Shown: one piece after another, positions 1 to 64,000 of the stretch
Position numbering within the stretch: the stretch's first letter is position 1
How the letters are laid out: each line of letters opens with the position of its first letter
Virus record (IMG/VR): IMGVR_UViG_3300025121_000011
Span: 1-64,000 of that record
DNA: 64,000 nt
Strand: one strand, 5' to 3'
Translations under genes and position numbers: made by a program
The notes under the pieces: model-generated
The model's database searches: none
What the model was told of the DNA's origin: nothing
What the model saw: only the letters and a program-made list of their open reading frames with translations

Positions 1-537
1 AATCCTCCTAAATATTTATCTGTATTGATTACTTATACAGTTGCCGCAGATGTTCTGCCTATATTTGAAAAGCATTTTCCGAAGGATTTAAGACCAAGAA
101 AAGCTGTTGAAGCGTCTAAGATGTATTTAGATGGATATGCGGTTGATGCTGATGCTGCTTATGTTGCTTATGCTGCTTATGCTGCTTATGTTGCTGTTTA
201 TGCTGCTTATGTCGCTGCTGATACTGCTTATGCTGCTTATGCTGCTAATGTCGCTTATTATGCTGCTAATGTCGCTTATTGTGCTGCTTATGCTACTGTT
301 AATGACATCGCTGATTATACTGCTTATGCTGTTTATTATGCAGCTCTTGCCTCTTCCGAAGAACACATCTTAAATCTTATTTTATCTCTGCTTCCTCAGA
401 TGATCGATTATGCTGTTGAAAATCAAATCAAGTTGTTTACCGGATCCGGAGATTTCTCAGAGATATTTGAGATGTTAACCGATGAGCAGAAGAAGCTGGT
501 CATATATAATATGAATGTAATTGGGAGTTGGAAATGA
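1..537 (+). CDS. Imm5-like variable-core array protein, copy A1 (5' end lies before the window)
   Basis: Frame 1 is open from base 1 (NPPKYLSVLITYTVAADVLPIFE...DLRPRKAVE); Ala/Tyr core; conserved SSEEH...VIYNM C-module. Confidence 0.85.
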   Translation, partial: NPPKYLSVLITYTVAADVLPIFEKHFPKDLRPRKAVEASKMYLDGYAVDADAAYVAYAAYAAYVAVYAAYVAADTAYAAYAANVAYYAANVAYCAAYATVNDIADYTAYAVYYAALASSEEHILNLILSLLPQMIDYAVENQIKLFTGSGDFSEIFEMLTDEQKKLVIYNMNVIGSWK

Positions 538-1091
538 TTTCATCAGGAGATTTGGTTAAATTCATTAATCCTCCTAAATATTTATGCGTATTAATTGCTT
601 ATACAGTTGCCGCAGATGTTCTGCCTATATTTGAAAAGCATTTTCCGAAGGATTTAAGACCAAGAAAAGCTGTTGAAGCGTCTAAGATGTATTTAGATGG
701 ATATGCGGTTGTTGCTGCTGATGCTTATACTGCTGCTTATGCCGCTTATGCTGCTTATGATGCTTATGCTGCTAATGCTACTTATGATGCTAATGCTGCT
801 TATGCTGCTTATGCTGCTTATTATGCTGCCGCTGCTGCTTATGTTTATGCTACCGCTGTCGCTATTGCTAATACTGATTATGTCGCTCGTTATGCGGTTA
901 GAGTCTCTTCTAAAGAACATGTCTTTAATCTTATTTTATCTCTGCTTCCTCAGATGATCGATTATGCCGTTGAAAATCAAATTAAATTATTCACCGGACC
1001 TGGAGACTTCTCAGATATATTTGAGATGTTAACCGATGAACAGAAGAAATCGGTGATATACAATATGGATGTAATTGGAGGTTGGAAATGA
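534..1091 (+). CDS. Imm5-like variable-core array protein, copy A2
   Basis: ATG at 534 overlaps the previous TGA (ATGA) with GGAG upstream; VLPIFE..PKDLRPRKAVE resembles the Imm5-like N-terminal motif. Confidence 0.85.
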   Translation: MISSGDLVKFINPPKYLCVLIAYTVAADVLPIFEKHFPKDLRPRKAVEASKMYLDGYAVVAADAYTAAYAAYAAYDAYAANATYDANAAYAAYAAYYAAAAAYVYATAVAIANTDYVARYAVRVSSKEHVFNLILSLLPQMIDYAVENQIKLFTGPGDFSDIFEMLTDEQKKSVIYNMDVIGGWK

Positions 1092-1672
1092 TTTCATCAA
1101 GAAATTTGGTTAAATTCATTAATCCTCCAGAATATTTATGCGTATTGATTGCTTATACAGTTGCCGCAGATGTTCTGCCTATATTTGAAGAGAAGTATCC
1201 GAAGGATTTAAGACCGAGAAAAGCTGTTGAAGTTGCTAAGATGTATTTGGAGGGATATGCGGTTGTTGCTGCTGATGTTGATGCTGCTATTTATGCCGCT
1301 GCTGATGCTGCTGATGCTGCTTATGCTGCTAATGCTGCTAATGCTGCTTATTATGCTTATGTTGCTGTCGCTAATGTTGCTAATGCTGCTTATGCTGCTG
1401 CTTATGTTGCTTATTATGCCGCTGTTGCTGATGTTTCTTATACCGTTGCTTATGCTACTTATGCTGCTGATTATGCAGTTTCTGTTTCTTCCGAAGAACA
1501 CATCTTCAATTTGATTCTATCTCTGATTCCTCAGATGATCGATTATGCTGTTGAAAATCAAATCAAATTATTTACTGGATCCGGAGACTTCTCGGAGATA
1601 TTTGAGATGTTAATTGATGAACAGAAGAAGCTGGTGATATTTAATATGGATGTATTTAGGAATTGGAAATGA
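1088..1672 (+). CDS. Imm5-like variable-core array protein, copy A3
   Basis: Same architecture, ATGA coupling. Confidence 0.85.
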   Translation: MISSRNLVKFINPPEYLCVLIAYTVAADVLPIFEEKYPKDLRPRKAVEVAKMYLEGYAVVAADVDAAIYAAADAADAAYAANAANAAYYAYVAVANVANAAYAAAYVAYYAAVADVSYTVAYATYAADYAVSVSSEEHIFNLILSLIPQMIDYAVENQIKLFTGSGDFSEIFEMLIDEQKKLVIFNMDVFRNWK

Positions 1673-2247
1673 TTTCATCAAAGAATTTAGTTTACTTCAT
1701 TAATCCTCCTGAATATTTATCTGTATCGATTGCTTATACAGTTGCCGCAGATGTTCTGCCTATATTTGAAAAGCATTTTCCGAAGGATTTAAGACCAAGA
1801 AAAGCTGTTGAAGCGTCTAAGATGTATTTAGATGGATATGCGGTTGATTCTGCTGATGCTTATGATGCTGCTTATGCTGCTTATTCTGCTTATGCTGCTG
1901 CTTATGATGTTGCTGTCGCTGCTAATGCTGCTCATATTGTTTATGCTACTTATGCTGCTGCTGCTGCTAATGCTGCTGCTGCTGTTGTTAACGCTGCTAA
2001 TGCCACCGCTAATGCTGTTGCTGTTAATACTGCTTATGCCGTTTATTATGCAGTTTCTGCCTCTTCCGAAGAACACATCTTCAATCTTATTTTATCTCTG
2101 ATTCCTCAGATGATCGATTATGCTGTTGAAAATCAAATCAAGTTGTTCACCGGATCTGGAGACTTCTCGGAAATATTTGAGAAGTTAACCGATGAACAGA
2201 AGAAATCGGTGATATACAATATGGATGTAATCGGGAATTGGAAATGA
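1669..2247 (+). CDS. Imm5-like variable-core array protein, copy A4
   Basis: Same architecture, ATGA coupling. Confidence 0.85.
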   Translation: MISSKNLVYFINPPEYLSVSIAYTVAADVLPIFEKHFPKDLRPRKAVEASKMYLDGYAVDSADAYDAAYAAYSAYAAAYDVAVAANAAHIVYATYAAAAANAAAAVVNAANATANAVAVNTAYAVYYAVSASSEEHIFNLILSLIPQMIDYAVENQIKLFTGSGDFSEIFEKLTDEQKKSVIYNMDVIGNWK

Positions 2248-2837
2248 TTTCATCAAAAGATTTGGTTCTCTTCATTAATCCTCCTAAATATTTATCCGTA
2301 TTGATTGCTTATACAGTTGCCGAAGATGTTCTGCCTATATTTGAAAAACAGTATCCAAAGGATTTAAGACCGAGAAAAGCTGTTGAAGCGTCTAAGATGT
2401 ATTTAAATGGATATGCTGCTGATGCTAATGCTGCTTATGATGCTGCTAATGCTGCTTATGATGCTGCTAATGCTGCTTATGCTGCTTATGATGCTGCTAA
2501 TGCTGCTGCTTATGTTGCTTATTATGCTGCTAATGCTGCTGCTGCTTATGTTGCTTATTATGCTGTTTATGCTGTTAATGCTGCTAATGCTGCTTATTAT
2601 GCTGCTAGTGCCGTTTATTATGCAGCCAAAGCCTCTTCCGAAGAACACATCTTTAATCTTATTCTATCTCTGCTTCCTCAGATGATCGATTATGCTGTTG
2701 AAAATCAAATCAAGTTGTTCACCGGTTCTGGAGACTTCTCGGAAATATTTGAGATGTTAACTGATGAACAGAAGAAATCGGTGATATACAATATGGATAT
2801 GTTTTATTTAAGTAATAATAAATTACTTTTTAAGTAA
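2244..2837 (+). CDS. Imm5-like variable-core array protein, copy A5 (last of array, unique tail)
   Basis: Same architecture; similarity ends after YNMD. Confidence 0.85.
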   Translation: MISSKDLVLFINPPKYLSVLIAYTVAEDVLPIFEKQYPKDLRPRKAVEASKMYLNGYAADANAAYDAANAAYDAANAAYAAYDAANAAAYVAYYAANAAAAYVAYYAVYAVNAANAAYYAASAVYYAAKASSEEHIFNLILSLLPQMIDYAVENQIKLFTGSGDFSEIFEMLTDEQKKSVIYNMDMFYLSNNKLLFK

Positions 2838-2893
2838 TTGTCACTACAATATTATTATAATATCATCGGTATAAGTATATTGTAGGAGGTAAA

Positions 2894-3283
2894 ATGATGC
2901 AGTATGTTGAAGTAAGACATAATCTATATATTTGTTTTAATCCATTTGAAATTGTTGAAGAATCAAGAAAAGTTAATGGGTGTGGAAATAAGTATTATAA
3001 AATTCCTATTATATTATTAATGTTTTTAACTCCAATATTAGGTGGGTTATTTGTAATAGCCTTTCCAATGATTATATTCGCTTCTATCATTTATTCTATC
3101 TTTGCAATAATATTTGGAAATATGAAAGAAGATGTTTTAGGCTTTGGAGTTCAAGAATATGATCCAATTATATCTTATTTAGCAAATCGTGAAATAAAAG
3201 ATTTACCATTAGAAGAAGAAGAATTAGAAGAAGAATTAAAAGAGTTGGTATCTGAAGTTGAAATAGTTAGAAAATCTGAATAA
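2894..3283 (+). CDS. Small membrane protein
   Basis: AGGAGG RBS; long hydrophobic segment IPIILLMFLTPILGGLFVIAFPMIIF; acidic tail. Confidence 0.7.
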   Translation: MMQYVEVRHNLYICFNPFEIVEESRKVNGCGNKYYKIPIILLMFLTPILGGLFVIAFPMIIFASIIYSIFAIIFGNMKEDVLGFGVQEYDPIISYLANREIKDLPLEEEELEEELKELVSEVEIVRKSE

Positions 3284-3568
3284 ACCATAAAATAATGAGT
3301 ATAAATAATATTTTGATTATAGATATATTGAATGGAAATATCACCACTAATTAATATATATAATAGGGGGGGCAATACAATGTGATATTTTCTTTTTTTA
3401 AATGGCGGTGTTTGAGGCTATATCTGGTATATCGCAGTTAAGATGCGTGAGGATCTTTGATATGCCGAACAGTGATGTCGACAAATAAATTTTGATTGTT
3501 TTGTGTTATGATTGAAGGCGGTGTATCCTATCTATCTATGTTTTTATAGTAGGTGAGGATACGTTTTG

Positions 3569-3750
3569 GGGCAATTAGCTTATAACTGGATAAAGCATAT
3601 ATATAAAGATTATGAAGCTAATAACAGTATGCATGTTGTTATTAGATTATTATCTTCTACTAACTTATGTAAAGTTACGTTGTGGCCGCAGCGTAAAGAA
3701 AAGTAAGAATATGTAAAGTATAAAAGTGGGTTCGAATCCTACATTGCTCT
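3569..3750 (+). ncRNA. tRNA-like RNA with ~110-nt structured insert in the anticodon arm (intron-containing tRNA or tRNA mimic)
   Basis: Acceptor GGGCAAT(3569-75)/ATTGCTC(3743-49); U8A9; D-stem GCTT/AAGC with GG in the loop; T-arm GTGGG-TTCGAAT-CCTAC(3726-42); no encoded CCA. Confidence 0.8.
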
Positions 3751-3759
3751 TATAAAAGA

Positions 3760-4779
3760 TTATTTGAATGAAAACAAACCTACGTCAACAATTTTTAAAT
3801 GATTATCTTTTGTGGACATCATAATGTTTTCAGCGTGAACATCTTTCCAATGAATATTATAACTGCCTGATATAAATCGTAATGTGTCAAGTAGACCTTG
3901 TATATTTTCAGCAACATCATTATTAGGTCTTTTATTAAATATTTCTTCTGAATACGGAAATGCTATTTTAAAAAGTTCTTCTGATAGAAGATCATATATA
4001 ATATCTTTGATATTATAATAATTCGGATTACTGGTGTGTTTTTCAATTATATTAACAACTTGTGTTAAACTCAAAGTGTTTGTTTTTGGAAAATCTTTTA
4101 ATATTTGTTCTATTGTTGAAATATCAACATCCTCTTTAATTCTCTTTTGAATTTCTATTTCTATTTGGGTAATAAAAAGTGGTGTAAGTATTTTACGCCA
4201 AATATCTTTTCTGTATACTTTTGCCGCAGAAAATTCGCTAGCAACTTCGGCTGGAAGTGGTTTTAATTGTTCCATAACAATTAAATCATATAATTCATTT
4301 TCTGGCATAATTGTTCCACGTTTAATTAAATATATTTTTGGAAAATAGTCTGCATATTGTTTTGGCATTTGTTCTATGCGTTTTTGCAGAGCACCCCATA
4401 TTGGAAAGTCATTTGCTAAATAGCTGATAGTGATTTTTGCTGCAACTTGTTGACCCTTATAAATCGCGGAAAATACGCTACCAAATGCACCGGAGCCAAG
4501 ATGCTCCTTTGCATTTTGAGGCACCATTTGCAATCCATTTTCTTTTAGTATTTTTGCAGCCAAACTAATGATAACGGTTTGGTACTTATCTGATTTTTGT
4601 GCCGAAGGAATTATCTTTTCTAAATATTCTTCATCAGATATGGATTTTTCACCAAACTCTTCAGCATCTTCTTTATATCTATCTTCGAAAGATTGGTGTA
4701 ATTCAGAAACTGCTTGAGATTCAACAGTCAGATGTAAATCATTAAGTATTGTCTGCAAAATTTTAAGATAATCTTTCAT
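3760..4779 (-). CDS. Protein kinase-like (Hanks-type fold) protein
   Basis: LGSGAFGSVF Gly-loop, VAAKI Lys, WKDVHAENIM catalytic loop, KIVDVG. Confidence 0.85.
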   Translation of the reverse strand: MKDYLKILQTILNDLHLTVESQAVSELHQSFEDRYKEDAEEFGEKSISDEEYLEKIIPSAQKSDKYQTVIISLAAKILKENGLQMVPQNAKEHLGSGAFGSVFSAIYKGQQVAAKITISYLANDFPIWGALQKRIEQMPKQYADYFPKIYLIKRGTIMPENELYDLIVMEQLKPLPAEVASEFSAAKVYRKDIWRKILTPLFITQIEIEIQKRIKEDVDISTIEQILKDFPKTNTLSLTQVVNIIEKHTSNPNYYNIKDIIYDLLSEELFKIAFPYSEEIFNKRPNNDVAENIQGLLDTLRFISGSYNIHWKDVHAENIMMSTKDNHLKIVDVGLFSFK

Positions 4780-4814
4780 GCTGATTTCCTCGTTATTATA
4801 ATGTAATGCGTATA

Positions 4815-4821
4815 ATTAGTA
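4815..4821 (-). promoter_or_regulatory. TACTAAT candidate late-promoter motif
   Basis: 35 nt upstream of the kinase start; same motif upstream of 17531, 20902 and 27524. Confidence 0.5.
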
Positions 4822-4856
4822 TGACTTAATATGAAAATTAATTTACTTGGAGAACA

Positions 4857-5405
4857 ATGAATCCTTCTTTAAATATTCCATTATTTGAACTCGTTAAAGC
4901 AAAAGATCCTGTTTGTGATATTTTGGGTAATGAAATTATCCGAGGACAGGTGATAGCTTATAGTAAGGGTAGTCGTGGGCAAAGGAATCTGCTTGTCGGG
5001 GTAGTATCATGTCTTGTTCCTCATGGAAAAGGATATTCTATTCATTTAGTTTCCCAATCTGAATGGCACAATTGTAATCATCAGACTTATGCGGGAATAG
5101 ACAATTCTATTGTAATTCTGCATAATCCTCTTTATAGTTTAAATTCAAAAGTAATTGCTAATTTATTTGAAAATGTGGAGTCAATTAAAGGTAAGTCTCA
5201 TGGAGATGTTCAAGAGTTTAATGCAGAAAAAGGACCTGGTTACAGTTTTTATAGAAAAATTCATTGGAAAAATATCTTGCCAATGAATTATAAGTTTGGG
5301 GAAGCATTAGATTTGGAACAATATATTTCAATTCCAAATAAAAAAGAATTGGCTAAATTAGATAAAGCTTTTAAAGAAAAATATAAAAATATTACTGTAT
5401 ATTAG
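4857..5405 (+). CDS. Hypothetical protein
   Basis: 182-aa ORF with GGAG RBS. Confidence 0.7.
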   Translation: MNPSLNIPLFELVKAKDPVCDILGNEIIRGQVIAYSKGSRGQRNLLVGVVSCLVPHGKGYSIHLVSQSEWHNCNHQTYAGIDNSIVILHNPLYSLNSKVIANLFENVESIKGKSHGDVQEFNAEKGPGYSFYRKIHWKNILPMNYKFGEALDLEQYISIPNKKELAKLDKAFKEKYKNITVY

Positions 5406-5673
5406 GTTTAAAATTAATTATGATATACTATCAAGCCTTGGTAATGGATAGATAGAGATAAAACACAATGATGTATAATGGTGCTAGTCCGTGGGAAGAT
5501 ATATTAGGTGGTGAAGATATGGAATCAGTTAATATATCCATAGGATGCATTTTGAGACTTGGACTAAGTCTCAAAGAATAGTTGTAATTAATTTTTTGTT
5601 TTAACGATAGAATAAATTTTATCATATAAATAAAATAAAGATAGTAATAAGATTATATATTTACGGAGGTTTA

Positions 5674-6126
5674 ATGAGCCAAGAGAAATATGAAGCCAAA
5701 ATTCAAAAATATATACTTCTTATAGAGGCTAATCCAAATGATAAAACTCTAGATGATATAAGATTTGAAGTCACACTTCATCAGTTTTATCCCATTACGT
5801 GTCGAGATATAGAGATTGGGTGTGAATGTCCTGTTGGCTGGCGTAAAATTGTAGAATGTGCAATTTCCGCTATAGAAGAGATAGCAACAAATACCACTTC
5901 TTCTCCACCGCAAGTGGTTCAAATAAAACAAAAATACGGCACATTAAGAATATATATGATGTCAGAAGGCCATCCAGATGTTAGTAGAATTATAGATTTA
6001 GCTGAAAAGAAGTGTCATCGGACATGCACAAAATGTGGAGACTCTGGAATATTTAGAACTCAAATTCCTTGGGGTGGAGTATTGTGCGATCATCATTATG
6101 AGATATGGGTGACAGAGCATATTTAA
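5674..6126 (+). CDS. Hypothetical phage protein with C-terminal CxxC
   Basis: GGAGG RBS; GW...VVQIKQKYGTLRIY...CTKCG...LCDHH pattern. Confidence 0.75.
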   Translation: MSQEKYEAKIQKYILLIEANPNDKTLDDIRFEVTLHQFYPITCRDIEIGCECPVGWRKIVECAISAIEEIATNTTSSPPQVVQIKQKYGTLRIYMMSEGHPDVSRIIDLAEKKCHRTCTKCGDSGIFRTQIPWGGVLCDHHYEIWVTEHI

Positions 6127-6181
6127 TTACATTATTTCATGAATATTAGAATCCGCCTGATATGGCGAAGTTAGGTTTGGA

Positions 6182-6841
6182 GTGAAGTTATTTAACATTC
6201 CCATTAAATTTCATTGGTCATCTGTTTTTTTATTGCTGATGATTTTTTGTACTTCTAATTTTAGTATTATTTATGGATGTGTAATTGCGATAATGGTTTT
6301 GTTTTCCTTAATAGGGCATGAGCTGGCACACTGTTTGGTTGCTCGTGAATTTAATTATGATACCAAAGATATAACCATTATGGCTTTAGGCGGTGTAGCG
6401 CAAATAGCTCGCGCATCTAAAATGTCAGCTAAAGAAAATTTTTTAATGTCAATAGCGGGTCCAACATTTAACTTGTTTTGCGTAATAATACTTTTTATTC
6501 CTGCTATAATTTTAATTAATACGTTTTTAGGTTTAACAATATGTTACGCTATGGCGATCAACCTAATTATGTTTGGTTTCAATATGTTACCAGCTTATCC
6601 GTTAGATGGCAGTAGAGTATTTGGAGCTGTAATAGAATACTTTTTCGGAAAACAAAAAAGTATTTTGATGACAACCTGGATATCTTTAGCATCTGGAGTA
6701 TGTATTTGTTTTTTTGGAGGAATCAGTGGTTCTATATTTATTCTGATTATTGGCTTCATTGTTTGCTTTATTTCTTCTCCAGCACTTATAAGAAAGATAC
6801 AAAATACCTTTAGGTTTAAAAATGATAGATTCAATGTTTGA
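6182..6841 (+). CDS. Site-2 protease (M50) membrane metalloprotease
   Basis: HELAH, AGP..N, NMLPAYPLDG motifs; multiple TM segments. Confidence 0.92.
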   Translation: MKLFNIPIKFHWSSVFLLLMIFCTSNFSIIYGCVIAIMVLFSLIGHELAHCLVAREFNYDTKDITIMALGGVAQIARASKMSAKENFLMSIAGPTFNLFCVIILFIPAIILINTFLGLTICYAMAINLIMFGFNMLPAYPLDGSRVFGAVIEYFFGKQKSILMTTWISLASGVCICFFGGISGSIFILIIGFIVCFISSPALIRKIQNTFRFKNDRFNV

Positions 6842-7157
6842 AAGTATAGTAAAGAACTTAACAGATGAACCCGGTTTAACTTTAGTTGGAAGTCGCATCA
6901 CAAATAATGGTACGAAAGAATGTGTAACTTTTAAAATTAATGATTCTGATTTTTATATCTTCTTATTATGTAGTGAAGAATCAATTATTGGAAAATTATT
7001 TGAAAGACGCAAAACGGATGAGGTGTCTATTGTGGAAATTCAAGATCCTATAGATGTTTTGTTAGTTTGCAATATTATTACAGTCGAAAGATTGCTGGAT
7101 GTAATTTGTGATTTTAGAGTTAAACCAATTCTTTTTCATTTAAATTTATTTAATTAA
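6822..7157 (+). CDS. Hypothetical protein with C-terminal tag A
   Basis: ORF ends ..VERLLDVICDFRVKPILFHLNLFN. Confidence 0.65.
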   Translation: MIDSMFESIVKNLTDEPGLTLVGSRITNNGTKECVTFKINDSDFYIFLLCSEESIIGKLFERRKTDEVSIVEIQDPIDVLLVCNIITVERLLDVICDFRVKPILFHLNLFN

Positions 7158-7183
7158 AATATATAATCTACAGAGAGTTATCA

Positions 7184-7930
7184 ATGTCCATAGGTCTAAA
7201 AATAGATAATTTGCCAACTTTTAATATTGTTCCGGATTTTAATTTATTTGTGACGGGTGGATTCGTTCGAGATTCTCTTTTGCATATTGCATCAAAAGAT
7301 ATAGACATTGCTTGCGAAGCAAAAAGCTTTACAGAAATGTCCGATTGGGTAGAAAAAACTCATAGTAAAGTTTTCTTATCTAATCCTGAGTTCTTAACTA
7401 TTCGAGCCTTATATAAAAAAGGTGATGCACGAGATTATGTCTTGTGTCGAAAAGATGGAGCTTACAGTGATGGACGACATCCGGATGAAGTGAGTGCTGG
7501 TTCTATTCTGGATGATTTATCTCGACGGGACTTTACGATTGGAGCCATGGCAATAGACCTTAAAACTGGTCAGCTAATCGATCCTCACGGTGGGGCGTCT
7601 GATTTAAAACAACGCCTCATAAGAACCGTGGGGCGTGCTAGCGATAGGTTTGAAGAAGACCCGTTACGAATGTTGCGCGCTATTAGGTTTGCAATTACCA
7701 AGGGATTCTTTATTTCAGATGAAATTCTAAATATTTTATCAAATCCGGATTGGGCGGAGAAACTTTTGACAGTTTCTTCAGAAAGAATAAGAGAAGAAGT
7801 GTTTAAATGTTTTGTATTTGATACAGTTAGAAGTATGGAATTTTTATGTTCACATTGCTCTGCTGAGCTAAAAAATATAATTTTTGGCAATACAGGAATC
7901 TGGTTGAAGCCCACTATGGAGGCTCGATAA
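7184..7930 (+). CDS. cca: CCA-adding enzyme / poly(A) polymerase family nucleotidyltransferase (short form)
   Basis: GGFVRD, DIDI, DLSRRDFT, EDPLRMLRAIRF, ERIREE motifs. Confidence 0.9.
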   Translation: MSIGLKIDNLPTFNIVPDFNLFVTGGFVRDSLLHIASKDIDIACEAKSFTEMSDWVEKTHSKVFLSNPEFLTIRALYKKGDARDYVLCRKDGAYSDGRHPDEVSAGSILDDLSRRDFTIGAMAIDLKTGQLIDPHGGASDLKQRLIRTVGRASDRFEEDPLRMLRAIRFAITKGFFISDEILNILSNPDWAEKLLTVSSERIREEVFKCFVFDTVRSMEFLCSHCSAELKNIIFGNTGIWLKPTMEAR

Positions 7931-7933
7931 GAT

Positions 7934-8611
7934 TTGGACAAAAAAATACAATTAGAGATAGAATTGGAATCTTTGGCCACAATGTTTATGTGTGATGCTA
8001 TAATGATTGGTAACATAAAATGGACTATAGCAAAAAAACACTCTTTAGCCCTTGGAATGAGTAGCTTTTCTGAGGACATCAAATCTTTAAAAGAAGATTT
8101 TCTAATTAATAAAACGCCAAATATTCCACTTAAAAGTGATAACACAATAAACTGTAAATTGGCAGCAATGCTTATTGTAGCTTTGGCGGTCACAAATAGG
8201 CATTGGCATTCTTTTCTTGAAGAGATCGAAATCAAATACGGAAAGAATATATATTTACAAGTTATTTTAGAATTACTTGAGCTTAAAAAATATTATCAAT
8301 TAACAAAAAATGATAAAGGTTACTTAGTAAAATATTGGGCAGATCAAGAATATCTAGAAGAAGATTTTGTAAAAATGGTTTGCTTATCTTATTTTGATTC
8401 AGACTATTATTCGGCAAAGACGCTCTATATGCGAAAATTAGCAAAATCAAATAAGTTTGATCTACTTAGATTGTTTACAAAATCTTCAGCAAAAGGGATT
8501 CAACAAGTTCTTGTAGAATTGCTCCCCAAAGAAGATCTTATATATTTAATTAATTCGCCTCACGAAGAGATACAGAAAATATTGGAAAAAAAACTTAATA
8601 CGGAATCTTAA
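7934..8611 (+). CDS. Helical hypothetical protein with C-terminal motif B
   Basis: Ends VLVELLPKEDLIYLINSPHEEIQKILEKKL. Confidence 0.7.
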   Translation: MDKKIQLEIELESLATMFMCDAIMIGNIKWTIAKKHSLALGMSSFSEDIKSLKEDFLINKTPNIPLKSDNTINCKLAAMLIVALAVTNRHWHSFLEEIEIKYGKNIYLQVILELLELKKYYQLTKNDKGYLVKYWADQEYLEEDFVKMVCLSYFDSDYYSAKTLYMRKLAKSNKFDLLRLFTKSSAKGIQQVLVELLPKEDLIYLINSPHEEIQKILEKKLNTES

Positions 8612-8688
8612 ATAATTAAGATAAAAATAAAATTAACCAGGTAACAGAATAGTAGCCTATTCGATAAACCATCAAGCAAGGATTTAAT

Positions 8689-8934
8689 ATGGAACAGAAA
8701 CAAGTTGGCATTACTGATGAATATGGGTGCTTTGACATTAGCGATTTTGAACCCGGTGATAATATCATCGTAACTAATCCAAGAACCAGAGAGAGGATTA
8801 AGGGGATTGTTGTATCAACAAATAACCGGCCGGCATCTGTTGTGTTTGAGGATAAGAGTGGAGAAACCCATACGGTTAAGCTGAATAATGTGACCTTTCT
8901 TCAAGCTCCGGAGCGGGGGTGGTTATATCGATAA
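8689..8934 (+). CDS. Small beta-rich (SH3-like) hypothetical protein
   Basis: 81 aa; FEPGDNIIV...KGIVV pattern. Confidence 0.6.
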   Translation: MEQKQVGITDEYGCFDISDFEPGDNIIVTNPRTRERIKGIVVSTNNRPASVVFEDKSGETHTVKLNNVTFLQAPERGWLYR

Positions 8935-8947
8935 TACAGGAGTATAA

Positions 8948-9229
8948 TTGATTATAATAGAACATGAAGGCGCAGAATATACGTTAATAACTCGAAGTGG
9001 AAAGCTGCTTTGGGTTGATTCTAGAAATCAAATAGCAGATGCAAAATTATCAAATACATTGATAACACAAGCATCTAATATAACTGATGACGCATTGCAA
9101 AAGAAGTTAAAATCTGTTTTACCTAAACTCATAAAACAAGTTCCGGTTGAGACAAATATACATCGAATGCGTAAAAAGAAAAACGGAATCTCAATTAAAA
9201 TTAATTTAAAAAAAATGGAGGAAGAATGA
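8948..9229 (+). CDS. Hypothetical protein
   Basis: ORF with GGAG RBS, coupled to the next gene. Confidence 0.6.
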   Translation: MIIIEHEGAEYTLITRSGKLLWVDSRNQIADAKLSNTLITQASNITDDALQKKLKSVLPKLIKQVPVETNIHRMRKKKNGISIKINLKKMEEE

Positions 9230-9435
9230 TTTCAAATGCAGAAACGGTACGACAAGAATATACAGGATTAAAGGTACGACTTACCAAGGGAAGTCGACGC
9301 AAACAGCGATTAAGTAATCATCTAAAAATTACTATGGAAGGCGAGCGCACCGATGTTTCTATGCGGTTAACGATTCGTCAGGCGAGGGCACTTCGCGACT
9401 TTCTAGATAAGAATCTTGGAGAATCCGCTGAGTAA
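9226..9435 (+). CDS. Small basic hypothetical protein
   Basis: GGAGG RBS, ATGA overlap. Confidence 0.65.
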   Translation: MISNAETVRQEYTGLKVRLTKGSRRKQRLSNHLKITMEGERTDVSMRLTIRQARALRDFLDKNLGESAE

Positions 9436-9638
9436 CGTCTGATACATCAAGCAGTTGACCCGGCTGCTTAAAATTAAGCAAATAAAATAAAAATCGAAAG
9501 ATTTGTTGAAGCATTAGAAATGATTATGATAAACTCAAAGAAAATGTGGCGTCATAATCCAGTCTAATCTCACTTTATTTAAAATTAGCTGGAGAAGAAA
9601 TAAAAAGCTACTTCAGCTGCATTTACATCGGAGATTCA

Positions 9639-10319
9639 ATGTCAGACAAATATCCAAGATCCATGCACCTCCCATTTTCCCCTGGGACCACATCAGATGA
9701 TCGCATTATGAACGAAGACGACTTAGCTTTTTTGATTAGTCAGGAAGTGTTATTGACTGAAAAAATGGATGGTTCAAATGTGTGCTTTACAAAAGACGAG
9801 GTATTTTCACGCTCTCACAGCGGGCCTCCTTCTCATAAATCTTTTGATACGTTAAAATTATTGCACAAACAAAAGCAAAGCTTAATACCACCCAATATTT
9901 CAGTCTTTGCAGAGTGGACTTATGCCGTGCACTCAATACGATACACTCTTTTGCCATCTCATATATTTATCATAGGAATTAGAGATGATGAATTAAATTT
10001 TTGGTGGCCATGGGATGAAGTATCTTTGTTTGCAAAATCAAAACTCGAACTTCCCACGGTTCCAGTTATACTGCGCGGTATGTTTCCAGACAAAGAAGTT
10101 TTTGAAAAAATAATTGTGGATTTTTCAAAACTTTCTTCATTTTATGGACCAGATCGGGAAGGGTTGGTGGTTCGACATACCTCCGAGCTTTATGATGCAG
10201 ATAAAAAAATTCTTGGTCTTGGCAAAATGGTTCGTAAAAATCATGTTACAACCGATGTTCATTGGTCTCGACAACAAATTGAAGTACAGCCCACGCTAAA
10301 TTATTTTCAAAAAAAATGA
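9639..10319 (+). CDS. ATP-dependent RNA ligase family protein
   Basis: KYPRS.HLPFSPG N-terminus; motif I TEKMDGSN (KxDG); FAEW; REGLVVR; KMVR. Confidence 0.85.
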   Translation: MSDKYPRSMHLPFSPGTTSDDRIMNEDDLAFLISQEVLLTEKMDGSNVCFTKDEVFSRSHSGPPSHKSFDTLKLLHKQKQSLIPPNISVFAEWTYAVHSIRYTLLPSHIFIIGIRDDELNFWWPWDEVSLFAKSKLELPTVPVILRGMFPDKEVFEKIIVDFSKLSSFYGPDREGLVVRHTSELYDADKKILGLGKMVRKNHVTTDVHWSRQQIEVQPTLNYFQKK

Positions 10320-10405
10320 TCTAGGGGGTTAAAATTTTGAAATGTTTCGGTATATTTATATTCTAACAGGTATATGCTTAGAGCTATTACCACTAACACA
10401 AGGAA

Positions 10406-11320
10406 ATGCCCGCCATGTTTGGTACCTTATTCTTTAAGCCAAAAAGCGCTATTCGTGTCACCAATTTAAATGATGTTTATGTTGCTAATGGAGTTATAAT
10501 TGATCAAGCCGATAAAACTAAGATAATCAATCTTAAGAATATTAAGAGGCTGGCACATAGTAACAATGGTAGATTATTTGTTTTGGATTTTGTTGGTGAT
10601 GTTATGGCATCCCAAGCTGAGGCTTTATCGCAAGAAGTGAATGCGATACTGGCCGCTGGAAATCCAAATTTAGATCAGGTTCTAATTAGACTTGAAAGTC
10701 CCGGTGGAGCGGTCCATGTATATGGATATGCCTCTTCTCAATTGCAGAGGATTAGAAATGCGGGATATGACATGACAGTGGCTGTAGATAAAGTTGCGGC
10801 ATCAGGCGGATATATGATGGCTTGTATCGCACATAATATTATTTCTGCACCATATGCTATCGTTGGTTCTATAGGTGTGGTGTCGGAGTTTATGAATTTT
10901 AATACCTTGTTGGAATCAATTGGAATCAATTACAAACAGTATACTGCTGGAAAATATAAGCGAACAGTGGGTCCTTTAGGTCCAATTACCGTTGAGGCTG
11001 AAGCAAAGTTTAATAGCGACTTAGATCGTGTACATCGGTTGTTCAAGGATCATGTTAAAAAATTTCGAAATAGTTTGGATATAGATGAAATTGCAACCGG
11101 AGAGTATTGGTACGGTTTAGATGCAAAAGAGCGTGGACTAGTTGATCAGATTCTTCCTAGTGATGATTTTATTATTCAGGCTCTTTCCAAGAAGGAGGTT
11201 TTACATATCCAGTATATTCCGCATCGCAGTTTTGGTGATAAACTTAGATTGGGTTTTGTCAAAGCAATTAAAGATGTTGCACTTGAAATGATTAGTACTT
11301 ACATGCATTTAAGGCTTTAA
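10406..11320 (+). CDS. sohB: S49 family serine peptidase (SohB-like)
   Basis: RLESPGG, VDKVAASGGYMMAC, GSIGV, AGKYKRT, ATGEYW motifs. Confidence 0.9.
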   Translation: MPAMFGTLFFKPKSAIRVTNLNDVYVANGVIIDQADKTKIINLKNIKRLAHSNNGRLFVLDFVGDVMASQAEALSQEVNAILAAGNPNLDQVLIRLESPGGAVHVYGYASSQLQRIRNAGYDMTVAVDKVAASGGYMMACIAHNIISAPYAIVGSIGVVSEFMNFNTLLESIGINYKQYTAGKYKRTVGPLGPITVEAEAKFNSDLDRVHRLFKDHVKKFRNSLDIDEIATGEYWYGLDAKERGLVDQILPSDDFIIQALSKKEVLHIQYIPHRSFGDKLRLGFVKAIKDVALEMISTYMHLRL

Positions 11321-11321
11321 A

Positions 11322-11876
11322 ATGGTAAGAGCAGAGACTCGGAGGCAAAGATACCGTAGAAAGTTGGGTGATAAAATTCTTTTGCCAGCAAGCTTTACTA
11401 CGGTTTGTTTTAACTTTGATGATAATCTTGCTTTTTTACTCCGTACGGCTGCGTGTTTTGGGTTTAGTCACATTAATGTGATCGGGTCTATTCCAGCTAG
11501 AAGCAAAATAGATGCCAAGTCTGGTAGTCTTTTTGATTTTATAGAGATACGACAATATCCAAATCCCCACGCTTTTATGGAGATGGTGCGAGCAGAAAAG
11601 ATTTATTTGGTATCCGCAGATTTATCACCGTCAGCTGATAGTTTATATGAGTATAAGTTTAAATTTGATATTCATACGTCCATTGTGATTGGAAACGAGA
11701 CAACCGGAATCCCTGTTGAAATTTCAATCAATAGTGATGAGGTTTTTATTCCGATGCCTGGACCTGGATATTGTCTTAACGCCAGTCAGAGTGGTACTGT
11801 TTTTGCCGCTGAATATAGTCGACAGCTATTTATGCATCGTCCTATACTTAAAAAAGAATTTTCACAGGTGATATAG
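11322..11876 (+). CDS. SpoU/TrmH family RNA 2'-O-methyltransferase
   Basis: N.A.LLRTAACFG, IVIGNETTGI, FIPMPG...CLNAS SPOUT motifs. Confidence 0.88.
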   Translation: MVRAETRRQRYRRKLGDKILLPASFTTVCFNFDDNLAFLLRTAACFGFSHINVIGSIPARSKIDAKSGSLFDFIEIRQYPNPHAFMEMVRAEKIYLVSADLSPSADSLYEYKFKFDIHTSIVIGNETTGIPVEISINSDEVFIPMPGPGYCLNASQSGTVFAAEYSRQLFMHRPILKKEFSQVI

Positions 11877-11878
11877 AT

Positions 11879-12073
11879 ATGAAGTTAACACAGAAAATTA
11901 AGCAAGGTAAGTGTAAAATTCAGAAAGCTGCTATTAGTGGTTGTGATGTTATCATTGGATGCCTGGGGTGGGCAATGATATTATCTGGATTATATGTGAC
12001 CCTTGTGATTCGAGCCATGTCACAAACAGGAGAGTCAATTGAAGAACTTAAGCAAACGGAAGGAGACGAATGA
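11879..12073 (+). CDS. Small membrane protein
   Basis: 64 aa with one hydrophobic helix; fits operon spacing. Confidence 0.5.
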   Translation: MKLTQKIKQGKCKIQKAAISGCDVIIGCLGWAMILSGLYVTLVIRAMSQTGESIEELKQTEGDE

Positions 12074-12860
12074 TTTTTTATCAATCTTGTATAAGAATGA
12101 TTTAAAAAAATCTAATGGATATGTTAAGGTCAGTGATCCGTTGTTTCGATGTGCAATAAATTATATTAATAGTTTGAGTTTAATACAGTTAAAGAGATTA
12201 GTTTCTGATCCCATTTGGAACGACTATAAAAGTTATAGATATTTGTGTAAATATGATGATAATATATATAAAGACATTATTAATAATGAATCAGTTTACA
12301 AAACTTGGTATGGATCATTAATTTCGCGAGTCATCAAACAGTTGATTTGTTTAGATAATGATTTTTCTCTTTTTTTAGCTAAGCATGCTTCTGGTTTGAT
12401 ACTTAATGTCTTATTAAGGAATTCTTATGGAGAGCCAATTAGAATTGGGTGTCAGAGAGCTTTGAAGTCAAAGGATCCTAGAGTTAGATTGACGGCTGCT
12501 AAGATAGGATCAATATGCATCGCGAAAAAATTGCAAAATGATCCAATTGGAATAGTTAGGGCGGCAGCTATCAGAAGGATAGGTGTTAATTATTGTTATA
12601 AGCAACATTTAAATGATCCTAATCGTAAAATAAAAGCAGAAGCGATTTTGGTCGCATCGTTAAAGGATATTGATTATAATTCTATACTTGGTAGTTTAAT
12701 GGAGAAGAACACCCGAAATTGGATAGATGATCAGATTCTTAGAAGTTTATTATCAAAAATGGATCCAAAAGAAATAGTTTATTATTTAAATTTAGTTGAT
12801 AAAGATAAATTAACCGCAGGTGTTTTAAAGCATAAGTTGTCACAAGTAAAGTTTCATTAA
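12039..12860 (+). CDS. HEAT-like repeat protein with C-terminal motif B
   Basis: Repeats LKSKDPRVRLTAA / LQNDPIGIVRAAAI / LNDPNRKIKAEAI. Confidence 0.7.
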   Translation: MKNLSKRKETNDFLSILYKNDLKKSNGYVKVSDPLFRCAINYINSLSLIQLKRLVSDPIWNDYKSYRYLCKYDDNIYKDIINNESVYKTWYGSLISRVIKQLICLDNDFSLFLAKHASGLILNVLLRNSYGEPIRIGCQRALKSKDPRVRLTAAKIGSICIAKKLQNDPIGIVRAAAIRRIGVNYCYKQHLNDPNRKIKAEAILVASLKDIDYNSILGSLMEKNTRNWIDDQILRSLLSKMDPKEIVYYLNLVDKDKLTAGVLKHKLSQVKFH

Positions 12861-12884
12861 TATGTTGATGAGTTAAATGATATT

Positions 12885-13142
12885 GTGAGGTTTAAAATGA
12901 ATAATGAAGTGGCTGTCATAAGATATGATAATCATAGTCTATTTACTGTGGATCTCTATATTGATGGGAAGTTTTCTAAAAATATTGGAGGAGGTTATCC
13001 GGGATCTAAGGCTTGCGAGATAGATGCCAAAGGTTGTTGGGGTAGAGATATAGAGGTTCGTAATACAAGATATACTAATATTGATGATGTAGAACAATAT
13101 TTGGCTTTGCTCAAATTAAAAGGTAATTATTGTAGGCTATGA
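12885..13142 (+). CDS. Hypothetical protein
   Basis: ORF coupled to the next gene by ATGA. Confidence 0.6.
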   Translation: MRFKMNNEVAVIRYDNHSLFTVDLYIDGKFSKNIGGGYPGSKACEIDAKGCWGRDIEVRNTRYTNIDDVEQYLALLKLKGNYCRL

Positions 13143-13405
13143 ACGATAAGCATCTTTTGGAGCTTGGTATCTTTAAGCAAAAAGGCGATGGAAGGTTTAA
13201 ATTGGTAGGTACAAGTATTGAATATTATCCACAGGGACGGTCGATGTATAATCGAAAAAATATATGGACTGTATCTCAATATAAATGGTGGAAACGTGGG
13301 AGAGATAGATTGGTACGTCCAATATCTATTGATCAAGTTTTAAAAGAATTGCCATATGAATTAAAGATGTTGTTTATTTTTAACATTACGTTATTTAGGG
13401 ATTAA
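13139..13405 (+). CDS. Hypothetical protein with C-terminal tag A
   Basis: Ends ISIDQVLKELPYELKMLFIFNITLFRD. Confidence 0.7.
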   Translation: MNDKHLLELGIFKQKGDGRFKLVGTSIEYYPQGRSMYNRKNIWTVSQYKWWKRGRDRLVRPISIDQVLKELPYELKMLFIFNITLFRD

Positions 13406-13454
13406 AAATATTGATTTTAGATATTCAAATTTCTTAAGAAAGAATAAATATTTA

Positions 13455-13816
13455 GGGGGCGAAATAGATTTCGACAGGGTGGATTAAATTAATGGTGCAA
13501 GTCGTCTACGATAACAATAGACGTTAAAGTTGTTATAAAAAAATCAATTGCTGAATTAAAACTCGCAGCTTAATCTTTAAGATTAAGTCCAGGTTTCTAA
13601 CCACCTGGTTTCCAAGGTTAGATAAGCGGTTGGCCACGCTGACAGAAAACAAATGCCAAAATGGTTACCCTCATTGTATGAGGTGGAATTCCTTAGCTCA
13701 TTTAAGGAATGGTTGGAAAAAAGAGATACTTTGCTTATTTAGAGAAATAAGACAAGCTTGTAAATGACCAGATGTTGAAGCTGCTTTGGACGAGGGTGCG
13801 ATTCCCTCCGCCTCCA
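13455..13816 (+). ncRNA. ssrA: tmRNA
   Basis: GGGGGCG...GATTTCGAC 5' end pairs with CGCCTCC-A (G3.U70 Ala determinant); T-arm GAGGG-TGCGATT-CCCTC; pk1 CGTCTA/TAGACG plus ATAACAA/TTGTTAT; tag 13550-13573 AELKLAA*. Confidence 0.95.
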
Positions 13817-13855
13817 CTATTTAACGGTGTCTTGTAAAGGAGGGTTTTGAGAATA

Positions 13856-14473
13856 ATGGATTTAAAAAAGTTAGTTAATGATGCTAGAATATCAGCAGTT
13901 AAAGCAAATAATGAAAGACTGAGACTGAAAGAGGAGAAAGCGGAAGAGCTTAAAAGAAAATTAGATTCTTTTTCAAATGAATTTATATCAAATAGACTCC
14001 CAAAATTATTGAGGGATGCCATAGATAATAGCAGAACATATATTTATGTTTGCTTTCTGGATAATAGGCGCTATATAATTCCATATAACATAGAACATAT
14101 AAGATACCTAGCTCAAGCAGTTGAAAAAGAAACGGGATTAGTATGTGCTGTATCTGAAGATATAGTAGAAGAAAATTCTACTTTAAATCAACTCATTCTT
14201 AATATCGATCTTCTCTCTTTTAAATCTCCCGATGAATGGGTGGATTCCAGCCTTAATGCTTGTGCTTTTTTTGACACTTATCATCACGGAGAGAAATCCT
14301 GGTATGTAGCGATTTCAGATGAAGAGTTTAAACAGTTACTGGCAGATGAGGATCAACTTAGGAAGGGGAAATGGACTGATTTGGCTAATAAGATTTTTGA
14401 TCGTCCTCATTTAGAGCCTCCCAATCTTTCTCATTGTAAGCTTTCTAACAGTGTTCTAATTGCGGTGTGTTGA
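13856..14473 (+). CDS. Hypothetical protein
   Basis: ~205-aa ORF; coiled-coil N-terminus. Confidence 0.65.
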   Translation: MDLKKLVNDARISAVKANNERLRLKEEKAEELKRKLDSFSNEFISNRLPKLLRDAIDNSRTYIYVCFLDNRRYIIPYNIEHIRYLAQAVEKETGLVCAVSEDIVEENSTLNQLILNIDLLSFKSPDEWVDSSLNACAFFDTYHHGEKSWYVAISDEEFKQLLADEDQLRKGKWTDLANKIFDRPHLEPPNLSHCKLSNSVLIAVC

Positions 14474-14501
14474 TGAGCAGATTTAACTCTAAGGTGAAGT
14501 A

Positions 14502-14732
14502 ATGAAAGTTAAAGCTCTAATAATGAAGTTGCAAAAGCTTGATCAAAATTTGGATGTCTATATCATGGAAGATGACGATGATTATGGATTGGTAGGTAGT
14601 TGTATTGAGCAGTTGTTTGTAACAGAGCATTCTGAAAAAAGAACGGCTCCTGTTGATGAAGATGATGTTGCAAATGGCGAGATTACTCTAAGTCCAAAGG
14701 ATAAGTTGTTTAGAGCTGTCTGGATTTTGTGA
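14502..14732 (+). CDS. Small acidic phage protein (MKVK.LI.KLQ.LD type)
   Basis: N-terminal pattern common in small phage proteins. Confidence 0.65.
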   Translation: MKVKALIMKLQKLDQNLDVYIMEDDDDYGLVGSCIEQLFVTEHSEKRTAPVDEDDVANGEITLSPKDKLFRAVWIL

Positions 14733-15061
14733 GGACCCTTAAAATGATAGAAATGGAAAAATCTCTTGAAGAGGAATTGCTTGATTTTGGATTTAAAAGA
14801 GTAATATCCATTAAAAATGTAACATTCACAAGGATACCTTTGAAATATAAGTGTTATACGTATAAGAATGACCAAATGTCTATTTGCATTTTTATATATA
14901 TAAGTTTAAAAAATATATGGCATAATCATGCGGCATGGGTATATGAGGAATATGATGAAGGCCAATTATTAAAGGCTCTATGTGGAGAATATCAAGATAT
15001 AGAATATTATCTTCCATTAGAATTAAGAGAAAGATTGTTGTATCATTTGTATGAATTGTAA
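14729..15061 (+). CDS. Hypothetical protein with C-terminal tag A
   Basis: Ends EYQDIEYYLPLELRERLLYHLYEL. Confidence 0.65.
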   Translation: MRTLKMIEMEKSLEEELLDFGFKRVISIKNVTFTRIPLKYKCYTYKNDQMSICIFIYISLKNIWHNHAAWVYEEYDEGQLLKALCGEYQDIEYYLPLELRERLLYHLYEL

Positions 15062-15326
15062 TAAATATTTATCACGAAGAATGGTGTGATAGATTTATTG
15101 TATAAATGTAATACTTATCAAGTTACCGAAGCATATTCGTGTTGAGATGTTATATTATTCAGATATATTACTCGGGCTTTCTAAATAACAATATATGTCA
15201 TTTTTTTCTTAGAAGGTGGACAAAAAAATGACATAATCACTGGATGCAGTATTTCTATGCAGATTAAAGAATGTAGAAATTTTTGCTAATGGTAGTAGGA
15301 TTTTTCATCAGTTATATAGGAGTGTT

Positions 15327-15986
15327 ATGGATAGAAAAGTACATTGGGTTTCTAGATCAAAAGATAAAAAGACAGGAGAGGTTTTGGTTTCTTATTCTCC
15401 AAAAGAAACTTGTCCAAAAACTTGTTCTCTTAAAAAAGGAGGGTGTTACGCATGGGGTCTTTATTATTTAAAATCGTTGGGAGATAAATTATCCTCTGGA
15501 AAACTGGTTCCAAGAACATTAGATATTGCTATTAAGAATATCTTGCCTACAACAAAAATAGCGCGTCATAGGGTGGCTGGAGATGTTGTCGGGGATGTAG
15601 CTGCTACAATACAAGAATGTCGGGATCTAGATTCGGCGGGATTAATTAATATAGGATATACTCACAATTGGAGAGCAGCAGAATCTCAACCCTTAAAGCA
15701 TTACTTCAGAGCATCATGTCAATCAGTTGAAGAGGTATTAATCGCTAGAGAAATGGGTTGGGCAACAACTTTGATTGTCTCACAAGGTGTAGATAAAAAA
15801 ACCAAACTTCCTAATGGTGAATTTTCAGTAAAATGTCCGGCTAAACATGATATCGCTGGAAAGAAAGATGTTACCTGTAATACCTGCACATTATGTCGAG
15901 TGGATGGTAAAACGGAAAAGACAACAGTTATGTTTGAAGTGCATGGAAATAATTCAACTATTCAGAAGGCTAATGGAAAAATTTGA
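15327..15986 (+). CDS. Cys-rich phage protein, possible Fe-S / radical-SAM-like fold
   Basis: TCPKTCSLKKGGCYA, RHRVAGD, YTHNW, CPA...CNTCTLC. Confidence 0.65.
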   Translation: MDRKVHWVSRSKDKKTGEVLVSYSPKETCPKTCSLKKGGCYAWGLYYLKSLGDKLSSGKLVPRTLDIAIKNILPTTKIARHRVAGDVVGDVAATIQECRDLDSAGLINIGYTHNWRAAESQPLKHYFRASCQSVEEVLIAREMGWATTLIVSQGVDKKTKLPNGEFSVKCPAKHDIAGKKDVTCNTCTLCRVDGKTEKTTVMFEVHGNNSTIQKANGKI

Positions 15987-16007
15987 TAAAATTATAGGAG
16001 TAAAGTA

Positions 16008-16253
16008 ATGGGAGATTGGATTGGAAATAGAGTCGAAGAGGCTTTAGGAGCACTTCGTGGGGCTATGTATGATTTAAAAGTAGAAAACAATAAGGCTCAT
16101 GTTGTACTGGATTCATACGATATTCCGCAGTATACGGATGGCGAACTAAGTCGCCCACTCACATTGTCAGAAAGAATACAACTTAATCATGAAAAAGATC
16201 AAAATTATATTTTAAAATTATGTGAACAATTATTCATCGCAAGTAACGTTTAA
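16008..16253 (+). CDS. Hypothetical protein
   Basis: AGGAG RBS. Confidence 0.65.
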   Translation: MGDWIGNRVEEALGALRGAMYDLKVENNKAHVVLDSYDIPQYTDGELSRPLTLSERIQLNHEKDQNYILKLCEQLFIASNV

Positions 16254-16282
16254 CTAAATAAAAAAATAGAAAAAGTAACAAT

Positions 16283-16633
16283 ATGTTTGGAGAGTATATG
16301 AAAAAAAATCCTGAAGCAGGAGAATTGGTTTGCCTTAGTTCTAATGATAAATTTGCTTATCCGCATGGAGTAGCTTTATACTTAGATGATGGTAAAGTGG
16401 TTTTACCATCTTATTTGAAGGGGTGGGTTGTAACCGATATTGATGGTTTAGAAAATTATAGCACATTTGGCCGACATAATATCAGGAAAACACATTTCAA
16501 TGAATATGGAGAGATATGTGGATATGATTATTTAGCATATGATGCAGGTATTCCAACCGAACTTTGTCTTAGAAGAACAAATGGAGAATGGATTATTTCA
16601 AATGAGTTTAAACTTCCGACGTGGGTTCAGTAG
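16283..16633 (+). CDS. Hypothetical protein
   Basis: ORF; alternative start at 16298 has a GGAG RBS. Confidence 0.6.
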   Translation: MFGEYMKKNPEAGELVCLSSNDKFAYPHGVALYLDDGKVVLPSYLKGWVVTDIDGLENYSTFGRHNIRKTHFNEYGEICGYDYLAYDAGIPTELCLRRTNGEWIISNEFKLPTWVQ

Positions 16634-17531
16634 TTTTAAACAGATCATCAAAGAAACTCATTCCTCTTTCATCTATAATAGAATTCATAACTTCTGAATA
16701 TTTTTTAGAAACATTTTGTTGAATGGTGTGAATAACTTTATCAAAGTCTGGTAAGATCTGGCCTTCTGTTGCCCACTGGATGCCCATAATTGCGATAGAT
16801 AAACCAATATCTATCCAAAATAAAGATCCGGCAGATACAAGTTCTATAAAAGCCAAAACAGCATCTTTTACTGCATCTATAGAATTTGCAATTAATCCGA
16901 TAAATTCTTTAATAAAACCACGAGAAGCTTTTGATAACTGATCAACAGAGATTGTTTTTTCAGGGTCCTCACGAGTTTGTTCTGTGATGGAATTTAGTAT
17001 TTTTGGATCTAATGCATCTTTCCAAGAAATTCCTAAAGTGTCAGAAACACCTAAAACATTAGATAATTCTTTGGAGCCGTAATATAGGTTTTTTAATGCA
17101 AAAGCAATACTGAAGAATACACCAATAAAAGGAATGGCGCGCAAAGTAGCCCCAGCCAAAGCTTGCTTTATTAAGATTGGATTATGTTCAATTTGAGATA
17201 GATGTTTCAATGTTGCGGTTTTAGTTTCACTTGATATCATTTGATCAACATATTTGCCAGCCTCTTTTAAGGCATTTGGATCCGCACTTCTAATTTTATT
17301 TCCAGCATCGGCTAATTGACCGATTCCTACAGAAAAGTATTGCATGGCTCTGGTGTTTAAAGTTGGCTCATAAGGTTTTGCAACTTCTGAAAATGTGTGT
17401 CGCCATTGTTCAAATTCTTTATTTAGATTTGCATCTAGTGCTAAAATAATTAATTGACGCGTTTCCAAAGAGGCGTCTATATAATTATAGTGGTCTAAAA
17501 TTTTAGAAAGTTGAAGAAGTTGTTTATTCAT
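16608..17531 (-). CDS. Putative virion/ejected protein with N-terminal leader motif and hydrophobic helices
   Basis: MNKQLLQLSKILDHYNYIDASLETRQLI leader; LRAIPFIGVFFSIAFAL and FWIDIGLSIAIMGI helices; GAGG RBS. Confidence 0.7.
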   Translation of the reverse strand: MNKQLLQLSKILDHYNYIDASLETRQLIILALDANLNKEFEQWRHTFSEVAKPYEPTLNTRAMQYFSVGIGQLADAGNKIRSADPNALKEAGKYVDQMISSETKTATLKHLSQIEHNPILIKQALAGATLRAIPFIGVFFSIAFALKNLYYGSKELSNVLGVSDTLGISWKDALDPKILNSITEQTREDPEKTISVDQLSKASRGFIKEFIGLIANSIDAVKDAVLAFIELVSAGSLFWIDIGLSIAIMGIQWATEGQILPDFDKVIHTIQQNVSKKYSEVMNSIIDERGMSFFDDLFKTTEPTSEV

Positions 17532-17556
17532 TGTTGCCTCATTTTCTTAGTTTAAA

Positions 17557-17563
17557 ATTAGTA
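17557..17563 (-). promoter_or_regulatory. TACTAAT candidate late-promoter motif
   Basis: 25 nt upstream of the 17531 start. Confidence 0.5.
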
Positions 17564-17574
17564 GAGGATATATT

Positions 17575-18663
17575 ATGAAAGTAGTAAAAAGTAGCGAAGA
17601 AGTGGATCAGCTTATTTTACAATTAACATCAAAAGAGTTTTTGGGTTTACAACCTATTTTGGCAGGAGGGTTTGTAGCTTGGTTATATCAATTGGAGACT
17701 AATAGTCAAGAACAAATACCAGAGATTATAACTGCATATAAGAATATGAAGAAAATAAGAGAAACGGCATCCATTGCTGGCGTAAATTTAAATATTATTA
17801 CAACAGTAAAATATGATTTTTTATCTAATTATCCATATTATGATATAGATGCTTGGTTTAAAAATACAAATGATGTTTGGGATATTAATAATCCAGAGTC
17901 TGTTTTGATAACCGCAGAAGGAGAACGAGATCTCTTAAAAGAGATGGCAATTAAAATAGGCTTTCAAGATGTAAAGCATCAGTCTCTCTGGGCAAATACA
18001 TTATCTAGGCGTATCCGCTCTGATAATCATGAAGATAAATTGCAAATTATAATTCGACCATATTCTTCTACAGAAGAGATATTATCATCTTTTGATTTAG
18101 ACGGATGTAAGATTGGTTGGGAAAATGGATTTTTTCATCTTACAGATGAGTTTTTAGAGTCTATCCAAAATAGAAGAATAATTATAAATGATAATAATTG
18201 GAAATCTTCAGAACATTTTCAAAGAGTACAAACGGCGCTTAGAGCTTTCAAGTATCACAAAAGAATGGGATGGCCACTTTCTAAAGACTCTTTAAATAAG
18301 ATTTTTGAAGTTTATCAAGAAGTGTTCTCTCATAAAAAATATAAAGTTTCTGTTGTAAAAACAACAAGTCTAATCACCAAGGTTAGTACCGGGATTTCAT
18401 CAGTTTTGTCAAAAATATTACCAAAAATGTCGCCACATATGGCTCATCAGATTTCGATTTATGGACAGAATAAAAGCGTAGATGTGTTAAAGGATTTTCA
18501 GATGAAACTGTTGGATTCTTTTGAGATAATTGTTGTTCAGCCGGATTTCGAAAGTAGCATGCTTCCGTATTTTATTGGTACAGGTAATTATAAGATAGAA
18601 AAATTAGTTTTGGCTATGATGGAGTGTGAATCTAACAATAATTCTAGTACGTCAAAAATATGA
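17575..18663 (+). CDS. Divergent nucleotidyltransferase-fold protein with C-terminal motif B
   Basis: ILAGGF, DIDAWF, LQII, ILSSFDL..CKIG, R..KY..R pattern. Confidence 0.7.
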   Translation: MKVVKSSEEVDQLILQLTSKEFLGLQPILAGGFVAWLYQLETNSQEQIPEIITAYKNMKKIRETASIAGVNLNIITTVKYDFLSNYPYYDIDAWFKNTNDVWDINNPESVLITAEGERDLLKEMAIKIGFQDVKHQSLWANTLSRRIRSDNHEDKLQIIIRPYSSTEEILSSFDLDGCKIGWENGFFHLTDEFLESIQNRRIIINDNNWKSSEHFQRVQTALRAFKYHKRMGWPLSKDSLNKIFEVYQEVFSHKKYKVSVVKTTSLITKVSTGISSVLSKILPKMSPHMAHQISIYGQNKSVDVLKDFQMKLLDSFEIIVVQPDFESSMLPYFIGTGNYKIEKLVLAMMECESNNNSSTSKI

Positions 18664-18740
18664 ATGTAGAGAATTCTTCTATATTTAAATTTATTTAGAT
18701 GATGTATTTGCATTCATAATTTATATTTTATTATAATACG

Positions 18741-19337
18741 GTGAGTATTTGTATGTTACCAGATTCATTGGTTTATTTTATTCAACCTTCATCATACTTA
18801 GCTGTATTAATTGCTTATACGGTAGCTATGGATGTTTTGCCAATATTTGAAACGCAGAGACCAACAGATGATAAACTTAGGCAAATCATTAGTGTATGTA
18901 AGATGTATTTAAAATATATCTTAATTGATGTTAGGTCGCTGAATGATGATATTAAACGCTTATCTCGTGAACTTAAGTCCTACAATCCTGCTATGGACAG
19001 TTATGAATATATTTATATTGTTAACACAGCTGTTAGTGTTTTTGCAACTTTAAATTCTGCTATTAGATTTAAGAAAACTGGTATACTTATTAATCAGATA
19101 GATGCTTCTCTTAATAATGCTGCTGATGTTGTTTATTATGCAGCTCTCGCCTCTTCCGAAGAACACATCTTCAATTTGATTCTATCTCTGTTTCCTCAGA
19201 TGATCAATTATGCTGTTGAAAATCAAATCAAGTTGTTCACCGGACCTGGAGATTTCTCAGAGATATTTGAGATGTTAACCGATGAACAGAAGAAGCTGGT
19301 GATATATAATATGGATGTAATTGGAAATTGGAAATGA
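18741..19337 (+). CDS. Imm5-like array paralog B1 with non-repetitive core
   Basis: Diverged N-module (VLIAYTVAMDVLPIFE); unique core; near-identical C-module from ~19130. Confidence 0.8.
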   Translation: MSICMLPDSLVYFIQPSSYLAVLIAYTVAMDVLPIFETQRPTDDKLRQIISVCKMYLKYILIDVRSLNDDIKRLSRELKSYNPAMDSYEYIYIVNTAVSVFATLNSAIRFKKTGILINQIDASLNNAADVVYYAALASSEEHIFNLILSLFPQMINYAVENQIKLFTGPGDFSEIFEMLTDEQKKLVIYNMDVIGNWK

Positions 19338-19951
19338 TTTCATCAAAAGATTTGGTTTTATTCATTAATCCTCCTAAATATTTATCCGTATTAATTGCTT
19401 ATACAGTTGCCGCAGATGTTCTGCCTATATTTGAAAAGCATTTTCCGAAGGATTTGAGACCGAGAAAAGCTGTTGAAGTTGCTAAGATGTATTTGGAGGG
19501 ATATGCGGTTGTTGCTGCTGATGTTGATGCTGCTGCTTATGATGCTGCTGATGCTGCTTATGATGCTGCTAATGCTGCTTATGATGCTGCTAATGCTGCT
19601 TATGCTGCTTATACTAATGTTGTTGTTGTTAATGCCGCTGTTTATGCTGTTTATTATGCCGCTGCTCATGCTGCTTATGCTGCTCATGCTTCTTATGCTG
19701 CTACTTATGCTGCTTCTTATGCTGCTTCTTATGCTGCTTCTGCTGCTTGTTATGCAGCCAAAGCCTCTTCCGAAGAACACATCTTCAACCTGATTTTATC
19801 TCTGCTTCCTCAGATGATCGATTATGCTGTTGAAAATCAAATTAAGTTATTCACAGGACCCGGAGATTTCTCAGGAATATTTGAGATGTTAACCGATGAG
19901 CAGAAGAAGCTGGTGATATTTAATATGGATGTAATTGGGAATTGGAAATGA
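19334..19951 (+). CDS. Imm5-like variable-core array protein, copy B2
   Basis: Same modules as array A; ATGA coupling. Confidence 0.85.
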   Translation: MISSKDLVLFINPPKYLSVLIAYTVAADVLPIFEKHFPKDLRPRKAVEVAKMYLEGYAVVAADVDAAAYDAADAAYDAANAAYDAANAAYAAYTNVVVVNAAVYAVYYAAAHAAYAAHASYAATYAASYAASYAASAACYAAKASSEEHIFNLILSLLPQMIDYAVENQIKLFTGPGDFSGIFEMLTDEQKKLVIFNMDVIGNWK

Positions 19952-20511
19952 TTTCATCAAGAGATTTAGTTTACTTCATTAATCCTCCAAAATATTTATC
20001 CGTATTAATTGCTTATACAGTTGCCACAGATGTTCTGCCTATATTTGAAAAGCAGCATTCGAAGGATTTAAGACCAAGAAAAGCTGTTGAAGCGTCTAAG
20101 ATGTATTTGGATGGATATGCGGTTGATGCTGTTTATGCTGCTCATGCTTCTGCTGCTTATGCTGCTTATGTCACTGCTGATACTGTTTATGCTGCTTATG
20201 CTGCTAATGCTGCTGCTAATGCTGCTGCTGCTTATGCTGCTTATGCCGCTTATGTTGTTGTTGATTATGCTGCTTATGCTGTTTATTATGCAGCTCTTGC
20301 CTCTTCCGAAGAACACATCTTCAACCTGATTTTATCTCTGCTTCCTCAGATGATCAATTATGCTGTTGAAAATCAAATCAAGTTGTTTACGGGATCTGGA
20401 GATTTCTCAGAGATATTTGAGATATTAACCGATGAACAGAAGAAACCAGTGATATACAATATGGATGTAATTGGGAGTTTAAAGAGTATAATTTTAGAAA
20501 AGGAGAAATGA
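19948..20511 (+). CDS. Imm5-like variable-core array protein, copy B3
   Basis: Same modules; unique tail after MDVIGS. Confidence 0.85.
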   Translation: MISSRDLVYFINPPKYLSVLIAYTVATDVLPIFEKQHSKDLRPRKAVEASKMYLDGYAVDAVYAAHASAAYAAYVTADTVYAAYAANAAANAAAAYAAYAAYVVVDYAAYAVYYAALASSEEHIFNLILSLLPQMINYAVENQIKLFTGSGDFSEIFEILTDEQKKPVIYNMDVIGSLKSIILEKEK

Positions 20512-20819
20512 TGTCTATTGATGATACATATAGTTTAAATAAATTTACGGAAATTGTTTATAAAATGACTGATCCTGAGTTGTTGGAGGCGGCAGAAGGT
20601 TTAATGAATGATTTAGCTATGATCAATAATATGAAACAAAAAATTGAAATGATGGAAGAGACTCTTCACGCAGGAAAACGAGCTGCATTCTATTTTTTCA
20701 CACTTAATTTAGACAGTGATGAAATCGCTATGGCAACCCAAACTGTTCGTGGAAGAAAAAGAGTATTAGCTGAAAAAGCAGCAAGAGAAGATAAAAAAAC
20801 AGAACCAGAGAATTCATAA
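20508..20819 (+). CDS. Hypothetical coiled-coil protein
   Basis: AGGAG RBS, ATGA overlap. Confidence 0.65.
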   Translation: MMSIDDTYSLNKFTEIVYKMTDPELLEAAEGLMNDLAMINNMKQKIEMMEETLHAGKRAAFYFFTLNLDSDEIAMATQTVRGRKRVLAEKAAREDKKTEPENS

Positions 20820-20845
20820 GAATAATTCATAAAAATCGTTACCCA

Positions 20846-20852
20846 TACTAAT
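20846..20852 (+). promoter_or_regulatory. TACTAAT candidate late-promoter motif
   Basis: Intergenic, ~50 nt upstream of ATG 20902. Confidence 0.5.
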
Positions 20853-20901
20853 ATCAAAAGATAGATTGAATACATTTAATCTAGATCTGTATGGAGAATT
20901 T

Positions 20902-22269
20902 ATGGATAAAGAACAAAGGTTAAGACGGCTTAGGGCTATTGTTGCGGCTAGAAAAATTATTGCAGCTAAAGATAAAAGGTACATTGTAGAAATACCCGGA
21001 TATAACCTGCGAGGTTCTATTCGCTCGCAAACTCCTCACGAAGCTATTAATCAGATGGTGCAAAAGTGGTCTAAATCTGGAGAGCTTAATATTGCTTCTG
21101 TTGGAGACTTTAAAACTACAGATCCAAGCCAGCCCCTTCGGGTAAAGTTAACAGATTTTGAGTCAAGAAAAACTGTAGAATTATCTGTGCCTATAGAACA
21201 GGCTTTAATTGGATCGACCAGTTATCTTATACCAGATTTTGGCGGTTATACTTCTGAGTCTGCAAACTTGGGTCCTAACGTAGAAGAGTATGAAGAAAGA
21301 GATATTTTTCCTGTTTCTGAAAAAGAAATTGGAGAAAGAGAAGCTGTAATGGAAGATGTTTCTACTATGGAATTAGTGGAACCAAACTTTTCAGTACCAA
21401 AAATTTTAACAGCAGATCCATCGTTGAATTTTGCAGCAGAAGATATTAATGAATTGATTTTTAGATCTAAGAATAAAGAGTGGATTACTATACCATCTCA
21501 AGCTAGAAAGAAAGGGATCCCAAATCTCTATATTCTTGGAGATAGTCCCACATCACATGAGAAGTATTTTGGTATTAAAACTGAATATGGATATCTTCCA
21601 ACCATAGCTTCATCTGTTTTGTTATTTTTAGCCCTAGCTGGAAAGGCGAATCGTGGTGATTTAAGTCAGGTTCAGAAATTAAAAGTTCCAGATGATTTTA
21701 AATTTACCAATAAAATGCCTGGATCAGATTTTATATTGACGCTTCCACCATATATAGAAGAAGCGGCTATTAGAGATTCTTATTTTATTATGCGTGATGC
21801 CGAATTTACACCAGGATTTTTAACGCGATTAAGTTATAACGCAGGAACTGATAACTTCACTTTTGGCCACACCAAAGCACAGGGCGGAAGAAAAGAGGAT
21901 AAACAAACTCCAGCTAATGCTCCGGTCTCAAAAGATATGCAAGATCGCTTAGCCGTATTAAATCGTGGACTTTCCAAACCAATAGAGAATTATAGAGTTT
22001 TAAATTCTTTAGTTAAAGATTTTGTAATTAATCTTGATGCAAAAATTGTGCTTCTTTTAAAAGAACAGCATGCTGTTAATGCATCTGCTAGATTTTTAAA
22101 ACCAAGTGGAAAGCAAACGGATGTTGATGATGTATTAAGAAATATCATTCTAAGAAAAATTATTGCAGCTATACAAGGTGCGGAATCGTTCAGAGTGGGT
22201 GATGAAGATTTGAAATCACCCTTGGAAAGCGCAGAGTTTGAAGAAGGAGAATACCTTAGCCCAAGCTAA
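20902..22269 (+). CDS. Hypothetical protein, possibly virion-associated
   Basis: GGAGA RBS before ATG 20902; 455 aa; TACTAAT upstream. Confidence 0.7.
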   Translation: MDKEQRLRRLRAIVAARKIIAAKDKRYIVEIPGYNLRGSIRSQTPHEAINQMVQKWSKSGELNIASVGDFKTTDPSQPLRVKLTDFESRKTVELSVPIEQALIGSTSYLIPDFGGYTSESANLGPNVEEYEERDIFPVSEKEIGEREAVMEDVSTMELVEPNFSVPKILTADPSLNFAAEDINELIFRSKNKEWITIPSQARKKGIPNLYILGDSPTSHEKYFGIKTEYGYLPTIASSVLLFLALAGKANRGDLSQVQKLKVPDDFKFTNKMPGSDFILTLPPYIEEAAIRDSYFIMRDAEFTPGFLTRLSYNAGTDNFTFGHTKAQGGRKEDKQTPANAPVSKDMQDRLAVLNRGLSKPIENYRVLNSLVKDFVINLDAKIVLLLKEQHAVNASARFLKPSGKQTDVDDVLRNIILRKIIAAIQGAESFRVGDEDLKSPLESAEFEEGEYLSPS

Positions 22270-22301
22270 GCCGTTTGATGTAAATATGGTATCATATATT
22301 T

Positions 22302-22655
22302 ATGAAATGTGCCATTCTGATAAAATTGCCGATTATTAAACCAATTACGCACATTAATAATGTTTGTGAATTTTCTGAAGTTAATGGTTATTTGTATCAC
22401 AAAGATAGTATTTTTGCAGTTTGTCAGGTGAAAGAGATAAGTGGGGATTGGTGGCTTGTACATCGCCCCACAGAACATTTGTTTGCGCGATTTCGCAGTA
22501 AGCGTGATGTAGAAAAGTTTTTAGATTTTTTTCTTAAGGAGCTGGATGAAAAAGATATTTGTTTGCTGACACCAATGTATTCACAGGTGAAAGAGGCATT
22601 AGAATCTTCTTTTAATATTGCATATCCGCGTTATTGGTGTGAATCTCGGCGGTAA
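22302..22655 (+). CDS. Hypothetical protein
   Basis: 117-aa ORF. Confidence 0.6.
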   Translation: MKCAILIKLPIIKPITHINNVCEFSEVNGYLYHKDSIFAVCQVKEISGDWWLVHRPTEHLFARFRSKRDVEKFLDFFLKELDEKDICLLTPMYSQVKEALESSFNIAYPRYWCESRR

Positions 22656-22691
22656 AAACTTAACCCATGATAGTATGGAATCGAAATATAT

Positions 22692-23357
22692 ATGACAACA
22701 AATATTATTGAAACGGAATTAGATATTTATATCTGGTTTCAACAATTAAATGATAAAATAAATTTATGGATTACAGATCCTCCATATCCGTTTAATAATA
22801 AAAATGGAACCGGACGCTTTTCTTATAAAGATGGTAATGATGATATGTATACTAGGTTAGATTGGCCTGGATTAAGTTTGGTTTTTAAAGAAATGTATGA
22901 CGCATCATCAGAAGGTAGTCGAGCATATATTTTTGCTAATAAAGATGGATTAATTGAAACAATTAATCGCTTAAAATCTGTAGGCTGGATACATAGAAAT
23001 ATTTTAGTATGGGATAAGCAGCATTTTGGCGGAGGATATCATTGGAGAAATCAAATAGAGTATATTGTTTATGTTAGTAAAGGTAAGCCAAAAGTGTATG
23101 TTAAAGGCGTTGGAAATAAATTTAATTATAAGCGACCAACAAAAAGCAGCGTAAATCTGGCTATTGGGTATAATCCAATCGGTGCATCGTGTAAGCCTCT
23201 GGAGATTTGGAGAGATATCATTACTTATGGTGCAGCAGATGATGATGTCATTGCGGATCCATTTGCAGGTTCTAATCCGATGAAAGCTGCGTTGATGATG
23301 AATAATAATTTATCAAACAAAATTAAAACGGCATATACCAATGCGCTTAAGATTTAG
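22692..23357 (+). CDS. N6-adenine/N4-cytosine DNA methyltransferase (beta-class motif order)
   Basis: ITDPPY catalytic motif precedes the DPFAGS SAM-binding motif; NILVWDK, KP..IW. Confidence 0.85.
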   Translation: MTTNIIETELDIYIWFQQLNDKINLWITDPPYPFNNKNGTGRFSYKDGNDDMYTRLDWPGLSLVFKEMYDASSEGSRAYIFANKDGLIETINRLKSVGWIHRNILVWDKQHFGGGYHWRNQIEYIVYVSKGKPKVYVKGVGNKFNYKRPTKSSVNLAIGYNPIGASCKPLEIWRDIITYGAADDDVIADPFAGSNPMKAALMMNNNLSNKIKTAYTNALKI

Positions 23358-23366
23358 GGAGTATAT

Positions 23367-24953
23367 ATGGGAAAAATTGTTATTACTGGTCAAGAAGCAA
23401 GACAAAAAACTTTAGCCGGAGTTAATATTTTAGCTGATGCCGTCAAAGTTACACTTGGACCTCGCGGCAAAAATGTGGCCATTGAAGTACAAAAATATCA
23501 GGTACCCTTAATTACCAAGGATGGGGTAACAGTAGCAAGACACATTACTTTAGATGATCACTGTGAGAATATGGGTGCACAGTTAGTTAAGTCTGTGGCG
23601 GCAGCAGCTAATAATACTGCTGGTGATGGGACAACGACAGCAACGGTATTGGCTCAAGCCATTTATAGTCACGGATTAAAGATGGTTGCAGCAGGTTATA
23701 ATCCCGTTTTAATTAAAAGAGGGATAGAGTTAGCAACTGAAACTGTAGTTACTCATTTGAAAGAAATGGCAATAGGTGTATCAGATGAAAATACATTAGC
23801 TTACGTTGCTTCAATTTCGGCTAATAACGATAAAGCTTTGGGGAAAATGATTGCAGAAGCAGTGGCTATGGTTGGTAATGATGGAATATTAACGGTTGAA
23901 GAGGAATCTGGAACAACAACTCATGTGGAATATACTGATGGATTAAAATTAGAACGAGGTTTGTTGCATCCTGATTTTATTACAAATCCAAATAAATTAA
24001 CATCTGAGTTACAAGATGCATATATTCTACTTCATGATGGTAAAATTGATAATATTCATATGATCGTTCCTCTTCTTAAGACAGTCAGTGAAAGCGGTCG
24101 AGCGATTTTGATTGTTGTTAAAGAGATTGATTCTCAGACTATTAATCAGATTGCTTACAATTGTGCGAAAGGTAGTTTAAAGGCTTGCGTCATTAGAGCA
24201 CCGGGTTTTGGAGATCATCGGCGGGCCTTTTTAGAAGATATTGCTGTGGTCACAGGTGGTATAGTTACAAGTGATGCAAGACCATTAGATACCATAAATA
24301 TATTAGATTTAGGAGAAGCCAGAAAGGTTTCTGTAGGATTAAATTTTACTTCCATTATCGATGGGAAGGCTCCGGCGGGAGCCGTTGATGAAATGATTGT
24401 TACAATTAATAATCAATTATCTAATGGTGATTTGTTTGATCATCAAATAGATATTTTAAAAGGTAGACTATCTCGACTTGGTGGTGGTGCAGCAATTTTT
24501 AAGGTAGGTGGGACTTCAGATGCTGAAGTCAGAGAAAAACGCGATAGAGTAGAGGATGCTATAAATGCAGTACGCTCCGCTATAGAAGAGGGAATTGTTC
24601 CAGGTGGTGGAGCAGCTTTACTAAAATGTTTAAAAGTTCTAAAGAAAATGGATACATCTGATTTATTACCAGAAGAAGCAGTAGGTGTAAAAATTGTTAT
24701 GGAATCCATTCAAGCACCATTTTCTCAAATTATGAAAAATGCTGGAGTCGAATTTTCGTCAATTTATATCGAAAGGATTTCTGAAAGTAAATCATCAGGA
24801 TTTGATGCATTAAAAATGGAATATGTTGAGGATATGATAGAGAGAGGAATCATAGATCCTGTCAAAGTTGTGAGGGCGGCACTCGAACACGCAGCATCTG
24901 CTAGTGGTACTCTTTTAACAACAGAAGTGGTTATTTTTGATTCGGAGCAATAG
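23367..24953 (+). CDS. groEL: Group I chaperonin GroEL
   Basis: AVKVTLGPRGKNV, ITKDGVTVA, AGDGTTTATVLAQ, APGFGD, GIVPGGG, GIIDPVKV; no GGM tail. Confidence 0.97.
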   Translation: MGKIVITGQEARQKTLAGVNILADAVKVTLGPRGKNVAIEVQKYQVPLITKDGVTVARHITLDDHCENMGAQLVKSVAAAANNTAGDGTTTATVLAQAIYSHGLKMVAAGYNPVLIKRGIELATETVVTHLKEMAIGVSDENTLAYVASISANNDKALGKMIAEAVAMVGNDGILTVEEESGTTTHVEYTDGLKLERGLLHPDFITNPNKLTSELQDAYILLHDGKIDNIHMIVPLLKTVSESGRAILIVVKEIDSQTINQIAYNCAKGSLKACVIRAPGFGDHRRAFLEDIAVVTGGIVTSDARPLDTINILDLGEARKVSVGLNFTSIIDGKAPAGAVDEMIVTINNQLSNGDLFDHQIDILKGRLSRLGGGAAIFKVGGTSDAEVREKRDRVEDAINAVRSAIEEGIVPGGGAALLKCLKVLKKMDTSDLLPEEAVGVKIVMESIQAPFSQIMKNAGVEFSSIYIERISESKSSGFDALKMEYVEDMIERGIIDPVKVVRAALEHAASASGTLLTTEVVIFDSEQ

Positions 24954-25003
24954 TTATTCATTTAAAAAAAAATCTTGATAGTAACTCTGGTGTAGAGGTA
25001 AGA

Positions 25004-26089
25004 ATGAATATTAAGATATTTCCAAATGAAGACGATGTTAAAAGGCGGGATCAAATTGAAAAAAATTTGATTATTATGGGCACAGGTTTAATATCTGGTA
25101 GTTGGGTTTATCGCTTTTTGGAGGAAGCCTTTTGTAATTTGGAATTGGAAAAAATCCGTCCATATTGGAATGATTTAAATAAAGATATTATAATTTCAAT
25201 AATTTGCAAAGGACATCTTGATGAATTTAGAAAGATGATGAATGGTAAATATGTAATTTTGCCTGATCAAACGTTTAAAGGTTCTGAATTGTATAATGAT
25301 ATTATTCGAGTAAGTATAGAACAGTTATTTAGAACCGATTATTATGGTGATCGCCCTGAAAAATACATAACTATGTGTGAAGAAATAGTTATTTTTCATC
25401 CAGAAATATTAGAAGAGAGTTTTTTAAAACTTCCGATGTTAGAGAGGGTTTTGGCTTTTAAAACCCTAATTGATAAAAATTTTGCTAAACTGCATTCTCC
25501 ATATTGGATTAATTTTTGTCAAAATATAATAGATAATATAGATTGGACTACTTTGGGTGGACTCTCTGGTGAGATGTTGCTTTTAGCGGCAGATGTTTTG
25601 GATGAAATTAAAAAAGATGTTGATTGGGAGATTATTTACGCATGCTTCGCTAAGCTTGTAGAGCATAATAGACGCACATGCGATAATTTCGGAAAGATGA
25701 TTAATATGTGTTTACAAAAAATTCCAGATATAATATTTGAATATGCAATGGAAGCAAACTTTAAAAAAGTTCATAAGGATATTAGAATGGAGGTATACTC
25801 TGCTATCATTGGAGCGGGATTATTTGATGTGCAACTCGCTAGAAGAATTAGAAGTGATAGCAGTATGTATGTTTCATCAATTTGTATTGAATCATTTTTT
25901 AAAGAAATTGAAAATTACGATAATAAAGAAAAATTATTAGAGCAATTTTTAGATACCAGATATGATCCTGTTATAAAAATTTTAATAGAAAAGGCGCCAG
26001 TTAAATATCTTCCATTTTTTGTTGGAATTACAGATGTAAGCTGTAAAAAGTTATTAGAAAAGCGAATGCAATCTGATATTATTAAATAA
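25004..26089 (+). CDS. Helical hypothetical protein with C-terminal motif B
   Basis: Ends VIKILIEKAPVKYLPFFVGITDVSCKKLLEKRM. Confidence 0.7.
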   Translation: MNIKIFPNEDDVKRRDQIEKNLIIMGTGLISGSWVYRFLEEAFCNLELEKIRPYWNDLNKDIIISIICKGHLDEFRKMMNGKYVILPDQTFKGSELYNDIIRVSIEQLFRTDYYGDRPEKYITMCEEIVIFHPEILEESFLKLPMLERVLAFKTLIDKNFAKLHSPYWINFCQNIIDNIDWTTLGGLSGEMLLLAADVLDEIKKDVDWEIIYACFAKLVEHNRRTCDNFGKMINMCLQKIPDIIFEYAMEANFKKVHKDIRMEVYSAIIGAGLFDVQLARRIRSDSSMYVSSICIESFFKEIENYDNKEKLLEQFLDTRYDPVIKILIEKAPVKYLPFFVGITDVSCKKLLEKRMQSDIIK

Positions 26090-26113
26090 TTTCAATATGG
26101 AGCATGTAAAAAA

Positions 26114-26491
26114 ATGACTGATTTAGATGATTGTTATATTTTAAGTAGAAATTTTCACATTAATAAATTCAGAGCATTATTTAATGTAACTATTTCGGTC
26201 ACAAAAAGTGATGAAACTGGTGAAGATATAAGTTCAGAAGATGTAAAGTATCAGGAAGAGATAGAATCAGCGAGAATTACTCAACAGAATCTTGAAGAAA
26301 ATTTATTTATTACCCAAGATGGTACAATAATTGGAATTAATCGTACGATAGCAGATCAATGGCTAACGGATTCTGATGTCCATGCTGTAAGATGGGGAAA
26401 TAAGAAAATACCAGATAAGCTGCTGATTTCTAAACCAGAAGATCTTTATAAGATGCTTTCTGCATTTATTCCATTGGATGAAACTGTTTAA
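26114..26491 (+). CDS. Hypothetical protein
   Basis: GGAG RBS; 125 aa. Confidence 0.65.
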   Translation: MTDLDDCYILSRNFHINKFRALFNVTISVTKSDETGEDISSEDVKYQEEIESARITQQNLEENLFITQDGTIIGINRTIADQWLTDSDVHAVRWGNKKIPDKLLISKPEDLYKMLSAFIPLDETV

Positions 26492-26520
26492 TATATTTAT
26501 ATAAAATTTTGGATGGAAAC

Positions 26521-26550
26521 GGCCGCGATCATAAGTCGCGGCTATTTTTA
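26521..26550 (+). terminator. Intrinsic terminator
   Basis: GGCCGCGAT-cataa-GTCGCGGCT hairpin followed by ATTTTT. Confidence 0.8.
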
Positions 26551-26636
26551 TTTGTTTTTAAATAAAGTAATTTTGTAATGATCTGTTAATATTTTTTATT
26601 GTGATATGGCATTTCGATTGTAAACTATAACTAGAG

Positions 26637-27020
26637 GTGCGTGTGCAAAAGCAGGCTGGATTAGAAGATACAACAATGACAGATCCAAATACTGGTCTGA
26701 AAATTAGAGTATCTACTACAACTCGTAAGATGTATAGATACATTTTTAGAGGTCAAGAAGAAGAGGCGATGCGAAATAATCAATTAAATGAATTTATTGC
26801 TAATGATTTTGTTAAAAGTTCTGATAAGGTTGTACATCATTTTAGACTTGGAAAAGGTGGTGACTCAGAAAGGACTAAGGCAGAGATTAGAAATAAAGTT
26901 GGCTCAACAATGTTTTTTATTTCAGTAGAACGAGGCTCTTATATTGATATTTTAACAATTCAAAGCGCTTGGAAATCTCCTAAATATACCTCTACATATG
27001 GAATTAGGAAAAATAAATAA
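26637..27020 (+). CDS. Hypothetical protein
   Basis: 127-aa ORF 2 nt before the next gene. Confidence 0.65.
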   Translation: MRVQKQAGLEDTTMTDPNTGLKIRVSTTTRKMYRYIFRGQEEEAMRNNQLNEFIANDFVKSSDKVVHHFRLGKGGDSERTKAEIRNKVGSTMFFISVERGSYIDILTIQSAWKSPKYTSTYGIRKNK

Positions 27021-27022
27021 TC

Positions 27023-28417
27023 ATGAAAAAAATTTCTCAAATAGTTGCTGCTTGGCCTCAATTATATAGTAAATTAAAAACTCCTCCACAAGGCGTTAAT
27101 CTTGGAGGATTTTCATCTAAATTGCCGCCTCAAAGTCAGATTATTTTTGAAAATCAACCTAATACAGAAAATCCTCAAGCTATAGCTTATGTTTCATCTG
27201 GAGATAATCAGGATGGTGTAATTGATAAAATTCATGTTGTTGTACCTCGATTAGAGCAAGAGTTTAGACGCCTTGGTATTACTGGGGATACAAATGATCC
27301 GGAAAATCTAACCAAAATGCTTGCAGCCTTTGTAGAGATTTTATCTCATGAGATTGGTCATATACAAGATTTTGATCCAAATAATAAACAAAATCCATTT
27401 CCAGGTAATGAGCCTAGAGCAGAACAGGCGGCCCGAGAAGCACTTTCTCAATTTTCCGTACAAGGTACTACTAATATTCGAGATAGATTTAACAAACACA
27501 TTAATAATGGTGGGAGACAATTAATGATTAATATTTTATCTAAGCTTAATAAACTGGCATCAGATTTGGATGCTAAAAAGCAATATGAATTAGCAGACGA
27601 AGCAGATCGTATAGCAAGAGGTATGCTTAATGTTAAAGCTGAAGATGAAGATTGGGTGGGACGTGAAAAGATGCCCCCACAGAGTTCGGCGGAAGCATTA
27701 CCACCAGAAATGAATCCACCTCAAACTGGAGCATTAAGTCAATATGACAAGTCTAGGAATGCTCAAAAGGGATCAATTCAACCCCCTGGTGATAAAAATT
27801 ATACATATGATTATCTTCCAGAAGAAGATGCATTTATTGTTAGAACTGCTCCACCAGCTAATTACAAGGCCGTAGGGGCACGTTTAAGGAAGGGAACTAA
27901 AGCTTATAAGATATTGGAACAGTACATTCCAAAAACAGAAAATCAACCTGTAGCAAGTGGACCAATTAATGAAGACGGTAATACGGTAGCATTAAGAGGT
28001 GTTTTAAATCAGTTTAAGCGAGCATTAGAGAAAAATGCTTGGGGTGAAGACATTACTAATTTATTTAAGTCTACTGCTGCTATTACAAGTACATCTGCGG
28101 ATTTTTTAAATAAATTTTTAAATGCAAAAGGTATAGAGATTTTAATTAAATCACCACTTGAATTACAAGAACTTGGTAATGTATTGAAGTCTGAAATACG
28201 TAATCAGAATATACAATTTAAGCATAAAAATAAAGAATCTTTGGTACAGATGGTTTCAGCTATTGAAGGGCTTGCTAAGAAGTCTAAGGAAAATGAACAA
28301 ATCCAGCCAAATGCCAAGAATTTAAGTGATAAGTTAAAGAAAGCTGCATCATTAGATATTAAATCTAATATGGAAGTGGCATTTGGGACTTCATGTAGAA
28401 CTCCATTTGGAAGGTAA
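27023..28417 (+). CDS. HExxH metalloprotease-like N-domain fused to a leader-motif protein; probable nested in-frame start at 27524
   Basis: LSHEIGH...E motif; internal GGGAGA RBS plus ATG 27524 giving MINILSKLNKLASDLDAKKQYELADEADRI. Confidence 0.75.
   Translation: MKKISQIVAAWPQLYSKLKTPPQGVNLGGFSSKLPPQSQIIFENQPNTENPQAIAYVSSGDNQDGVIDKIHVVVPRLEQEFRRLGITGDTNDPENLTKMLAAFVEILSHEIGHIQDFDPNNKQNPFPGNEPRAEQAAREALSQFSVQGTTNIRDRFNKHINNGGRQLMINILSKLNKLASDLDAKKQYELADEADRIARGMLNVKAEDEDWVGREKMPPQSSAEALPPEMNPPQTGALSQYDKSRNAQKGSIQPPGDKNYTYDYLPEEDAFIVRTAPPANYKAVGARLRKGTKAYKILEQYIPKTENQPVASGPINEDGNTVALRGVLNQFKRALEKNAWGEDITNLFKSTAAITSTSADFLNKFLNAKGIEILIKSPLELQELGNVLKSEIRNQNIQFKHKNKESLVQMVSAIEGLAKKSKENEQIQPNAKNLSDKLKKAASLDIKSNMEVAFGTSCRTPFGR
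27469..27475 (+). promoter_or_regulatory. Intragenic TACTAAT candidate late promoter
   Basis: 48 nt upstream of internal ATG 27524. Confidence 0.45.
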
Positions 28418-28419
28418 AA

Positions 28420-30192
28420 ATGTTTGAAACGTCAAAGCTGCTTGCAAAGCTAGCTACAGAGTTGGATGAAAATGGGTATCTGGATTGGGCAGATCAAATC
28501 GATGATATAGAAAATATCACAACTGATGTAGATGTTGCCTCGGGGCAACACATGCCCGCTGGAGATGCACAATGGACACACCCAACTGTTTGTGCAAGTC
28601 TTAGTAAGAAGTCTATGGGACTTATGGATGTGCCAATTGGTGATTTGGATTATGCTAATAGACAGGGTATACCAGATGATGACATGGATAAGCAGTTATT
28701 TTCTGGAGAAGAAGACGGTGTATCTATGCCACCAATCAATAGAAAATATCATGAGGTAGATGATATGGAAATTCCACTTAAAAAGCTTGAAGAATATTTT
28801 AAATCTCATGGATTATATAAGCAGGCAAAAGACATTTCTGCAATCAGAATTGCTAATCTGGGTGGGCCAATAACTACAGGTGGGACTGCTGGAACTGTTG
28901 CCGGTGCTTCGGCTGGTACTGTCGGTGGATTAACAATTGGAACAGCTTTAGGAGTATTATTTCCACCTTTGTTACCAGTTTCAACTGTTTTAGGTTCTGT
29001 TATTGGAGCTTTTAGTGGTGGTATTGCCGGAAAATATACCGGAGAAGAGATTCAGGCAAAGATAAAAAAATATCTTGATGATAGGCCACCTCAAAAAGAA
29101 GAACTAATGAGAGTAACTAATCGACTTAGAGAGATTCGCAATACTTTAATTACTAAATATAAGTTAACAGAACCAGAAATTGAGTCAATCATTGCTGGCA
29201 GGGTAAATGTAAACTCTTTAATATCTAGTAAATTTCCGGGAAAAGATGAAAAGGAGCTTGTAGCGTTAATTTCAGAATATGATAAATTAGTTAAACGTTT
29301 CACACAAATAATTTCTGAAGGTCTTAAAGAAGAAACTAGTTCCGATTCTAAAGGCATCTCAGAAGGAGAACCCGTTAGTACTGGACGAATAGAAGAATCT
29401 AGTCCCGCTAAAACACGAGGAAATAATTCAGTTGCTAAATTGCAAAAACTTATTGGAGTGACTTCAGATGGTATTTGGGGGCCTGAGACATCCGAAGCGT
29501 GGAACAAATTTATAAATAATAATAAAGACGAGATTTTAAAAGAATTTCCTGAGGCCGATCTAGAAGCTACTAAGAATAATTGGCCCGCTGTTGCAAAATT
29601 TTATAAACTGACTCCAGATGCCATTGGTATTTTACAATTTGCTCAAGCAATTGTAAATACATCAGCAGAAGCACCAGCAGTAACACCAGAAGCAGTAACA
29701 CCAGAAGCAGTAACACCAGAAGCAGTAACACCAGAAGAAACACCGGCAATAACTTCAGATGAAGTTTTAAAGGCTCTCACAATGCTTTCTACTAGTGATG
29801 AGCCACATATGTCTGAGGGAAATGGTAAGACGGTAAAATCTCTTGACGGGGTTATTTCTAATAGACGTACTAATAGATATATTAGACACTTAGGTAAAGT
29901 TGCTGATGGAGATGGAAACGATATTCAAAATGTTGCAAATCTTATGGTTTCAAGATATGGAGATGCTATGCAGGCTGAGCTTCAAACAGCTAAAAAAACT
30001 CATGAAGCAACTGATATGCCGGATTATAATGCAAAACATAGGGCAGATCATTTGAATTATATTGTTTATAAGTATCTTCAGAGGGCTTGGGGAGCATTAA
30101 GTAAGAATCCCGAATCAAGCAGACGAGATGAGAGAGCGGCTAGACGAGAAAGAAAACAAGAAAATAGGGGACAGCGAAGATTAGCCCGATAA
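28420..30192 (+). CDS. Putative virion protein: leader motif, glycine-zipper TM region, peptidoglycan-binding-like motif
   Basis: LLAKLATELDENGYLDWADQID; GxxxG-rich hydrophobic region; VAKLQKLIGVTSDGIWGPETSEA resembles PG_binding_1. Confidence 0.75.
   Translation: MFETSKLLAKLATELDENGYLDWADQIDDIENITTDVDVASGQHMPAGDAQWTHPTVCASLSKKSMGLMDVPIGDLDYANRQGIPDDDMDKQLFSGEEDGVSMPPINRKYHEVDDMEIPLKKLEEYFKSHGLYKQAKDISAIRIANLGGPITTGGTAGTVAGASAGTVGGLTIGTALGVLFPPLLPVSTVLGSVIGAFSGGIAGKYTGEEIQAKIKKYLDDRPPQKEELMRVTNRLREIRNTLITKYKLTEPEIESIIAGRVNVNSLISSKFPGKDEKELVALISEYDKLVKRFTQIISEGLKEETSSDSKGISEGEPVSTGRIEESSPAKTRGNNSVAKLQKLIGVTSDGIWGPETSEAWNKFINNNKDEILKEFPEADLEATKNNWPAVAKFYKLTPDAIGILQFAQAIVNTSAEAPAVTPEAVTPEAVTPEAVTPEETPAITSDEVLKALTMLSTSDEPHMSEGNGKTVKSLDGVISNRRTNRYIRHLGKVADGDGNDIQNVANLMVSRYGDAMQAELQTAKKTHEATDMPDYNAKHRADHLNYIVYKYLQRAWGALSKNPESSRRDERAARRERKQENRGQRRLAR
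29677..29736 (+). repeat. 15-bp coding tandem repeat x4 (AVTPE)
   Basis: Four exact copies of GCAGTAACACCAGAA. Confidence 0.95.
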
Positions 30193-30273
30193 TTTATATC
30201 TAAAAATATTTACATATAAAAATTTTTCATATGGTAACTCCTTCATAAGTATCTTTAATTTCAAGGAGTTGAT

Positions 30274-30732
30274 ATGAGTAAATTGTCAAGATTGCATCCA
30301 ATGGCAATAGGTTTGTTAACCGTTAAGCGTACAGAGATACCTTTATCTGAATTTGTGATCTCTGCTTATACGATGATCGATCAACGATCAGAATCTTTAA
30401 CAGATAAGTGGATTAAAGATATAAATAGTTGGTGTGAAAAAATATTATTAGGTATGTCTCTTGGAAATGAATATTCTTTAAAAATTGGAGATATAATAAA
30501 TATTAAAGATGTTACTGTAATTAAGCGTCGAGCAAAGAAATATAAAACTTCGGGATATCCAGCCTTAATTACAAAAGATTTTTATGGTTGGAAATATTGG
30601 ATGATTTGTCCAAAAGCATTTGAATTTGCAGTTGGAGAGCGGGTTTCAATTACTGGAACTATCAGAGATATTAAAGATGGGATGGTCTTTTTGCGTCAAC
30701 CTAGTGATGTAATTTCTTTTAAAAATAAATAA
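30274..30732 (+). CDS. Hypothetical protein, possible OB-fold C-terminus
   Basis: AAGGAG RBS; FAVGERVSITGTIRDIKDGMVFL. Confidence 0.65.
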   Translation: MSKLSRLHPMAIGLLTVKRTEIPLSEFVISAYTMIDQRSESLTDKWIKDINSWCEKILLGMSLGNEYSLKIGDIINIKDVTVIKRRAKKYKTSGYPALITKDFYGWKYWMICPKAFEFAVGERVSITGTIRDIKDGMVFLRQPSDVISFKNK

Positions 30733-30736
30733 GTCT

Positions 30737-30804
30737 ATAATATTTTCTCCAGGTACATTCCTGGTGGCTCACGCGTTTGGCGTGTGTTCTGGAGAAAATA
30801 TTAT
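30737..30804 (+). promoter_or_regulatory. RBS-sequestering 16-bp inverted repeat with alternative hairpins upstream of purA
   Basis: ATAATATTTTCTCCAG(30737-52) is the perfect reverse complement of CTGGAGAAAATATTAT(30789-804), which holds the RBS and the AT of the ATG. Confidence 0.7.
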
Positions 30805-31804
30805 GATTGAATATGCTGATGTAGTATGTGGTGTATCTTTTGGTGACGAAGCAAAAGGTAAAGTAACTAGTTTTTTGGCTGCTACAGGTAATTATAATAT
30901 TGTAGCTAGGTTTGGCGGAGGAAATAACGCGGGCCATACAGTATATGTTGATGGTAAAAAATATAAGACGCATTTGGTTCCCTCTGGAGTGTTTCACGGA
31001 ATAACATCGGTTATTGGTCCGGGATGTGTTCTGCATCCAGAATCCTTTAATAAGGAATTGGAATACTTGTCAGAAAATGGATTTGATACATCTTTGGTAA
31101 AGGTTTCACCAAAATGTCATATTGTTCAGGAAAAGCATATTGAATTTGATAAGAAAAATTTATCTAATTTATTAGGTACAACTGCTCGTGGAATAGCACC
31201 GGTATATGCCGACAAGTATGCTAGAATAGGCATATTGGCTGAACAAGTTTTATCAGAAGAATTGTTGTGGCGTGATACTCTACATGGTAGAATATTATGT
31301 GAGGGGGCTCAAGGGATTTGGCTAGATATTGATTATGGTACATATCCATATGTAACTTCCAGTGTTACTCTTCCATATGCGGCTTGTAGTTTAGGATTTC
31401 CGCCTCAAAAGATTAGACATATTTGGGGAGCTGCTAAAGCGTATGATACTAGAAGTGGGGTAGATCCATTATTTCCAGAATCTTTATTAGATGATCCAAT
31501 CTTATTAAATATAGCTGATGCTGGATCAGAATATGGTGTAACAACAGGTCGTAGGCGTAAAGTCAATTGGTTAGATCTTGATCGCCTAATTAAGGCCGTT
31601 AATATAACTGGAACAACGCATATTGTAATAAGCAAATTTGATGTTTTAGAGATGGTAGGAGCTTTTAAATTATTTCGAAATAAACAGTTAATGGATTTTT
31701 GTTGTTTGTTGGATATGGAAGATTTCATTGATATAGAATTAGAAACGAATTGTCCACTTCTGGTTGAGCGACATCACGCATTTTCTCCAGAAACAATAGA
31801 TTAG
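30803..31804 (+). CDS. purA: Adenylosuccinate synthetase (short, 333 aa)
   Basis: FGDEAKGK, GGNNAGHT, GTTARGI, EGAQG, GTYPYVTSS, EYGVTTGRRR. Confidence 0.96.
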   Translation: MIEYADVVCGVSFGDEAKGKVTSFLAATGNYNIVARFGGGNNAGHTVYVDGKKYKTHLVPSGVFHGITSVIGPGCVLHPESFNKELEYLSENGFDTSLVKVSPKCHIVQEKHIEFDKKNLSNLLGTTARGIAPVYADKYARIGILAEQVLSEELLWRDTLHGRILCEGAQGIWLDIDYGTYPYVTSSVTLPYAACSLGFPPQKIRHIWGAAKAYDTRSGVDPLFPESLLDDPILLNIADAGSEYGVTTGRRRKVNWLDLDRLIKAVNITGTTHIVISKFDVLEMVGAFKLFRNKQLMDFCCLLDMEDFIDIELETNCPLLVERHHAFSPETID

Positions 31805-31810
31805 GTGATT

Positions 31811-32635
31811 ATGAAAGATATCGTTTTATTTTATCACGCAAAGTGCTCTGATGGATTTGGGGCAGCTTATGCTTTTTGGTGCAAGTTTAAAGATCAGATA
31901 TCATATGTGCCTTTAGAACATTTTAAACGCGTATATTTTGATATAGAGGCGTGTCGTGGAAAAACTGTTTTTATGGTTGATATTTCTCTTGATAGGGAAG
32001 CCATGTTAGCTCTTAAAAGGGTTGCAAAAGAGTTAATAGTCTTAGATCATCATAAGTCAGCTCAATTAGAAATCGGAGATCTTGATTTTTGCTTATTTGA
32101 TATGAATTCATCTGGAGCAATTTTAGCTTGGAATTATTTATTTAATACACCGGCCCCACTGTTGTTGCAGTGTGTACAAGATAGAGATTTGTGGAGTTGG
32201 AAAATTCCACATTCTGAAGAGATTCTTCTGTGTTGTGATTCTTTTGATAAGTCATTTGATAATTGGGATAAATTACGTAATGAATGTGATTCAGAATATG
32301 AGTTATTAAAAGTTATTGAGGCTGGAACAACAATTAAGAGATATGCTAAGAATATTCTTAATGATCTTTTTTCTCAAATATTTAAAACGAATATTAAAGG
32401 TTATTTTGTACCTATTATTAATACACCTTTATTTAGAAATGACATTATTTCTATTATGGCAAAAAATCAACCATTTGCAGCCGGATACCATTTTAATGGA
32501 GATTGTTATATTTTTTCTCTACGATCAGATTGTAATGGAATAGATGTATCTGAAATAGCCAGTTATTTTCCAGGTGGCGGAGGTCACTTTCACTCAGCTG
32601 GGTTCGTTGTGAGAACATTAGAAGAACTTAAATAA
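31811..32635 (+). CDS. DHH/DHHA1 phosphoesterase
   Basis: YH..CSDG, VD, LDHHKS, DRDLW, SLRS, GGGH..SAG. Confidence 0.88.
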   Translation: MKDIVLFYHAKCSDGFGAAYAFWCKFKDQISYVPLEHFKRVYFDIEACRGKTVFMVDISLDREAMLALKRVAKELIVLDHHKSAQLEIGDLDFCLFDMNSSGAILAWNYLFNTPAPLLLQCVQDRDLWSWKIPHSEEILLCCDSFDKSFDNWDKLRNECDSEYELLKVIEAGTTIKRYAKNILNDLFSQIFKTNIKGYFVPIINTPLFRNDIISIMAKNQPFAAGYHFNGDCYIFSLRSDCNGIDVSEIASYFPGGGGHFHSAGFVVRTLEELK

Positions 32636-32677
32636 TGTTATATCTTCTGGGTACAAAAAAATTACAGGAACTGAATT

Positions 32678-33409
32678 ATGGAATCAAATGAATTATATGA
32701 CAGATATACAAAAGCGGTGCAACAAGCTTGGCTTGTCAAGCATAATACAGAAGAGTTAATAAATTTATCATATGAAGATATTCGAATTCTAATTGAATTA
32801 GATACAAGTCTTGTTCAAAATATTGTTGAAATTTCTCAAGCTATTGCTAATCTTAATGATTGGCTTATTAATAAATTTTATTATTCTATAGCTCGGCAGC
32901 ATTTAGATAAAATAAGACAATGGGAAAAGAGTAGTTTAAATTTTGAGTTTTTAGCAAGTAGAGTGTATTTTTCGGAATATTATGATTTTGATATTTTTAA
33001 TAGATTAACATATAGCCCTCGGGCCACACATAGACTTCTTGGCATCAAGTTTTGTAATGAAGATGAGTTGTTAAAGTTATCAGAAGATGCAGACATTCGT
33101 GTTAGAAAAGAAGCCTTAATAAGACTGGGTTATAAAGCTTTAGATAGGATGTTAAAGGATTCTAGATGTGAAATTCGAGAGGCTGGAGTTATAATTTCTC
33201 CAATGGAGTATCCTGGGTTAATAGAAATGAAGGATGATTTGTCATTTAAGGTTGTTGCACATTTGGTGAGAAAAATAGATATTAAGGAGTTACCATATAT
33301 TTTAGGAAATAGAAATTTTAAAAAGAACAATAGAATTAGGAAAATTATTGAAGAACGAATGTCCATTAATGGAGCGCCACATGAAACTACAGAAAAGAAA
33401 GACATATAA
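32678..33409 (+). CDS. HEAT-like repeat protein with C-terminal motif B
   Basis: LSEDADIRVRKEAL / LKDSRCEIRE / KDDLSFKVV repeats; ends ELPYILGNR...IRKIIEERM. Confidence 0.7.
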   Translation: MESNELYDRYTKAVQQAWLVKHNTEELINLSYEDIRILIELDTSLVQNIVEISQAIANLNDWLINKFYYSIARQHLDKIRQWEKSSLNFEFLASRVYFSEYYDFDIFNRLTYSPRATHRLLGIKFCNEDELLKLSEDADIRVRKEALIRLGYKALDRMLKDSRCEIREAGVIISPMEYPGLIEMKDDLSFKVVAHLVRKIDIKELPYILGNRNFKKNNRIRKIIEERMSINGAPHETTEKKDI

Positions 33410-33563
33410 GGTTAAGATAACAAACAGTCAGAATCAAAGAGTGGATTATCATGATGAACTTAGTCGACGGGATTTAGAGTGGATTCAGACATGTCCACAT
33501 TTACAAATAGAGATTATTGAAGTAAACCTTACAGATGTCGAAGAAGATGATGGAGTTGAATAA
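33381..33563 (+). CDS. Small hypothetical protein
   Basis: GGAG RBS before ATG 33381. Confidence 0.5.
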   Translation: MKLQKRKTYKVKITNSQNQRVDYHDELSRRDLEWIQTCPHLQIEIIEVNLTDVEEDDGVE

Positions 33564-34134
33564 TAAAACCTCATTAATCCTTCTTTTTTTAATTCCATTT
33601 TTATTATGCGGATATATTCCTAAAAATTATAAACCATTAGCTGATGTATCTTTTGAAATAGTAGAACAGTTTGATGATTCTAAAATATATAGACCAACAA
33701 ATACAATATTTTCAGGTCAATTTATTTCTAAAGAAGTATCTCTTATTAAAGATAGTTTAATGGATTTTTCAAAAGAATGGCGATTGCCAGAGAAATCATG
33801 TAAAAGTCTTGATGTCGATTATTATGTGATAGATAGTAAAATTATTAATGATGTAAAAAGATTCCCATTAACATTAAATGATATTTCAGATCGATGGGCT
33901 ATGTATAGCCCGTATCACGAGAAATCTGGTTATTCTGTTATTATGTTGGCAAATTCAACATATTCTACATCAAGAATTAATAGCGTAATTTTAGCTCATG
34001 AATATGCTCATTATGTCTATGATAAAAATTGTTGGAGTGACTATTGGTCTGGTAATACAGAAACTTTTGCGCAGGCATTTCATAAATATTATGGATTAAA
34101 TAGATTTGGGAGAATATATAATGCGGTTAGATAA
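33535..34134 (+). CDS. Exported HExxH metalloprotease-like protein
   Basis: N-terminal hydrophobic signal; LAHEYAH followed by a downstream E. Confidence 0.65.
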   Translation: MSKKMMELNNKTSLILLFLIPFLLCGYIPKNYKPLADVSFEIVEQFDDSKIYRPTNTIFSGQFISKEVSLIKDSLMDFSKEWRLPEKSCKSLDVDYYVIDSKIINDVKRFPLTLNDISDRWAMYSPYHEKSGYSVIMLANSTYSTSRINSVILAHEYAHYVYDKNCWSDYWSGNTETFAQAFHKYYGLNRFGRIYNAVR

Positions 34135-35674
34135 AATTAAAAGATGTTTGGCATATGATGATGTATTGCTGGTACCAAATAAATTATCAACTGGATTATC
34201 TAGATTGGATATGGATTTATCAACTTTAGTTGGTAATTTAAATTTGAAAATTCCAATTGTGTCATCACCAATGGATACTGTTACCGAATCTGAAATGGCT
34301 ATTGAAATAGGTCGGCTTGGTGGATTGGGAATATTGCATAGATTCAATACCCCGCAAGAACAGGCTGAAATGATTCGTGTCATGCTTTTACCGCCGAATG
34401 CAATGAAGGTCGGACGTTCAGCATATATCGCACCAGCAATTGGTGTAACTAAAGATGAATTGGAGAGAGCCAAATATCTATATAATGAATTTGGTAAAAC
34501 AATTGATATGATGGTTGTTGACGTAGCAAACGGATATCATGTATTAATGCGGGATACAGTTAAATATATTCAAGATTTAACACAGGGTGATGTACAAATT
34601 ATGGCTGGAAATGTTGCTACAGAAGAGGGGTTTTTGTTTTTGGCAGAATTAGGGGTAAATGCGGTCAGAGTTGGAATCGGGGGAGGATGTCACACTGCTG
34701 ATACAAAAGTCTTGATGACTACTGGTTATTATAAAAATATAAATCAGGTCATAATTGGAGATTGGGTTATAAATAAATTTGGTCAACCGGTACAAGTTAA
34801 GGGTGTGATAAACAATGGATACAAAAAGGTTGTTAAGGTTTGTGTTGCAAACTGGAAAGAGCCTATTTATGTTACACCAGAACATGAATATTGGCGAGCC
34901 AGTTTATCCAATGTAGATTGCTTTCCAGATGAAGAGTGTGTTAATTTTAAATTAAGTTGGGCGCCGATTGGTGAAATTGAAAGGGGAGATGTTTTATTAA
35001 CTCCTAGAAATATAGAATTTGATGGGGTCGAGAATGGACTTTCATATTATTATTCTGAGGTTATCTCTATAGAAGAATGTCCTATAGATATGGAGGTTTG
35101 GGATATAGAGATAGATTGTCCAACTCACAGTTTTGTAGCCAACAATTTGATTGTTCACAACTCCATTTGTAAGACTCGAATACAAACAGGATTTGGCATG
35201 CCAACTTTGGCTTCTATTGATGATTGCGCTGATGCTGCAATAAAAACAGGTGTTTCTATTATAGCTGATGGTGGAATTAAATATCCTTCTGATGTTGCTA
35301 AAGGAATTGCGGCTGGTGCGTCCGCAGTAATGTGTGGCGGTATTTTAGCCGGAACAAAAGAATCTCCTGGCGAAGTTATTTATGATAAAGAAGGAAAAGC
35401 TTGGAAGAAGTATCGAGGTATGGCGAGTACTGAAGTGCAAAACGAAAAAAGAGGAGGAATGAAAAAGGGTACTTGTGCGGAAGGTGTATCGACATTAATC
35501 CCATATCAAGGTAGCTTAAAAAGAGTAATTGAAGAATTTACAGGAGGTATTCGCTCTGCTCTTACTTATAATAACTCTAAAACACTTGATAACTTTAGAG
35601 AAACAGCTTTGTTTGTAGAAATTACAGGTTCTGGACTTTCAGAATCTCATGCTTATGGAACAGTAAAAAGATAG
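34121..35674 (+). CDS. guaB: IMP dehydrogenase (GuaB family, no CBS subdomain), intein-containing
   Basis: YDDVLLVP, SSPMDTVTE, GGLGILHR, AGNVAT, GIGGG|SICKTR, ADGGIK, YRGMAS, AEGV; GMP reductase not excluded. Confidence 0.9.
   Translation: MRLDKIKRCLAYDDVLLVPNKLSTGLSRLDMDLSTLVGNLNLKIPIVSSPMDTVTESEMAIEIGRLGGLGILHRFNTPQEQAEMIRVMLLPPNAMKVGRSAYIAPAIGVTKDELERAKYLYNEFGKTIDMMVVDVANGYHVLMRDTVKYIQDLTQGDVQIMAGNVATEEGFLFLAELGVNAVRVGIGGGCHTADTKVLMTTGYYKNINQVIIGDWVINKFGQPVQVKGVINNGYKKVVKVCVANWKEPIYVTPEHEYWRASLSNVDCFPDEECVNFKLSWAPIGEIERGDVLLTPRNIEFDGVENGLSYYYSEVISIEECPIDMEVWDIEIDCPTHSFVANNLIVHNSICKTRIQTGFGMPTLASIDDCADAAIKTGVSIIADGGIKYPSDVAKGIAAGASAVMCGGILAGTKESPGEVIYDKEGKAWKKYRGMASTEVQNEKRGGMKKGTCAEGVSTLIPYQGSLKRVIEEFTGGIRSALTYNNSKTLDNFRETALFVEITGSGLSESHAYGTVKR
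34688..35161 (+). mobile_element. Mini-intein (158 aa, no endonuclease) in guaB
   Basis: Starts CHTADT; block B VTPEH; VWDIEI...HSFVANNLIVHN then Ser+1. Confidence 0.93.
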
Positions 35675-35682
35675 GAGAAAAA

Positions 35683-36015
35683 ATGGATGAAAAAACGGTA
35701 GTAGAAGCAACTTCAACGCCTGAGTCGATTATTGAGTCTATTAAAAATGGCGAATTAACAGATCTTTTGAAAAGAGTTAAAGATGCTCAGGCAAAATTAG
35801 CTGAATTTAAAACATGTGAACAGGGGTCGGCATCGCGTGAATTAAAGCCTAATGAAATAGCCGGGATTACATCTTTAATTCTGAAGGATATGATGGATTT
35901 AAAAAGGTTACTTGGGTCTGATGAAGAATTATCCGCACTCATTAATCTTGTAATTAAAGCCGGAGTAATGCAACACGGTCGCATGCTTGGTGTAAAGATC
36001 ACTGAAGCGAAATAA
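35683..36015 (+). CDS. Hypothetical protein
   Basis: AGGAG RBS. Confidence 0.7.
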   Translation: MDEKTVVEATSTPESIIESIKNGELTDLLKRVKDAQAKLAEFKTCEQGSASRELKPNEIAGITSLILKDMMDLKRLLGSDEELSALINLVIKAGVMQHGRMLGVKITEAK

Positions 36016-36112
36016 TTATATAGATATAAAGAAAATCCGCAATGTAAGGTGGAGTTGGCGCTGAGAACAATTTCTTGGTTAGCGATATTATTTTAATGAG
36101 GAGAAAAAATAA

Positions 36113-37171
36113 ATGAATGCAGAGCAAACGAAAGACATTCTGAAGATGTTTCCAACTCGTTTTTCTATTATGTTGCGTGCCAAACACGGAGTTGGCAAAT
36201 CTTCTGTAGTAAAACAAGCTGCTGATGAAATGGGCGTCGGATTTTATGACGTTCGCTTATCACAGTGTGAGGTCGGTGACATTAAAGGTCTACCATTTTT
36301 AAATACAGAGGAAAAGCGAACCGAATTCGCTAAGCCTTATTGGTGGCCACGCGATCCAGATTCTTCAGGAATTTTATTTTTTGATGAGCTTAACCGTGCG
36401 TCAAAAGATGTATTGCAGGCAGTTTTTGAAATTTGTCTTGATAAACGCTTAGACGGCGAAAATCTTCCGGTTGGCTGGCGAGTTGTTACAGCGGTTAATG
36501 CTGACGACGAATATGATGTTGTTGAATTAGACCCAGCGCTTCTTGATCGATGGTTTATCATTGATTTTGATCCATCACACAAGGAGTGGTTACAGTGGGC
36601 TTCCAATAATGAAGTTAGTGAAGAGGTATGTGAATTTATTCGCTCGCATCCAAACGCATTAGATCCGCCCATTGGAAACCTGGAAGCTGGCCGTATTTAT
36701 CCTTCTCGGAGGAGCTGGGTTGCTTGTGATTTGTCTCTCAAATCTTTGGGCCTTTACAATGCCGGAGCTAATGATGGAACTTTAACACAAGTAGTTAAGG
36801 GATGGCTGGGCTCTGAAATTGCGGCAATGTTTCAAAAGTTTGTGCAGAATGAATTTTCTCGACTTCGAGCATCTGATATCTTAGACAAGTGGGAGAAAGT
36901 TAAGGACCGAGTAGAAGGTGCCTGTGCAGATATTGAGGTAATTTCTGCTCATGCTAATGCTGTAATGCAAGAGCTTAAGCGCAGAACCGCCAAAGATATT
37001 GGGGATATTCAAAAGGAAGCAATAAAGCAGTTTTTCCTTATGCTACCTTCTGATGTTGCATCTAGTATTTGGGTAGAATTGCTTAATGACTCTAAAACTA
37101 AACGTATTGTAGCAACTTGGCGTAGTGATCCAGAAATGTCGGAGAAACTACACAAGATTTACTTAAAATAA
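36113..37171 (+). CDS. MoxR-type AAA+ ATPase
   Basis: HGVGKS Walker A; LFFDELNR Walker B; LDPALLDRW; PSRRSW. Confidence 0.9.
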   Translation: MNAEQTKDILKMFPTRFSIMLRAKHGVGKSSVVKQAADEMGVGFYDVRLSQCEVGDIKGLPFLNTEEKRTEFAKPYWWPRDPDSSGILFFDELNRASKDVLQAVFEICLDKRLDGENLPVGWRVVTAVNADDEYDVVELDPALLDRWFIIDFDPSHKEWLQWASNNEVSEEVCEFIRSHPNALDPPIGNLEAGRIYPSRRSWVACDLSLKSLGLYNAGANDGTLTQVVKGWLGSEIAAMFQKFVQNEFSRLRASDILDKWEKVKDRVEGACADIEVISAHANAVMQELKRRTAKDIGDIQKEAIKQFFLMLPSDVASSIWVELLNDSKTKRIVATWRSDPEMSEKLHKIYLK

Positions 37172-37196
37172 TTTTTCTTGAAAAGAGGGTTTATAT

Positions 37197-38351
37197 ATGG
37201 CTACAATTACAGACAGACCAGCGAGAGAGCGCCTTGATAGCGCAATTTCTAAACTGGTATGCTTTAGACCACTTTTTGGTACGGTATTTTTATTTTTAAA
37301 TAAAGTAGAATGTTTTGATATGCCAACAATGGCAGTAGGTGTTACCAGAAGAGTGGATTTAGCTTTGTATTACAATCCAAATTTTGTTGCAAAGTTAACT
37401 TCTGATGAATTAAAAGCAGTATTGATTCATGAATCTTTACACGTACTTTTGCATCACATTACTCGTGCGACTCACTTTGACTACAATATGAAGGGTTATA
37501 ATATTGCAGCAGATATGGCTATTAATTGCAATGTTGTAAATCTTCCAGAGGGTGCGCTTTATCCTAAGTCTTTTAATTTCCCTGATTTCGAATCGTCAGA
37601 ATGGTATTATGAAAGCTTAAGTAAAGAGGCTGAGAAAAATGGTGGAACGATAGAATCTAACGCTTCTGGAAAGGGAGATTTAGTTGATGATCACTCAAAG
37701 TGGGGTGATTGTGAAGAGGATGTAATTAAAGAAAAAGTTAGAGGTATTGCAGATCGAGCTATTAAAGAACAAGAGAAGCGAGGATGGGGTGATATTCCTG
37801 GTAAAATTGCGCAGCAAGTAATTGCAGCAAATAAGCCAATAGTAAATTGGAAGAAAGAAGTTAGATACTTTATAAACAAACTGGTGTTGGCTGGGCGCCA
37901 TAATACAAGAATGCGTCCAAATAGACGATATGGTTATGTAAACCCGGGAAGTAAGAGAGATTTTACGAGTCGTCTTCTTATCGGAATAGATACTTCAGGG
38001 TCAGTATCGGATAAAGATTTATCATTATTCTTAGATGAAATTAATGGAATGATTGAACACGTTAAGTGTGACTTAATCTTTTTTGATACTCAAATATATG
38101 GCGAACCAAAACCATTTGACAAAAAAGCTAAAAAGCTTGATATCATGGGTCGAGGTGGTACCGCATTTGGTCCGATCTGTACTTTGGTAGATGAATTATC
38201 TTATGATGGTTTGATTATCATGACAGATGGTTATGCACCTTTCCCAGCTAAACCAAAGGCTAGAACATTATGGTGTTTATGTCCAGCCGGAGAATCTGTT
38301 CACCCACCTTTTGGAAAGCGGGTAGTTATCGATTTAAAGAAACGGGACTGA
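37197..38351 (+). CDS. Metallopeptidase-like + VWA domain protein (DUF2201-like), partner of the AAA ATPase
   Basis: HESLH, NIAADMAIN, IDTSGS MIDAS, GRGGT, MTDGY. Confidence 0.88.
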   Translation: MATITDRPARERLDSAISKLVCFRPLFGTVFLFLNKVECFDMPTMAVGVTRRVDLALYYNPNFVAKLTSDELKAVLIHESLHVLLHHITRATHFDYNMKGYNIAADMAINCNVVNLPEGALYPKSFNFPDFESSEWYYESLSKEAEKNGGTIESNASGKGDLVDDHSKWGDCEEDVIKEKVRGIADRAIKEQEKRGWGDIPGKIAQQVIAANKPIVNWKKEVRYFINKLVLAGRHNTRMRPNRRYGYVNPGSKRDFTSRLLIGIDTSGSVSDKDLSLFLDEINGMIEHVKCDLIFFDTQIYGEPKPFDKKAKKLDIMGRGGTAFGPICTLVDELSYDGLIIMTDGYAPFPAKPKARTLWCLCPAGESVHPPFGKRVVIDLKKRD

Positions 38352-38360
38352 CGCTAATTT

Positions 38361-38398
38361 AAAAAGCAGATATTCTTTTGAAGCATATCTGCTTTTTT
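38361..38398 (+). terminator. Intrinsic (possibly bidirectional) terminator
   Basis: AAAAAGCAGATAT ... ATATCTGCTTTTTT inverted repeat. Confidence 0.8.
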
Positions 38399-38467
38399 AC
38401 TTTTGGATGCAAAAATTTTTCTAGTTTGGGTACAAAAAATTAATACAAATAACTTAAGGAGCCTTTA

Positions 38468-39664
38468 ATGATACACATATTTAATCGAGTTTCTAGCAGG
38501 ATGGCTACTGTTTCGGTTGCATTAGATGCTGGTGCAAGATCTGAAGGTGATACATTTTCACTTGGATTGGCACATATGATGGAACATATGTGTTTTAAAG
38601 GAACAAAAACTAGAAACTGGCAGGAAATTAATAGACAAATTGCTTTTATTGGTGGACATGCCAATGCCTATACTTCCCACGAATTGGTATGTTATTACGT
38701 TAGCGTGCCAGTTGAAAATTTAGAAAGTGCAATAGAAATTTTAGCAGATCAGGTTTTTAATTCTACATTGCCAGAAGAAGAGTTTATTAAAGAGTGGGAA
38801 GTTGTAAAACAAGAAGAGATTGGTCAAGCTGATGATCCGACTAATGGCTTGTTCAAAGAGCTTGGTGAAAGGGTAATGCCTGGTAGATTGGCTAATCCAA
38901 TAATTGGTACAAAAGAAAGTATTGAAGGTTTTTCTATTGAGGAACTTCGAAAGTTTTATAAACAAATATATAAACCATCTAACATGATTGTATCTTTAGC
39001 GGCTAATTGTTCAAAACGAGACGCAAAAAAAATGTTGGTTAAGTATTTTGGAAAACAAACAAAATTTGCATTGAGTGCCCCAGTTTATAAACCAGTTGAA
39101 ATTAAAAGTAATAGAGTTGTTGTTAATAAGGACGGTTTGGAGCACGTGTATGCATGTGTGTGTATGCCTGGAATTAATATATCTGATTCAAGAGATAATG
39201 CTTTAGGTATTGCTGAGCATATCTTGGGAGGAGGTATGGACAGTCGATTGTTTGAAGAAATTAGAGAAAAGTTGGGATTGGTGTATGCTATTAGTACTAG
39301 TTCTACATCATATAGGGAAGCTGGATATGTATTAATTTATTTTCAAACTGAAGAAGATAAAGTTGAACAAGTGATTGAAGTAATCAACCAAGAATTGAAT
39401 AAAATAACCACTGAAGAGATTACTGAAGAAGAATTAATACGAGCCAAAAACTCTATTAAATCTATGGTATATTCTATGCAGGATAGCACTATGGGTATGG
39501 CTCAAGATAGTTTGAGACGCAGTATGTTTAATCAACCTTCTTTGAAAATGGATATGGAGGAGTTTGATAAAGTAACCATAGCTGATGTCTTAAGTGTTGC
39601 TAAAGCTATGTTTACATCAGATAAACAATTAGTGATAATTTGTAAAGATGACCAAACAATTTAG
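38468..39664 (+). CDS. M16 family zinc peptidase
   Basis: GLAHMMEHMCFKGT (HxxEH), NAYTS, LGGGMDSRLFEEIREKLGLVY. Confidence 0.93.
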   Translation: MIHIFNRVSSRMATVSVALDAGARSEGDTFSLGLAHMMEHMCFKGTKTRNWQEINRQIAFIGGHANAYTSHELVCYYVSVPVENLESAIEILADQVFNSTLPEEEFIKEWEVVKQEEIGQADDPTNGLFKELGERVMPGRLANPIIGTKESIEGFSIEELRKFYKQIYKPSNMIVSLAANCSKRDAKKMLVKYFGKQTKFALSAPVYKPVEIKSNRVVVNKDGLEHVYACVCMPGINISDSRDNALGIAEHILGGGMDSRLFEEIREKLGLVYAISTSSTSYREAGYVLIYFQTEEDKVEQVIEVINQELNKITTEEITEEELIRAKNSIKSMVYSMQDSTMGMAQDSLRRSMFNQPSLKMDMEEFDKVTIADVLSVAKAMFTSDKQLVIICKDDQTI

Positions 39665-39672
39665 AGGAATTT

Positions 39673-39930
39673 TTGAAAAAAAATTTAAAATCAAGAAAAT
39701 TTGTAAAAGCAGGAACAGTCTTTTTTTATCGCTCTCCTTATTCAAAAGTTATTGTTAAAATAGAGGTAAAAACCGATGCTTATTCTAGCTCTCGGTGGAT
39801 TAATAAAATTGATGATGATCAAGAATATTATGTTTATAATGGAAATAATTGCGTATCTAAGGAAGCAGCGCCAGCTCGGGTTATTAAAAGCTGGTTTGAT
39901 AATAAATATTTAGGTATTTACTGGATTTAA
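39673..39930 (+). CDS. Small hypothetical protein (paralog of next gene)
   Basis: TVF...KI.V...I..WFD..L pattern shared with 39932. Confidence 0.6.
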   Translation: MKKNLKSRKFVKAGTVFFYRSPYSKVIVKIEVKTDAYSSSRWINKIDDDQEYYVYNGNNCVSKEAAPARVIKSWFDNKYLGIYWI

Positions 39931-39931
39931 G

Positions 39932-40165
39932 GTGAATTATATTTCTAAAAATACTGTATTTTGGATGAATAATTATAATGGGTCTATTTTGAAAATTAAA
40001 GTGTTAAGCAATCCAGAAAATGATTCAGAGAATAATTTAATACAATTAATACAATTATATTCTTGGTCAGACGAGACAACTATAAAAACACATTATACAT
40101 TTGTATCTGCAATTAATAATTGGTTTGATCATAGGTTTTTGGATATGGATATATTAGAAGAATAG
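39932..40165 (+). CDS. Small hypothetical protein (paralog of previous gene)
   Basis: Same pattern as 39673. Confidence 0.6.
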   Translation: MNYISKNTVFWMNNYNGSILKIKVLSNPENDSENNLIQLIQLYSWSDETTIKTHYTFVSAINNWFDHRFLDMDILEE

Positions 40166-40219
40166 TAAATTTTAATTAATCATTTATTTGAAAAAAAGAT
40201 TTTTAGAGGTACATATATA

Positions 40220-40552
40220 ATGTTTAAGAAACATGAAATTAAATTCAAAGCTCATACACTTTATTTGGAAAATTACATAGATATTGGAAATGGACTATAT
40301 AAATGTGGTTGCGGAATAATATTTTCATCATTATGGAATGCCAAACTATTTCCAGAATGTCCACGGTGTAAAACTGAAAATACTTTGGTTAAATCAATTG
40401 AAGATATTTCTGCACTTATGATAGAATATAATTTGACAAAACATTTTGAACCCATTATTAGAGAAATGAGTATAGCTCTTCCGGGGTATGATTTATTTGA
40501 TGAGGAAAAGTTTCCAAAATTAAATCAAGTTTTTAAGAAATTAAAAGAGTAA
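40220..40552 (+). CDS. Zn-ribbon-like hypothetical protein
   Basis: YKCGCG...ECPRC. Confidence 0.65.
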   Translation: MFKKHEIKFKAHTLYLENYIDIGNGLYKCGCGIIFSSLWNAKLFPECPRCKTENTLVKSIEDISALMIEYNLTKHFEPIIREMSIALPGYDLFDEEKFPKLNQVFKKLKE

Positions 40553-40563
40553 ATTTAATAGAT

Positions 40564-40729
40564 ATGAGTGCTTCCGAAGATGATGCAGAAGCTGAAGTTG
40601 AATATATATATATATTCTCGATACGAGCGAGATTCATCTGGAGATTATTATACAATATATGGTAAAAGATATGTCTGGTATGAGATTATAGATCTCAGAG
40701 AATGGATTTTTAAAAAGGAGGAGGAGTAA
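40564..40729 (+). pseudogene. Small gene remnant frameshifted at an (AT)7 tract
   Basis: MSASEDDAEAEVE in one frame; after (AT)7 at 40602-40615 the +1 frame reads YSRYERDSSG...WYEIIDLREWIFKKEEE*. Confidence 0.35.
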
Positions 40730-40734
40730 AATAA

Positions 40735-40932
40735 ATGACAAAAGCACAACAAAATATTATTAATAAGGTAGTTTCTATAATAACTTCAGAAGTCTATAGA
40801 AAATATAAAGATGCAGATCCCGCAGAATTATCTTCGGAAATGCATGCTATACAAGACTACCTTGGTAATTTTAATATTAATGGAAAAGAAGTAGTCTATC
40901 CAGATAAAACAACCTGGAGGATGGATGAGTGA
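40735..40932 (+). CDS. Small hypothetical protein
   Basis: GGAGGAG RBS. Confidence 0.6.
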   Translation: MTKAQQNIINKVVSIITSEVYRKYKDADPAELSSEMHAIQDYLGNFNINGKEVVYPDKTTWRMDE

Positions 40933-41827
40933 GAAAATAGGAGAAGAAATTCAAGTATTAGATAATGGATTTGTAAGCCTGGTTGATTTTTTCGGATCTG
41001 ATTCGGAAATTGTCCGGGCTGCTCGTGTTTCTTATGCTCAAGGAACAAAAATAGTTAGTGAGGATGAAGAATTAATTCGTTATCTTATGCGATATGAGCA
41101 TTACAGCCCATTTGCTATGGCTCAGGTTAAATTTCATATTAGATTGCCGATTTTTGTACACAACCAGTGGGTCCGTCATGACAGACTTCATTGGAATCTG
41201 ATTTCAGCAAGGTATTCAATAATGCCAAAAGAAAAATGGTTAAGCAAATCATCTTGGCGTGCTCCTAGCTCTAGTAATAAGCAGGCGGGAGAAAAACTTA
41301 TAGATTCTTCTTTAACGGATGTTTGGCGAGATTTAGATTATATTCCCACTACCATGAATCCAGATACACCTACACAAGCGTATCTGGATGAACTTCAGAC
41401 AAATAGTTATCACAGTTCTGAGTCTGCATATCAACGTCTTATAAGAACGGGCGTATGTCGGGAGCAGGCCCGTTCTGTGTTGCCTATGGGTCAGTATACG
41501 GAGGCGTTTGTTACGGCAAATCTTGGGGATTGGATGCTTTTCTTAAGAAAAAGGTTGGATAGCCATGCTCAAAAAGAAATTCAAGAATATGCCGGTGTCA
41601 TTTTTGCAATATTAAATGACATTTTTCCCGTTTCAATGAAGGCATTTGTTGATTACCAGCAAAATGCTAGAATTTTTTCTAGATGTGAGATGAATATTTT
41701 GCTTGAAGTGCTAAACTCTGGTGTGAAGATTTTTGATTTATCTTCTGATGATCGCGTAAAATTATTGGAGAAGCATGGTCTCAAATCTAAACGTGAGAGG
41801 ATAGAGTTTTTCAGTAAGCTGAAATAA
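40925..41827 (+). CDS. thyX: Flavin-dependent thymidylate synthase
   Basis: IVRAARVSY, H.SPF, PIFV..QWVRH, N.ISARY, REQARSVLP, HAQKEIQEYA. Confidence 0.93.
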   Translation: MSEKIGEEIQVLDNGFVSLVDFFGSDSEIVRAARVSYAQGTKIVSEDEELIRYLMRYEHYSPFAMAQVKFHIRLPIFVHNQWVRHDRLHWNLISARYSIMPKEKWLSKSSWRAPSSSNKQAGEKLIDSSLTDVWRDLDYIPTTMNPDTPTQAYLDELQTNSYHSSESAYQRLIRTGVCREQARSVLPMGQYTEAFVTANLGDWMLFLRKRLDSHAQKEIQEYAGVIFAILNDIFPVSMKAFVDYQQNARIFSRCEMNILLEVLNSGVKIFDLSSDDRVKLLEKHGLKSKRERIEFFSKLK

Positions 41828-41865
41828 ATTTTAATTCTCTTATTTATTGGAGAAAGATAAATTAA

Positions 41866-42363
41866 ATGAGAGAATTATTACAATCAATGAAACAGAATTT
41901 TAAACAAAATATCAAAAAAATTGGAAAAAAGTTTTTAAACAGGTATCTTGATTTTGGTGCGTATATAGAGGACTCTTTGCACATAGAGGGTGAAGCCGAG
42001 TCAGAAGAAATAGATTTAGAACCATTGCAAGAGTACATGAGCGAATATATTGGAATGATGGTTTTAGGAATTAAAGGCTTTAGTAAAGATATAGTATTTA
42101 AAGATTTAGAAACAATACGCTTTAAAACAGTTTCGGATTGTCGTTTGGTAAAAGATTCTATAGAGTTGCACTTGTCGCATCCAAATGGAAAGCCATCGGG
42201 ATATATAAGAATATCTCCAAGTAAACATGGATCTTTTGCAGAAAGAGACCCTGGAGCAATTCCTGTCTGGTCATCTAGATATCGTATTCTTTTTTATGGT
42301 GGAGATACTTTGGAATATTTAGATCCAGAAAAACAAGGAAGTATTGAATATATTAAGGGGTGA
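41866..42363 (+). CDS. Hypothetical protein
   Basis: GGAGA RBS; 165 aa. Confidence 0.65.
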   Translation: MRELLQSMKQNFKQNIKKIGKKFLNRYLDFGAYIEDSLHIEGEAESEEIDLEPLQEYMSEYIGMMVLGIKGFSKDIVFKDLETIRFKTVSDCRLVKDSIELHLSHPNGKPSGYIRISPSKHGSFAERDPGAIPVWSSRYRILFYGGDTLEYLDPEKQGSIEYIKG

Positions 42364-42707
42364 TAATGAATATTGTAACTTTAGTATTGTTTGTACTAAT
42401 TGGCACCGGTATCACTAATATAGTGGTCAATGCAGCCATCCTTGATTTTGTAAGAGGTTTTATAGTTTCAAATGCGTATAAGATAAACAAATCATTTGGG
42501 AAGATTATAGAATACTTATTAGGATGTATGATGTGTTCCGGTTTTTGGATTGGAGTTTTATTTTCTATATTTTTTCCAATTAATATCATTAGTGCAGGTG
42601 CAATAATCAGTCTATCTAGTCATTTTTATAATACATTGATTATTGGATTAGAAGGATTATCAAATTTATCAAAGATTGTAGTTGTAGAAGATGTTGAGGA
42701 AGATTGA
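42360..42707 (+). CDS. Membrane protein with CxxC (DUF1360-like)
   Basis: LLGCMMCSGFWIG motif; TM helices. Confidence 0.7.
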   Translation: MIMNIVTLVLFVLIGTGITNIVVNAAILDFVRGFIVSNAYKINKSFGKIIEYLLGCMMCSGFWIGVLFSIFFPINIISAGAIISLSSHFYNTLIIGLEGLSNLSKIVVVEDVEED

Positions 42708-43192
42708 TGAAAAAAAATTATTCTAGGTTTTCGTTACCAGGTCGAATTATAGATATGTTATATTGTGATGATGAATTTTATAGATATGTTTTAAAAGATA
42801 AAAAAGCAAAGGAACATGCTTTTCCAAAGTATAATACTTGGAGAGATTCTGATGGATTTCATATGGTTTTTGCCCTCGCTGGATATTCTGCTTCAGATAT
42901 AAAGGTAGAGGCTTCTGGATCAGAGTTAATAATAAGTAGTCTTGGTGCCCAAGATGATGAATCAATATCCTTTGCAGATGCACCGGAAAATGCAAAGTCA
43001 AGTGTGCAGCGAGGCTATATCGTAAGGGGTATAGCAAGAAGAAAATTTTTAATTAATTTTCAAATAAGTAATAACTTTAGCATTACTAATGCTACGGCGC
43101 AGATGAAGGATGGAGAATTACATATTTCTATTCCAGAGTCAGATAATGTTACTACCACCATTAAAATTAAATATGTATCAAGTGGGGAATAA
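42707..43192 (+). CDS. Small heat-shock protein (Hsp20/IbpA-like)
   Basis: FPKYN, FALAGYS..DIKVE, RGIARRKF, A.MKDGELHI. Confidence 0.88.
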   Translation: MKKNYSRFSLPGRIIDMLYCDDEFYRYVLKDKKAKEHAFPKYNTWRDSDGFHMVFALAGYSASDIKVEASGSELIISSLGAQDDESISFADAPENAKSSVQRGYIVRGIARRKFLINFQISNNFSITNATAQMKDGELHISIPESDNVTTTIKIKYVSSGE

Positions 43193-43193
43193 T

Positions 43194-43439
43194 ATGGAAT
43201 TTAAAGATTTTGTAAAAGAATTGGTATGCTCTATTATAGATGATACAGAGAATATCCTTATAGAAGAGATTATTAGTGATGAGGGTGTTTTATATAGAAT
43301 AACTGTTTCTAAAGAAGATGTTGGTAAGTTAATTGGAAAGGGCGGCAGAATTGCTTCTGCCCTTCGGACGGTACTTAAAGCCGCTGGAGCTAAACAGGGG
43401 ATTAGAATTTCCATAAATGTTATGAATACCTCTTTATAA
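43194..43439 (+). CDS. khpA: KH-domain RNA-binding protein (KhpA/YlqC family)
   Basis: V.KEDVGKLIGKGGRIASALRTVL; 81 aa. Confidence 0.88.
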   Translation: MEFKDFVKELVCSIIDDTENILIEEIISDEGVLYRITVSKEDVGKLIGKGGRIASALRTVLKAAGAKQGIRISINVMNTSL

Positions 43440-43451
43440 AATGAGCGCAAA

Positions 43452-43700
43452 ATGGATAATTTTATGAAAGATAAAGATGACGAAGAGAATGATGATTCTA
43501 TGCAATATATAGAATATCCAAAAGATGCCATAATTGAAAAAATAAAAAAATTATATGCAAATTATGATATAGATATTGCAGATATGTCAGAGGATGAATT
43601 TTTACGCATTAGAGATCAATATATTAAAAACCCGAAAGGTTCTTTGGATGCTGATTTGGAAATATCTCGAAAACATCGAACATCTGATATAGATGAATGA
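43452..43700 (+). CDS. Small acidic hypothetical protein
   Basis: 82-aa ORF. Confidence 0.6.
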   Translation: MDNFMKDKDDEENDDSMQYIEYPKDAIIEKIKKLYANYDIDIADMSEDEFLRIRDQYIKNPKGSLDADLEISRKHRTSDIDE

Positions 43701-43720
43701 ATTTATGACATGGGGTTTAA

Positions 43721-44134
43721 ATGGAACAAAAAAGATGTCATAAATGCAATCAACTTAAAGATGAAATAGATTTTTCCAAATGCGGTTCGGGAAAAAGGCG
43801 CACAGTATGTAAGTCATGTTATAATAAAAGAGCTAGAAAGTTAGAATCAAAGCCGGAGTCAAGATATAAGGAGTATAGGCGTTCTGCTAAGCGAAGAAAT
43901 TTATCTTTTGATTTAACTCTAACTCAATTTAAAAAGTTTGAAGAAAAACCGTGTAGATATTGTGGACAACAAGTGCGTCCTATTAGTTTAGATAGAATAG
44001 ATAATGACATTGGTTATGTTATAGATAATGTAGACTCATGCTGTTATCGTTGTAATACCTTAAAGCATGTTTTTGATGAAATAGATTTCTTAAAACATAT
44101 TTCTGAGGTCAGCTCTTTCCAAAAAAATAAATGA
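43721..44134 (+). CDS. HNH-type endonuclease with Zn-finger
   Basis: CxxC pairs; CRYCG...LDRIDNDIGY..DNV..CC..CN. Confidence 0.82.
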   Translation: MEQKRCHKCNQLKDEIDFSKCGSGKRRTVCKSCYNKRARKLESKPESRYKEYRRSAKRRNLSFDLTLTQFKKFEEKPCRYCGQQVRPISLDRIDNDIGYVIDNVDSCCYRCNTLKHVFDEIDFLKHISEVSSFQKNK

Positions 44135-44143
44135 GTTTAAAAT

Positions 44144-44449
44144 ATGAATAAAAAAACATTAGCTAAGGAATTATCAAGACGAACATTAATGACTCAGAAA
44201 GAAGCAATACAAATTGTGAATGAGTTATTTGAAATTATATTAGAAGAAATAAAAGATGGGGACGAAGTGTCTGTTGTAGGATTTGGAAAGTTTTATGCAT
44301 ACGAACACGCAGAGAGACCTGTCAGAAACCCAAAGACACAAGAAAGTATATTGTTAAATCCATATAGGTCATTGCGGTTTAAAACCAGTAATGTAGTTAA
44401 AAAACTACTAAAAAACAAGTCTTATAGTGGAGACTCCAATCCGCTATAG
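44144..44449 (+). CDS. HU/IHF family DNA-binding protein
   Basis: MNKKTL, V.VVGFGKF, RPVRNPKT, LRFK. Confidence 0.92.
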   Translation: MNKKTLAKELSRRTLMTQKEAIQIVNELFEIILEEIKDGDEVSVVGFGKFYAYEHAERPVRNPKTQESILLNPYRSLRFKTSNVVKKLLKNKSYSGDSNPL

Positions 44450-44454
44450 GAGAT

Positions 44455-45930
44455 ATGATGGCATCTGGTAGTACAACCATATTAACTAAGTACGAATCTG
44501 CTGTGACTATTGTTACAGCAGAAGTAGCTAATTCTTGGTTTGGAGGATTGTATGGTTCTTTTGAGGGTTCTACCAAGCTAGCAACAGATCCGTTGGTAGC
44601 AGGTCATGCTCATGACGGTTTGCATCAAAATGGACATGCACAAAAGATAAATTTAGTTAGTCATGTTACAGGGCAATTAAGAAACACTAATATAGCTGAT
44701 GATGCTGTGACTAAAAGAAATGTTAGTTCCTTTGTGTCTCAGGGGCAGGCTATACCAGAATCAGAACTTATAGATGGTACTGTATATTATTATTTGGATT
44801 TGACTGATGTTTATTCTGCAATTTTAGATTGCTTTGGGGTGCTTGATATACAGGCGAATGGAGGTACAGTTACAGGTGATGGCGTTGGAGTTATAGAAGC
44901 GGATCAAACACAAGATACATTAACTTTATATGCCGGCACTGGAATTGAAATAGAAACCGACCAAACAAATGATGCTTTAACAATAAAAGCGGTTGGTGGT
45001 ATAGATGATATTTTTAATCAAGTTGTTTTAACGGCATCTGGTGGTACGGCATCTGGTGGTCCAGTAGTAGCCTCTGGACCAACTAATCCTCTTGGATTAG
45101 TTGCTGGACCTGGAATTACGTTAACTGGCGATGCCATTACCGATACTGTTAAAATTGAAACCGAACCATATTTTAGTACATTTGGATTATTATCTGCTGG
45201 TACCGGAGTAACTGCTGGAACATCTCCAATTGTAGCTGATACAGTTAGTGATACTTTGGGCGTTGTAGCTGGTGATGGAATTATGTTAACTGGTGATGCT
45301 GTTAATGATAAAATTGCAATATCAAATATGTACAGTTTTGCGAGTGGGATAATTCATCCTGAAGAAACTTTTGGTGCATGGGCTGCTGCGACTACCAATA
45401 CTATTGGTTTGACGCCAGATAATGATTTTCTTTATCAACATAGAGTAGTTAGTGATGATGCAAATGGTGTACAATTTTGGATTCCAATGGTTCAAAATGT
45501 ATATAATGAAAGACCGAGAAAAATCAAAATAAGAACATATTACGTGTGTGTAGATACCGGACTTCCAGCATATTTAAATGGTACACAAAATTTTACTATG
45601 AGAATGCGTCATGGTTCCAATTCAAACCAAACGGATCCTGGAGAAACAAATCAAATTGGAACTATACCAACTAATACTCCAGTAGATGCTGGGATTTCAC
45701 AACTTTGGGCTTTAAGTATAGATCAGATTTCTGTAAATGTTACGGCAACTGGTAACTTGATAATTATAGAATTTCCAATTAATGAATTGCAACTTAATGA
45801 AAATACTTTAGGAATTTTCCAGCTTAAATTAATAGGTTTGAATGGATTTGGTGCTGGAGAGGCTTTTAGTGGTGAAGGTGGAAAAGCTGAAGCGCATTTT
45901 ATTGGGGCAGATTATACTTGGTTTTACTAA
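44455..45930 (+). CDS. Probable virion fibre/structural protein
   Basis: GHAHDG motif; three ~55-aa Gly/Thr-rich repeats (..AD...DTL.L.AG.GI.L..D...D.I.I). Confidence 0.65.
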   Translation: MMASGSTTILTKYESAVTIVTAEVANSWFGGLYGSFEGSTKLATDPLVAGHAHDGLHQNGHAQKINLVSHVTGQLRNTNIADDAVTKRNVSSFVSQGQAIPESELIDGTVYYYLDLTDVYSAILDCFGVLDIQANGGTVTGDGVGVIEADQTQDTLTLYAGTGIEIETDQTNDALTIKAVGGIDDIFNQVVLTASGGTASGGPVVASGPTNPLGLVAGPGITLTGDAITDTVKIETEPYFSTFGLLSAGTGVTAGTSPIVADTVSDTLGVVAGDGIMLTGDAVNDKIAISNMYSFASGIIHPEETFGAWAAATTNTIGLTPDNDFLYQHRVVSDDANGVQFWIPMVQNVYNERPRKIKIRTYYVCVDTGLPAYLNGTQNFTMRMRHGSNSNQTDPGETNQIGTIPTNTPVDAGISQLWALSIDQISVNVTATGNLIIIEFPINELQLNENTLGIFQLKLIGLNGFGAGEAFSGEGGKAEAHFIGADYTWFY

Positions 45931-45939
45931 GGGGCAAAT

Positions 45940-46287
45940 ATGAAAAAAAATATAGACGCCTTCTTGGTCCTCGGGTGTGGGGGATATGAAACCTCCAGTG
46001 GATTCATAATATGTTCGGCAATATCGAATCCAATATTAGATCTCGCAATCATTTCTTCAGATTATTATGAGAATTTGGAGAAATTTTTAGATCAAGCTTG
46101 TGGTCTTTTTGATAAACCAATATATGATTATAATAAATTGGTCAATGTAATTACTATGTTATATAGAAAAAATGAAGTAATAGATGAAACACGGCTTGTT
46201 GAAATTCAGAGATTTATAAAATTACATAAAGATTGCGGGTTATTTTTAACGCTTTTAACCAAGGAGGACTTTAATGCCAGAAAATGA
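45940..46287 (+). CDS. Hypothetical protein
   Basis: 115-aa ORF. Confidence 0.65.
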   Translation: MKKNIDAFLVLGCGGYETSSGFIICSAISNPILDLAIISSDYYENLEKFLDQACGLFDKPIYDYNKLVNVITMLYRKNEVIDETRLVEIQRFIKLHKDCGLFLTLLTKEDFNARK

Positions 46288-46630
46288 TGAACTATCTATG
46301 CCAACAAATAGATATTTGGATGTAAAAAAACAAGAAGCAAAAGGTCATATATCGACAGTTTTTGATGAATATAAAGAGTTATTAAAAGATAAGGTTCATC
46401 CTGATAATCAAAATGTAACATACAATAAAAGGGTACAGAAAACGCTTCAAAGACTTTTATCTGCGGCAGATGATATGGATAATGTTACACCAGGAGAGGG
46501 TATCTTTGGTCTAATTATTTTATGTTTGCGATCTATTTTAAGAATTAAAGATGAAAATGTTAGATTAGAAGTTAAATTAAAAGATTTAGAACGTGAAGTT
46601 AATAGGCTGAAAAAACAAAGAGGATCTTGA
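46274..46630 (+). CDS. Hypothetical protein with coiled-coil C-terminus
   Basis: AAGGAGG RBS. Confidence 0.7.
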   Translation: MPENDELSMPTNRYLDVKKQEAKGHISTVFDEYKELLKDKVHPDNQNVTYNKRVQKTLQRLLSAADDMDNVTPGEGIFGLIILCLRSILRIKDENVRLEVKLKDLEREVNRLKKQRGS

Positions 46631-46806
46631 TGTCAGATAATAGCTCAAAATCTGTAAAAATATGGAATGAAATTGATAGAATTCAGTTGCTTATTAGACA
46701 GATGGAGAATGAAGCAGAAAAGCTTCAAATTAATATTGAGCGTGATACGCTTTATATAGCGCTTATATCATATATATCTGGATTGAGAACTGTAAATAGT
46801 ATGTAA
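46630..46806 (+). CDS. Small hypothetical protein (58 aa, below the ORF-track cutoff)
   Basis: TGATG overlap; MSDNSSKSVKIWNEIDRIQLL...NSM*; fills the gap exactly. Confidence 0.6.
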   Translation: MSDNSSKSVKIWNEIDRIQLLIRQMENEAEKLQINIERDTLYIALISYISGLRTVNSM

Positions 46807-46819
46807 AAATAGGAGATGC

Positions 46820-47902
46820 ATGGGCTCATTGAATATTCCTGTTACCATTGGCAATGATAAACCATTAAAATTAAAAAAAGTATTACAAGCTTTTAAAATA
46901 GATTGCGCGAACATAGAAATAAATGAAGGGACTTATTTTGATGTTTATGATATTTCATTAGAACCGGGAACACACTCTAATCATATTGATAGGGCGTTAG
47001 TAGATGTTGGAATAGCACTTAAAGCTCATTCATGTCCAAGAGGTTATCCAATTCTTAATAAGGGTGTCTATAGAATTGAAGTCCAAAAACAAGAATTAAA
47101 ATCAATCGGATTTGAACAAGCTTACTGCCCCGCGGATAATATGTATGCACCGATTGCACTTGGTGTCCGCGCCGATGGTTCTAAATTTTGTATAGATTTG
47201 CAACAACTTCCAAATTTATTAATTGGGGGAATTCCAGGTTCTGGAAAAAGTGTGTTGTTGCACTCTATCATCTTGTCGCTTATTAAAGCAAATGCAAGTT
47301 TGTATTTGGTTGACCCAAAAATGGTGGAGTTCAATATTTATGAGAATGTAGAGAACGTAAGATCTATCGTTTATGATGTAGCTGGCGTAGAAGGTATAAT
47401 TAGTGCAGTTTCAATAATAATGGAGAGACGATTTAATTTATTAAAATCTAATAAAGTTCGTAATGTTCAGGATTATAATAAAAAGGTGCCAAAAAAGAAA
47501 CTAAGACCTATTGTCATCATCATCGATGAATGGGCGGATATTATTTTGCAAAATAATAAAATTCAAGAATCTTTATGTAGAGTGGCACAAAAAGGAAGGG
47601 CGGCCGGAATAAGTATTGTATTAGCTACGCAAAGACCATCCTCTAGGGTGATTAGTGGATTAATTAAAGCAAATTTCTCCGGCAGGATTGGTCTTAGAGT
47701 GGTTTCTAATATAGATAGTCGAGTTATTTTAGATCAAAAAGGTGCCGAAAAGATCGAAGACGTTGGTGTGGGGTTGTACTTAGATCAAACCATGAACGAA
47801 GCAAAGATGTTTAGAGCAACTTGGATTCAAAATATAGAAATAGAATTAAGACGATTAGGTGCTAAAACAAAAAAATCCGGTTTTTGGTCAATATTTAATT
47901 GA
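46820..47902 (+). CDS. FtsK/SpoIIIE-family ATPase (motor domain only)
   Basis: GIPGSGKS, LVDPKMVE, IIIDEWAD, GRAAGI..VLATQRP, DSRVILD..GAEK. Confidence 0.9.
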   Translation: MGSLNIPVTIGNDKPLKLKKVLQAFKIDCANIEINEGTYFDVYDISLEPGTHSNHIDRALVDVGIALKAHSCPRGYPILNKGVYRIEVQKQELKSIGFEQAYCPADNMYAPIALGVRADGSKFCIDLQQLPNLLIGGIPGSGKSVLLHSIILSLIKANASLYLVDPKMVEFNIYENVENVRSIVYDVAGVEGIISAVSIIMERRFNLLKSNKVRNVQDYNKKVPKKKLRPIVIIIDEWADIILQNNKIQESLCRVAQKGRAAGISIVLATQRPSSRVISGLIKANFSGRIGLRVVSNIDSRVILDQKGAEKIEDVGVGLYLDQTMNEAKMFRATWIQNIEIELRRLGAKTKKSGFWSIFN

Positions 47903-47910
47903 GAGTACAG

Positions 47911-49575
47911 ATGAAAAAATATATATCCAAGGATGACATTATTCGTTGCATTAATATTGTAGATATAGCGGAAGAATTTGAAATCAAATTAGAAGATGCA
48001 GCATCTGGAAGTTTTAATCGAAAATGTATTTGTCCTTCCAAAGAACATAAGAATGGAAATGAAAGAACTGGTTCGCTATATATAGACACCGTAGATAATA
48101 ATTTTTGGTGTTTTGGATGTTTGCCACCAGATCAAGAGATCTGGACTGCATATGATGGTCTTGTTCCAATTAAAGATATTAAAGTTGGTGATATTGTTAT
48201 TGATAAAAACGGGCAAGAGGCGGCTGTAACTAATCATATTGAGAAAAAGGTTGATGAAAGACTTCTATCTTTTGAATTAGCAAATATACATAAACATGTT
48301 TTGTCATTTACAGAAAATCATACCATGTTGGTATGTAGAAATATACATGAGGATCTTAATTACTTTTGGAAGCATAGCAAGACTGAGGAAGTTAAATTTA
48401 ACATTCAAGCTAAAAGAAGGACGGCTAAAAAATATTCCAATAAGTTGAGATCTATTGAGGTAATAGCTAAAGATGTAATCGTCGGTGATTACTTTATGCA
48501 TCCCGTTATTCAATCAGATTTAAAAATCAATGAAATTAAAAATGTTTTCTTAAAAAAATATACAAAAGGTGTTAAAAATAATCGAATAGATACAATTCCC
48601 ATAAATGAGAACACTATGTGGATATTTGGTCTTTATTGTGCAGAAGGCTCATCATATAGGGGTGGAATTCGTTTTTCAATGCATTTCAAAGAAAAACATA
48701 TGTTGAATAGAGTTGCTGCGATTCTAAAAGAAGACTTGGGTCTGAATTCCACAATACATGAGTGGGAAGATAAAAATGGTGCCGAACTCACATGTTCAAA
48801 TACAGATTTGGAGCAATTCTTTAAGAATTCTTTCGGCCAGGGATGTCAAAACAAAACTGCTCCAGCTTATTTTGCAAGATTATCTATTAGATTACAAGAT
48901 GCGTTCTGGAATGGTGTTATGGATGGGAATGGTTCATCGGATAAGTGTGTACTTGGAATTACATCATATAAGTTAATATCTTTAATGCAGAAAATATCTG
49001 TTAACTTAATGAAGCCATTTTCTTTTTCGAAATTAGAAACTAGTCAGACCAAAAAGAATGTGTTTATTATGAGATTTTATAAGAATAATTCTTCAAATGT
49101 GTTTTTTGAAGAAGTTGACGGACACATGTGTATGTTGCAAAAAGTCATTGCTATAAGTTATGAAGAGCTTAAAACCTCTGTTTTTGATATATCGGTAGAG
49201 AAAACAAATACATTTCTTTGTAAGGATTATATTGTACATAATTGTAATGCTGGAAAAAATGTAATTGATTTTTATATGATATGTGCAGACTTAGAATTTG
49301 CAGATGCATTAAAGATATTGCGAGAAAGAATTGATCCCAGTAAAGCAACCGGTACTTCTCGTCTTCCGGTACAATCAAGTTTTGGAGAATTGCTTAAAAT
49401 ATCTGACTTACTTAGAGAAACAATGATAAATCATCCAAGTGATTTATATTGGATTAATATATTGATGCAAAATATAGATCAATATATTTTTGATATAGCA
49501 TCTGATGATGTGGATGGTGCAAAGGTTTTATTTGATAAGGTTGAAAATGAAATTTTAAATAGATATAAAAAATAA
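47911..49575 (+). CDS. Stand-alone primase-type CHC2 zinc-binding protein, intein-containing
   Basis: CICPSKEH...ERTGS...FWCFG|C.AG.NVIDF; ~179 aa after splicing; no TOPRIM domain. Confidence 0.85.
   Translation: MKKYISKDDIIRCINIVDIAEEFEIKLEDAASGSFNRKCICPSKEHKNGNERTGSLYIDTVDNNFWCFGCLPPDQEIWTAYDGLVPIKDIKVGDIVIDKNGQEAAVTNHIEKKVDERLLSFELANIHKHVLSFTENHTMLVCRNIHEDLNYFWKHSKTEEVKFNIQAKRRTAKKYSNKLRSIEVIAKDVIVGDYFMHPVIQSDLKINEIKNVFLKKYTKGVKNNRIDTIPINENTMWIFGLYCAEGSSYRGGIRFSMHFKEKHMLNRVAAILKEDLGLNSTIHEWEDKNGAELTCSNTDLEQFFKNSFGQGCQNKTAPAYFARLSIRLQDAFWNGVMDGNGSSDKCVLGITSYKLISLMQKISVNLMKPFSFSKLETSQTKKNVFIMRFYKNNSSNVFFEEVDGHMCMLQKVIAISYEELKTSVFDISVEKTNTFLCKDYIVHNCNAGKNVIDFYMICADLEFADALKILRERIDPSKATGTSRLPVQSSFGELLKISDLLRETMINHPSDLYWINILMQNIDQYIFDIASDDVDGAKVLFDKVENEILNRYKK
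48118..49242 (+). mobile_element. Intein (375 aa) with LAGLIDADG-type endonuclease motifs
   Basis: CLPPDQ start; FTENH block B; GLYCAEGS and GVMDGNG; VFDISVE..NTF...YIVHN then Cys+1. Confidence 0.93.
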
Positions 49576-49590
49576 ATTTAGGAGAAAATA

Positions 49591-49806
49591 ATGGATAGAT
49601 ATCCGATACTTGAAGTTCATTTGTGGTATCCCTCTGATTCTATAAGTACTAGAAATATTTTAAACTGGGTGCAAACTGCGCCAGCAGGCGATTTAATTGG
49701 ATTTATACAAATAGGACGCCAAAAGCCACATCAGATTACTCATAATAATCGACGTATTTGGGAAGATATATTATTTGATGTTTATAAGGAAATGGAAGAT
49801 GAATAA
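49591..49806 (+). CDS. Small hypothetical protein
   Basis: AGGAG RBS. Confidence 0.6.
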   Translation: MDRYPILEVHLWYPSDSISTRNILNWVQTAPAGDLIGFIQIGRQKPHQITHNNRRIWEDILFDVYKEMEDE

Positions 49807-49867
49807 GGGATCATTGTGAAATGGCAGTCAACTTTTTGCCGCCAACAATCCTCATAGCGGAGGCACT

Positions 49868-51031
49868 TTGAGAGTAATTATTTGTGGAGATACACATATT
49901 GGAGCTATTCTTGGTTTGGGTAAACCAAATGGAAACGGTGGTAATTCGCGAATTGATGATTATGAGGCAAGCTTAAATTATATTATAGATTATGCAATTG
50001 AGGTAAAAGCAGATGTTTTTGCGCAAACTGGAGATGTATTTGATGTTCGTAATCCAGAAGCTGAGCATGTAGCTGTAATTAACAGATGTATTAAGAGGTT
50101 GTCTGTAGCAGGAATTCCATCAATCTGGTTAATGGGAAATCATGATTATAAGAAGTCTGGCGAATCTTTTACAAGTGCAATAGCAAGCATTTCCGCTAAA
50201 GATTATCCTAATACTAGGATAATTTTAAATCCAAGTGTAGTTGAGATTGCAGATGGAAAGGGCGATAAAATATCTCTTATTTTAATGCCATATAGAGACC
50301 GCAGAATGTACGAAGGAAAAACTACGGAAGAAGATTCATTTTTATGTGAATTAGAAGTAGAAAAATTAATTAAAGATTGTGATGATAAATATCCTATTAT
50401 AACAATCGGACATAATTTCTTTTTCGAAGGAAGTTATAGCCATTATGGTGGAGCCGAAGTTCTTATTCGTCATGAGATATTTAAGAAGTGTGATTTAGTA
50501 ACTATGGGACATTATCATCATTTTAGGATTTTAAATAAAAAAGATCCTATTGTATTTTATATAGGTTCTATGGATCGGCTTAATTTTGGTGATGCAAATG
50601 TAGATAAGTATTTTGTTGATTACAACACGCAAACTAAAAAAGTTAATGTTAAAACAGTACCAAGCAGACCTTTAATAGATAGTTACTTGATTCTAGAAGA
50701 TGCAGATTTTAATAATTTAAACAGTATGATTGTGGAAAAAATTGACAGTTTGATTGTTAAAGATGCTGTAGTTAGAGTTAAATTGGCTATTAAAGATACT
50801 TTGGTAGCTTCTGTAAAAAAATCGGATATATCAAAACAATTGTATAATAACGGGGCATTCTATGTGTCTAAAATTCTCTTGGATCCGATTAGTAAAAAAA
50901 TAAACAGAGATATTGAGATTTTACAAGAAAAAACTGACATTAGTATGTTTGAGGCGTTTCTTAAGAAGCAGGAATTTCCCAAGGAAATGACCGAAGATAT
51001 ATTAAGACAGGCTAAAATATTAATGAAGTGA
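49868..51031 (+). CDS. sbcD: SbcD/Mre11-like nuclease
   Basis: GDTHIG, GDVFD, GNHD, GH, GHYH, YIGS metallophosphoesterase motifs. Confidence 0.92.
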   Translation: MRVIICGDTHIGAILGLGKPNGNGGNSRIDDYEASLNYIIDYAIEVKADVFAQTGDVFDVRNPEAEHVAVINRCIKRLSVAGIPSIWLMGNHDYKKSGESFTSAIASISAKDYPNTRIILNPSVVEIADGKGDKISLILMPYRDRRMYEGKTTEEDSFLCELEVEKLIKDCDDKYPIITIGHNFFFEGSYSHYGGAEVLIRHEIFKKCDLVTMGHYHHFRILNKKDPIVFYIGSMDRLNFGDANVDKYFVDYNTQTKKVNVKTVPSRPLIDSYLILEDADFNNLNSMIVEKIDSLIVKDAVVRVKLAIKDTLVASVKKSDISKQLYNNGAFYVSKILLDPISKKINRDIEILQEKTDISMFEAFLKKQEFPKEMTEDILRQAKILMK

Positions 51032-51053
51032 CGACTAAGCGAAAGGCGGCAAA

Positions 51054-51374
51054 ATGATACACAAGCTGATTGGGTTGAGGAGTGATATTGAATATAGGCT
51101 CAGTAGTTATAATGATGACCATATGGATTACAATTCTCAAATATCAGAGGTAAGAGAGGTTGTTGCAACCTTTGATACCAAGGAAGCGGCTGAGTAATAT
51201 GCCAATAACTCTGAGATTGCTTCTGCCAAGAAAAGATCATACTTTTCAGCAAACGTCTTCAGAGGGAAATATAGATATCGAAAAGACTCCCTCCTTAGAA
51301 TATATCATGAACACGAGGTAGTGGCTTATTATCCAGAGATTGCACCACCACATAACCCGGAGTTAGGAAAGTAA
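51054..51374 (+). pseudogene. 106-codon gene interrupted by one in-frame TAA
   Basis: MIHKLIG...DTKEAAE*(51195-97)YANNS...PPHNPELGK*; ends flush with ATG 51375. Confidence 0.65.
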
Positions 51375-51656
51375 ATGGCTAAAAAATTCGTATATGCAAA
51401 TAGATTTAACTTAAGTGGATTATATGCAAAAACGCCAATGAAGTGTTATTCTCCTTCAAAAAAAGAGTGTAATTGCTATCTTGATGAGTGTAAATGCAAC
51501 TATTGGTATCGTGGTGGAAATTTTGATTGTGTTGGAAACCCAGGAACTTATGATAATAAAGACAGTATTACATTTGTAAGTTATTCCAAAGAAGAGGTTC
51601 AAGCGTGGTCAGATGGTATAAGGGCCGTGATTAAGATGATATCAAGGTTGGCATAA
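51375..51656 (+). CDS. Cys-rich small hypothetical protein
   Basis: 93 aa; coupled to both neighbours. Confidence 0.6.
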   Translation: MAKKFVYANRFNLSGLYAKTPMKCYSPSKKECNCYLDECKCNYWYRGGNFDCVGNPGTYDNKDSITFVSYSKEEVQAWSDGIRAVIKMISRLA

Positions 51657-51914
51657 TGGATTTAAAGCAGTTTAATAAATTAGATCCCGAATTATATCAA
51701 GTTTGGTGGAAAGATGGGAGCTGTTCTTTGGCTGCAATTGGGATAAAACCAGATGGTGATAGATGGATAGCAATAACGGAATCGGAATGGTCATGGGTGG
51801 GTAAATTTAGGTTACTTTGAAAGTATTGTTGATGATATTTATATTATGAGATTATTAGATATTGACAAGTCAAATATATCTGTTGTGCTGGAATTTAGCG
51901 GGGGTGGTATTTGA
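51656..51914 (+). pseudogene. Small gene, probably frameshifted near 51800
   Basis: MDLKQF...YQVWWKDGSCSLAAIG...RWIA stops at 51820; another frame continues NLGYFES...GGGI* and overlaps the sbcC start. Confidence 0.4.
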
Positions 51915-54900
51915 TTCCAATTAATTTGAAAATAAAAAACTTTTTCTCTCATAAAGAGACTGAAATTGATTTTACTAAATTTAACTCTGCTTTATTAATC
52001 GGAAATGTAGAAGGTGATTATAACATTTCAAATGGCAGCGGAAAGTGTCTCTCTGGTAATACAATTTTGACAAGCCCGTTAACTGGAGAGAGAATCTCTA
52101 TAAGGGATTTGTATAATTGTAAAAAACCCTTTAGCGTTTGGGGCCTTGATAAAAATTTAAAATTATCTCCATCAGAAATTACAGCCATTCAATTATCTGG
52201 TAAGAAAGAAATTCTTAAAATTACTTTGGAGAATGGATATGAAGAATGTGTTTCAACAACACATCCCATTTTATCTATTGATAAAAACTGTGTTTTAGCC
52301 AAAGATTTATTAATTGGTAGTTATGTCGCTCAACCAAGGCATATGAATGTTCTATATCCTCAAAAAACCTTATCTATGGAAGAGTCGAGATTATTAGGTT
52401 TATATGCATCAGAGGGCGGATTGACAGAGGGACGCGCTCGGTTTACAAATGCAGATCAGGATATAATTGCGAAAGCCAAGCACGGCTTATGGAATAAAAA
52501 AGCTATAAATAGATGCCTTCCACCAGTTTTCTTTTCGGAATCAAAAGAAAATGTTGGGGCCTTTTTGGGAATGTTTTTTTCTGGAAATGGATATATATCA
52601 GATATAGAGCGAGCAAGAGAAATTTCTATTGGATTAGGATCAAAAGAATTTATTTATGATTTACAAGTATTATTGCAGCGATTTGGAATTCAGTCGTCTA
52701 TAAGATTTAAAAAGATAAATCTTATATACAATTCATGGATCTTATCTATTCATACAAATGTAGATAATTTTATCAAATTCTATGCTCTTGTAAATGATAA
52801 ATTATATGGGCCCAAAAAATATAGATTAGAAAAATTTAATGAATTCATTATTAAATTAAATAGTAATCCGAATAAAGATATTATTCCATCTGCTTTATAT
52901 TGTGATAAAATTATTGAATATAAGAAAAATTATAAACATTCTAATATCGATTTATCAAATAACCAATTAAAAAATACAAATTTAAGTCGCAAAAAATTAA
53001 AAAAATATGCTGAAATTGTAAATGACAAAGATCTTTTGTTGCTGTCTGATTCTGATATAGTTTGGACGAAAATCAAAAGTATAGAAAATATTGGTGTACA
53101 AGAAACTTATGATATTGAGATAGACAATGATACACATTTGTATGCTTTAAATGGGTTTATTACTCATAATTCCGCTCTGTTTGAAGCCATTTTATGGTGT
53201 TTATTTAATAAAGCTAGGACTGCATCTATGGATGATGTAGTTATGTGGAATGAAACAAATTGTTCTGTATCTTTTGAATTTATTCATCATGGAGAACGAT
53301 ATAAGATAATTAGAGATAGATCAAGAACTACTGGAACATCTACAGTAGAATTCTTTATAGATGATCAAGGAAGTTGGATTGATAAATCTGGTTCTACAGC
53401 GAGGTTAACAAATGATGAAATTATTTCAGTTATACATGTTGATTATAAAACTTTTATTAATTCAGCCTATTTTAGACAGAATGACATTTCTGAGTTTGCA
53501 GAATCTGATGCAGGAAGAAAAAAAGAAATCTTAAAAAATATTATCGATTTATCCAAATGGGATGAATATGAAAAGACAGCCAAAAATGATGTTAAACTAT
53601 TAAAACAAGAATGCATAATCTTAGAAGCGGAGTCTAATGAGCTAAATGATACTAGACAATCTTTGGCAGAATCAGAGTTTAAATTTAAAGAACTAACACG
53701 TTTAGTAGATTCTAAGGGTCTAGAAAGAGAAGATGTGGCACACAGACTAGAATCTTTAAGTGAAAAATATACATCATTAAAACAAAGTCTTGATACAGAT
53801 AAGTGGGATAAAATTACAGATGAAAATGCAAAATTAACAACATCTTTGAGTATTATAGAGGGTAAGAAAGATTCTTTGCTTAAAGAAATTTGTGATTATG
53901 AAAAGCAAGTTTCTGTAATGAATATAAAAATATCCGAATTTCAAGAAGAATTGGTAAATATAAAATTAGATCCAGAGGCTCCAAATAAGTTGTTGCTTTG
54001 TAGAGATGAAAAGAACAAATACAAAGCTGAGATTTCAAGTAATAAAGAGCGGTTATTAGAACTTGAATCAGTTAATATCATTAAAGGAACCTGTTATGTT
54101 TGTGGGCAGGGAGTTGCGGAAAATTTAAGTGAAATCTTAAAACAAGAGTATCAAACTAAAATTAATGATTTCAAAAGAAGGATAGTATTTGGAAAAAATA
54201 GAGTCAATCAATTAGAAGCAGAAATTAACCTTCTTGAGAAAATAACATTAGATGGTCAACGATTTCAGACGTTAACTGCATCCACAAGTTCATTACAATC
54301 TGAAATAAAAATGTTATGCGGACATCTGGATAGAATTTCTAATGAAAAAGTTGAAGTCATTAGACATATAAATGAAATACAAAGTAAATTAAAAAGTAAT
54401 GAAGATATTTTAACATCATTACGAGATGATAATTTTAACAGTTTGAGATTACAAATTAAAGAATTAAAGCAAAATCGAATTTCTGTACAATCTGAGTTAG
54501 AATCGATAAATAGAGATGTCGGGATCTATAGCCAAAGGGTTATTAATTTAACAGAAAAAATAAATAAAATGCAAAAATCTCAAAAGAAGTTGATTGAGAA
54601 AGGCAAAGAATTAATTATTCTTGAAAAATTTGTAAAATTATTAGGAAAAAACGGCATCCAAACTATTTTATTAAATGCAGTAATTGAAGATTTAGAATTA
54701 GTATCTAATGATATTCTATCTTCTATTTGTAATGAACCATTTCAGGTAATTTTAGAGACGCAAAGATTAGGAGCAGATGGATCTTCTATTGTAGATACTT
54801 TAGACTTAAAGGTTAAAAAGGATGGAATTATTCAGAATTTTAAATCTTTAAGTGGGGGAGAACAATTTAGAATTTCTTTGGCTTTACGAATTGCTTTAAG

Positions 54901-55138
54901 CGAAATTTCCAGTAAGCATGGGGGCTCATCTTTAGACTTCTTATTATTGGATGAAATAAATTCTCCTTTGGATAGACACGGAACAGAGAATTTATTTGTT
55001 AATGTAATTAAATCATTAGAGCAAAAATATAAAATTTTAGTTATCACTCATGACGATTTACTAAAAGAAAAGTTTGATTTTATTTTAGATGTAACAAAAA
55101 TAAACGGTGAGAGCACCACCAAATTTATCTCAAAGTAG
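51911..55138 (+). CDS. sbcC: SbcC/Rad50-like SMC ATPase, intein-containing
   Basis: NFFSH; NGSGK|S Walker A; coiled coils; CYVC Zn-hook; LSGGEQ; LLLDE; ITHD. Confidence 0.93.
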   Translation: MIPINLKIKNFFSHKETEIDFTKFNSALLIGNVEGDYNISNGSGKCLSGNTILTSPLTGERISIRDLYNCKKPFSVWGLDKNLKLSPSEITAIQLSGKKEILKITLENGYEECVSTTHPILSIDKNCVLAKDLLIGSYVAQPRHMNVLYPQKTLSMEESRLLGLYASEGGLTEGRARFTNADQDIIAKAKHGLWNKKAINRCLPPVFFSESKENVGAFLGMFFSGNGYISDIERAREISIGLGSKEFIYDLQVLLQRFGIQSSIRFKKINLIYNSWILSIHTNVDNFIKFYALVNDKLYGPKKYRLEKFNEFIIKLNSNPNKDIIPSALYCDKIIEYKKNYKHSNIDLSNNQLKNTNLSRKKLKKYAEIVNDKDLLLLSDSDIVWTKIKSIENIGVQETYDIEIDNDTHLYALNGFITHNSALFEAILWCLFNKARTASMDDVVMWNETNCSVSFEFIHHGERYKIIRDRSRTTGTSTVEFFIDDQGSWIDKSGSTARLTNDEIISVIHVDYKTFINSAYFRQNDISEFAESDAGRKKEILKNIIDLSKWDEYEKTAKNDVKLLKQECIILEAESNELNDTRQSLAESEFKFKELTRLVDSKGLEREDVAHRLESLSEKYTSLKQSLDTDKWDKITDENAKLTTSLSIIEGKKDSLLKEICDYEKQVSVMNIKISEFQEELVNIKLDPEAPNKLLLCRDEKNKYKAEISSNKERLLELESVNIIKGTCYVCGQGVAENLSEILKQEYQTKINDFKRRIVFGKNRVNQLEAEINLLEKITLDGQRFQTLTASTSSLQSEIKMLCGHLDRISNEKVEVIRHINEIQSKLKSNEDILTSLRDDNFNSLRLQIKELKQNRISVQSELESINRDVGIYSQRVINLTEKINKMQKSQKKLIEKGKELIILEKFVKLLGKNGIQTILLNAVIEDLELVSNDILSSICNEPFQVILETQRLGADGSSIVDTLDLKVKKDGIIQNFKSLSGGEQFRISLALRIALSEISSKHGGSSLDFLLLDEINSPLDRHGTENLFVNVIKSLEQKYKILVITHDDLLKEKFDFILDVTKINGESTTKFISK
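52046..53170 (+). mobile_element. Intein (375 aa) in the Walker A of sbcC, degenerate LAGLIDADG
   Basis: CLSGNT start; STTHP; GLYASEGG and GMFFSGNG; TYDIEI...NGFITHN then Ser+1. Confidence 0.93.
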
Positions 55139-55182
55139 TGTTGATAATCTAGTAATTTAATTACTATTATTGAGGAACCGCC

Positions 55183-56070
55183 ATGGCTATCATTATCTTA
55201 ACTATGACCGAAAGTGATAATCAGTTAATTACTGGAATTCCTGAATATGTAGTTTTTTCTACCAGTGAGCCATCAACTATATATTATACGTTTGATGGAG
55301 AGGATCCAACTGAAGACTCAGATATGGCTGTTGGAAATGTATACCTTCCGACTTTAATTCCGTCATTCACCCTAAAGGCTATTTCACTTATAAATAATGA
55401 CGCATCTATAATACTAGAGCAAGACTATGCCGTCCTTCAAGATGATTTAGGTGTATCACGTCGCACTGGTAGGGAAGGAGTGTCTGTTTTGCCGGTAGGA
55501 AGAGATATAATTGATAGTTTGGCATACGATGCCGATGGATATGCTGCACAAGAAACATCTATTGATGTAACAGATTTAGACATCATCGCTTCACGTACCA
55601 ATAGATTAGGAGAGAAAATTGTTGATGGCAGCAGCAGTAGGTCTTTTATTAATTTTATAAAACCAGAAATAACCAGTATTACGGAGGAGTACAGGTCTAG
55701 TCCAAATAACGATAATGTAAGCTTTAATCCTAATGCTAGTGTAATTGTTATAGATGGATCTAGTGTAGAAAATGCAGAATCACAAATTGTAAAAATAATA
55801 AATCGCCCACATGGAACTATGTCTGTGGTTAGCCCATTTTATAATGAGCATCTTCAGTCAGAACCAATAGTGACTGGAAATTTTGTTAGAAGCATGTACA
55901 ATCCTACAACTGGAAAAATTGTATTTTATTATTCGGAGAGCAGAGAAAATAGGTGGATAAAGTCTATTCAAAAAGTAGAAAGTCTCCCAAGATTAAACTT
56001 AACAGGCCGTATGGTCCCCACATTTGTTTTCCAGTGGATTGAAGATAGGGCGATGTCAAAAATATTTTAA
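55183..56070 (+). CDS. Probable structural protein with Fn3-associated/chitobiase-like domain
   Basis: STIYYTFDGEDPT...Y...TLKAI motif; GAGG RBS. Confidence 0.65.
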   Translation: MAIIILTMTESDNQLITGIPEYVVFSTSEPSTIYYTFDGEDPTEDSDMAVGNVYLPTLIPSFTLKAISLINNDASIILEQDYAVLQDDLGVSRRTGREGVSVLPVGRDIIDSLAYDADGYAAQETSIDVTDLDIIASRTNRLGEKIVDGSSSRSFINFIKPEITSITEEYRSSPNNDNVSFNPNASVIVIDGSSVENAESQIVKIINRPHGTMSVVSPFYNEHLQSEPIVTGNFVRSMYNPTTGKIVFYYSESRENRWIKSIQKVESLPRLNLTGRMVPTFVFQWIEDRAMSKIF

Positions 56071-56081
56071 GGTAAACAAAC

Positions 56082-56813
56082 ATGTTAAAATTATCAGCAT
56101 CTTCTATGGGCACTTATGATAAGTGTCCAAAGAAATATCATTATACATATATTGAAAAACCAAAGATTGAGGAAAAAGAATGGATACATTTGGAGTTTGG
56201 AAGTTGCGCACATAAAGTTTTAGAATTATTTCATTTAGATCTTATTCAAAATATACATACTCCTGAAGAGTATCCAATTATTATGAGAAAAAGTTTCCAA
56301 AAAGCCTTGGAGGAATTTAATGCCAAGTTACTTCAACCAGAATTACCATATTTAAGAGAAATTTTGCAGGATTATCTTGATTATATAAAATATTTTGGGC
56401 TGCCACAAGTTATTTCAACAGAGAAGCCCTTTAATTATTCTGTAGGAGATTTTTTAGTTCGAGGAATAATTGATCGAATTGATCGAGTTAATCCTGGTGA
56501 ATATCATGTTGTAGATTATAAAACTAGTAAGTCTGATAAATATCTAACTGATTTTCAGTTAATATTATATGCATTGGCAGTTCAAAAAATGTATCCTGAT
56601 GCAAAAGTTATTCATGGATCATATTGTATGCTTAAACATAAATCTAAATTAAAAAAATGGACATTTAGTGAAGATGATTATGTTAAAACACAAGAGACCG
56701 TTTTAAGATTAGGTACTTCTATTTCCTTGGATCAAGTGTGGTATAAAAAACCCACATTTTTATGTGATTGGTGTGATTATAAGTCAATTTGTCAAGATTC
56801 TTGGATTGGATAA
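56082..56813 (+). CDS. PD-(D/E)XK (RecB/AddB-like) nuclease
   Basis: LSASS...CP, G..AH, EKPF, GIIDRID, VDYKT, QL..Y, CDWC...C. Confidence 0.88.
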   Translation: MLKLSASSMGTYDKCPKKYHYTYIEKPKIEEKEWIHLEFGSCAHKVLELFHLDLIQNIHTPEEYPIIMRKSFQKALEEFNAKLLQPELPYLREILQDYLDYIKYFGLPQVISTEKPFNYSVGDFLVRGIIDRIDRVNPGEYHVVDYKTSKSDKYLTDFQLILYALAVQKMYPDAKVIHGSYCMLKHKSKLKKWTFSEDDYVKTQETVLRLGTSISLDQVWYKKPTFLCDWCDYKSICQDSWIG

Positions 56814-56824
56814 AAGGATAATAT

Positions 56825-57541
56825 ATGAATAAAACTTACGCAAGAAATGTAGAAGTATATGATGAAATAATATTTGTAAATACAAAAACAGGAGAAGGTA
56901 TTGAGCAGGTTTTGAGAAAGATTGATCCACTATTATGCGGTCAGGCGGCAAAAAGTTATCTTCCTGGATACACTTTTGAAGATATCAAACAAGAGCTTTT
57001 GATTATTGCTATAGATGGAATTAATGCATTTGATCCTGACCGAGGAGTAAAATTAAGCACGTTTTTGCAAACACATTTAAGACATAAATTTATTTCTAAG
57101 CTAAGAAGTGAAAACAAGATGTCTAATGATGCGTTTGGTTATGAAGAGGGAAGTAGTGAAAAACCTTGTAAAATTCCTAGAATTAGAGAGGAGTTAAGTT
57201 TTAGTCAATGTACTTCAACAGTTTCAGATAATGAAGCTATACCATTTGAATACTCTGTTGGCGAAGATGACTCTTTGTATGGTATTAAAAGAATGGATTA
57301 TGATTCTATTAATTTTGAAATCTCTTTAAATAAATTATTAGAGAAGATAGATGATAAGACTGCTAAAATCGTTAGATTGGTATATTTTGAAGATTATACA
57401 ATTAAAGATGCAGCCAGAAAAGTTGGGTTATCTGGCTGGGCAGCTAGTATGCGTATCAAAAAGTTAGCTGAAAAAAATACTTTTAAAGATATTTTTGGTG
57501 AGATAAGAGGTATACCGGTTTCATATTATGAGTCCTATTGA
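56825..57541 (+). CDS. Sigma-70-family-like phage sigma factor
   Basis: EDIKQE...AFDPDRGVKLSTF region 2; YTIKDAARKVGLS region-4 HTH. Confidence 0.8.
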   Translation: MNKTYARNVEVYDEIIFVNTKTGEGIEQVLRKIDPLLCGQAAKSYLPGYTFEDIKQELLIIAIDGINAFDPDRGVKLSTFLQTHLRHKFISKLRSENKMSNDAFGYEEGSSEKPCKIPRIREELSFSQCTSTVSDNEAIPFEYSVGEDDSLYGIKRMDYDSINFEISLNKLLEKIDDKTAKIVRLVYFEDYTIKDAARKVGLSGWAASMRIKKLAEKNTFKDIFGEIRGIPVSYYESY

Positions 57542-58865
57542 TAAGTATATCAAGAATGAATATGATATCGCACAATATCATATTCATATGCTTCAAAAGC
57601 TTAAAAAATTAAATCCAGCAAATAGAAGGCTTTTGGAACGTGAAATGGAATTTATAAGTATTCCATTTCATTCAATGAAATTTAATAATATTGAGGAAGT
57701 TGTAGAAGCAATAAGCTTATATCGAACAGCTAGACGACAATTTTATATAAAATATGGATGTTCTAATTTAAATAAACTTGTAGAAAGTTTTGAAAAAAAA
57801 TTAGAATTTTTATTAGACAGAAGAGATGAATTATTAAAAAGTAGAATAGAAGAGTTAAATGTAGTTCAAAATCCATATTTCTATGATCGGTTGGTTGAAT
57901 ATGAGGTTCAGCGTGGGGGGTTGAATAGAACTGAAATTAAACAAGCGAATATATCTTCTTTACTTAAAATCGAACCAATCAGTCTTGCTAAGGAGCGCGC
58001 ACGCGTACAGGGCATATTATATTCTGTTGGTTTACATTTGGAGGAATCATTAAGAAAAATTGAGATGCCGAAGAATTCTTTTGAATCTGTATATTTTAGT
58101 TTAAGTAAAATAGAGGCTATAACAGATACTTTAGGAGATAATCTTTTTAAAAATTATAATAAAGCATTGAAACTTTTACCTACAAGATTATCTAATACTT
58201 TGGGAGAAAATGATCAATTATCTAAGCTACATCCTATTGTTAATTTAATAGAAGAATTTCCAGTATCTGTATCACCAATTTATAAACATTCTAGTTTTAA
58301 TAATAATATTCCACAAATAGGGTATATTTTATATGGAATAAAACAAGCTATTTATCAAACTATAGAAAAAGATCGAGATAAGAAAACAAATAATAAAGTT
58401 TATGGTATTTTGCTTCCTAGGGAAAGAATTGGTAATGAAAAATTATCTTTATTGTATAAAAAAATTATATATGACGGAATAGATATTGCCTCTATATTTT
58501 CAAATGATTTGTCAAATGTAAAAGCAGTTAATACACTTGGGGAAGTAAATTATTTTAAAGCGATTATGATGCATCCTTTGTGGAAAATAATTACTAAAAT
58601 AGATAGAGATGCAAAATATAATACTATTATAACAAAAATTATAGGTTATGATATTGGAAATCTCTGTAATAACACAAAGATAGAGTCGGCCGTTATAAAA
58701 ATAAACACAACTTGTACTAATTTTTTAGATCTATCTAGGGATAATAGTACTATACTTGTAGCCAAAACCAGATCTGAAGAGGATTACTTACAGCGAGCCG
58801 TGGAAATAGCTAGTGGAAGAATTAGTGATTTATATTTGGATACGGCGGTTGATAATAGCTTATAA
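57528..58865 (+). CDS. Hypothetical protein
   Basis: 445-aa ORF overlapping the sigma gene. Confidence 0.7.
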   Translation: MSPIDKYIKNEYDIAQYHIHMLQKLKKLNPANRRLLEREMEFISIPFHSMKFNNIEEVVEAISLYRTARRQFYIKYGCSNLNKLVESFEKKLEFLLDRRDELLKSRIEELNVVQNPYFYDRLVEYEVQRGGLNRTEIKQANISSLLKIEPISLAKERARVQGILYSVGLHLEESLRKIEMPKNSFESVYFSLSKIEAITDTLGDNLFKNYNKALKLLPTRLSNTLGENDQLSKLHPIVNLIEEFPVSVSPIYKHSSFNNNIPQIGYILYGIKQAIYQTIEKDRDKKTNNKVYGILLPRERIGNEKLSLLYKKIIYDGIDIASIFSNDLSNVKAVNTLGEVNYFKAIMMHPLWKIITKIDRDAKYNTIITKIIGYDIGNLCNNTKIESAVIKINTTCTNFLDLSRDNSTILVAKTRSEEDYLQRAVEIASGRISDLYLDTAVDNSL

Positions 58866-58885
58866 TTTTAAATAGGATGCTAATT

Positions 58886-61800
58886 ATGCAAATTGATAAT
58901 CAAGATTCATTACGGAACATTTTACAGGCAATTAATGCGTTCGAATATAAAAGAACAATTAAACCAGCTCTATCTCAGGTTCATGCCGATTTTGCTACAA
59001 AAGGACCAGAAGACAGTATAGTTTCTTCTTTGCGTTTAATCTCTGATTTTGGTGTTAAACTCACCATTAGAAGAATTATTGTGGCAATTGGACCTGAAAA
59101 CTTTAAATCTGTCACAACCAATGATGCTATTTCTACAATAGATCAAGTTTATGAATCTAATGATTCGACTCCATTATATACACCCAAGGTGAAGTCAGAA
59201 GTTATACCTGTAGTAGAAGAACCGAAGCCTATTGATGAGAAGACAAATGAAGAGGTTGAAGTAGAAGCGCTTGGTTCTGATATGATAAGATTAGAAAATA
59301 TAGAAAGAAGATTTTCTAAATTTGAAGCTGCGAATTTTCCGGAAGCACATTCAAAAACATCTAAAGCAACTTTAATAAGAATTAAAACATTCATTAAAAA
59401 CGCTCGTAGTTATGCGATTCCTAATGGTATAGATATTACTGATATGCTTGATGATATGGAAAAGTGGTGCGAAGAGCTAGATGATATTTTGGCAGGCAAA
59501 ATAGTTGCTCCAATTGAGTCAAGTGTACCTAAGCCTAATGTTAAGATTTTAAAAAGAAGAAAGACAAAGATAGTAAGCCCCGGCCAAACAACTCTAGATC
59601 CAGAAGATGATGAAGATTTGGAAGAAGCTGGTAAAACCTTATCTGAAGTTGATGATGATAAGGTTTTTGCAGTTACAGGTCTTTTTAAAGATTCTGATGG
59701 TTTTTTAGTTATAGATGAATCTGGAAATCCATCTCTAAATAATGAAAAATTTGAAGCAGCTTATAATGAGGCTAAGGCAGCTTTATTATCTGTTCAAAAA
59801 GAATATGAAACAGATAGAAATTCTGATAAAAATCTAAATGCATCTAAGTTTAGAAGAAAATTAAATATAATATTTCATGCAATTAAAGTTCAAGATTGGA
59901 ATATCAGAAGTATATTTTTTGATAGTAAGGATGATTTTATACAAAAAATGGGTGGTGCCCAAAACTTTGACGCTTTTGATAGAGAATTGAATAAACAATA
60001 TCTTTCTACAAAACTTAGTCGAGATATGTCTTTATTCGATACTATATGGAGAGGTGTTTTAGCTTTAGCAATTAACAGGTCTATGTATGGGCATATTCAA
60101 CGAACTAAACCTATAATCGTTGAATTTAAAAAGGCAAAAATTGACGTAGACCCTACAGACTTAGATGAATTAACAGAAAAATATCTTGAGACTGCATACG
60201 AGCGTGTGCGCGCAAAATATTTCAGTACATTTAGAATAAGTTCTCCTGCGTTTTATTCAACAAGAAAAGATACAATTTCTACATTGGCTGTAAAACCAAG
60301 TTTGTTTATTTCCATGATTTGGAACTCCGATTATGGTTATGCTTCAGCTAAAGAAAATAAAGCTAGGTATACAAAAACATACTGTCCAGTCTGTTTTAAG
60401 CAAATTAAATGGCGCGCCACAGGAGAGCTTAAAACTCAAGAAGAGCATGAGCATTTTGATGCTCCAGCTGTTATTCCTTATAACATAGATAAACGAGCAC
60501 CAATAACAGAGGCGGATTTACGCGCAGCAGGTAAGTTCGCACCACCACTTGGAAGCAAATATCGCGGTCCAAAGACATGGGATGAAATTGTAGCTTTGTT
60601 GGCGTCAGAAAGTATTACTAGTCATAGGGAAGGCTGGATTAGACGAGCAGAGGCGCTTAAATCATTGGGTGGAGAAGATGTTGGAACTACAGATATTACC
60701 AATACAATGTTTAGATGCCCATATCCAAGAGAAGGTTCTTGCGGAATTTCACTAAATAAAATTATTACTGGAGATAATTTTTCTCCACCAATTCCAACTA
60801 TGGAATCAACTCCAGAAGAAAAGCTGGAATATGCCCAATCATTGGTGAAGATGCCAATAGCTCAATTAGATCAAAATACTTTAAAAAATGCATTTGATCT
60901 ATTAGATACTATAGAAGTCACAGTAGACACAAAAGCTGCTATTCATATGGCAAAGCGTTCTATTAGAGTTCTTATGCCAGAGGTTCAAACTCTTAAAGAA
61001 ACAAAGGATCAATATCAGCCGACATATTCTCCTGCATCTATAGATGGTTCCTTGGTAAGTTTTGATAATAAAGTAAAAGATGTACCAGCAGATATGCGTG
61101 CGCTGATGAAAACGCAAGCAGCGGGTGGATATAAATTCTCTAAATCATTTTTCAGATGTCCATGTAGAATTTCTGCGGAAATGGCCAGAAAGGGTTTAGC
61201 TGGAAATAAAGTTGAGAACGCATATTTCACTTATGCTATACCATATAGTGGAGTATATAATGCATCAGAAAAATCCGCATGGCAATTGCCAACAACTCCA
61301 GAAGGAGGGGAGAGTCAAGATATCCCGGATGGTGCGTTTGGATATTTAATTTGTGGAGCGCAGACATCTTTGTCGGCATTTGATCGCAATACTCGTAATG
61401 TAGATGGATTTGCAGCTATGATGAGTAAAATTCATAATGAGGACATTAAACTATTCCTATCGCTGTTAGAATATTTTATCAAAGAGGGAGTCGATGTTCG
61501 TGATATAATGGCTGTATTACCACATATATCTGTTCAAACCCCAACGGTGGTCTCTAATAAACAGATTCGAGATAGAATTCAAAAATTGGCAGATCTACTT
61601 TCGCTTGGTATGGCTAAAAAGGGTGATGATTTATTTGATCAGTTGGCTGAGTTTATTTTAATTTGTCCTTTTGGTCATAAATTTAAAATTGGCGATTCTC
61701 TTAAATTTGGAGAGAATCACTTATCAATGTCTTTAAAGGGAATTAAAATGGTTCCTTATCGAGATATGATTAATGGAAAAGTTGATTCATTATCATTTTT

Positions 61801-64000
61801 AATAGGACGTGGCGATCTAATTAAATTAGATAAAAATATTCCAAGACGATACCTATATTATAGCGAATGGATAGCTGTACCAGAGAAAGATCGTATTGTT
61901 AATATATTTATGATACAAAAAGCTTTATCACAATTAAGTGAAGAAGAATATCAAGATAGAATTCGAAATTTGGCTTTTTTGAAATTCAAACACAATGATG
62001 TTGATTATGTTTTTAGAGATAATATAAGATTGGCAAAAGAAGTTTGGTCTGGATTTGGGAGCGCTACAGAAATGTATGCTGGAGAAGATCGCGTTTCATT
62101 AATATCAGGCTCTAGGTTAATTCACGAAACAGCTAATGAAGAAGGAAAGTATACAAATTTTGGCGAAACTGCATCTGCGCAAGAATTTCAAACCGATAAA
62201 TATAATATTGATAATGATCTAGTTGTAACAGAAATACCCGGCTCTGTTTTTACAGGTAATGTCAGAAAAGATTTGGATGCTAAGCGAATCGCGCTTTCAC
62301 GTACTCTGTCTTCTGTACTCCGAATTATTTACACTTGGAATAGTGGTATCCCAAATGAAAATATGGCAGAAATTTTTACAATTAGAGAAAAAGAAAATGT
62401 ACCTCTGGCTCCTATAGCTCTGGATGTTTTAACTAATATTCCCAAGGAACTAACAGAATTGCAACCTATATCAAATCTATTGATGTCTGAAGCTAGTGCT
62501 TTAGAAGAAGCAATACGAGATAATGTAGAGTCTTTTGGTATTATAAGACCGCAAGAAGAGCCTTTAAACTTTGCTGTAAATATTTTAGTACGAGCTACTA
62601 TGGAGGTTTTGACCTCTGGAAAATTTAGTGGAACTATTCATGAAGGAAATCTAGCTAAGATTCAGAAAATTGTTCGAAAAATTGCTCAAAATCTATTAGC
62701 TGGTAATGAATCCGCTATTGGATTTTTGACTTCTTCAGCTAGATCTGCTCGTTCTAGAGTTAGAGATTCTTCTAAAGAACGAATGTTGCAGAAGTTATTT
62801 TTACTTTCATTTGCATCTTATTTAGCGACTGAAGTAACAAATCTTGCAACAGACTATTTTAATACAGATAGTCCAATGTATATTGGATATGATATTGGAG
62901 CAGATTTAACTGATTTTGATATTGTTTCTAATATTTCTGTTGATATTTTAGATAAAGTCTTATCAGCGGGAACGGCGGCATTGGGTTTGGAAGTTTATAA
63001 GAAGTTTGAAGGAATTGAACCAGAATATAATATAGATAGATTAGACCGCGCATATAATCGATTAATTTTGGTATTAGATCTTGCTAGTAAATTTTCTATG
63101 AATCCATATAATGTTGATAAAGCTAAAAAATATTTAACCAGAAGAATAGCTGAATTAAGTGGAAATGAAGCTAGTTGGGTTGCCGCAGAAATTGAAAAAT
63201 ATTTTCCAGTAGCCAACATGGTTTTAACTCATGATATTTTCTCTACAGATGAAGGGATGGCAAGATTAAGCAGAAATGTTCCCGTCACCGGTTTCTCAAG
63301 GCAAATTACAGATATGCCAGACACCAGATATCCAGGTGGAATAATAGTAAATCCAAGTATTAACTTTGATTCTTCTAAACTACAGATAGGAATGATTTCA
63401 GACCGACCACAAACAACAACCTTGTGGCCTCCAGAGCAGCAGGGTTTTGGCTCTAGTGCATTCGTAGGATTTAGACTTCCTGTGGTCTCACGTGGAATGG
63501 CTCAAAATATAACAGCATCAGCTATGGATTTAAAGATTCTTGACTTTTCAATGATGATTTCTATAGATGAAACACCAATAGATATATCATTTTTATTCCA
63601 AAGAGGATTTTCTGATAAAGATCGAGAAGCTCTCGACAGAATCGAGTCCTTAATATTAAAAGCCGAATCAGATCATAGTCGGGCGGTATCAATTCTTGGA
63701 CAGGAGTTATCTGGAGAGGAATATGATATTCAATTGGCAGAATTACAATTTGCATATAGAACTAGATTAGAATCTTTACGCGCAAGACGCAAAGAAATTC
63801 CGCTTAATTATGTAACGGGTTCTAATACATTTAGCGTGCAAAGCGCTTCTAGAAAAGATATTAATGATATAGCTTTTATACCTAAAAATGAATTTTTAGA
63901 AAAATATGCTAGATTGGTACAGGGAACCAAAGGTGTATATCATGGTTATCCTACTCATCGATTTATTAGAGTTGGATTCGTTATTAAGTCTGCATTACGT
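58886..64000 (+). CDS. Giant hypothetical protein (>=1705 aa, runs off the window) with scattered Cys motifs
   Basis: AGGA RBS, ATG 58886 (MQIDNQDSLRN); frame consistent to the last base and absent from the track for lack of a stop; YCPVC, FRCPY..SCG, FRCPC, LICG, ICPFGH. Confidence 0.85.
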   Translation, partial: MQIDNQDSLRNILQAINAFEYKRTIKPALSQVHADFATKGPEDSIVSSLRLISDFGVKLTIRRIIVAIGPENFKSVTTNDAISTIDQVYESNDSTPLYTPKVKSEVIPVVEEPKPIDEKTNEEVEVEALGSDMIRLENIERRFSKFEAANFPEAHSKTSKATLIRIKTFIKNARSYAIPNGIDITDMLDDMEKWCEELDDILAGKIVAPIESSVPKPNVKILKRRKTKIVSPGQTTLDPEDDEDLEEAGKTLSEVDDDKVFAVTGLFKDSDGFLVIDESGNPSLNNEKFEAAYNEAKAALLSVQKEYETDRNSDKNLNASKFRRKLNIIFHAIKVQDWNIRSIFFDSKDDFIQKMGGAQNFDAFDRELNKQYLSTKLSRDMSLFDTIWRGVLALAINRSMYGHIQRTKPIIVEFKKAKIDVDPTDLDELTEKYLETAYERVRAKYFSTFRISSPAFYSTRKDTISTLAVKPSLFISMIWNSDYGYASAKENKARYTKTYCPVCFKQIKWRATGELKTQEEHEHFDAPAVIPYNIDKRAPITEADLRAAGKFAPPLGSKYRGPKTWDEIVALLASESITSHREGWIRRAEALKSLGGEDVGTTDITNTMFRCPYPREGSCGISLNKIITGDNFSPPIPTMESTPEEKLEYAQSLVKMPIAQLDQNTLKNAFDLLDTIEVTVDTKAAIHMAKRSIRVLMPEVQTLKETKDQYQPTYSPASIDGSLVSFDNKVKDVPADMRALMKTQAAGGYKFSKSFFRCPCRISAEMARKGLAGNKVENAYFTYAIPYSGVYNASEKSAWQLPTTPEGGESQDIPDGAFGYLICGAQTSLSAFDRNTRNVDGFAAMMSKIHNEDIKLFLSLLEYFIKEGVDVRDIMAVLPHISVQTPTVVSNKQIRDRIQKLADLLSLGMAKKGDDLFDQLAEFILICPFGHKFKIGDSLKFGENHLSMSLKGIKMVPYRDMINGKVDSLSFLIGRGDLIKLDKNIPRRYLYYSEWIAVPEKDRIVNIFMIQKALSQLSEEEYQDRIRNLAFLKFKHNDVDYVFRDNIRLAKEVWSGFGSATEMYAGEDRVSLISGSRLIHETANEEGKYTNFGETASAQEFQTDKYNIDNDLVVTEIPGSVFTGNVRKDLDAKRIALSRTLSSVLRIIYTWNSGIPNENMAEIFTIREKENVPLAPIALDVLTNIPKELTELQPISNLLMSEASALEEAIRDNVESFGIIRPQEEPLNFAVNILVRATMEVLTSGKFSGTIHEGNLAKIQKIVRKIAQNLLAGNESAIGFLTSSARSARSRVRDSSKERMLQKLFLLSFASYLATEVTNLATDYFNTDSPMYIGYDIGADLTDFDIVSNISVDILDKVLSAGTAALGLEVYKKFEGIEPEYNIDRLDRAYNRLILVLDLASKFSMNPYNVDKAKKYLTRRIAELSGNEASWVAAEIEKYFPVANMVLTHDIFSTDEGMARLSRNVPVTGFSRQITDMPDTRYPGGIIVNPSINFDSSKLQIGMISDRPQTTTLWPPEQQGFGSSAFVGFRLPVVSRGMAQNITASAMDLKILDFSMMISIDETPIDISFLFQRGFSDKDREALDRIESLILKAESDHSRAVSILGQELSGEEYDIQLAELQFAYRTRLESLRARRKEIPLNYVTGSNTFSVQSASRKDINDIAFIPKNEFLEKYARLVQGTKGVYHGYPTHRFIRVGFVIKSALR

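What the first reader, a model, noticed from the sequence alone, without database searches (positions are those of the whole stretch)
534..20511. Constant modules are mosaics shuffled between arrays 17 kb apart
Seen: diagnostic variants assort independently. B2 (19334) shares VEVAKMYLEGYAVVAADVDAA and KKLVIFNMD only with A3 (1088), SKDLVLFINPPKYLSVL with A5 (2244), and GPGD with A2 (534) and B1. LIPQ marks A3/A4; KKSVIY marks A2/A4/A5. Inference: ongoing gene conversion or recombination homogenises the flanks while swapping cores, possibly aided by the phage's own SbcCD and PD-(D/E)XK nucleases.
Basis: partly seen in the sequence, partly recalled or inferred. Interest (0 to 1): 0.6.

Follow-up and report, generated by a model that had tools for sequence, protein, structure and literature searches.

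The report
Recombining Imm5-like gene arrays in huge phage
A 335-kb groundwater phage carries about a dozen tandem copies of a small immunity-protein-like gene whose conserved ends and repetitive middles have been shuffled between copies and between arrays by homologous recombination, a process known from bacterial immunity-gene clusters and here seen in a phage.

Summary
The eight units (A1-A5, B1-B3) are ATGA-overlapping genes of about 190 aa with a constant N-module, an Ala/Tyr-rich core and a constant C-module. They are weak Imm5_like (PF21805) members. The whole 335-kb phage genome holds a third array (C1-C3), a decayed unit and a distant paralogue.

- **Mosaicism is not chance:** PHI p about 0.0005 and a GENECONV-like run test p about 0.001. 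Both stayed quiet on 100 simulations without recombination. The N- and C-module trees reject each other (AU 0.002 and 0.018).
- **No array structure:** identity within arrays equals identity between arrays.
- **B1 is half old, half new:** dS is about 1.0 in its 5' half and 0.10 in its 3' half.
- **Cores are mosaic too,** and they change by triplet slippage.
- **Near-identical strains differ only inside the arrays,** at clean crossovers. Some of these delimit 5.6-56 kb accessory cassettes, but they could be short-read assembly path switches.
- **Homogenisation is only local:** dS is 0.02 in one N-module block and up to 0.9 elsewhere. Purifying selection keeps the protein modules constant.

Recombination between tandem immunity paralogues is already known in bacteria. 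The phage setting, exchange between arrays and GCT-triplet cores make this a new variant of a known kind.

The parts
1..537 (+). Unit A1, 3' part. The gene starts at 335010 of the circular record. The record's 127-nt end overlap lies in this N-module.
534..1091 (+). Unit A2 (185 aa). The only unit above Pfam's Imm5_like cut-off (28.8 bits against 25).
1088..1672 (+). Unit A3 (194 aa).
1669..2247 (+). Unit A4 (192 aa). Nt 1-216 are identical to A4' of relatives and nt 22-579 to A4* of relatives.
2244..2837 (+). Unit A5 (197 aa), last of array A, with its own C-terminal tail.
18753..19337 (+). Unit B1 (194 aa). It has a divergent N-module and a non-repetitive core. The 3' ~210 nt are of the standard type.
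19334..19951 (+). Its N-module is nearest C2 (5 differences) and its C-module nearest C3 (3 differences). The core starts like A3 and has a middle segment like A5.
19948..20511 (+). Unit B3 (187 aa), last of array B.
1211..1288 (+). 78-nt stretch of A3 (N-module end plus 30 nt of core) identical to B2 19457-19534. This is the crossover site of the B2::A3 hybrid seen in L033/L034.
19457..19534 (+). B2 copy of the 78-nt stretch shared with A3.
2428..2489 (+). 62-nt core segment of A5 identical to B2 19551-19612, at a different offset in the core. Codon-shuffled cores gave at most 37 nt.
19551..19612 (+). B2 copy of the 62-nt core segment shared with A5.
19192..19306 (+). 115 nt of the B1 C-module identical to C2 (296513-296627), inside the 3' part of B1 with low synonymous divergence.
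1142..1251 (+). 110 nt of the A3 N-module identical to C3 (296709-296818), about 40 kb away round the circle. Pairwise run test p=0.002.
594..711 (+). 118 nt of the A2 N-module identical to A4 1729-1846. It contains the near-zero-dS homology block (codons 22-35).
1323..1331 (+). 9-nt in-frame indel in the A3 core. It is the only difference from a 109-kb contig of another sample over 12.6 kb.
1690..1884 (+). 195-nt overlap within which the A4'/A4* crossover (or an assembler path switch) lies. Relatives carry about 56 kb between the two parent units.
49868..51031 (+). SbcD-like metallophosphoesterase (context: the phage's recombination genes).
51911..55138 (+). SbcC/SMC-like ATPase interrupted by an intein with a LAGLIDADG domain (context).
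56082..56813 (+). PD-(D/E)XK (Cas4-like) nuclease (context).

Best explanation
The units are paralogous genes of an Imm5-like, all-alpha, immunity-protein-like family. In this 335-kb phage record they sit in three same-strand tandem arrays: A with 5 units, B with 3 and C with 3 plus a decayed unit.

Their DNA is a patchwork made by homologous recombination between copies.
- **Short non-reciprocal tracts** (roughly 60-200 nt) copy pieces of the N-module, core or C-module from one unit to another, within an array and between arrays 16-58 kb apart.
- **Unequal crossovers** in the same stretches fuse, delete or add units.
- **In-frame triplet slippage and misaligned exchange** change the cores. 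The cores are almost pure NNT codons, mostly GCT.

One block of the N-module (codons 22-35) is kept nearly identical at synonymous sites and is the likeliest landing pad. Purifying selection on the protein keeps the rest of the modules constant while old synonymous variants are reshuffled.

Shown: the mosaic, its statistical signature, B1's composite origin and the core slippage. Inferred: the tract lengths, the direction of transfers, the use of the phage's own RecA/UvsX-like and SbcCD-like machinery, and any benefit (a varied repertoire of toxin- or defence-neutralising proteins).
For: - **Family.** Pfam Imm5_like and Imm5 hits, with A2 above the cut-off. 318 homologues, most carrying PF21805. 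The P.D.RPR.A motif is nearly invariant in a 75-sequence alignment. The AF2 model is all-alpha with pLDDT 81. Its best structural match is chain B of 7JTU (Z 10.5, rmsd 2.6 A, 131 residues). 7JTU is the SsdA-SsdAI complex of a deaminase toxin with its all-helical immunity protein.
- **Recombination tests.** PHI p<0.0005 and run test p about 0.001, calibrated on simulations without recombination. Four-gamete failures rise from about 30% under 10 nt to about 68% beyond 100 nt. N data reject the C tree (AU 0.002) and C data reject the N tree (AU 0.018).
- **No array structure.** Identity within versus between arrays is 0.918/0.921 for N and 0.908/0.909 for C.
- **B1 is composite.** dS is about 1.0 in its N-module and 0.10 against C2 in its C-module.
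- **Mosaic cores.** Exact core segments are shared at different offsets: A5-B2 62 nt, C2-F2 143 nt, C1-E2 65 nt, against a null maximum of 37.
- **Slippage.** A 9-nt core indel is the sole difference in 12.6 kb between two samples.
- **Strain comparisons.** Flanks are 100% identical for 6-8 kb, and differences begin at clean crossovers inside units.
- **Enzymes.** A RecA-like gene and SbcCD-like and PD-(D/E)XK genes are present.
Against: - The count of four-gamete violations alone can be matched by a single tree with very uneven rates.
- Every large hybrid joint (A4, E2::A5, B2::A3::A4') lies in an exact repeat of 78-195 nt, long enough for a de Bruijn assembler to switch paths. The A4 hybrid protein is found on only two JGI contigs, from samples that also hold the 'missing' cassettes as orphan contigs.
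- No read-level linkage could be obtained. Logan contigs shatter in the arrays.
- In a second genome's five-unit array the PHI-like test was not significant (p 0.14).
- No experiment ties the phage's recombination genes to the events. No cognate toxin is known, and the only DYW-deaminase match in the genome is a sub-threshold fragment.
Confidence: 0.8

Rival explanations
1. Assembly artefact: the mosaics are chimeric paths that short-read assemblers took through near-identical repeats, not real molecules.
For: - Units share exact stretches of up to 138 nt, and 195 nt between A4' and A4*.
- G000's end overlap of 127 nt points to k=127.
- Big contigs of 294.5 and 305.7 kb break exactly at arrays A and C.
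- A 1.9-kb MEGAHIT contig strings together four oddly recombined units.
- The A4 hybrid is seen on only 2 contigs.
- The 6.7-kb 'circular' cassette contig has only a 21-nt end overlap.
Against: - 57 four-gamete-violating site pairs lie under 31 nt apart, within single k-mers and reads.
- A1-A3 and B1-B3 are reproduced base for base in several independent JGI and ENA assemblies, and B2 is on 14 contigs.
- The B2 core is present unchanged in four runs from four studies.
- B1's contrast in dS cannot come from path switching.

This rival remains live only for the large hybrid joints, where I put it at roughly 0.35.
Confidence: 0.07
2. No recombination: the units diverged on one tree, and the shared variants are recurrent mutations at a few fast or selected sites.
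For: - Simulations on the best single tree with gamma shape 0.18 give 44% four-gamete pairs (maximum 67%) against 65% observed, and Rm 16 against 19.
- Many variable sites are two-state synonymous positions.
Against: - Compatible sites cluster along the sequence: PHI and run tests at the permutation floor, with 0-1% false positives in the same simulations.
- Incompatibility rises with distance.
- AU tests reject a common tree.
- There are multi-site exact tracts of 110-138 nt in otherwise 8-14% divergent pairs.
- Synonymous divergence ranges 40-fold along the unit.
Confidence: 0.05
3. Ancient shuffling only: the family was scrambled when the arrays were founded by segmental duplications, and has since evolved by point mutation and selection, so nothing is 'ongoing'.
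For: - C-module dS of 0.4-0.9 shows old haplotypes.
- The B array is identical in 12 large contigs.
- The recent events rest on joints that may be artefacts.
Against: - Exact tracts of 110-138 nt, a C-module pair differing at 3 of 168 sites (B2-C3) and an N-module block with dS 0.02 imply recent transfers.
- No collinear block of units is shared between arrays, as segmental duplication would leave.
- A 9-nt core indel separates otherwise identical strains.
Confidence: 0.08
4. Targeted hypermutation (a diversity-generating retroelement or similar) writes the variable cores, and recombination plays no part in them.
For: 91% of core codons are NNT, with variation in codon positions 1 and 2. This resembles DGR variable repeats built on AAY codons.
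Against: - No reverse transcriptase in the genome.
- Cores differ in length, 144-261 nt.
- Codons are dominated by GCT (43%) and TAT rather than spread over the 16 NNT codons.
- Long exact core segments are shared at shifted offsets.
Confidence: 0.02

Closest known systems
Recombining tandem immunity-gene paralogues of type VII secretion systems (esaG, tipC; Garrett et al. 2022, PMC9484751)
   Same: Strings of non-identical immunity-type genes share conserved 5' and 3' sequence blocks. Recombination through those blocks makes chimeric genes and changes copy number between close strains.
   Different: - Here the genes sit in a phage, not a bacterial chromosome.
- The family is Imm5-like, not DUF600/EsaG.
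- There are three dispersed arrays that exchange with one another.
- The variable part is a GCT-rich triplet-repeat core.
- No cognate toxin is known.
Imm5 / Imm5_like immunity proteins and homogeneous polyimmunity loci of polymorphic toxin systems (Zhang et al. 2012, PMC3482391)
   Same: - Mostly alpha-helical protein with a conserved R/D motif.
- Tandem immunity-type genes with no toxin next to them.
- Imm5 is linked to DYW-type deaminase and CdiA-CT toxins.
- The model's best fold match is chain B of the complex of such a deaminase toxin with its immunity protein.
   Different: - Only one unit passes Pfam's cut-off.
- A ~60-aa C-module lies outside the Pfam model.
- The setting is a phage genome.
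- Neutralising activity is untested.
PeSL-mediated modular shuffling in T4-type phages (Arbiol et al. 2010, PMC2839356)
   Same: Short repeated sequences scattered through plastic regions of a large recombination-proficient phage mark the ends of insertions, deletions and replacements between close relatives. Here all strain differences found begin inside arrays, and 5.6-56 kb cassettes lie between arrays.
   Different: PeSLs are non-coding promoter/stem-loop cassettes, whereas the repeats here are protein-coding modules. The mini-circle analogue is not supported, because the 6.7-kb contig has only a 21-nt end overlap.
Cassette gene conversion for antigenic variation (Neisseria pilE/pilS, Borrelia vlsE; from general knowledge)
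   Same: Conserved flanks guide segmental conversion of a variable middle, giving mosaic genes.
   Different: There is no single expression site fed by silent cassettes. All units except the decayed C0 are intact, translationally coupled ORFs.

Membership tests
Imm5_like / Imm5 (PF21805, PF14423) | Score at or above Pfam's gathering cut-off (25 bits) | tested here: inconclusive
   A2 scores 28.8 bits, B3 25.0 and A3 24.8; the other units score 14.6-22.5. Homologues reached at E 1e-22 to 1e-6 mostly carry PF21805.
Imm5_like / Imm5 (PF21805, PF14423) | Mostly alpha-helical, with conserved R and D residues (Zhang et al. 2012) | tested here: met
   The AF2 model has 11 helices and no strands, with pLDDT 80.9. 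E34, P38, D40, R42, P43, R44 and A46 are at least 90% conserved in 75 sequences.
Imm5_like / Imm5 (PF21805, PF14423) | Genomic or physical link to a toxin (DYW deaminase or CdiA-CT) | tested here: not met
   No toxin gene lies beside any array. The only DYW_deaminase match in the genome is a 15-bit fragment with a stop. There is fold similarity to chain B of 7JTU, the SsdA-SsdAI toxin-immunity complex, but no binding test.
Recombining tandem immunity paralogues (esaG/tipC type) | Conserved homology blocks at both ends of non-identical tandem genes | tested here: met
   The N-module (171 nt) and C-module (168 nt) are 86-98% identical between units. Exact blocks reach 138 nt, and dS is 0.02 at N codons 22-35.
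Recombining tandem immunity paralogues (esaG/tipC type) | Statistical evidence of recombination between paralogues | tested here: met
   PHI, the run test, AU tests and B1's composite dS.
Recombining tandem immunity paralogues (esaG/tipC type) | Gain or loss of units between closely related strains through the blocks | tested here: inconclusive
   Hybrid units A4, E2::A5 and B2::A3::A4' have clean crossovers and 100% identical flanks. All lie in repeats long enough for assembly path switches, and no reads were available.
Diversity-generating retroelement target | Reverse transcriptase plus a template/variable repeat pair of equal length | tested here: not met
   No RVT_1 match. Cores are of unequal length.
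Silent-cassette antigenic variation locus | One expressed copy plus promoterless partial donor cassettes | tested here: not met
   Eleven full-length ORFs are joined by ATGA overlaps. Only C0 is decayed. Expression itself was not tested.

The most novel reading that the evidence does not exclude
The arrays may be a selected evolvability device rather than a passive by-product. Three features would work together as a recombination- and slippage-based generator of new variants of a toxin- or defence-neutralising protein:
- a homology block kept identical even at synonymous sites;
- cores written almost entirely in GCT/NAT triplets, a bias also seen in a five-unit array of an unrelated 44%-GC genome and, more weakly, in a marine 252-kb contig;
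- same-strand tandem layout.

The same repeats would act as portable homology that lets huge phages swap multi-kb accessory cassettes (CoA synthesis, RNA repair, translation genes) between strains.
Probability: 0.25. Interest if true: 0.8.

Novelty: new variant of a known kind. Interest (0 to 1): 0.55.

Why it matters
Huge phages carry many unexplained multi-copy families. This one can be read as an orphan 'polyimmunity' repertoire of a deaminase-immunity-like fold, sitting among counter-defence and RNA-repair genes: a Gad2-like gene directly upstream of array B, plus RNA ligase, a CCA-adding-type enzyme and tmRNA between the arrays.

If the shuffling is real and ongoing, it shows a phage diversifying a putative anti-toxin set by the same recombination logic bacteria use for immunity genes. 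It also shows that such repeats may set the break points of strain-level genome plasticity.

There is a practical warning too. The 'complete, circular' 335-kb record may lack about 56 kb that relatives carry between two near-identical units.

Tried and rejected
- **Phage and plasmid-style look-ups** of the array DNA and protein in the INPHARED collection gave nothing.
- **Read laying** on 17600-21400 in four groundwater or soil runs gave only Logan contigs. The array breaks into pieces under 200 nt, so there is no linkage information. It did confirm the flanks and the B2 core.
- **Mini-circle idea** for the 6.7-kb 'DTR' cassette contig: rejected, because the end overlap is only 21 nt inside N-modules.
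- **DGR idea** for the cores: rejected.
- **Raw four-gamete and Rm counts** as proof of recombination: downgraded after single-tree simulations reproduced much of them.
- **Promoter and terminator scans** around both arrays were no better than shuffles. The repeated 'terminator' is a 5-bp hairpin inside every N-module.
- **Foldseek against PDB and a profile search of PDB sequences** gave no significant hit. Only the exhaustive structural search did.
- **Replication in a second genome's array** (L055) confirmed the architecture and the NNT cores, but not significant mosaicism (n=5, p 0.14).
- **Flanks of relatives' arrays** (4HBT/DFP cassette, RNA-ligase cassette, IF3/ThiF/tRNA-synthetase block) have no counterpart in G000 by blastn, tblastn or tblastx.

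Full report
**What is there.** The window is the first 64 kb of a 335,169-bp virus record. Its ends overlap by 127 nt inside unit A1, so the assembly is circular. GC content is about 33%.

The finding's eight units are real genes of 185-205 aa: A1 1-537 (start at 335010), A2 534-1091, A3 1088-1672, A4 1669-2247, A5 2244-2837, B1 18753-19337, B2 19334-19951 and B3 19948-20511. Each stop overlaps the next start as ATGA. Each unit has three parts:
- a 57-codon N-module;
- a core of 144-261 nt made of Ala, Tyr, Val, Asp and Asn;
- a 56-codon C-module.

- a third array, C1-C3, at 295604-297167;
- a decayed unit, C0, at about 295320-295607;
- a 26%-identical lone paralogue, D, at 327358-327951.

B1 is the odd one out, with a divergent N-module and a non-repetitive core.

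**What the proteins are.**
- *Pfam.* The proteins give weak Imm5_like (PF21805) and Imm5 (PF14423) hits. Only A2 is clearly above the cut-off.
- *Homologues.* A word-indexed search found 318 homologues, most of them carrying PF21805. A 75-sequence alignment shows a nearly invariant P.D.RPR.A motif followed by Ala/Tyr-rich repeats, so the low-complexity core is a family trait.
- *Fold.* AlphaFold2 gives an all-helical model with pLDDT 80.9 and pTM 0.81. Foldseek found nothing significant in the PDB. An exhaustive structural scan put chain B of 7JTU first (Z 10.5, rmsd 2.6 A, 131 residues), ahead of two DUF416 structures and a Z 7 background.
- *What 7JTU is.* It is the complex of the T6SS ssDNA cytidine deaminase toxin SsdA with its all-helical immunity protein SsdAI. 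SsdA is described as DYW-like. Zhang et al. tie Imm5 to DYW deaminases and CdiA-CT toxins, and list it among the domains most often combined in polyimmunity proteins, which are encoded in small tandem immunity loci.
- *Caveat.* For helical bundles Z 10.5 is suggestive, not proof, and chain B was not checked to be the immunity protein. No toxin gene lies near the arrays, and the only DYW_deaminase match in the genome is a 15-bit fragment.

I therefore treat the units as orphan, immunity-protein-like genes with an untested function.

**Checking the observation.** 'Only with A3' is true inside the window, but C3 and C2 outside it share the same variants.

At DNA level 37 of 171 N-module sites and about 40 of 168 C-module sites vary among the ten repeat-core units.

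**Is it more than chance?**
- *PHI test.* Neighbouring informative sites are more compatible than shuffled ones, at the permutation floor (p<0.0002 to 0.0005).
- *Run test.* A GENECONV-like test on the longest runs of agreeing polymorphic sites gives a global p of about 0.001. The best pairs are A1-A2, A2-A4, C1-C2 and the inter-array pair A3-C3.
- *Calibration.* I ran both tests on 100 alignments simulated without recombination on the best single tree. PHI gave p<0.01 in none, and the run test gave p<0.02 in one.
- *A caution.* The same simulations show that raw four-gamete counts are not decisive. The observed 65% compares with a simulated mean of 44% and a maximum of 67%.
- *Distance effect.* Four-gamete failures rise with distance, from about 30% under 10 nt to about 68% beyond 100 nt.
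- *Tree incongruence.* The N-module data reject the C-module tree (AU 0.002), and the C-module data reject the N-module tree (AU 0.018).

**Exchange between arrays.**
- Mean identity is the same within and between arrays: 0.918 against 0.921 for N, and 0.908 against 0.909 for C. Nearest neighbours are mostly in another array. B2's N-module is closest to C2 (5 differences) and its C-module to C3 (3 differences).
- Exact shared tracts between arrays are A3-C3 110 nt, B1-C2 115 nt, A3-B2 78 nt and B2-C3 79 nt.
- The cleanest single case is B1. Its N-module has dS of about 1.0 against every other unit. Its C-module has dS of 0.10 against C2 and 0.2-0.5 against the rest. The 3' ~210 nt of an old, divergent gene were therefore replaced from a standard unit.

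**How far are the flanks 'homogenised'?** Only locally.
- dS is 0.02 in N-module codons 22-35, the family's VLPIFE motif region.
- dS is 0.2-0.3 at the N-module ends and 0.24-0.9 across the C-module, where dN/dS is 0.10.

Most of the protein constancy is therefore due to purifying selection on old, reshuffled haplotypes. Only one block of about 40-120 nt behaves like a conversion-homogenised landing pad.

**The cores.**
- *Codon bias.* 91% of the 679 core codons end in T. GCT makes up 88% of Ala codons, against 41% genome-wide, and GTA and GCA are almost absent.
- *Not a DGR.* The genome has no reverse transcriptase, core lengths differ, and GCT and TAT dominate.
- *Shared segments.* Cores share exact segments at shifted offsets: A5-B2 62 nt, C2 with F2 of relatives 143 nt, and C1 with E2 65 nt. 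Codon-shuffled cores gave at most 37 nt.
- *Slippage.* The only difference between G000 and a 109-kb contig from another sample over 12.6 kb is a 9-nt in-frame indel in the A3 core.
- *Seen elsewhere.* The same architecture and NNT bias (93% T) recur in a five-unit array of an unrelated 44%-GC genome. A weaker GCT bias is seen in a single-copy marine homologue.

**Strain comparisons.** Related contigs from the same groundwater project have flanks 100% identical to G000 for 6-8 kb and differ only from points inside units. Each hybrid unit resolves into clean crossovers:
- G000's A4 is A4' (nt 1-216) joined to A4* (nt 22-579).
- A unit in L037 is E2 (1-223) joined to A5 (130-594).
- A unit in L033/L034 is B2 (1-201), then A3 (124-526), then A4' (440-576).

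In the 336- and 352-kb relatives, A4' and A4* are about 56 kb apart. Between them lie:
- a 5.6-kb 4HBT/DFP cassette;
- a further array, E1-E5;
- a long cassette with RNA ligase, RlaP, resolvase, IF3, ThiF and a tRNA-synthetase-like gene;
- units F1 and F2.

None of this material has a counterpart in G000.

**Why I do not take these joints at face value.**
- Every joint lies in an exact repeat of 78-195 nt.
- The source assemblies are short-read, and G000's 127-nt end overlap suggests k=127.
- The A4 hybrid protein occurs on only two JGI contigs, whose samples also hold the cassettes as orphan contigs ending in units.
- The large contigs of other samples break exactly at arrays A and C.
- A 1.9-kb MEGAHIT contig looks like a chain of chimeras.
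- The 6.7-kb 'circular' cassette contig has only a 21-nt end overlap.
- The reads tool could serve only Logan contigs, which shatter in the arrays.

The large events may therefore be real homologous crossovers or assembler path switches. G000 may lack about 56 kb.

The fine-scale mosaic does not depend on them. 57 violating site pairs lie under 31 nt apart. A1-A3 and B1-B3 are reproduced exactly in independent assemblies, and B2 is on 14 contigs.

**Mechanism.** The phage encodes the following recombination genes:
- a RecA/UvsX-like protein at 76075-76977;
- an SbcD-like phosphoesterase at 49868-51031;
- an SbcC/SMC-like ATPase at 51911-55138, interrupted by an intein;
- a PD-(D/E)XK nuclease at 56082-56813.

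This is the gene set of recombination-dependent replication in T4-type phages (general knowledge). In such a replicating pool, same-strand repeats over 50 nt are expected to undergo non-crossover conversion, which leaves patches, and crossovers, which leave fusions, deletions and duplications. Triplet-periodic cores will also slip and misalign in frame. That these particular enzymes do it is inference.

**Comparison with known systems.**
- *Closest precedent.* Recombination between tandem esaG and tipC immunity paralogues through conserved 5' and 3' blocks (Garrett et al. 2022).
- *At the genome scale.* Repeats marking cassette boundaries recall PeSL-mediated modular shuffling in T4-type phages (Arbiol et al. 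2010).
- *What is new.* The phage setting, an Imm5-like family, exchange among three dispersed arrays, and GCT-triplet cores conserved across distant genomes.

I rate this a new variant of a known kind, of moderate interest. The evolvability reading (probability about 0.25) would raise it.

Noticed in passing
window 13455-13817 (+): ARAGORN calls a tmRNA gene with a 16-residue tag peptide, lying between arrays A and B.
   Followed up: no
window 17575-18663 (+): The 362-aa gene directly upstream of array B carries a precomputed Pfam hit to Gad2 (PF26128, a Gabija anti-defence family) in relatives' annotation. My Pfam copy gave no hit. PHROGs gave a weak nucleotidyltransferase hit.
   Followed up: partly
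window 47899-49575 and 51911-55138 (+): Two replication or recombination genes contain inteins: a DnaG-type zinc-ribbon protein, and the SbcC/SMC-like ATPase, whose intein has a LAGLIDADG domain.
   Followed up: no
window cores, e.g. 705-905, 1259-1486, 19505-19765: Core codons are 91% NNT, and GCT makes up 88% of Ala codons against 41% genome-wide. The same bias appears in an unrelated five-unit array (L055 5001-7675, 93% T) and more weakly in a marine homologue (L057 4001-4540).
   Followed up: partly
window 46-58, 612-624, 1166-1178, 1747-1759, 19412-19424 (+): A 5-bp hairpin (GCAGA-TGT-TCTGC) followed by a T-rich run recurs in every N-module, inside the block with near-zero synonymous divergence. 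Whether it is a DNA or RNA element or a coincidence of the VLPIFE codons is unknown.
   Followed up: no
window 19391-19780 (-), 19473-19793 (+), 127-366 (-), 693-920 (-) and similar: Long ORFs in other frames and on the opposite strand of every core (Ser/Ile-rich or Leu/Met-rich) are by-products of the triplet repeat, not genes.
   Followed up: yes
G000 295320-295607, 327358-327951 (outside the window): There is a decayed unit (C0, with stops and frameshifts, only the last ~20 codons intact) at the head of array C. There is also a lone 26%-identical paralogue (D) with a non-repetitive core.
   Followed up: partly
window 7184-7930, 9639-10319, 11322-11876: Genes between arrays A and B carry precomputed Pfam hits to PolyA_pol (CCA-adding type), RNA_ligase and SpoU methylase. 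Relatives' extra cassettes add T4-type RNA ligase 1, RlaP, IF3 and a tRNA-synthetase-like gene. The arrays therefore sit in an RNA-repair and translation-rich, strain-variable region.
   Followed up: no
whole record G000: The record is scored complete because of its 127-nt end overlap. It may nevertheless lack about 56 kb that the 336- and 352-kb relatives carry between two near-identical units. Orphan contigs with that DNA exist in G000's own sample.
   Followed up: partly
window 46820-47902 and 56825-57541 (+): An FtsK/SpoIIIE-type ATPase and a sigma-70-like factor flank the nuclease cluster.
   Followed up: no

What the first reader, a model, noticed from the sequence alone, without database searches (positions are those of the whole stretch)
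3569..3750. tRNA body with the anticodon loop replaced by a ~110-nt multi-hairpin insert
Seen: complete acceptor, D and T arms, but 128 nt lie between the D and T arms. These include strong hairpins CTAATAACAG../..TTGTTATTAG (3618-3645, extended by AAGAT/ATCTT) and TTACGTTG/CAGCGTAA (3675-3696), closed by TATAT pairing with ATGTA or GTATA. Removing 3605-3712 would give stem TATAT/GTATA with loop AT-GTA-AA, i.e. a Tyr(GUA)-like anticodon, next to an array rich in TAT codons. However, U73 and a 3-nt variable region are not bacterial Tyr features. The insert is too short for a typical group I intron. Inference: either an enzymatically spliced phage tRNA intron (an RNA ligase and a CCA enzyme are encoded 3-6 kb away) or a tRNA-mimic scaffold/decoy against anticodon nucleases.
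Basis: partly seen in the sequence, partly recalled or inferred. Interest (0 to 1): 0.8.

Follow-up and report, generated by a model that had tools for sequence, protein, structure and literature searches.

The report
Phage tRNA-like RNA lacking an anticodon arm
A 335-kb groundwater phage carries a gene with a complete tRNA acceptor stem, D arm and T arm, but two strand-specific hairpins replace its anticodon arm; it is probably a tRNA-mimicking non-coding RNA, one of several in this genome, not a tRNA with a spliced intron.

Summary
Window 3569-3749(+) has a 7-bp acceptor stem, a 4-bp D arm with G18G19 and a 5-bp T arm with loop TTCGAAT. About 129 nt lie between the D and T arms. They fold into a 7-bp closing stem and two long hairpins. 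ARAGORN in intron mode calls the element and makes no call in 100 shuffled windows.

The Tyr(GUA) reading is not supported. Of 1073 deletions tried, 465 gave a "valid" tRNA, with about 20 different anticodons. The body most resembles bacterial class-I tRNA-Val(UAC). The "spliced" product would have an all A-U/G·U anticodon stem, a 3-nt variable loop and U73.

No group I core and no bulge-helix-bulge (BHB) motif was found. The phage lacks a splicing endonuclease, RtcB and Ro.

The same genome holds at least four more long tRNA bodies, plus two that almost lack an anticodon arm. None of the long ones encodes CCA, whereas all eight canonical tRNAs found by both ARAGORN and Rfam do. Two related huge phages each carry a comparable element.

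Best reading (confidence about 0.42): an unspliced tRNA-like RNA that keeps only the upper half of a tRNA. Rivals are a decaying tRNA relic and an enzymatically spliced tRNA. No RNA data or diverged orthologue exists, so function is inferred.

The parts
3569..3575 (+). Acceptor stem, 5' strand (GGGCAAT). G3568 could add an eighth pair with T3750.
   Evidence: Pairs with 3743-3749 (6 Watson-Crick pairs and 1 G·U).
3576..3597 (+). U8 A9 linker, D arm (GCTT / ATAACTGGATA / AAGC) and A26.
   Evidence: A14, G18G19 and A21 are present.
3598..3604 (+). 5' strand of the 7-bp stem (UAUAUAU) that stands where the anticodon stem should be and closes the insert.
   Evidence: Minimum-free-energy and centroid folds. 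Pairs with 3709-3715 (one G·U).
3606..3656 (+). Hairpin H1: AAGAU/AUCUU, AUGA/UUAU and CUAAUAACAG/UUGUUAUUAG, with loop UAUGCAUG. It is a near-palindrome with G·U pairs on this strand only.
3664..3707 (+). Hairpin H2: CUUAU/GUAAG and UUACGUUGU/GCAGCGUAA, with loop GGCC and two G·U pairs.
3709..3715 (+). 3' strand of the closing stem (AUAUGUA).
3716..3725 (+). Unpaired A-rich linker (AAGUAUAAAA) in the position of the variable loop.
3726..3742 (+). T arm: GTGGG-TTCGAAT-CCTAC, with G53, T54, T55, C56, A58 and C61.
3743..3750 (+). Acceptor stem, 3' strand (ATTGCTC) and discriminator U3750. No CCA is encoded.
3521..3562 (+). Upstream hairpin (GUAUCCU...AGGAUAC) followed by GUUUU, ending 6 nt before the tRNA-like body. 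It may be a leader, a terminator or an end-protecting structure. Whether it belongs to the element is uncertain.
   Evidence: present in both the minimum-free-energy and centroid folds.
7184..7930 (+). Context: class II CCA-adding enzyme, head and neck only. It could supply the CCA that the element lacks.
9639..10319 (+). Context: ATP-dependent RNA ligase (PF09414). It is conserved with its neighbours in related huge phages.

Best explanation
The element is an unspliced tRNA-like non-coding RNA of about 181 nt before 3' maturation. It derives from a class-I, Val-type tRNA gene. It keeps only the upper half of a tRNA: the acceptor/T-arm helix and the D/T elbow. In place of the anticodon arm it has a 7-bp stem leading to a three-way junction with two long hairpins.

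Inferred mechanism:
1. It is transcribed on the + strand.
2. The tRNA-like ends are recognised by RNase P and by 3'-end processing.
3. The phage's own CCA-adding enzyme can add the missing CCA.
4. The mature RNA binds proteins that recognise the acceptor, T arm or elbow, but it cannot decode.

It would thus act as a stable tRNA mimic. It could be a sink or decoy for enzymes that target tRNA ends or the elbow. It could also use the tRNA body as a natural scaffold that stabilises and presents the two hairpins.

Shown: the anatomy, its non-randomness, its strand specificity, and the presence of sibling elements in this genome. Inferred: transcription, processing, CCA addition and every functional role.
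For: - The tRNA body is real: ARAGORN in intron mode calls it and makes 0 calls in 100 shuffles. The strict scan gives 5 real hits against 1 in 30 shuffled genomes.
- All elbow and tertiary-contact nucleotides are kept: U8, A14, G18G19, A21, G53, T54, T55, C56, A58, C61.
- Compared with the nearest bacterial tRNA-Val consensus, every stem difference keeps pairing: C13-G22 to U-A on both sides, A51 to G, and C71 to U. The body has also drifted towards A+T. This suggests structural constraint.
- The insert is structured on the + strand only: -27.6 against -15.9 kcal/mol, with six G·U pairs and no A·C; z = -2.5. In the full-length fold the cloverleaf arms and the insert coexist.
- The genome holds a set of such bodies, all on the + strand: 317015-317249, 317879-318031, 318041-318153 and possibly 315677-315829. 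There is also 318704-318793 (8-bp stem, 20-nt loop). Two bodies have only 4-7 nt where the anticodon arm should be (315768-315830, 316109-316174) and score 32-49 bits on Rfam tRNA. Bodies with almost no anticodon arm cannot be decoders.
- None of the long bodies encodes CCA, whereas all eight canonical tRNAs found by both ARAGORN and Rfam do.
- Related huge phages also carry such elements. G002 has 211857-212015 (159 nt, CCA encoded) and a short-armed body with CCA at about 293858-293918. G004 has 372490-372635.
- There is a known precedent: phage T4 rnaC (species 1 RNA) contains a tRNA-like 3' domain that ARAGORN detects.
- The neighbourhood is devoted to RNA ends and translation rescue: CCA enzyme, RNA ligase, SpoU methylase and tmRNA.
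Against: - There is no transcript evidence. No RNA run holds the region, and the metatranscriptome contigs laid on it gave nothing.
- No diverged orthologue exists, so covariation could not be tested. The closest relative (G001, ligase 63% identical) has no such element. A metagenome scan found only the same genome and a near-identical one.
- The scans require intact arms, so finding only intact-armed elements is partly an ascertainment effect.
- This phage has far fewer tRNAs than its relatives (9 ARAGORN calls without introns, one of them dubious, against 22-43 Rfam matches). I also found no match to the three aminoacyl-tRNA synthetase (aaRS) families searched. That fits decay of a translation gene set.
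- No binding partner or target is identified. The insert has no significant complementarity elsewhere in the genome.
Confidence: 0.42

Rival explanations
1. It is a decaying tRNA relic. A Val-type tRNA gene lost its anticodon arm to an insertion or replacement and no longer has a function. The intact arms only reflect how recent the event was, together with the fact that the scans can only find intact arms.
For: - The phage has only 9 ARAGORN tRNA calls without introns, one of them dubious, and no match to the three aaRS families searched. Relatives have 22-43 tRNA matches and carry aaRS genes in the syntenic block.
- No CCA is encoded, unlike the phage's working tRNAs.
- The element is absent from the closest relative and no orthologue exists.
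- TATAAAG / TATAAAAG direct repeats flank the insert (3602-3608 and 3719-3726), as an insertion event might leave.
- The genome is heavily invaded by selfish elements; three inteins lie in the window.
Against: - All 16 stem pairs and all elbow nucleotides are intact, although the body has drifted to about 34-50% G+C.
- Every stem change relative to the nearest tRNA-Val keeps pairing.
- At least five to seven such bodies exist with intact upper halves.
- The insert is single-copy, not a repeated mobile element.
- The insert's structure is specific to the sense strand.
Confidence: 0.27
2. It is an intron-containing tRNA gene. The roughly 108-nt insert would be removed by protein enzymes: an endonuclease cut, for example of RNase III type, leaving 3'-OH and 5'-phosphate ends, followed by sealing by the phage RNA ligase. 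CCA addition would then give a roughly 74-nt decoding tRNA, for which the reader proposed Tyr(GUA).
For: - Removing 3605-3712 gives a cloverleaf that ARAGORN accepts as Tyr(GTA).
- ARAGORN in intron mode calls the locus.
- The five genes just upstream use TAT for 10.1% of codons, against 2.8% elsewhere.
- The phage has no normal tRNA-Tyr, while relatives keep one in the syntenic block.
- An ATP-dependent RNA ligase and a CCA-adding enzyme lie 3.4-6 kb away.
Against: - The anticodon is arbitrary: 465 of 1073 deletions give a tRNA, with about 20 anticodons. ARAGORN's own best call is Leu(AAG).
- The product would have an anticodon stem made only of A-U and G·U pairs, a 3-nt variable loop and U73. 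Its class-I body is closest to tRNA-Val. Bacterial tRNA-Tyr is class II with A73 (established knowledge).
- No group I core is found and the insert is too short.
- No BHB motif lies at the borders.
- The phage encodes no splicing endonuclease or RtcB.
- The ligase, CCA enzyme and neighbouring genes are conserved in relatives that have no such element. Their presence therefore needs no intron to explain it.
- The bodies that almost lack an anticodon arm cannot be explained by splicing.
Confidence: 0.12
3. It is a cis-acting processing or stability element. The tRNA-like fold would mark an RNase P or 3'-end processing site at the end of the + strand operon (the Imm5-like array and ORF 2894-3283). 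It would define and protect mRNA ends, as tRNA punctuation and t-elements do in organelles.
For: - It lies in a convergent intergenic region at the end of a + strand gene block.
- It is directly preceded by a hairpin and a short U run at 3521-3567.
- Sibling elements are interleaved with small ORFs.
- In one sibling (317015-317249) the T stem and acceptor 3' strand contain the AGGAGG that sits just before the next ORF's ATG at 317255.
Against: - A processing signal does not need an elaborate two-hairpin module of about 110 nt.
- No transcript ends are known.
- Normal tRNAs would serve the same purpose.
Confidence: 0.12

Closest known systems
Phage T4 stable RNAs rnaC (species 1) and rnaD (species 2)
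   Same: They are phage-encoded, stable, non-decoding RNAs of 119-139 nt with unknown function, annotated in the T4 tRNA cluster. ARAGORN finds a tRNA-like 3' domain inside rnaC, with an acceptor pairing, a T arm (CCGGG-TTCGAAT-CCCGG) and a long extra arm.
   Different: There is no detectable sequence relationship. In rnaC the extra sequence is a 5' extension plus a variable arm, not a replacement of the anticodon arm. The element studied here lies 3.5 kb from the genome end, far from this phage's tRNA island (278-331 kb); its siblings lie inside that island.
Bacterial tRNA genes interrupted by group I introns (e.g. cyanobacterial tRNA-Leu(UAA), Azoarcus tRNA-Ile)
   Same: Both have an intervening sequence inside the anticodon region of a bacterial-type tRNA gene.
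   Different: Group I introns need a catalytic core of about 200 nt or more. Here the insert is 108-129 nt and gives no Rfam group I match, even at E up to 10. No defined anticodon is restored.
Archaeal and eukaryotic pre-tRNAs with protein-spliced (BHB) introns
   Same: ARAGORN can model the insert at position 37/38. An RNA ligase gene lies nearby.
   Different: No BHB motif is found at the borders. The phage has no EndA or RtcB. The phage carries a tmRNA, and tmRNA is a bacterial system (established knowledge); bacteria are not known to have a tRNA splicing endonuclease.
tmRNA tRNA-like domain
   Same: Both have an acceptor/T-arm mimic whose two halves are separated by a long structured insert. 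A genuine tmRNA lies 10 kb away in the same window (13455-13817).
   Different: This element keeps a full 4-bp D arm. It has no pseudoknots and no tag reading frame ending in a degradation signal. Neither the ARAGORN nor the Rfam tmRNA model calls it.
Bacterial Y RNAs (YrlA) with a tRNA-like domain, partnered with Ro/Rsr
   Same: Both are non-coding RNAs that mimic the tRNA elbow and acceptor and sit in RNA-repair gene neighbourhoods. Some jumbo phages encode Ro together with a tRNA-like partner (PMC7824862).
   Different: The topology is the opposite. From my own knowledge, not tested here, the ends of YrlA lie on the anticodon side, whereas here they lie at the acceptor. The phage has no TROVE/Ro gene, and there is no Rfam match.
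Engineered 'tRNA scaffold' for recombinant RNA expression (Ponchon-Dardel design; cf. PMC3401473)
   Same: The architecture is the same: a foreign structured RNA is fused to the anticodon stem of a tRNA body, which provides folding, processing and nuclease resistance.
   Different: The scaffold is a laboratory design. A natural counterpart is only a hypothesis here.

Membership tests
Canonical tRNA (Rfam RF00005 / ARAGORN default) | 7-bp acceptor stem, D arm with G18G19, and T arm with a T54-T55-C56 loop | tested here: met
Canonical tRNA (Rfam RF00005 / ARAGORN default) | 5-bp anticodon stem with a 7-nt loop (U33, purine 37) directly between position 26 and the variable loop | tested here: not met
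   Default ARAGORN makes no call. Rfam tRNA gives no match, even at E up to 10. The only in-place candidate (3598-3614, loop AUAAAGA) has a U·U mismatch and an AAA anticodon.
Canonical tRNA (Rfam RF00005 / ARAGORN default) | 3' CCA end and aminoacylation | not testable with these tools
   CCA is not encoded here. It is encoded in all eight canonical tRNAs of this phage that both ARAGORN and Rfam find. Addition after transcription cannot be tested.
Group I intron in a tRNA gene | Conserved catalytic core (P3-P9) detectable by Rfam RF00028, with a length of about 200 nt or more | tested here: not met
   No match at E up to 10 in 3350-3850. The insert is 108-129 nt.
Protein-spliced (BHB) tRNA intron | Bulge-helix-bulge motif spanning both exon-intron borders | tested here: not met
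   My own motif search found only matches whose 5' side lies at 3630-3639, inside hairpin H1. None was at the 3598-3612 border.
Protein-spliced (BHB) tRNA intron | A splicing endonuclease (PF01974) and an RtcB-type ligase are available | tested here: not met
   Neither is found in the 335-kb phage genome, and the control genomes gave hits. The host genome is unknown.
Protein-spliced (BHB) tRNA intron | A spliced product exists | not testable with these tools
   No RNA run holds the locus.
tmRNA | Match to the tmRNA covariance model or ARAGORN tmRNA model, with a tag reading frame | tested here: not met
   The only tmRNA in the window is at 13455-13817.
YrlA-type Y RNA | A Ro/TROVE partner protein encoded in the genome | tested here: not met
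   PF05731 is absent and the control genomes gave hits.
Bacterial tRNA-Tyr | Class II body (long variable arm), A73 discriminator and GUA anticodon | tested here: not met
   The deletion product has a 3-nt variable loop and U73. The body is closest to class-I tRNA-Val. Relatives' genuine tRNA-Tyr genes are 85-86 nt and of class II.
Phage tRNA-like stable RNA (T4 rnaC type) | Phage-encoded, contains a tRNA-like acceptor/T-arm domain, and has no usable anticodon arm | tested here: met
   for this element; for T4 rnaC. This is a descriptive class, not a homology family.
Phage tRNA-like stable RNA (T4 rnaC type) | Accumulates as a stable processed RNA | not testable with these tools
   No transcript data exist.

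The most novel reading that the evidence does not exclude
Huge phages of this group may encode a so far undescribed class of tRNA-scaffolded RNAs. These would be tRNA upper halves (acceptor, T arm and D elbow) in which the anticodon arm is deleted or swapped for varied structured modules. They would be matured by RNase P and the phage CCA-adding enzyme. They could serve as decoys or sinks for host nucleases and toxins that target tRNA ends or the elbow, or as a natural expression scaffold for small functional RNAs. A rarer but more radical reading is that the inserts are removed by a bacterial or phage pathway based on protein enzymes (endonuclease plus ATP-dependent RNA ligase). That would be the first tRNA splicing in the bacterial world that does not rely on a group I intron.
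Probability: 0.3. Interest if true: 0.8.

Novelty: new variant of a known kind. Interest (0 to 1): 0.55.

Why it matters
Phage tRNA genes are usually read as codon-usage helpers or as replacements for tRNAs that host defences cut. This genome has as many tRNA-shaped genes that cannot decode as it has working tRNAs. They sit among RNA-repair and translation-rescue genes.

If these RNAs are expressed, they form a class of tRNA mimics that standard annotation misses entirely; ARAGORN in default mode and Rfam both skip this one. They would also point to phage-host conflicts fought over the acceptor end or elbow of tRNA, not over the anticodon loop. The architecture matches the engineered tRNA scaffold, so a natural version would interest RNA engineers.

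If the insert is instead spliced, the finding would be much more surprising.

Tried and rejected
- **Orthologues for covariation.**
  - The neighbouring kinase-like ORF has no homologues.
  - An exact 22-mer from the D arm is absent from viral contigs.
  - The phage GroEL found no close viral relatives.
  - The RNA ligase did find related 150-470 kb phages with conserved gene order. None has a sequence homologue of this element by blastn or nhmmer.
  - The short contigs of the closest ligase homologues gave either no DNA or no such element.
  - A gapped pattern (Val-type body with a 125-155 nt gap) found only the same genome, a near-identical 336,356-bp genome and one chance hit.
- **RNA evidence.** No RNA run holds the locus. 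The DNA contigs from other samples are identical, so they give no variants and no splice junctions.
- **Mobile element.** Rejected, because the insert is single-copy in the genome.
- **DNA palindrome or terminator for the minus-strand kinase gene.** Unlikely, because the minus strand folds 11.7 kcal/mol worse.
- **Y RNA with Ro, RtcB repair operon, archaeal-type splicing.** The corresponding genes are absent.
- **Charging by a phage aaRS.** No match to the three aaRS families searched in this phage.
- **Coding potential.** A 34-codon ORF (3612-3716) spans the insert. It has no ribosome-binding site, lies inside the hairpins, and is expected by chance in about 7% of frames at this composition (my estimate). 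I did not pursue it.
- **Shared motifs.** I looked for motifs common to the inserts of the sibling elements and found only 7-9-mers.
- **Literature.** My searches found no description of phage tRNAs with inserts that are not group I introns. One 2026 survey mentions tRNAscan 'introns' in jumbo-phage tRNAs without giving a mechanism (PMC13037316).

Full report
**Source.** The window is the first 64 kb of a 335,169-bp virus record with direct terminal repeats and 33.5% G+C. Near-identical DNA occurs in several groundwater and soil metagenome runs. The phage carries a tmRNA, a GroEL, several inteins and about nine ordinary tRNAs. It is a huge phage, and the tmRNA points to a bacterial host.

**Checking the observation.**
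- Acceptor stem GGGCAAT/ATTGCTC (3569-3575 / 3743-3749).
- U8 A9.
- D arm GCTT-ATAACTGGATA-AAGC (3578-3596).
- T arm GTGGG-TTCGAATCCTAC (3726-3742).
- 129 nt between the D and T arms.

Default ARAGORN and Rfam miss the element. The minimum-free-energy fold keeps all three tRNA arms. It closes the insert with a 7-bp stem, UAUAUAU/AUAUGUA, that leads to two long hairpins (z = -2.3; insert alone z = -2.5).

**Is it a tRNA with an intron?** I deleted every interval from 3597-3625 to 3689-3725 and ran ARAGORN on each product. Of 1073 deletions, 465 gave a "valid" tRNA, with about 20 different anticodons. The A+T-rich borders allow almost any register.
- ARAGORN's own choice is Leu(AAG) with a 99-nt intron.
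It would have an anticodon stem of only A-U and G·U pairs, a 3-nt variable loop and U73.

The T-arm/acceptor 19-mer occurs in 34 bacterial genome contigs. There it belongs mostly to class-I tRNA-Val(UAC/CAC), and in Solidesulfovibrio to tRNA-Arg(CCG). The body is 42/51 identical to such a tRNA-Val, against at most 37/51 to any tRNA or tRNA-like gene of the phage itself. Relatives' genuine tRNA-Tyr genes are 85-86 nt and of class II. The Tyr identity is therefore not supported, and no single deletion restores a UAC anticodon.

No splicing mechanism is visible either:
- No group I match, even at E up to 10, and the insert is too short.
- No bulge-helix-bulge motif at the borders.
- No splicing endonuclease, RtcB or Ro gene in the phage.

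**Signs that the element is maintained.** Relative to the nearest tRNA-Val consensus, the stem differences all preserve pairing. These are C13-G22 to U-A (a change on both sides), A51 to G and C71 to U. All elbow nucleotides are kept, although the body has drifted towards A+T. The insert's hairpins are near-palindromes whose imperfections are all G·U on the + strand. There are six G·U pairs and no A·C. The + strand folds at -27.6 kcal/mol and the complement at -15.9. The insert is single-copy in the genome. It is therefore a sense-strand RNA structure, not a repeated DNA element.

**It is not alone.** A strict scan asked for a T arm with the TTCRANY loop, a 7-bp acceptor stem, a D arm with GG and a length of at least 95 nt. 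It finds five such bodies in the genome, all on the + strand, against one hit in 30 shuffled genomes:
- 3569-3749.
- 317015-317249.
- 317879-318031.
- 318041-318153.
- 315677-315829, which is less certain.

Rfam's tRNA model adds three more:
- 318704-318793, with an 8-bp stem and a 20-nt loop.
- 315768-315830, with only 4 nt where the anticodon arm should be.
- 316109-316174, with only 7 nt there.

None of the long bodies encodes CCA, whereas all eight canonical tRNAs found by both ARAGORN and Rfam do. Bodies with almost no anticodon arm cannot decode. The common denominator of this set is therefore the upper half of the tRNA, not a hidden anticodon.

**Relatives.** The RNA ligase at 9639-10319 has 51-66% identical homologues on 150-470 kb phage contigs. 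These share the gene order M50 peptidase, CCA enzyme, ligase, S49 peptidase and SpoU methylase. Those phages carry normal tRNA-Tyr, tRNA-Lys and tRNA-Glu genes and aaRS genes in this block.
- The closest complete relative (G001) has no long tRNA body.
- G002 has a 159-nt body with encoded CCA, and a short-armed body with CCA.
- G004 has a 146-nt body.

None is a sequence homologue of the element studied here. A gapped-pattern scan of metagenome contigs found only the same genome and a near-identical one. No covariation test was possible. No RNA run holds the locus.

**Interpretation.** The best-supported reading is an unspliced tRNA-like RNA whose anticodon arm is replaced by a two-hairpin module. 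I infer that it is matured by RNase P and by the phage CCA-adding enzyme (7184-7930). I also infer that it acts through proteins that recognise the acceptor, T arm or elbow. The surrounding genes fit a role in conflicts over tRNA and translation. They include five Imm5-like immunity-type paralogues, the CCA enzyme, the ligase, the SpoU methylase and the tmRNA. This link is circumstantial.

The nearest known analogue is T4 rnaC, a stable RNA of unknown function that contains a tRNA-like domain detectable by ARAGORN. The architecture equals the engineered tRNA scaffold.

Three rivals remain:
- **A decaying relic.** This phage has far fewer tRNAs than its relatives, and I found no match to the three aaRS families searched.
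- **A protein-spliced tRNA.** The TAT-rich upstream array is a curious coincidence: 10.1% TAT codons.
- **A cis-acting processing signal.**

**Verdict.** The "spliced tRNA-Tyr" reading is unsupported. The "tRNA mimic/scaffold" reading is favoured but unproven. I class the element as a new variant of a known kind (phage tRNA-like RNAs). It is of moderate interest, which would rise if the set of upper-half mimics proves to be expressed.

Noticed in passing
window 25-2837 (+): Five tandem paralogous ORFs of about 170-200 aa sit at the genome terminus. The second of the five (528-1091), the only one scanned, matches Pfam Imm5_like, a putative immunity protein of polymorphic toxin systems (E = 1.3e-6). 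The array uses TAT for 10.1% of codons, against 2.8% in other ORFs of the window.
   Followed up: partly
window 13455-13817 (+): A phage-encoded tmRNA (Rfam 97 bits) with the predicted tag VKVVIKKSIAELKLAA. Relatives carry tmRNAs with different tags.
   Followed up: partly
G000:C1 317015-317249, 317879-318031, 318041-318153, 318704-318793 (+): Further tRNA bodies with 20-170 nt replacing or expanding the anticodon arm. None encodes CCA. In 317015-317249 the T stem and acceptor 3' strand contain the AGGAGG just before the ATG of the next ORF at 317255.
   Followed up: partly
G000:C1 315768-315830 and 316109-316174 (+): Two paralogous tRNA-like elements with almost no anticodon arm (Rfam tRNA 37 and 32 bits). 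Each is preceded by a similar hairpin (AGTAGTGTGATGG...CACTAC and ATAGTGATCATCC...CATTAC).
   Followed up: partly
G000:C1 318526-318602 (+): A tRNA-shaped gene with encoded CCA whose anticodon loop reads CGUUUCG: G at position 33 and C at position 37, around UUU. ARAGORN does not call it.
   Followed up: no
G000:C1 316753-317014 and 315588-315767 (+): Stretches in the tRNA island that appear ORF-free on inspection, are richer in G+C, and have many predicted helices. No Rfam match at E up to 0.1.
   Followed up: no
window 34106-35674, 47899-49575, 51911-55138 (+): Inteins interrupt an IMP dehydrogenase, a primase-like protein and an SMC/Rad50-like ATPase. The last intein carries a LAGLIDADG domain. 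The genome is heavily invaded by selfish elements.
   Followed up: no
window 3612-3716 (+): A 34-codon ORF spans the insert (MKLITVCMLLLDYYLLLTYVKLRCGRSVKKSKNM). It has a hydrophobic stretch followed by a basic tail, as type I toxins do. It has no ribosome-binding site and lies inside the hairpins, so it is probably a chance ORF.
   Followed up: partly
window 3602-3608 and 3719-3726 (+): The direct repeat TATAAAG / TATAAAAG flanks the insert. It may be a footprint of an insertion event, or simply low-complexity A+T sequence.
   Followed up: no
window 3760-4779 (-): An orphan protein-kinase-like ORF (Pfam Pkinase, E = 2e-8) converges on the element. It has no homologues outside this phage among 5.8 billion proteins.
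   Followed up: partly
L048 16857-17015 (G002 211857-212015); G002 about 293858-293918; L058 (G004 372490-372635, minus strand): Related huge phages also carry over-long or short-armed tRNA-like genes; the two in G002 encode CCA. G004 also has tRNAs with anticodon loops of abnormal length and a CUA suppressor.
   Followed up: partly
L096 2909-3047 (phage T4 rnaC, minus strand): ARAGORN in intron mode finds a tRNA-like domain inside the T4 species 1 RNA. It calls it 'Leu(taa)' with a long extra arm.
   Followed up: partly
window 7184-7930 and 7934-8611 (+): The CCA-adding enzyme is only 248 aa. It aligns to residues of about 12-266 of solved enzymes that are 390-580 aa long, which is the head and neck region. 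The next ORF (225 aa, no family match) might supply the missing body and tail.
   Followed up: no

What the first reader, a model, noticed from the sequence alone, without database searches (positions are those of the whole stretch)
3760..30192. Shared N-terminal leader helix on unrelated proteins, including a kinase: candidate capsid-loading signal
Seen: pattern L..L...L(D/N/E)..(G)....A..(I/V)..(I/L) in the kinase (YLKILQTILNDLHLTVESQAVSEL), 17531 (QLLQLSKILDHYNYIDASLETRQL), 27524 (KLNKLASDLDAKKQYELADEADRI), 28420 (LLAKLATELDENGYLDWADQIDDI) and again inside 28420 (PLKKLEEYFKSHGLYKQAKDISAI). Several are followed by small-residue sites ending in Ala (IILA, VKA, RIA). Three of these starts have TACTAAT upstream and the fourth follows one directly. 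Known: T4 internal proteins use a cleavable capsid-targeting sequence. Inference: late-made cargo (kinase, membrane-active and PG-binding proteins) is packaged through this leader, cleaved by the head protease and injected at infection.
Basis: partly seen in the sequence, partly recalled or inferred. Interest (0 to 1): 0.75.

Follow-up and report, generated by a model that had tools for sequence, protein, structure and literature searches.

The report
Shared helix-turn-helix tag in jumbo phages

Summary
The window is the first 64 kb of a complete 335-kb groundwater jumbo phage. It belongs to a large unannotated family with consensus LIKLANxLDxKGLxKEADxIDxII. AlphaFold2 predicts a helix-turn-helix (pLDDT 94). 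I found no match in Pfam, PDB sequences or GenBank phages. Related jumbo-phage contigs carry 4-22 copies each. A DNA pattern scan found no true copy in 596 Gb of prokaryote genomes.

Carriers here are unrelated proteins: kinase-like proteins, an M15 peptidase, a lysozyme, an HExxH protein and a membrane protein.

The five segments differ in strength. Those at 27524 and 28420 are strong (26.5 and 34.0 bits). The second 28420 copy is borderline. The kinase and the 17531 protein do not match the family profile, although the kinase's paralog does.

The tag is not a simple leader: only 56% of copies are N-terminal, many proteins carry two or three, and no shared cleavage site or head protease was found. 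TACTAAT is a real promoter-like element shared with head and tail-fibre genes. Capsid loading stays plausible but untested.

The parts
28432..28515 (+). Tag copy 1 at the N-terminus of the 590-aa protein 28420-30192 (residues 5-32, SKLLAKLATELDENGYLDWADQIDDIEN)
   Evidence: 34.0 bits against the external family profile A2. The genome search match at 28441-28509, E 2.9e-8.
28768..28863 (+). Tag copy 2 inside the same protein (residues 117-148), a borderline member
   Evidence: 6.5 bits with A2, inside the null range. 6.7 bits in the own-genome leave-one-out test. A Met and a GAGG lie just upstream.
28861..29037 (+). Gly-rich hydrophobic (Gly-zipper-like) segment of 28420-30192, a probable membrane-inserting region
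   Evidence: Weak Pfam Gly-zipper hit. PHROG hits to tail lysin and tape-measure families over this stretch.
27023..28417 (+). 464-aa ORF: an HEIGH motif (27347-27361) in the N-terminal part, then the tag, then about 260 aa of unknown function
   Evidence: Translation. Ortholog in G003 with HEQDH and the tag at the same place.
27536..27631 (+). Tag inside 27023-28417 (residues 172-203); it becomes N-terminal if translation starts at 27524
   Evidence: 26.5 bits with A2. The genome search match at 27536-27622, E 3.2e-6.
27466..27526 (+). Candidate internal promoter and ribosome-binding site: TACTACTAAT (27466-27475), GGGAGA (27512-27517), ATG (27524-27526)
   Evidence: The same three elements at the same spacing occur in the G003 ortholog, despite 28% protein identity.
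3760..4779 (-). Atypical protein kinase (339 aa) whose N-terminal helix is a degenerate, tag-like segment (4693-4776)
   Evidence: Pkinase 34.2 bits, above the 31.7 cut-off. N-terminus scores -4.6 bits with A2 and 1.1 bits in leave-one-out. Full-length paralog 247725-248849 carries a recognisable tag.
4815..4821 (-). TACTAAT 42 nt upstream of the kinase start
16608..17531 (-). 307-aa protein with hydrophobic segments; its N-terminal segment (17445-17528) only resembles the tag
   Evidence: -0.4 bits with A2 and 2.9 bits in leave-one-out. No Pfam or PHROG family.
17557..17563 (-). TACTAAT 32 nt upstream of the 17531 start

Best explanation
The motif is a modular tag of about 30 residues that folds as helix-turn-helix. 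Its family consensus is M-(I/L)-K-x-L-I-K-L-A-N-x-L-D-x-K-G-L-x-K-E-A-D-x-(I/L/V)-D-x-I-I-K-K. It is specific to one cosmopolitan lineage of uncultured jumbo phages.

Shown:
- It is fused, mostly at the N-terminus, to many otherwise unrelated proteins, most of which have no ortholog in related genomes.
- It is conserved at the protein level.
- It is joined to its carrier by variable, often acidic or Pro/Gly-rich linkers.
- In this genome it is enriched on genes behind a TACTAAT promoter-like element that also precedes the head-gene cluster.

Inferred:
- The exposed hydrophobic face and the invariant acidic residues (D12, E19, D24) dock onto one common phage-encoded partner, so all tagged proteins go to the same place.
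- The most likely place is the assembling procapsid. The tag would then work like the T4 capsid-targeting sequence or the coat-binding helix-turn-helix of a scaffolding protein. The tagged kinases, cell-wall hydrolases, HExxH protein and membrane protein would be packaged and delivered with the DNA.
- Removal of the tag by a protease is not required by the evidence and is unlikely to be general.
For: Real and non-random:
- scores far above shuffled proteomes.
- 144 proteins at E<=1e-3 among 1.84 billion.

Modular, on unrelated carriers:
- different catalytic domains in this genome.
- the 84 tagged representatives share no other family.

Fold: one search gives helix 2-13, turn, helix 17-32, pLDDT 94.

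Selection acts on the protein, not on the DNA: one search shows that 49-65% of identical residues use different codons.

Virus-restricted and multi-copy:
- 51 IMG/VR loci, all true, with 120 copies.
- 4-22 copies in each of five large contigs.
- 0 true copies among 22 pattern hits in prokaryote genomes.
- arrays of small genes that begin with the tag.

Conserved position across genomes: (27023-28417 ortholog, and the tag-first gene after it).

Pointers to the capsid:
- TACTAAT enrichment on carriers.
- The same element precedes the head cluster (genome 102251, then an 885-aa protein, a cement-like protein and a capsid-like protein) and a tail-fibre-like gene here. In relatives it precedes the cement-like gene and large conserved genes.
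- A tag copy lies at the extreme C-terminus of the 885-aa protein directly upstream of the cement-like and capsid-like genes (14.6 bits).
- Among tagged representatives there are single weak hits to 'internal head protein' and 'T7 capsid assembly protein'.
- The T4 capsid-targeting sequence is an established precedent for an N-terminal address on varied packaged proteins (PMC5694885).
Against: - No virion data exist for this uncultured lineage.
- 44% of copies are C-terminal or internal, and many proteins have 2-3 copies. That fits a general docking or cross-linking module better than a leader.
- No shared cleavage site.
- Head-gene profiles for portal and protease found nothing, so the head machinery is poorly defined.
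- The capsid-protein assignment rests on a precomputed Pfam label that the local Pfam copy did not reproduce, and its AlphaFold2 model failed (pLDDT 38).
- The C-terminal tag of the 885-aa head-cluster protein is absent from its G003 ortholog.
- TACTAAT also precedes a primase fragment and an HNH endonuclease, so 'late' timing is an inference.
- Some tagged proteins have transmembrane segments directly after the tag.
Confidence: 0.4

Rival explanations
1. The tag is a docking module for a partner that is not in the virion. It could recruit accessory enzymes to a cytoplasmic or membrane-associated phage complex. It could also mark them for a phage chaperone (two GroELs here, DnaJ in relatives) or for timed removal by the conserved trypsin-like peptidase.
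For: - Internal, C-terminal and multiple copies.
- Transmembrane segments directly after the tag in several carriers.
- DnaJ and trypsin-like genes lie close to tagged genes in three independent contigs.
- A Trypsin_2 peptidase lies next to the tagged lysozyme here and is conserved in relatives.
- 27023-28417 and 28420-30192 lie a few genes downstream of a GroEL gene, in conserved synteny.
Against: - No partner has been identified.
- Gene proximity is weak evidence.
- This reading does not explain why kinases and cell-wall hydrolases share a promoter element with head and tail-fibre genes.
Confidence: 0.3
2. The tag is a self-associating helical hairpin. Tags pair into four-helix bundles, so tagged proteins form oligomers. 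Proteins with two or three tags would cross-link into a matrix or condensate, wherever that forms.
For: - A lone two-helix hairpin with an exposed hydrophobic face is unlikely to be stable (inference).
- Many proteins carry a tag at both ends, or three tags separated by long linkers.
Against: - There is no positive evidence; the one complex prediction gave no verdict.
- The invariant acidic surface residues would repel each other in a homomeric bundle (inference).
Confidence: 0.15
3. There is no functional module. The five segments are chance look-alikes among amphipathic N-terminal helices in an AT-rich genome.
For: Two of the five segments (the kinase and the 17531 protein) score at or below the shuffled-proteome level with the external profile and in leave-one-out.
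Against: The other segments and seven further proteins score far above the null. The family has 144 significant members in 1.84 billion proteins and 4-22 copies per related genome.
Confidence: 0.03

Closest known systems
T4 capsid-targeting sequence (CTS) on internal proteins IPI-III, Alt and gp24
   Same: A short shared N-terminal sequence on otherwise unrelated proteins. It addresses them to the prohead so that they are injected with the DNA (PMC5694885). From my own knowledge, the T4 carriers sit in variable gene clusters where only the N-terminus is conserved; the tag-first gene arrays look similar.
   Different: The CTS is 10-20 residues, strictly N-terminal, and removed by the gp21 protease at a defined motif. 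The tag here is about 30 residues and folds as a helix-turn-helix. It also occurs at C-termini, internally and in several copies. No common cleavage site follows it, and no T4-type protease profile matches this genome.
Long N-terminal propeptides of phiKZ / SPN3US giant-phage head and ejection proteins
   Same: Giant phages package many proteins. Their N-terminal regions are thought to target them to the prohead, and paralogs can share near-identical N-termini (PMC5694885).
   Different: Those propeptides are 80-160 residues. They are cut at A/S-x-E by a known protease and are shared among paralogs, not among unrelated enzymes. No sequence relation to this tag was found.
Coat-binding helix-turn-helix at the C-terminus of the phage P22 scaffolding protein (my own knowledge; not tested here beyond fold type)
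   Same: A small helix-turn-helix is enough to dock a protein to the inside of a procapsid. Here one tag copy sits at the extreme C-terminus of the large protein encoded just upstream of the cement-like and capsid-like genes.
   Different: The P22 element is basic and this tag is acidic. There is no sequence similarity to any PDB chain, and the structural search gave only generic hairpins. The G003 ortholog of the 885-aa protein lacks the tag.
Encapsulation peptides of bacterial microcompartments and cargo-loading peptides of encapsulins (my own knowledge)
   Same: A short helical address peptide plus a flexible linker is fused to either end of unrelated enzymes and binds the inner face of a protein shell.
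   Different: Those are single amphipathic helices or short extended motifs in cellular systems. This tag is a two-helix hairpin found only on viral contigs.
TPR / PPR-type helical-hairpin repeats
   Same: A hairpin of about 34 residues with small residues at the helix-packing positions. The profile also picks up long repeat proteins weakly (8-16 bits per repeat), and the nearest PDB shapes include PPR repeats.
   Different: TPR and PPR units work as tandem arrays forming a superhelix. Here the unit is single or separated by long linkers, and no TPR or PPR Pfam family matched.

Membership tests
New 'LIKLANxLDxKGLxKEAD' tag family (profile A2, built without this genome) | Score above the shuffled-proteome maximum (9.9 bits) against the external profile | tested here: met
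   Met by 28420 copy 1 (34.0 bits) and the 27524 segment (26.5 bits). Elsewhere in the genome it is met by 254737 (48.5), 206614 (22.8), 254030 (16.6), the 102641 C-terminus (14.6), 113231 (13.0), 247725 (11.0) and 112297 (10.3).
New 'LIKLANxLDxKGLxKEAD' tag family | The same score criterion, applied to the kinase (3760-4779), the 17531 protein and 28420 copy 2 | tested here: not met
   -4.6, -0.4 and 6.5 bits. Leave-one-out with the genome's own profile gives 1.1, 2.9 and 6.7 bits. The kinase is linked to the family only through its tagged paralog.
New 'LIKLANxLDxKGLxKEAD' tag family | Helix-turn-helix fold | tested here: met
   AlphaFold2 on the 80-sequence alignment: helix 2-13, turn 14-16, helix 17-32, mean pLDDT 94.
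T4-type capsid-targeting sequence | Strictly N-terminal, 10-20 residues | tested here: not met
   The tag is about 30 residues. 80 of 144 copies are N-terminal, 22 C-terminal and 42 internal.
T4-type capsid-targeting sequence | Followed by a conserved prohead-protease cleavage motif | tested here: inconclusive
   No fixed site. [LI]-x-E is at background (13 against 12.4). A-x-E is modestly enriched (13/68 against 5.8±2.0).
T4-type capsid-targeting sequence | A cognate prohead protease is encoded in the genome | tested here: not met
   PF03420 (S77) and PF04586 (S78) give no match in the genome. The PF03420 search had no positive control, so a divergent protease is not excluded.
T4-type capsid-targeting sequence | Necessary and sufficient for incorporation into the prohead | not testable with these tools
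   Needs virion proteomics or a tag-reporter packaging assay.
Scaffolding-protein coat-binding helix-turn-helix (P22 type) | C-terminal helix-turn-helix on the scaffold encoded next to the capsid gene | tested here: inconclusive
   A tag lies at the C-terminus of the 885-aa protein upstream of the cement-like and capsid-like genes. That protein's role is unknown and its G003 ortholog lacks the tag.
Eukaryotic-like protein kinase (Pfam Pkinase), for 3760-4779 | Profile match above the curated cut-off, with catalytic residues present | tested here: met
   34.2 bits against a cut-off of 31.7. GxGxxG, a Lys, a catalytic-loop D...N and DVG are visible. The protein ends just after DVG, so it is an atypical, truncated kinase fold.
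Peptidoglycan-binding domain (PG_binding_1), for 28420-30192 | Profile or sequence match to the domain | tested here: not met
   No Pfam hit at E<=0.1. phmmer of residues 325-405 against PDB gives nothing below E 0.3. Only a by-eye resemblance remains.

The most novel reading that the evidence does not exclude
A cosmopolitan clade of jumbo phages uses one portable helix-turn-helix 'address label' that mimics a scaffold's coat-binding element. With it, the phage loads a changing set of up to about 20 effectors per genome into the capsid for co-injection. These include protein kinases, cell-wall hydrolases, an HExxH protein and membrane-active proteins. Some tag-first products are made from conserved promoters nested inside longer genes.
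Probability: 0.3. Interest if true: 0.85.

Novelty: new variant of a known kind. Interest (0 to 1): 0.68.

Why it matters
If the tag is an address label, it immediately marks the likely 'delivered' or co-localised proteins of a whole, globally distributed clade of uncultured giant phages. That is dozens of fast-evolving proteins per genome, most with no other annotation. These are prime candidates for host-takeover and anti-defence functions.

The tag would also be a compact, transferable handle for directing foreign proteins to its destination, as the T4 capsid-targeting sequence and the P22 scaffold helix-turn-helix have been used.

The family is absent from Pfam, from PDB sequences and from the literature I could search. 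Simply defining it improves annotation of thousands of metagenomic proteins.

Tried and rejected
- Close relatives of 28420-30192 and of the kinase in IMG/VR: none found.
- Megablast of 12 kb against GenBank phages: no match.
- tblastn of a two-tag protein against 50,697 GenBank phages: no match.
- Family profile in four 600-kb huge phages, which are the nearest GenBank relatives by PrkA and terminase: no match.
- Alignment A2 was too diverse for the search for related loci, and A3 gave one locus. A degenerate DNA pattern worked instead.
- Head-gene profiles PF07068, PF03420, PF05065, PF04586, PF04860 and PF25209 through the genome search: no match.
- PHROG scans of 20 large ORFs found no structural families.
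- Complex prediction of two copies of the tag: no verdict (score 0.02). This is not evidence either way.
- Foldseek of the tag model against PDB: nothing below E 1, only generic hairpins.
- Profile search of PDB sequences: no hit.
- AlphaFold2 of the capsid-like protein with a shallow alignment failed (pLDDT 38), so no fold search was made.
- Atlas search of the 885-aa head-cluster protein: no usable hit.
- Peptidoglycan-binding domain in 28420-30192: not confirmed.
- Rejected: the tags are recent DNA duplications or recombination cassettes. Synonymous sites are largely scrambled.
- Rejected: a Sec/Tat-type signal. The tag is highly charged and also sits on cytoplasmic-type kinases.
- RNA evidence for timing was not pursued. 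All runs that hold the sequence are groundwater or soil DNA metagenomes.

Full report
**What the window is.** The window is the first 64 kb of a single 335,169-bp contig. IMG/VR classes it as a complete virus record with direct terminal repeats. GC content is 34%, 92% of the sequence is coding, and about 350 of 383 ORFs lie on the + strand. The genome carries two GroEL genes, a tmRNA gene, intein-bearing IMPDH, primase and SbcC-like genes, and a PrkA-type kinase. It recurs in groundwater and soil metagenomes. The nearest GenBank phages are 600-kb 'huge phages', at about 30-36% protein identity. Two IMG/VR contigs, G003 (316 kb) and G001 (223 kb), are true relatives: 132 and 74 of the 383 proteins have syntenic BLAST matches.

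**The observation.** All five quoted segments exist. Three lie at residues 4-30 of their proteins: the kinase 3760-4779(-), the 307-aa protein 16608-17531(-) and the 590-aa protein 28420-30192(+). A fourth lies at residues 119-142 of the 590-aa protein. The fifth, '27524', is internal to the longest ORF (27023-28417, residues 174-197).

A profile built from just these five segments finds seven more copies in this genome's proteome at 8.4-14.1 bits. Thirty shuffled proteomes give a best score of 4.6±1.9 (max 9.8), and the reversed proteome gives 4.5.

The additional carriers, in genome coordinates, are:
- 111477-112274(-) and 112297-113184(-), kinase-like paralogs;
- 113231-113959(+), Pfam Peptidase_M15;
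- 206614-208011(-);
- 231300-232118(+), Pfam Phage_lysozyme with a weak LysM;
- 247725-248849(-), a full-length paralog of the window's kinase;
- 254737-255963(+), where the copy is internal.

Weaker copies lie at 254030-254728(+) and at the C-terminus of 102641-105298(+). The carriers share nothing else, so this is a module on unrelated proteins.

**A much larger family.** A 10-segment alignment from this genome (A1) was searched against 1.84 billion representative proteins. It returned 144 proteins at E<=1e-3. Apart from some long repeat proteins that match weakly, these share a sharply conserved unit: M-(I/L)-K-x-L-I-K-L-A-N-x-L-D-x-K-G-L-x-K-E-A-D-x-(I/L/V)-D-x-I-I-K-K. L4, L7, A8, L11, D12, G15, E19, A20 and D24 are present in about 86-97% of copies.

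Of 144 strong copies in 112 proteins, 80 are N-terminal (45 begin at residue 2), 22 are C-terminal and 42 are internal. Many proteins carry two or three copies, often one at each end.

AlphaFold2 folds the unit as helix 2-13, a three-residue turn, then helix 17-32, at pLDDT 94.

Searches for an existing description found nothing:
- no Pfam family covers it;
- the ESM Atlas neighbours are unannotated viral clusters under Pfam 38.1;
- no PDB sequence matches the profile;
- GenBank phages give no tblastn hit;
- four literature searches found no description.

**Distribution.** A degenerate DNA pattern for LDxKG(L/F)xKEA(D/N) found 51 loci in IMG/VR. All of them contain true copies, 120 in total, and about 70% sit within 12 residues of an in-frame Met. 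The same pattern found 22 places in 596 Gb of prokaryote genomes, and none is a true copy. Five large IMG/VR contigs carry 22, 11, 15, 8 and 4 copies. Many of these sit in arrays of small genes that each begin M(I/L)KELIKLA... and then diverge completely. Four 600-kb huge phages have none.

Within one genome the tags are about 55% identical in protein. Yet 49-65% of the identical residues use different codons. The conservation is therefore selection on the peptide, not recent duplication.

Of 84 tagged representatives, almost none has any Pfam or PHROG family.

Most tagged genes of this genome have no ortholog in G003 or G001, although a third of all genes do. The tagged set is the fast-turnover part of the genome.

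A profile built only from other genomes (A2) gives these scores:

| Segment | Bits against A2 |
|---|---|
| 28420 copy 1 | 34.0 |
| 27524 segment | 26.5 |
| 28420 copy 2 | 6.5 |
| 17531 protein | -0.4 |
| kinase | -4.6 |

The shuffled-proteome maximum for this profile is 4.0±1.8 (max 9.9). Leave-one-out with the genome's own profile agrees: 1.1 bits for the kinase and 2.9 for the 17531 protein.

The kinase is tied to the family only indirectly. Its paralog 247725-248849 aligns from residue 1 (E 2e-30) and scores 11.0 bits. The kinase-like pair 111477/112297 and their G001 ortholog share a diverged variant of the tag. The title feature, 'including a kinase', is thus the weakest part of the observation, though kinases as a class do carry the tag here.

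**The 27524 start.** TACTACTAAT (27466-27475), GGGAGA (27512-27517) and ATG (27524) precede the tag inside the 464-aa ORF. The G003 ortholog is 319 aa, 28% identical, has HEQDH where this genome has HEIGH, and has its tag at residues 185-215. It shows the same TACTACTAAT, GGGAGA and ATG at the same spacing. In both genomes the next gene begins with a tag. This supports a nested, tag-first product in addition to the full-length protein. That reading is an inference and has not been shown.

**TACTAAT.** In the window its count is at chance (17 against 17.2 expected). Genome-wide, however, 10 of 77 copies lie 20-45 nt upstream of a start codon, each followed by a Shine-Dalgarno-like GAGG, where about one is expected. 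In G003 and G001, 10 and 13 of 30 copies lie within 60 nt upstream of starts.

Five of 12 tag carriers have the element, against 5 of 371 other genes (p=3e-6). Without the two weak members the figure is 3 of 10 (p=0.0014).

The other genes behind TACTAAT include:
- the first gene of the head cluster: genome 102251, then an 885-aa protein, then a cement-like protein, then a 337-aa protein;
- a tail-fibre-like gene;
- in the relatives, the cement-like gene and several large conserved genes;
- but also a primase fragment and an HNH endonuclease.

The 337-aa protein carries a precomputed Phage_capsid_4 label and has more than 1,600 homologs at about 80% identity.

'Late, with the structural genes' is therefore a reasonable inference, not a demonstrated fact.

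**Interpretation.** Four things are shown:
- the unit is a portable helix-turn-helix under purifying selection;
- it is fused through variable linkers to many unrelated proteins;
- it is restricted to one jumbo-phage lineage;
- in this genome it is partly co-regulated with virion genes.

The simplest function for such a unit is docking to one common partner. I rank the procapsid as the most likely destination (confidence about 0.4). The reasons are the promoter link, the copy at the C-terminus of the large protein encoded next to the cement-like and capsid-like genes, and the nature of the cargo: cell-wall hydrolases, a Gly-zipper membrane protein with tape-measure-like hits, and kinases that make most sense if delivered at the next infection. 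There is also the close parallel with T4 internal-protein loci and their capsid-targeting sequence (PMC5694885).

- the many C-terminal, internal and multiple copies;
- the absence of a shared cleavage site;
- the lack of any recognisable prohead protease;
- the absence of the C-terminal copy from the G003 ortholog of the 885-aa protein.

Rival destinations remain open. These are a non-virion hub, a chaperone or the conserved trypsin-like peptidase, or self-association. The single complex prediction allowed gave no verdict and is not used as evidence.

**Verdict.** The capsid-loading interpretation is partly supported and untested. As a family the tag appears undescribed. As a kind of system (an address peptide on varied cargo) it has clear precedents, so I rate it a new variant of a known kind.

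Noticed in passing
window 13455-13819 (+): A full-length tmRNA gene in the phage genome. ARAGORN gives tag peptide VKVVIKKSIAELKLAA; Rfam RF00023 scores 97.3 bits.
   Followed up: partly
window 34106-35674, 47899-49575, 51911-55138 (+): Intein-splicing domains interrupt IMPDH, a DnaG-type primase and an SbcC-like ATPase; the last also has a LAGLIDADG domain. The terminase candidate (genome 223045-225699) is 884 aa against about 460 aa in two relatives, so it probably holds an intein as well.
   Followed up: no
window 23367-24953 (+) and genome 74373-76037 (+): Two GroEL-type chaperonin genes in one phage genome. Both are conserved in the relative G003.
   Followed up: no
window 27466-27526 (+); G003 113816-114775 (-): A conserved TACTACTAAT, GGGAGA and ATG inside an ORF in two genomes that are 28% identical in protein. 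This suggests a nested in-frame gene, with a full-length HExxH protein plus a shorter tag-first product.
   Followed up: partly
window 29677-29736 (+): An (AVTPE)n tandem repeat in the 590-aa protein. A near-identical database protein (580 aa) has two units fewer, so the repeat number varies between samples.
   Followed up: no
window 25-2837 (+): Five consecutive ORFs of similar size (170-199 aa) at the start of the genome. They may be a tandem paralog array.
   Followed up: no
genome 232577-233332 (-); loci L018 8898-9608, L079 7831-8556: A Trypsin_2-type peptidase with an N-terminal hydrophobic segment lies next to the tagged lysozyme and is conserved in G001 and G003. Trypsin-like genes also lie one to three genes upstream of tagged genes in unrelated metagenome contigs, downstream of a giant protein with PolyA_pol, LigT and LigD_N domains.
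   Followed up: partly
genome 105997-107010 (+): The capsid-like protein has more than 1,600 homologs at about 80% identity on contigs up to 422 kb, from groundwater, marine (Tara) and other metagenomes. The lineage is cosmopolitan and its capsid protein is unusually conserved.
   Followed up: no
genome-wide strand distribution: Six of 12 tag carriers lie on the minus strand, although only 32 of 383 ORFs do (Fisher p=1.4e-4). Tagged genes tend to be inserted against the main direction of transcription.
   Followed up: partly
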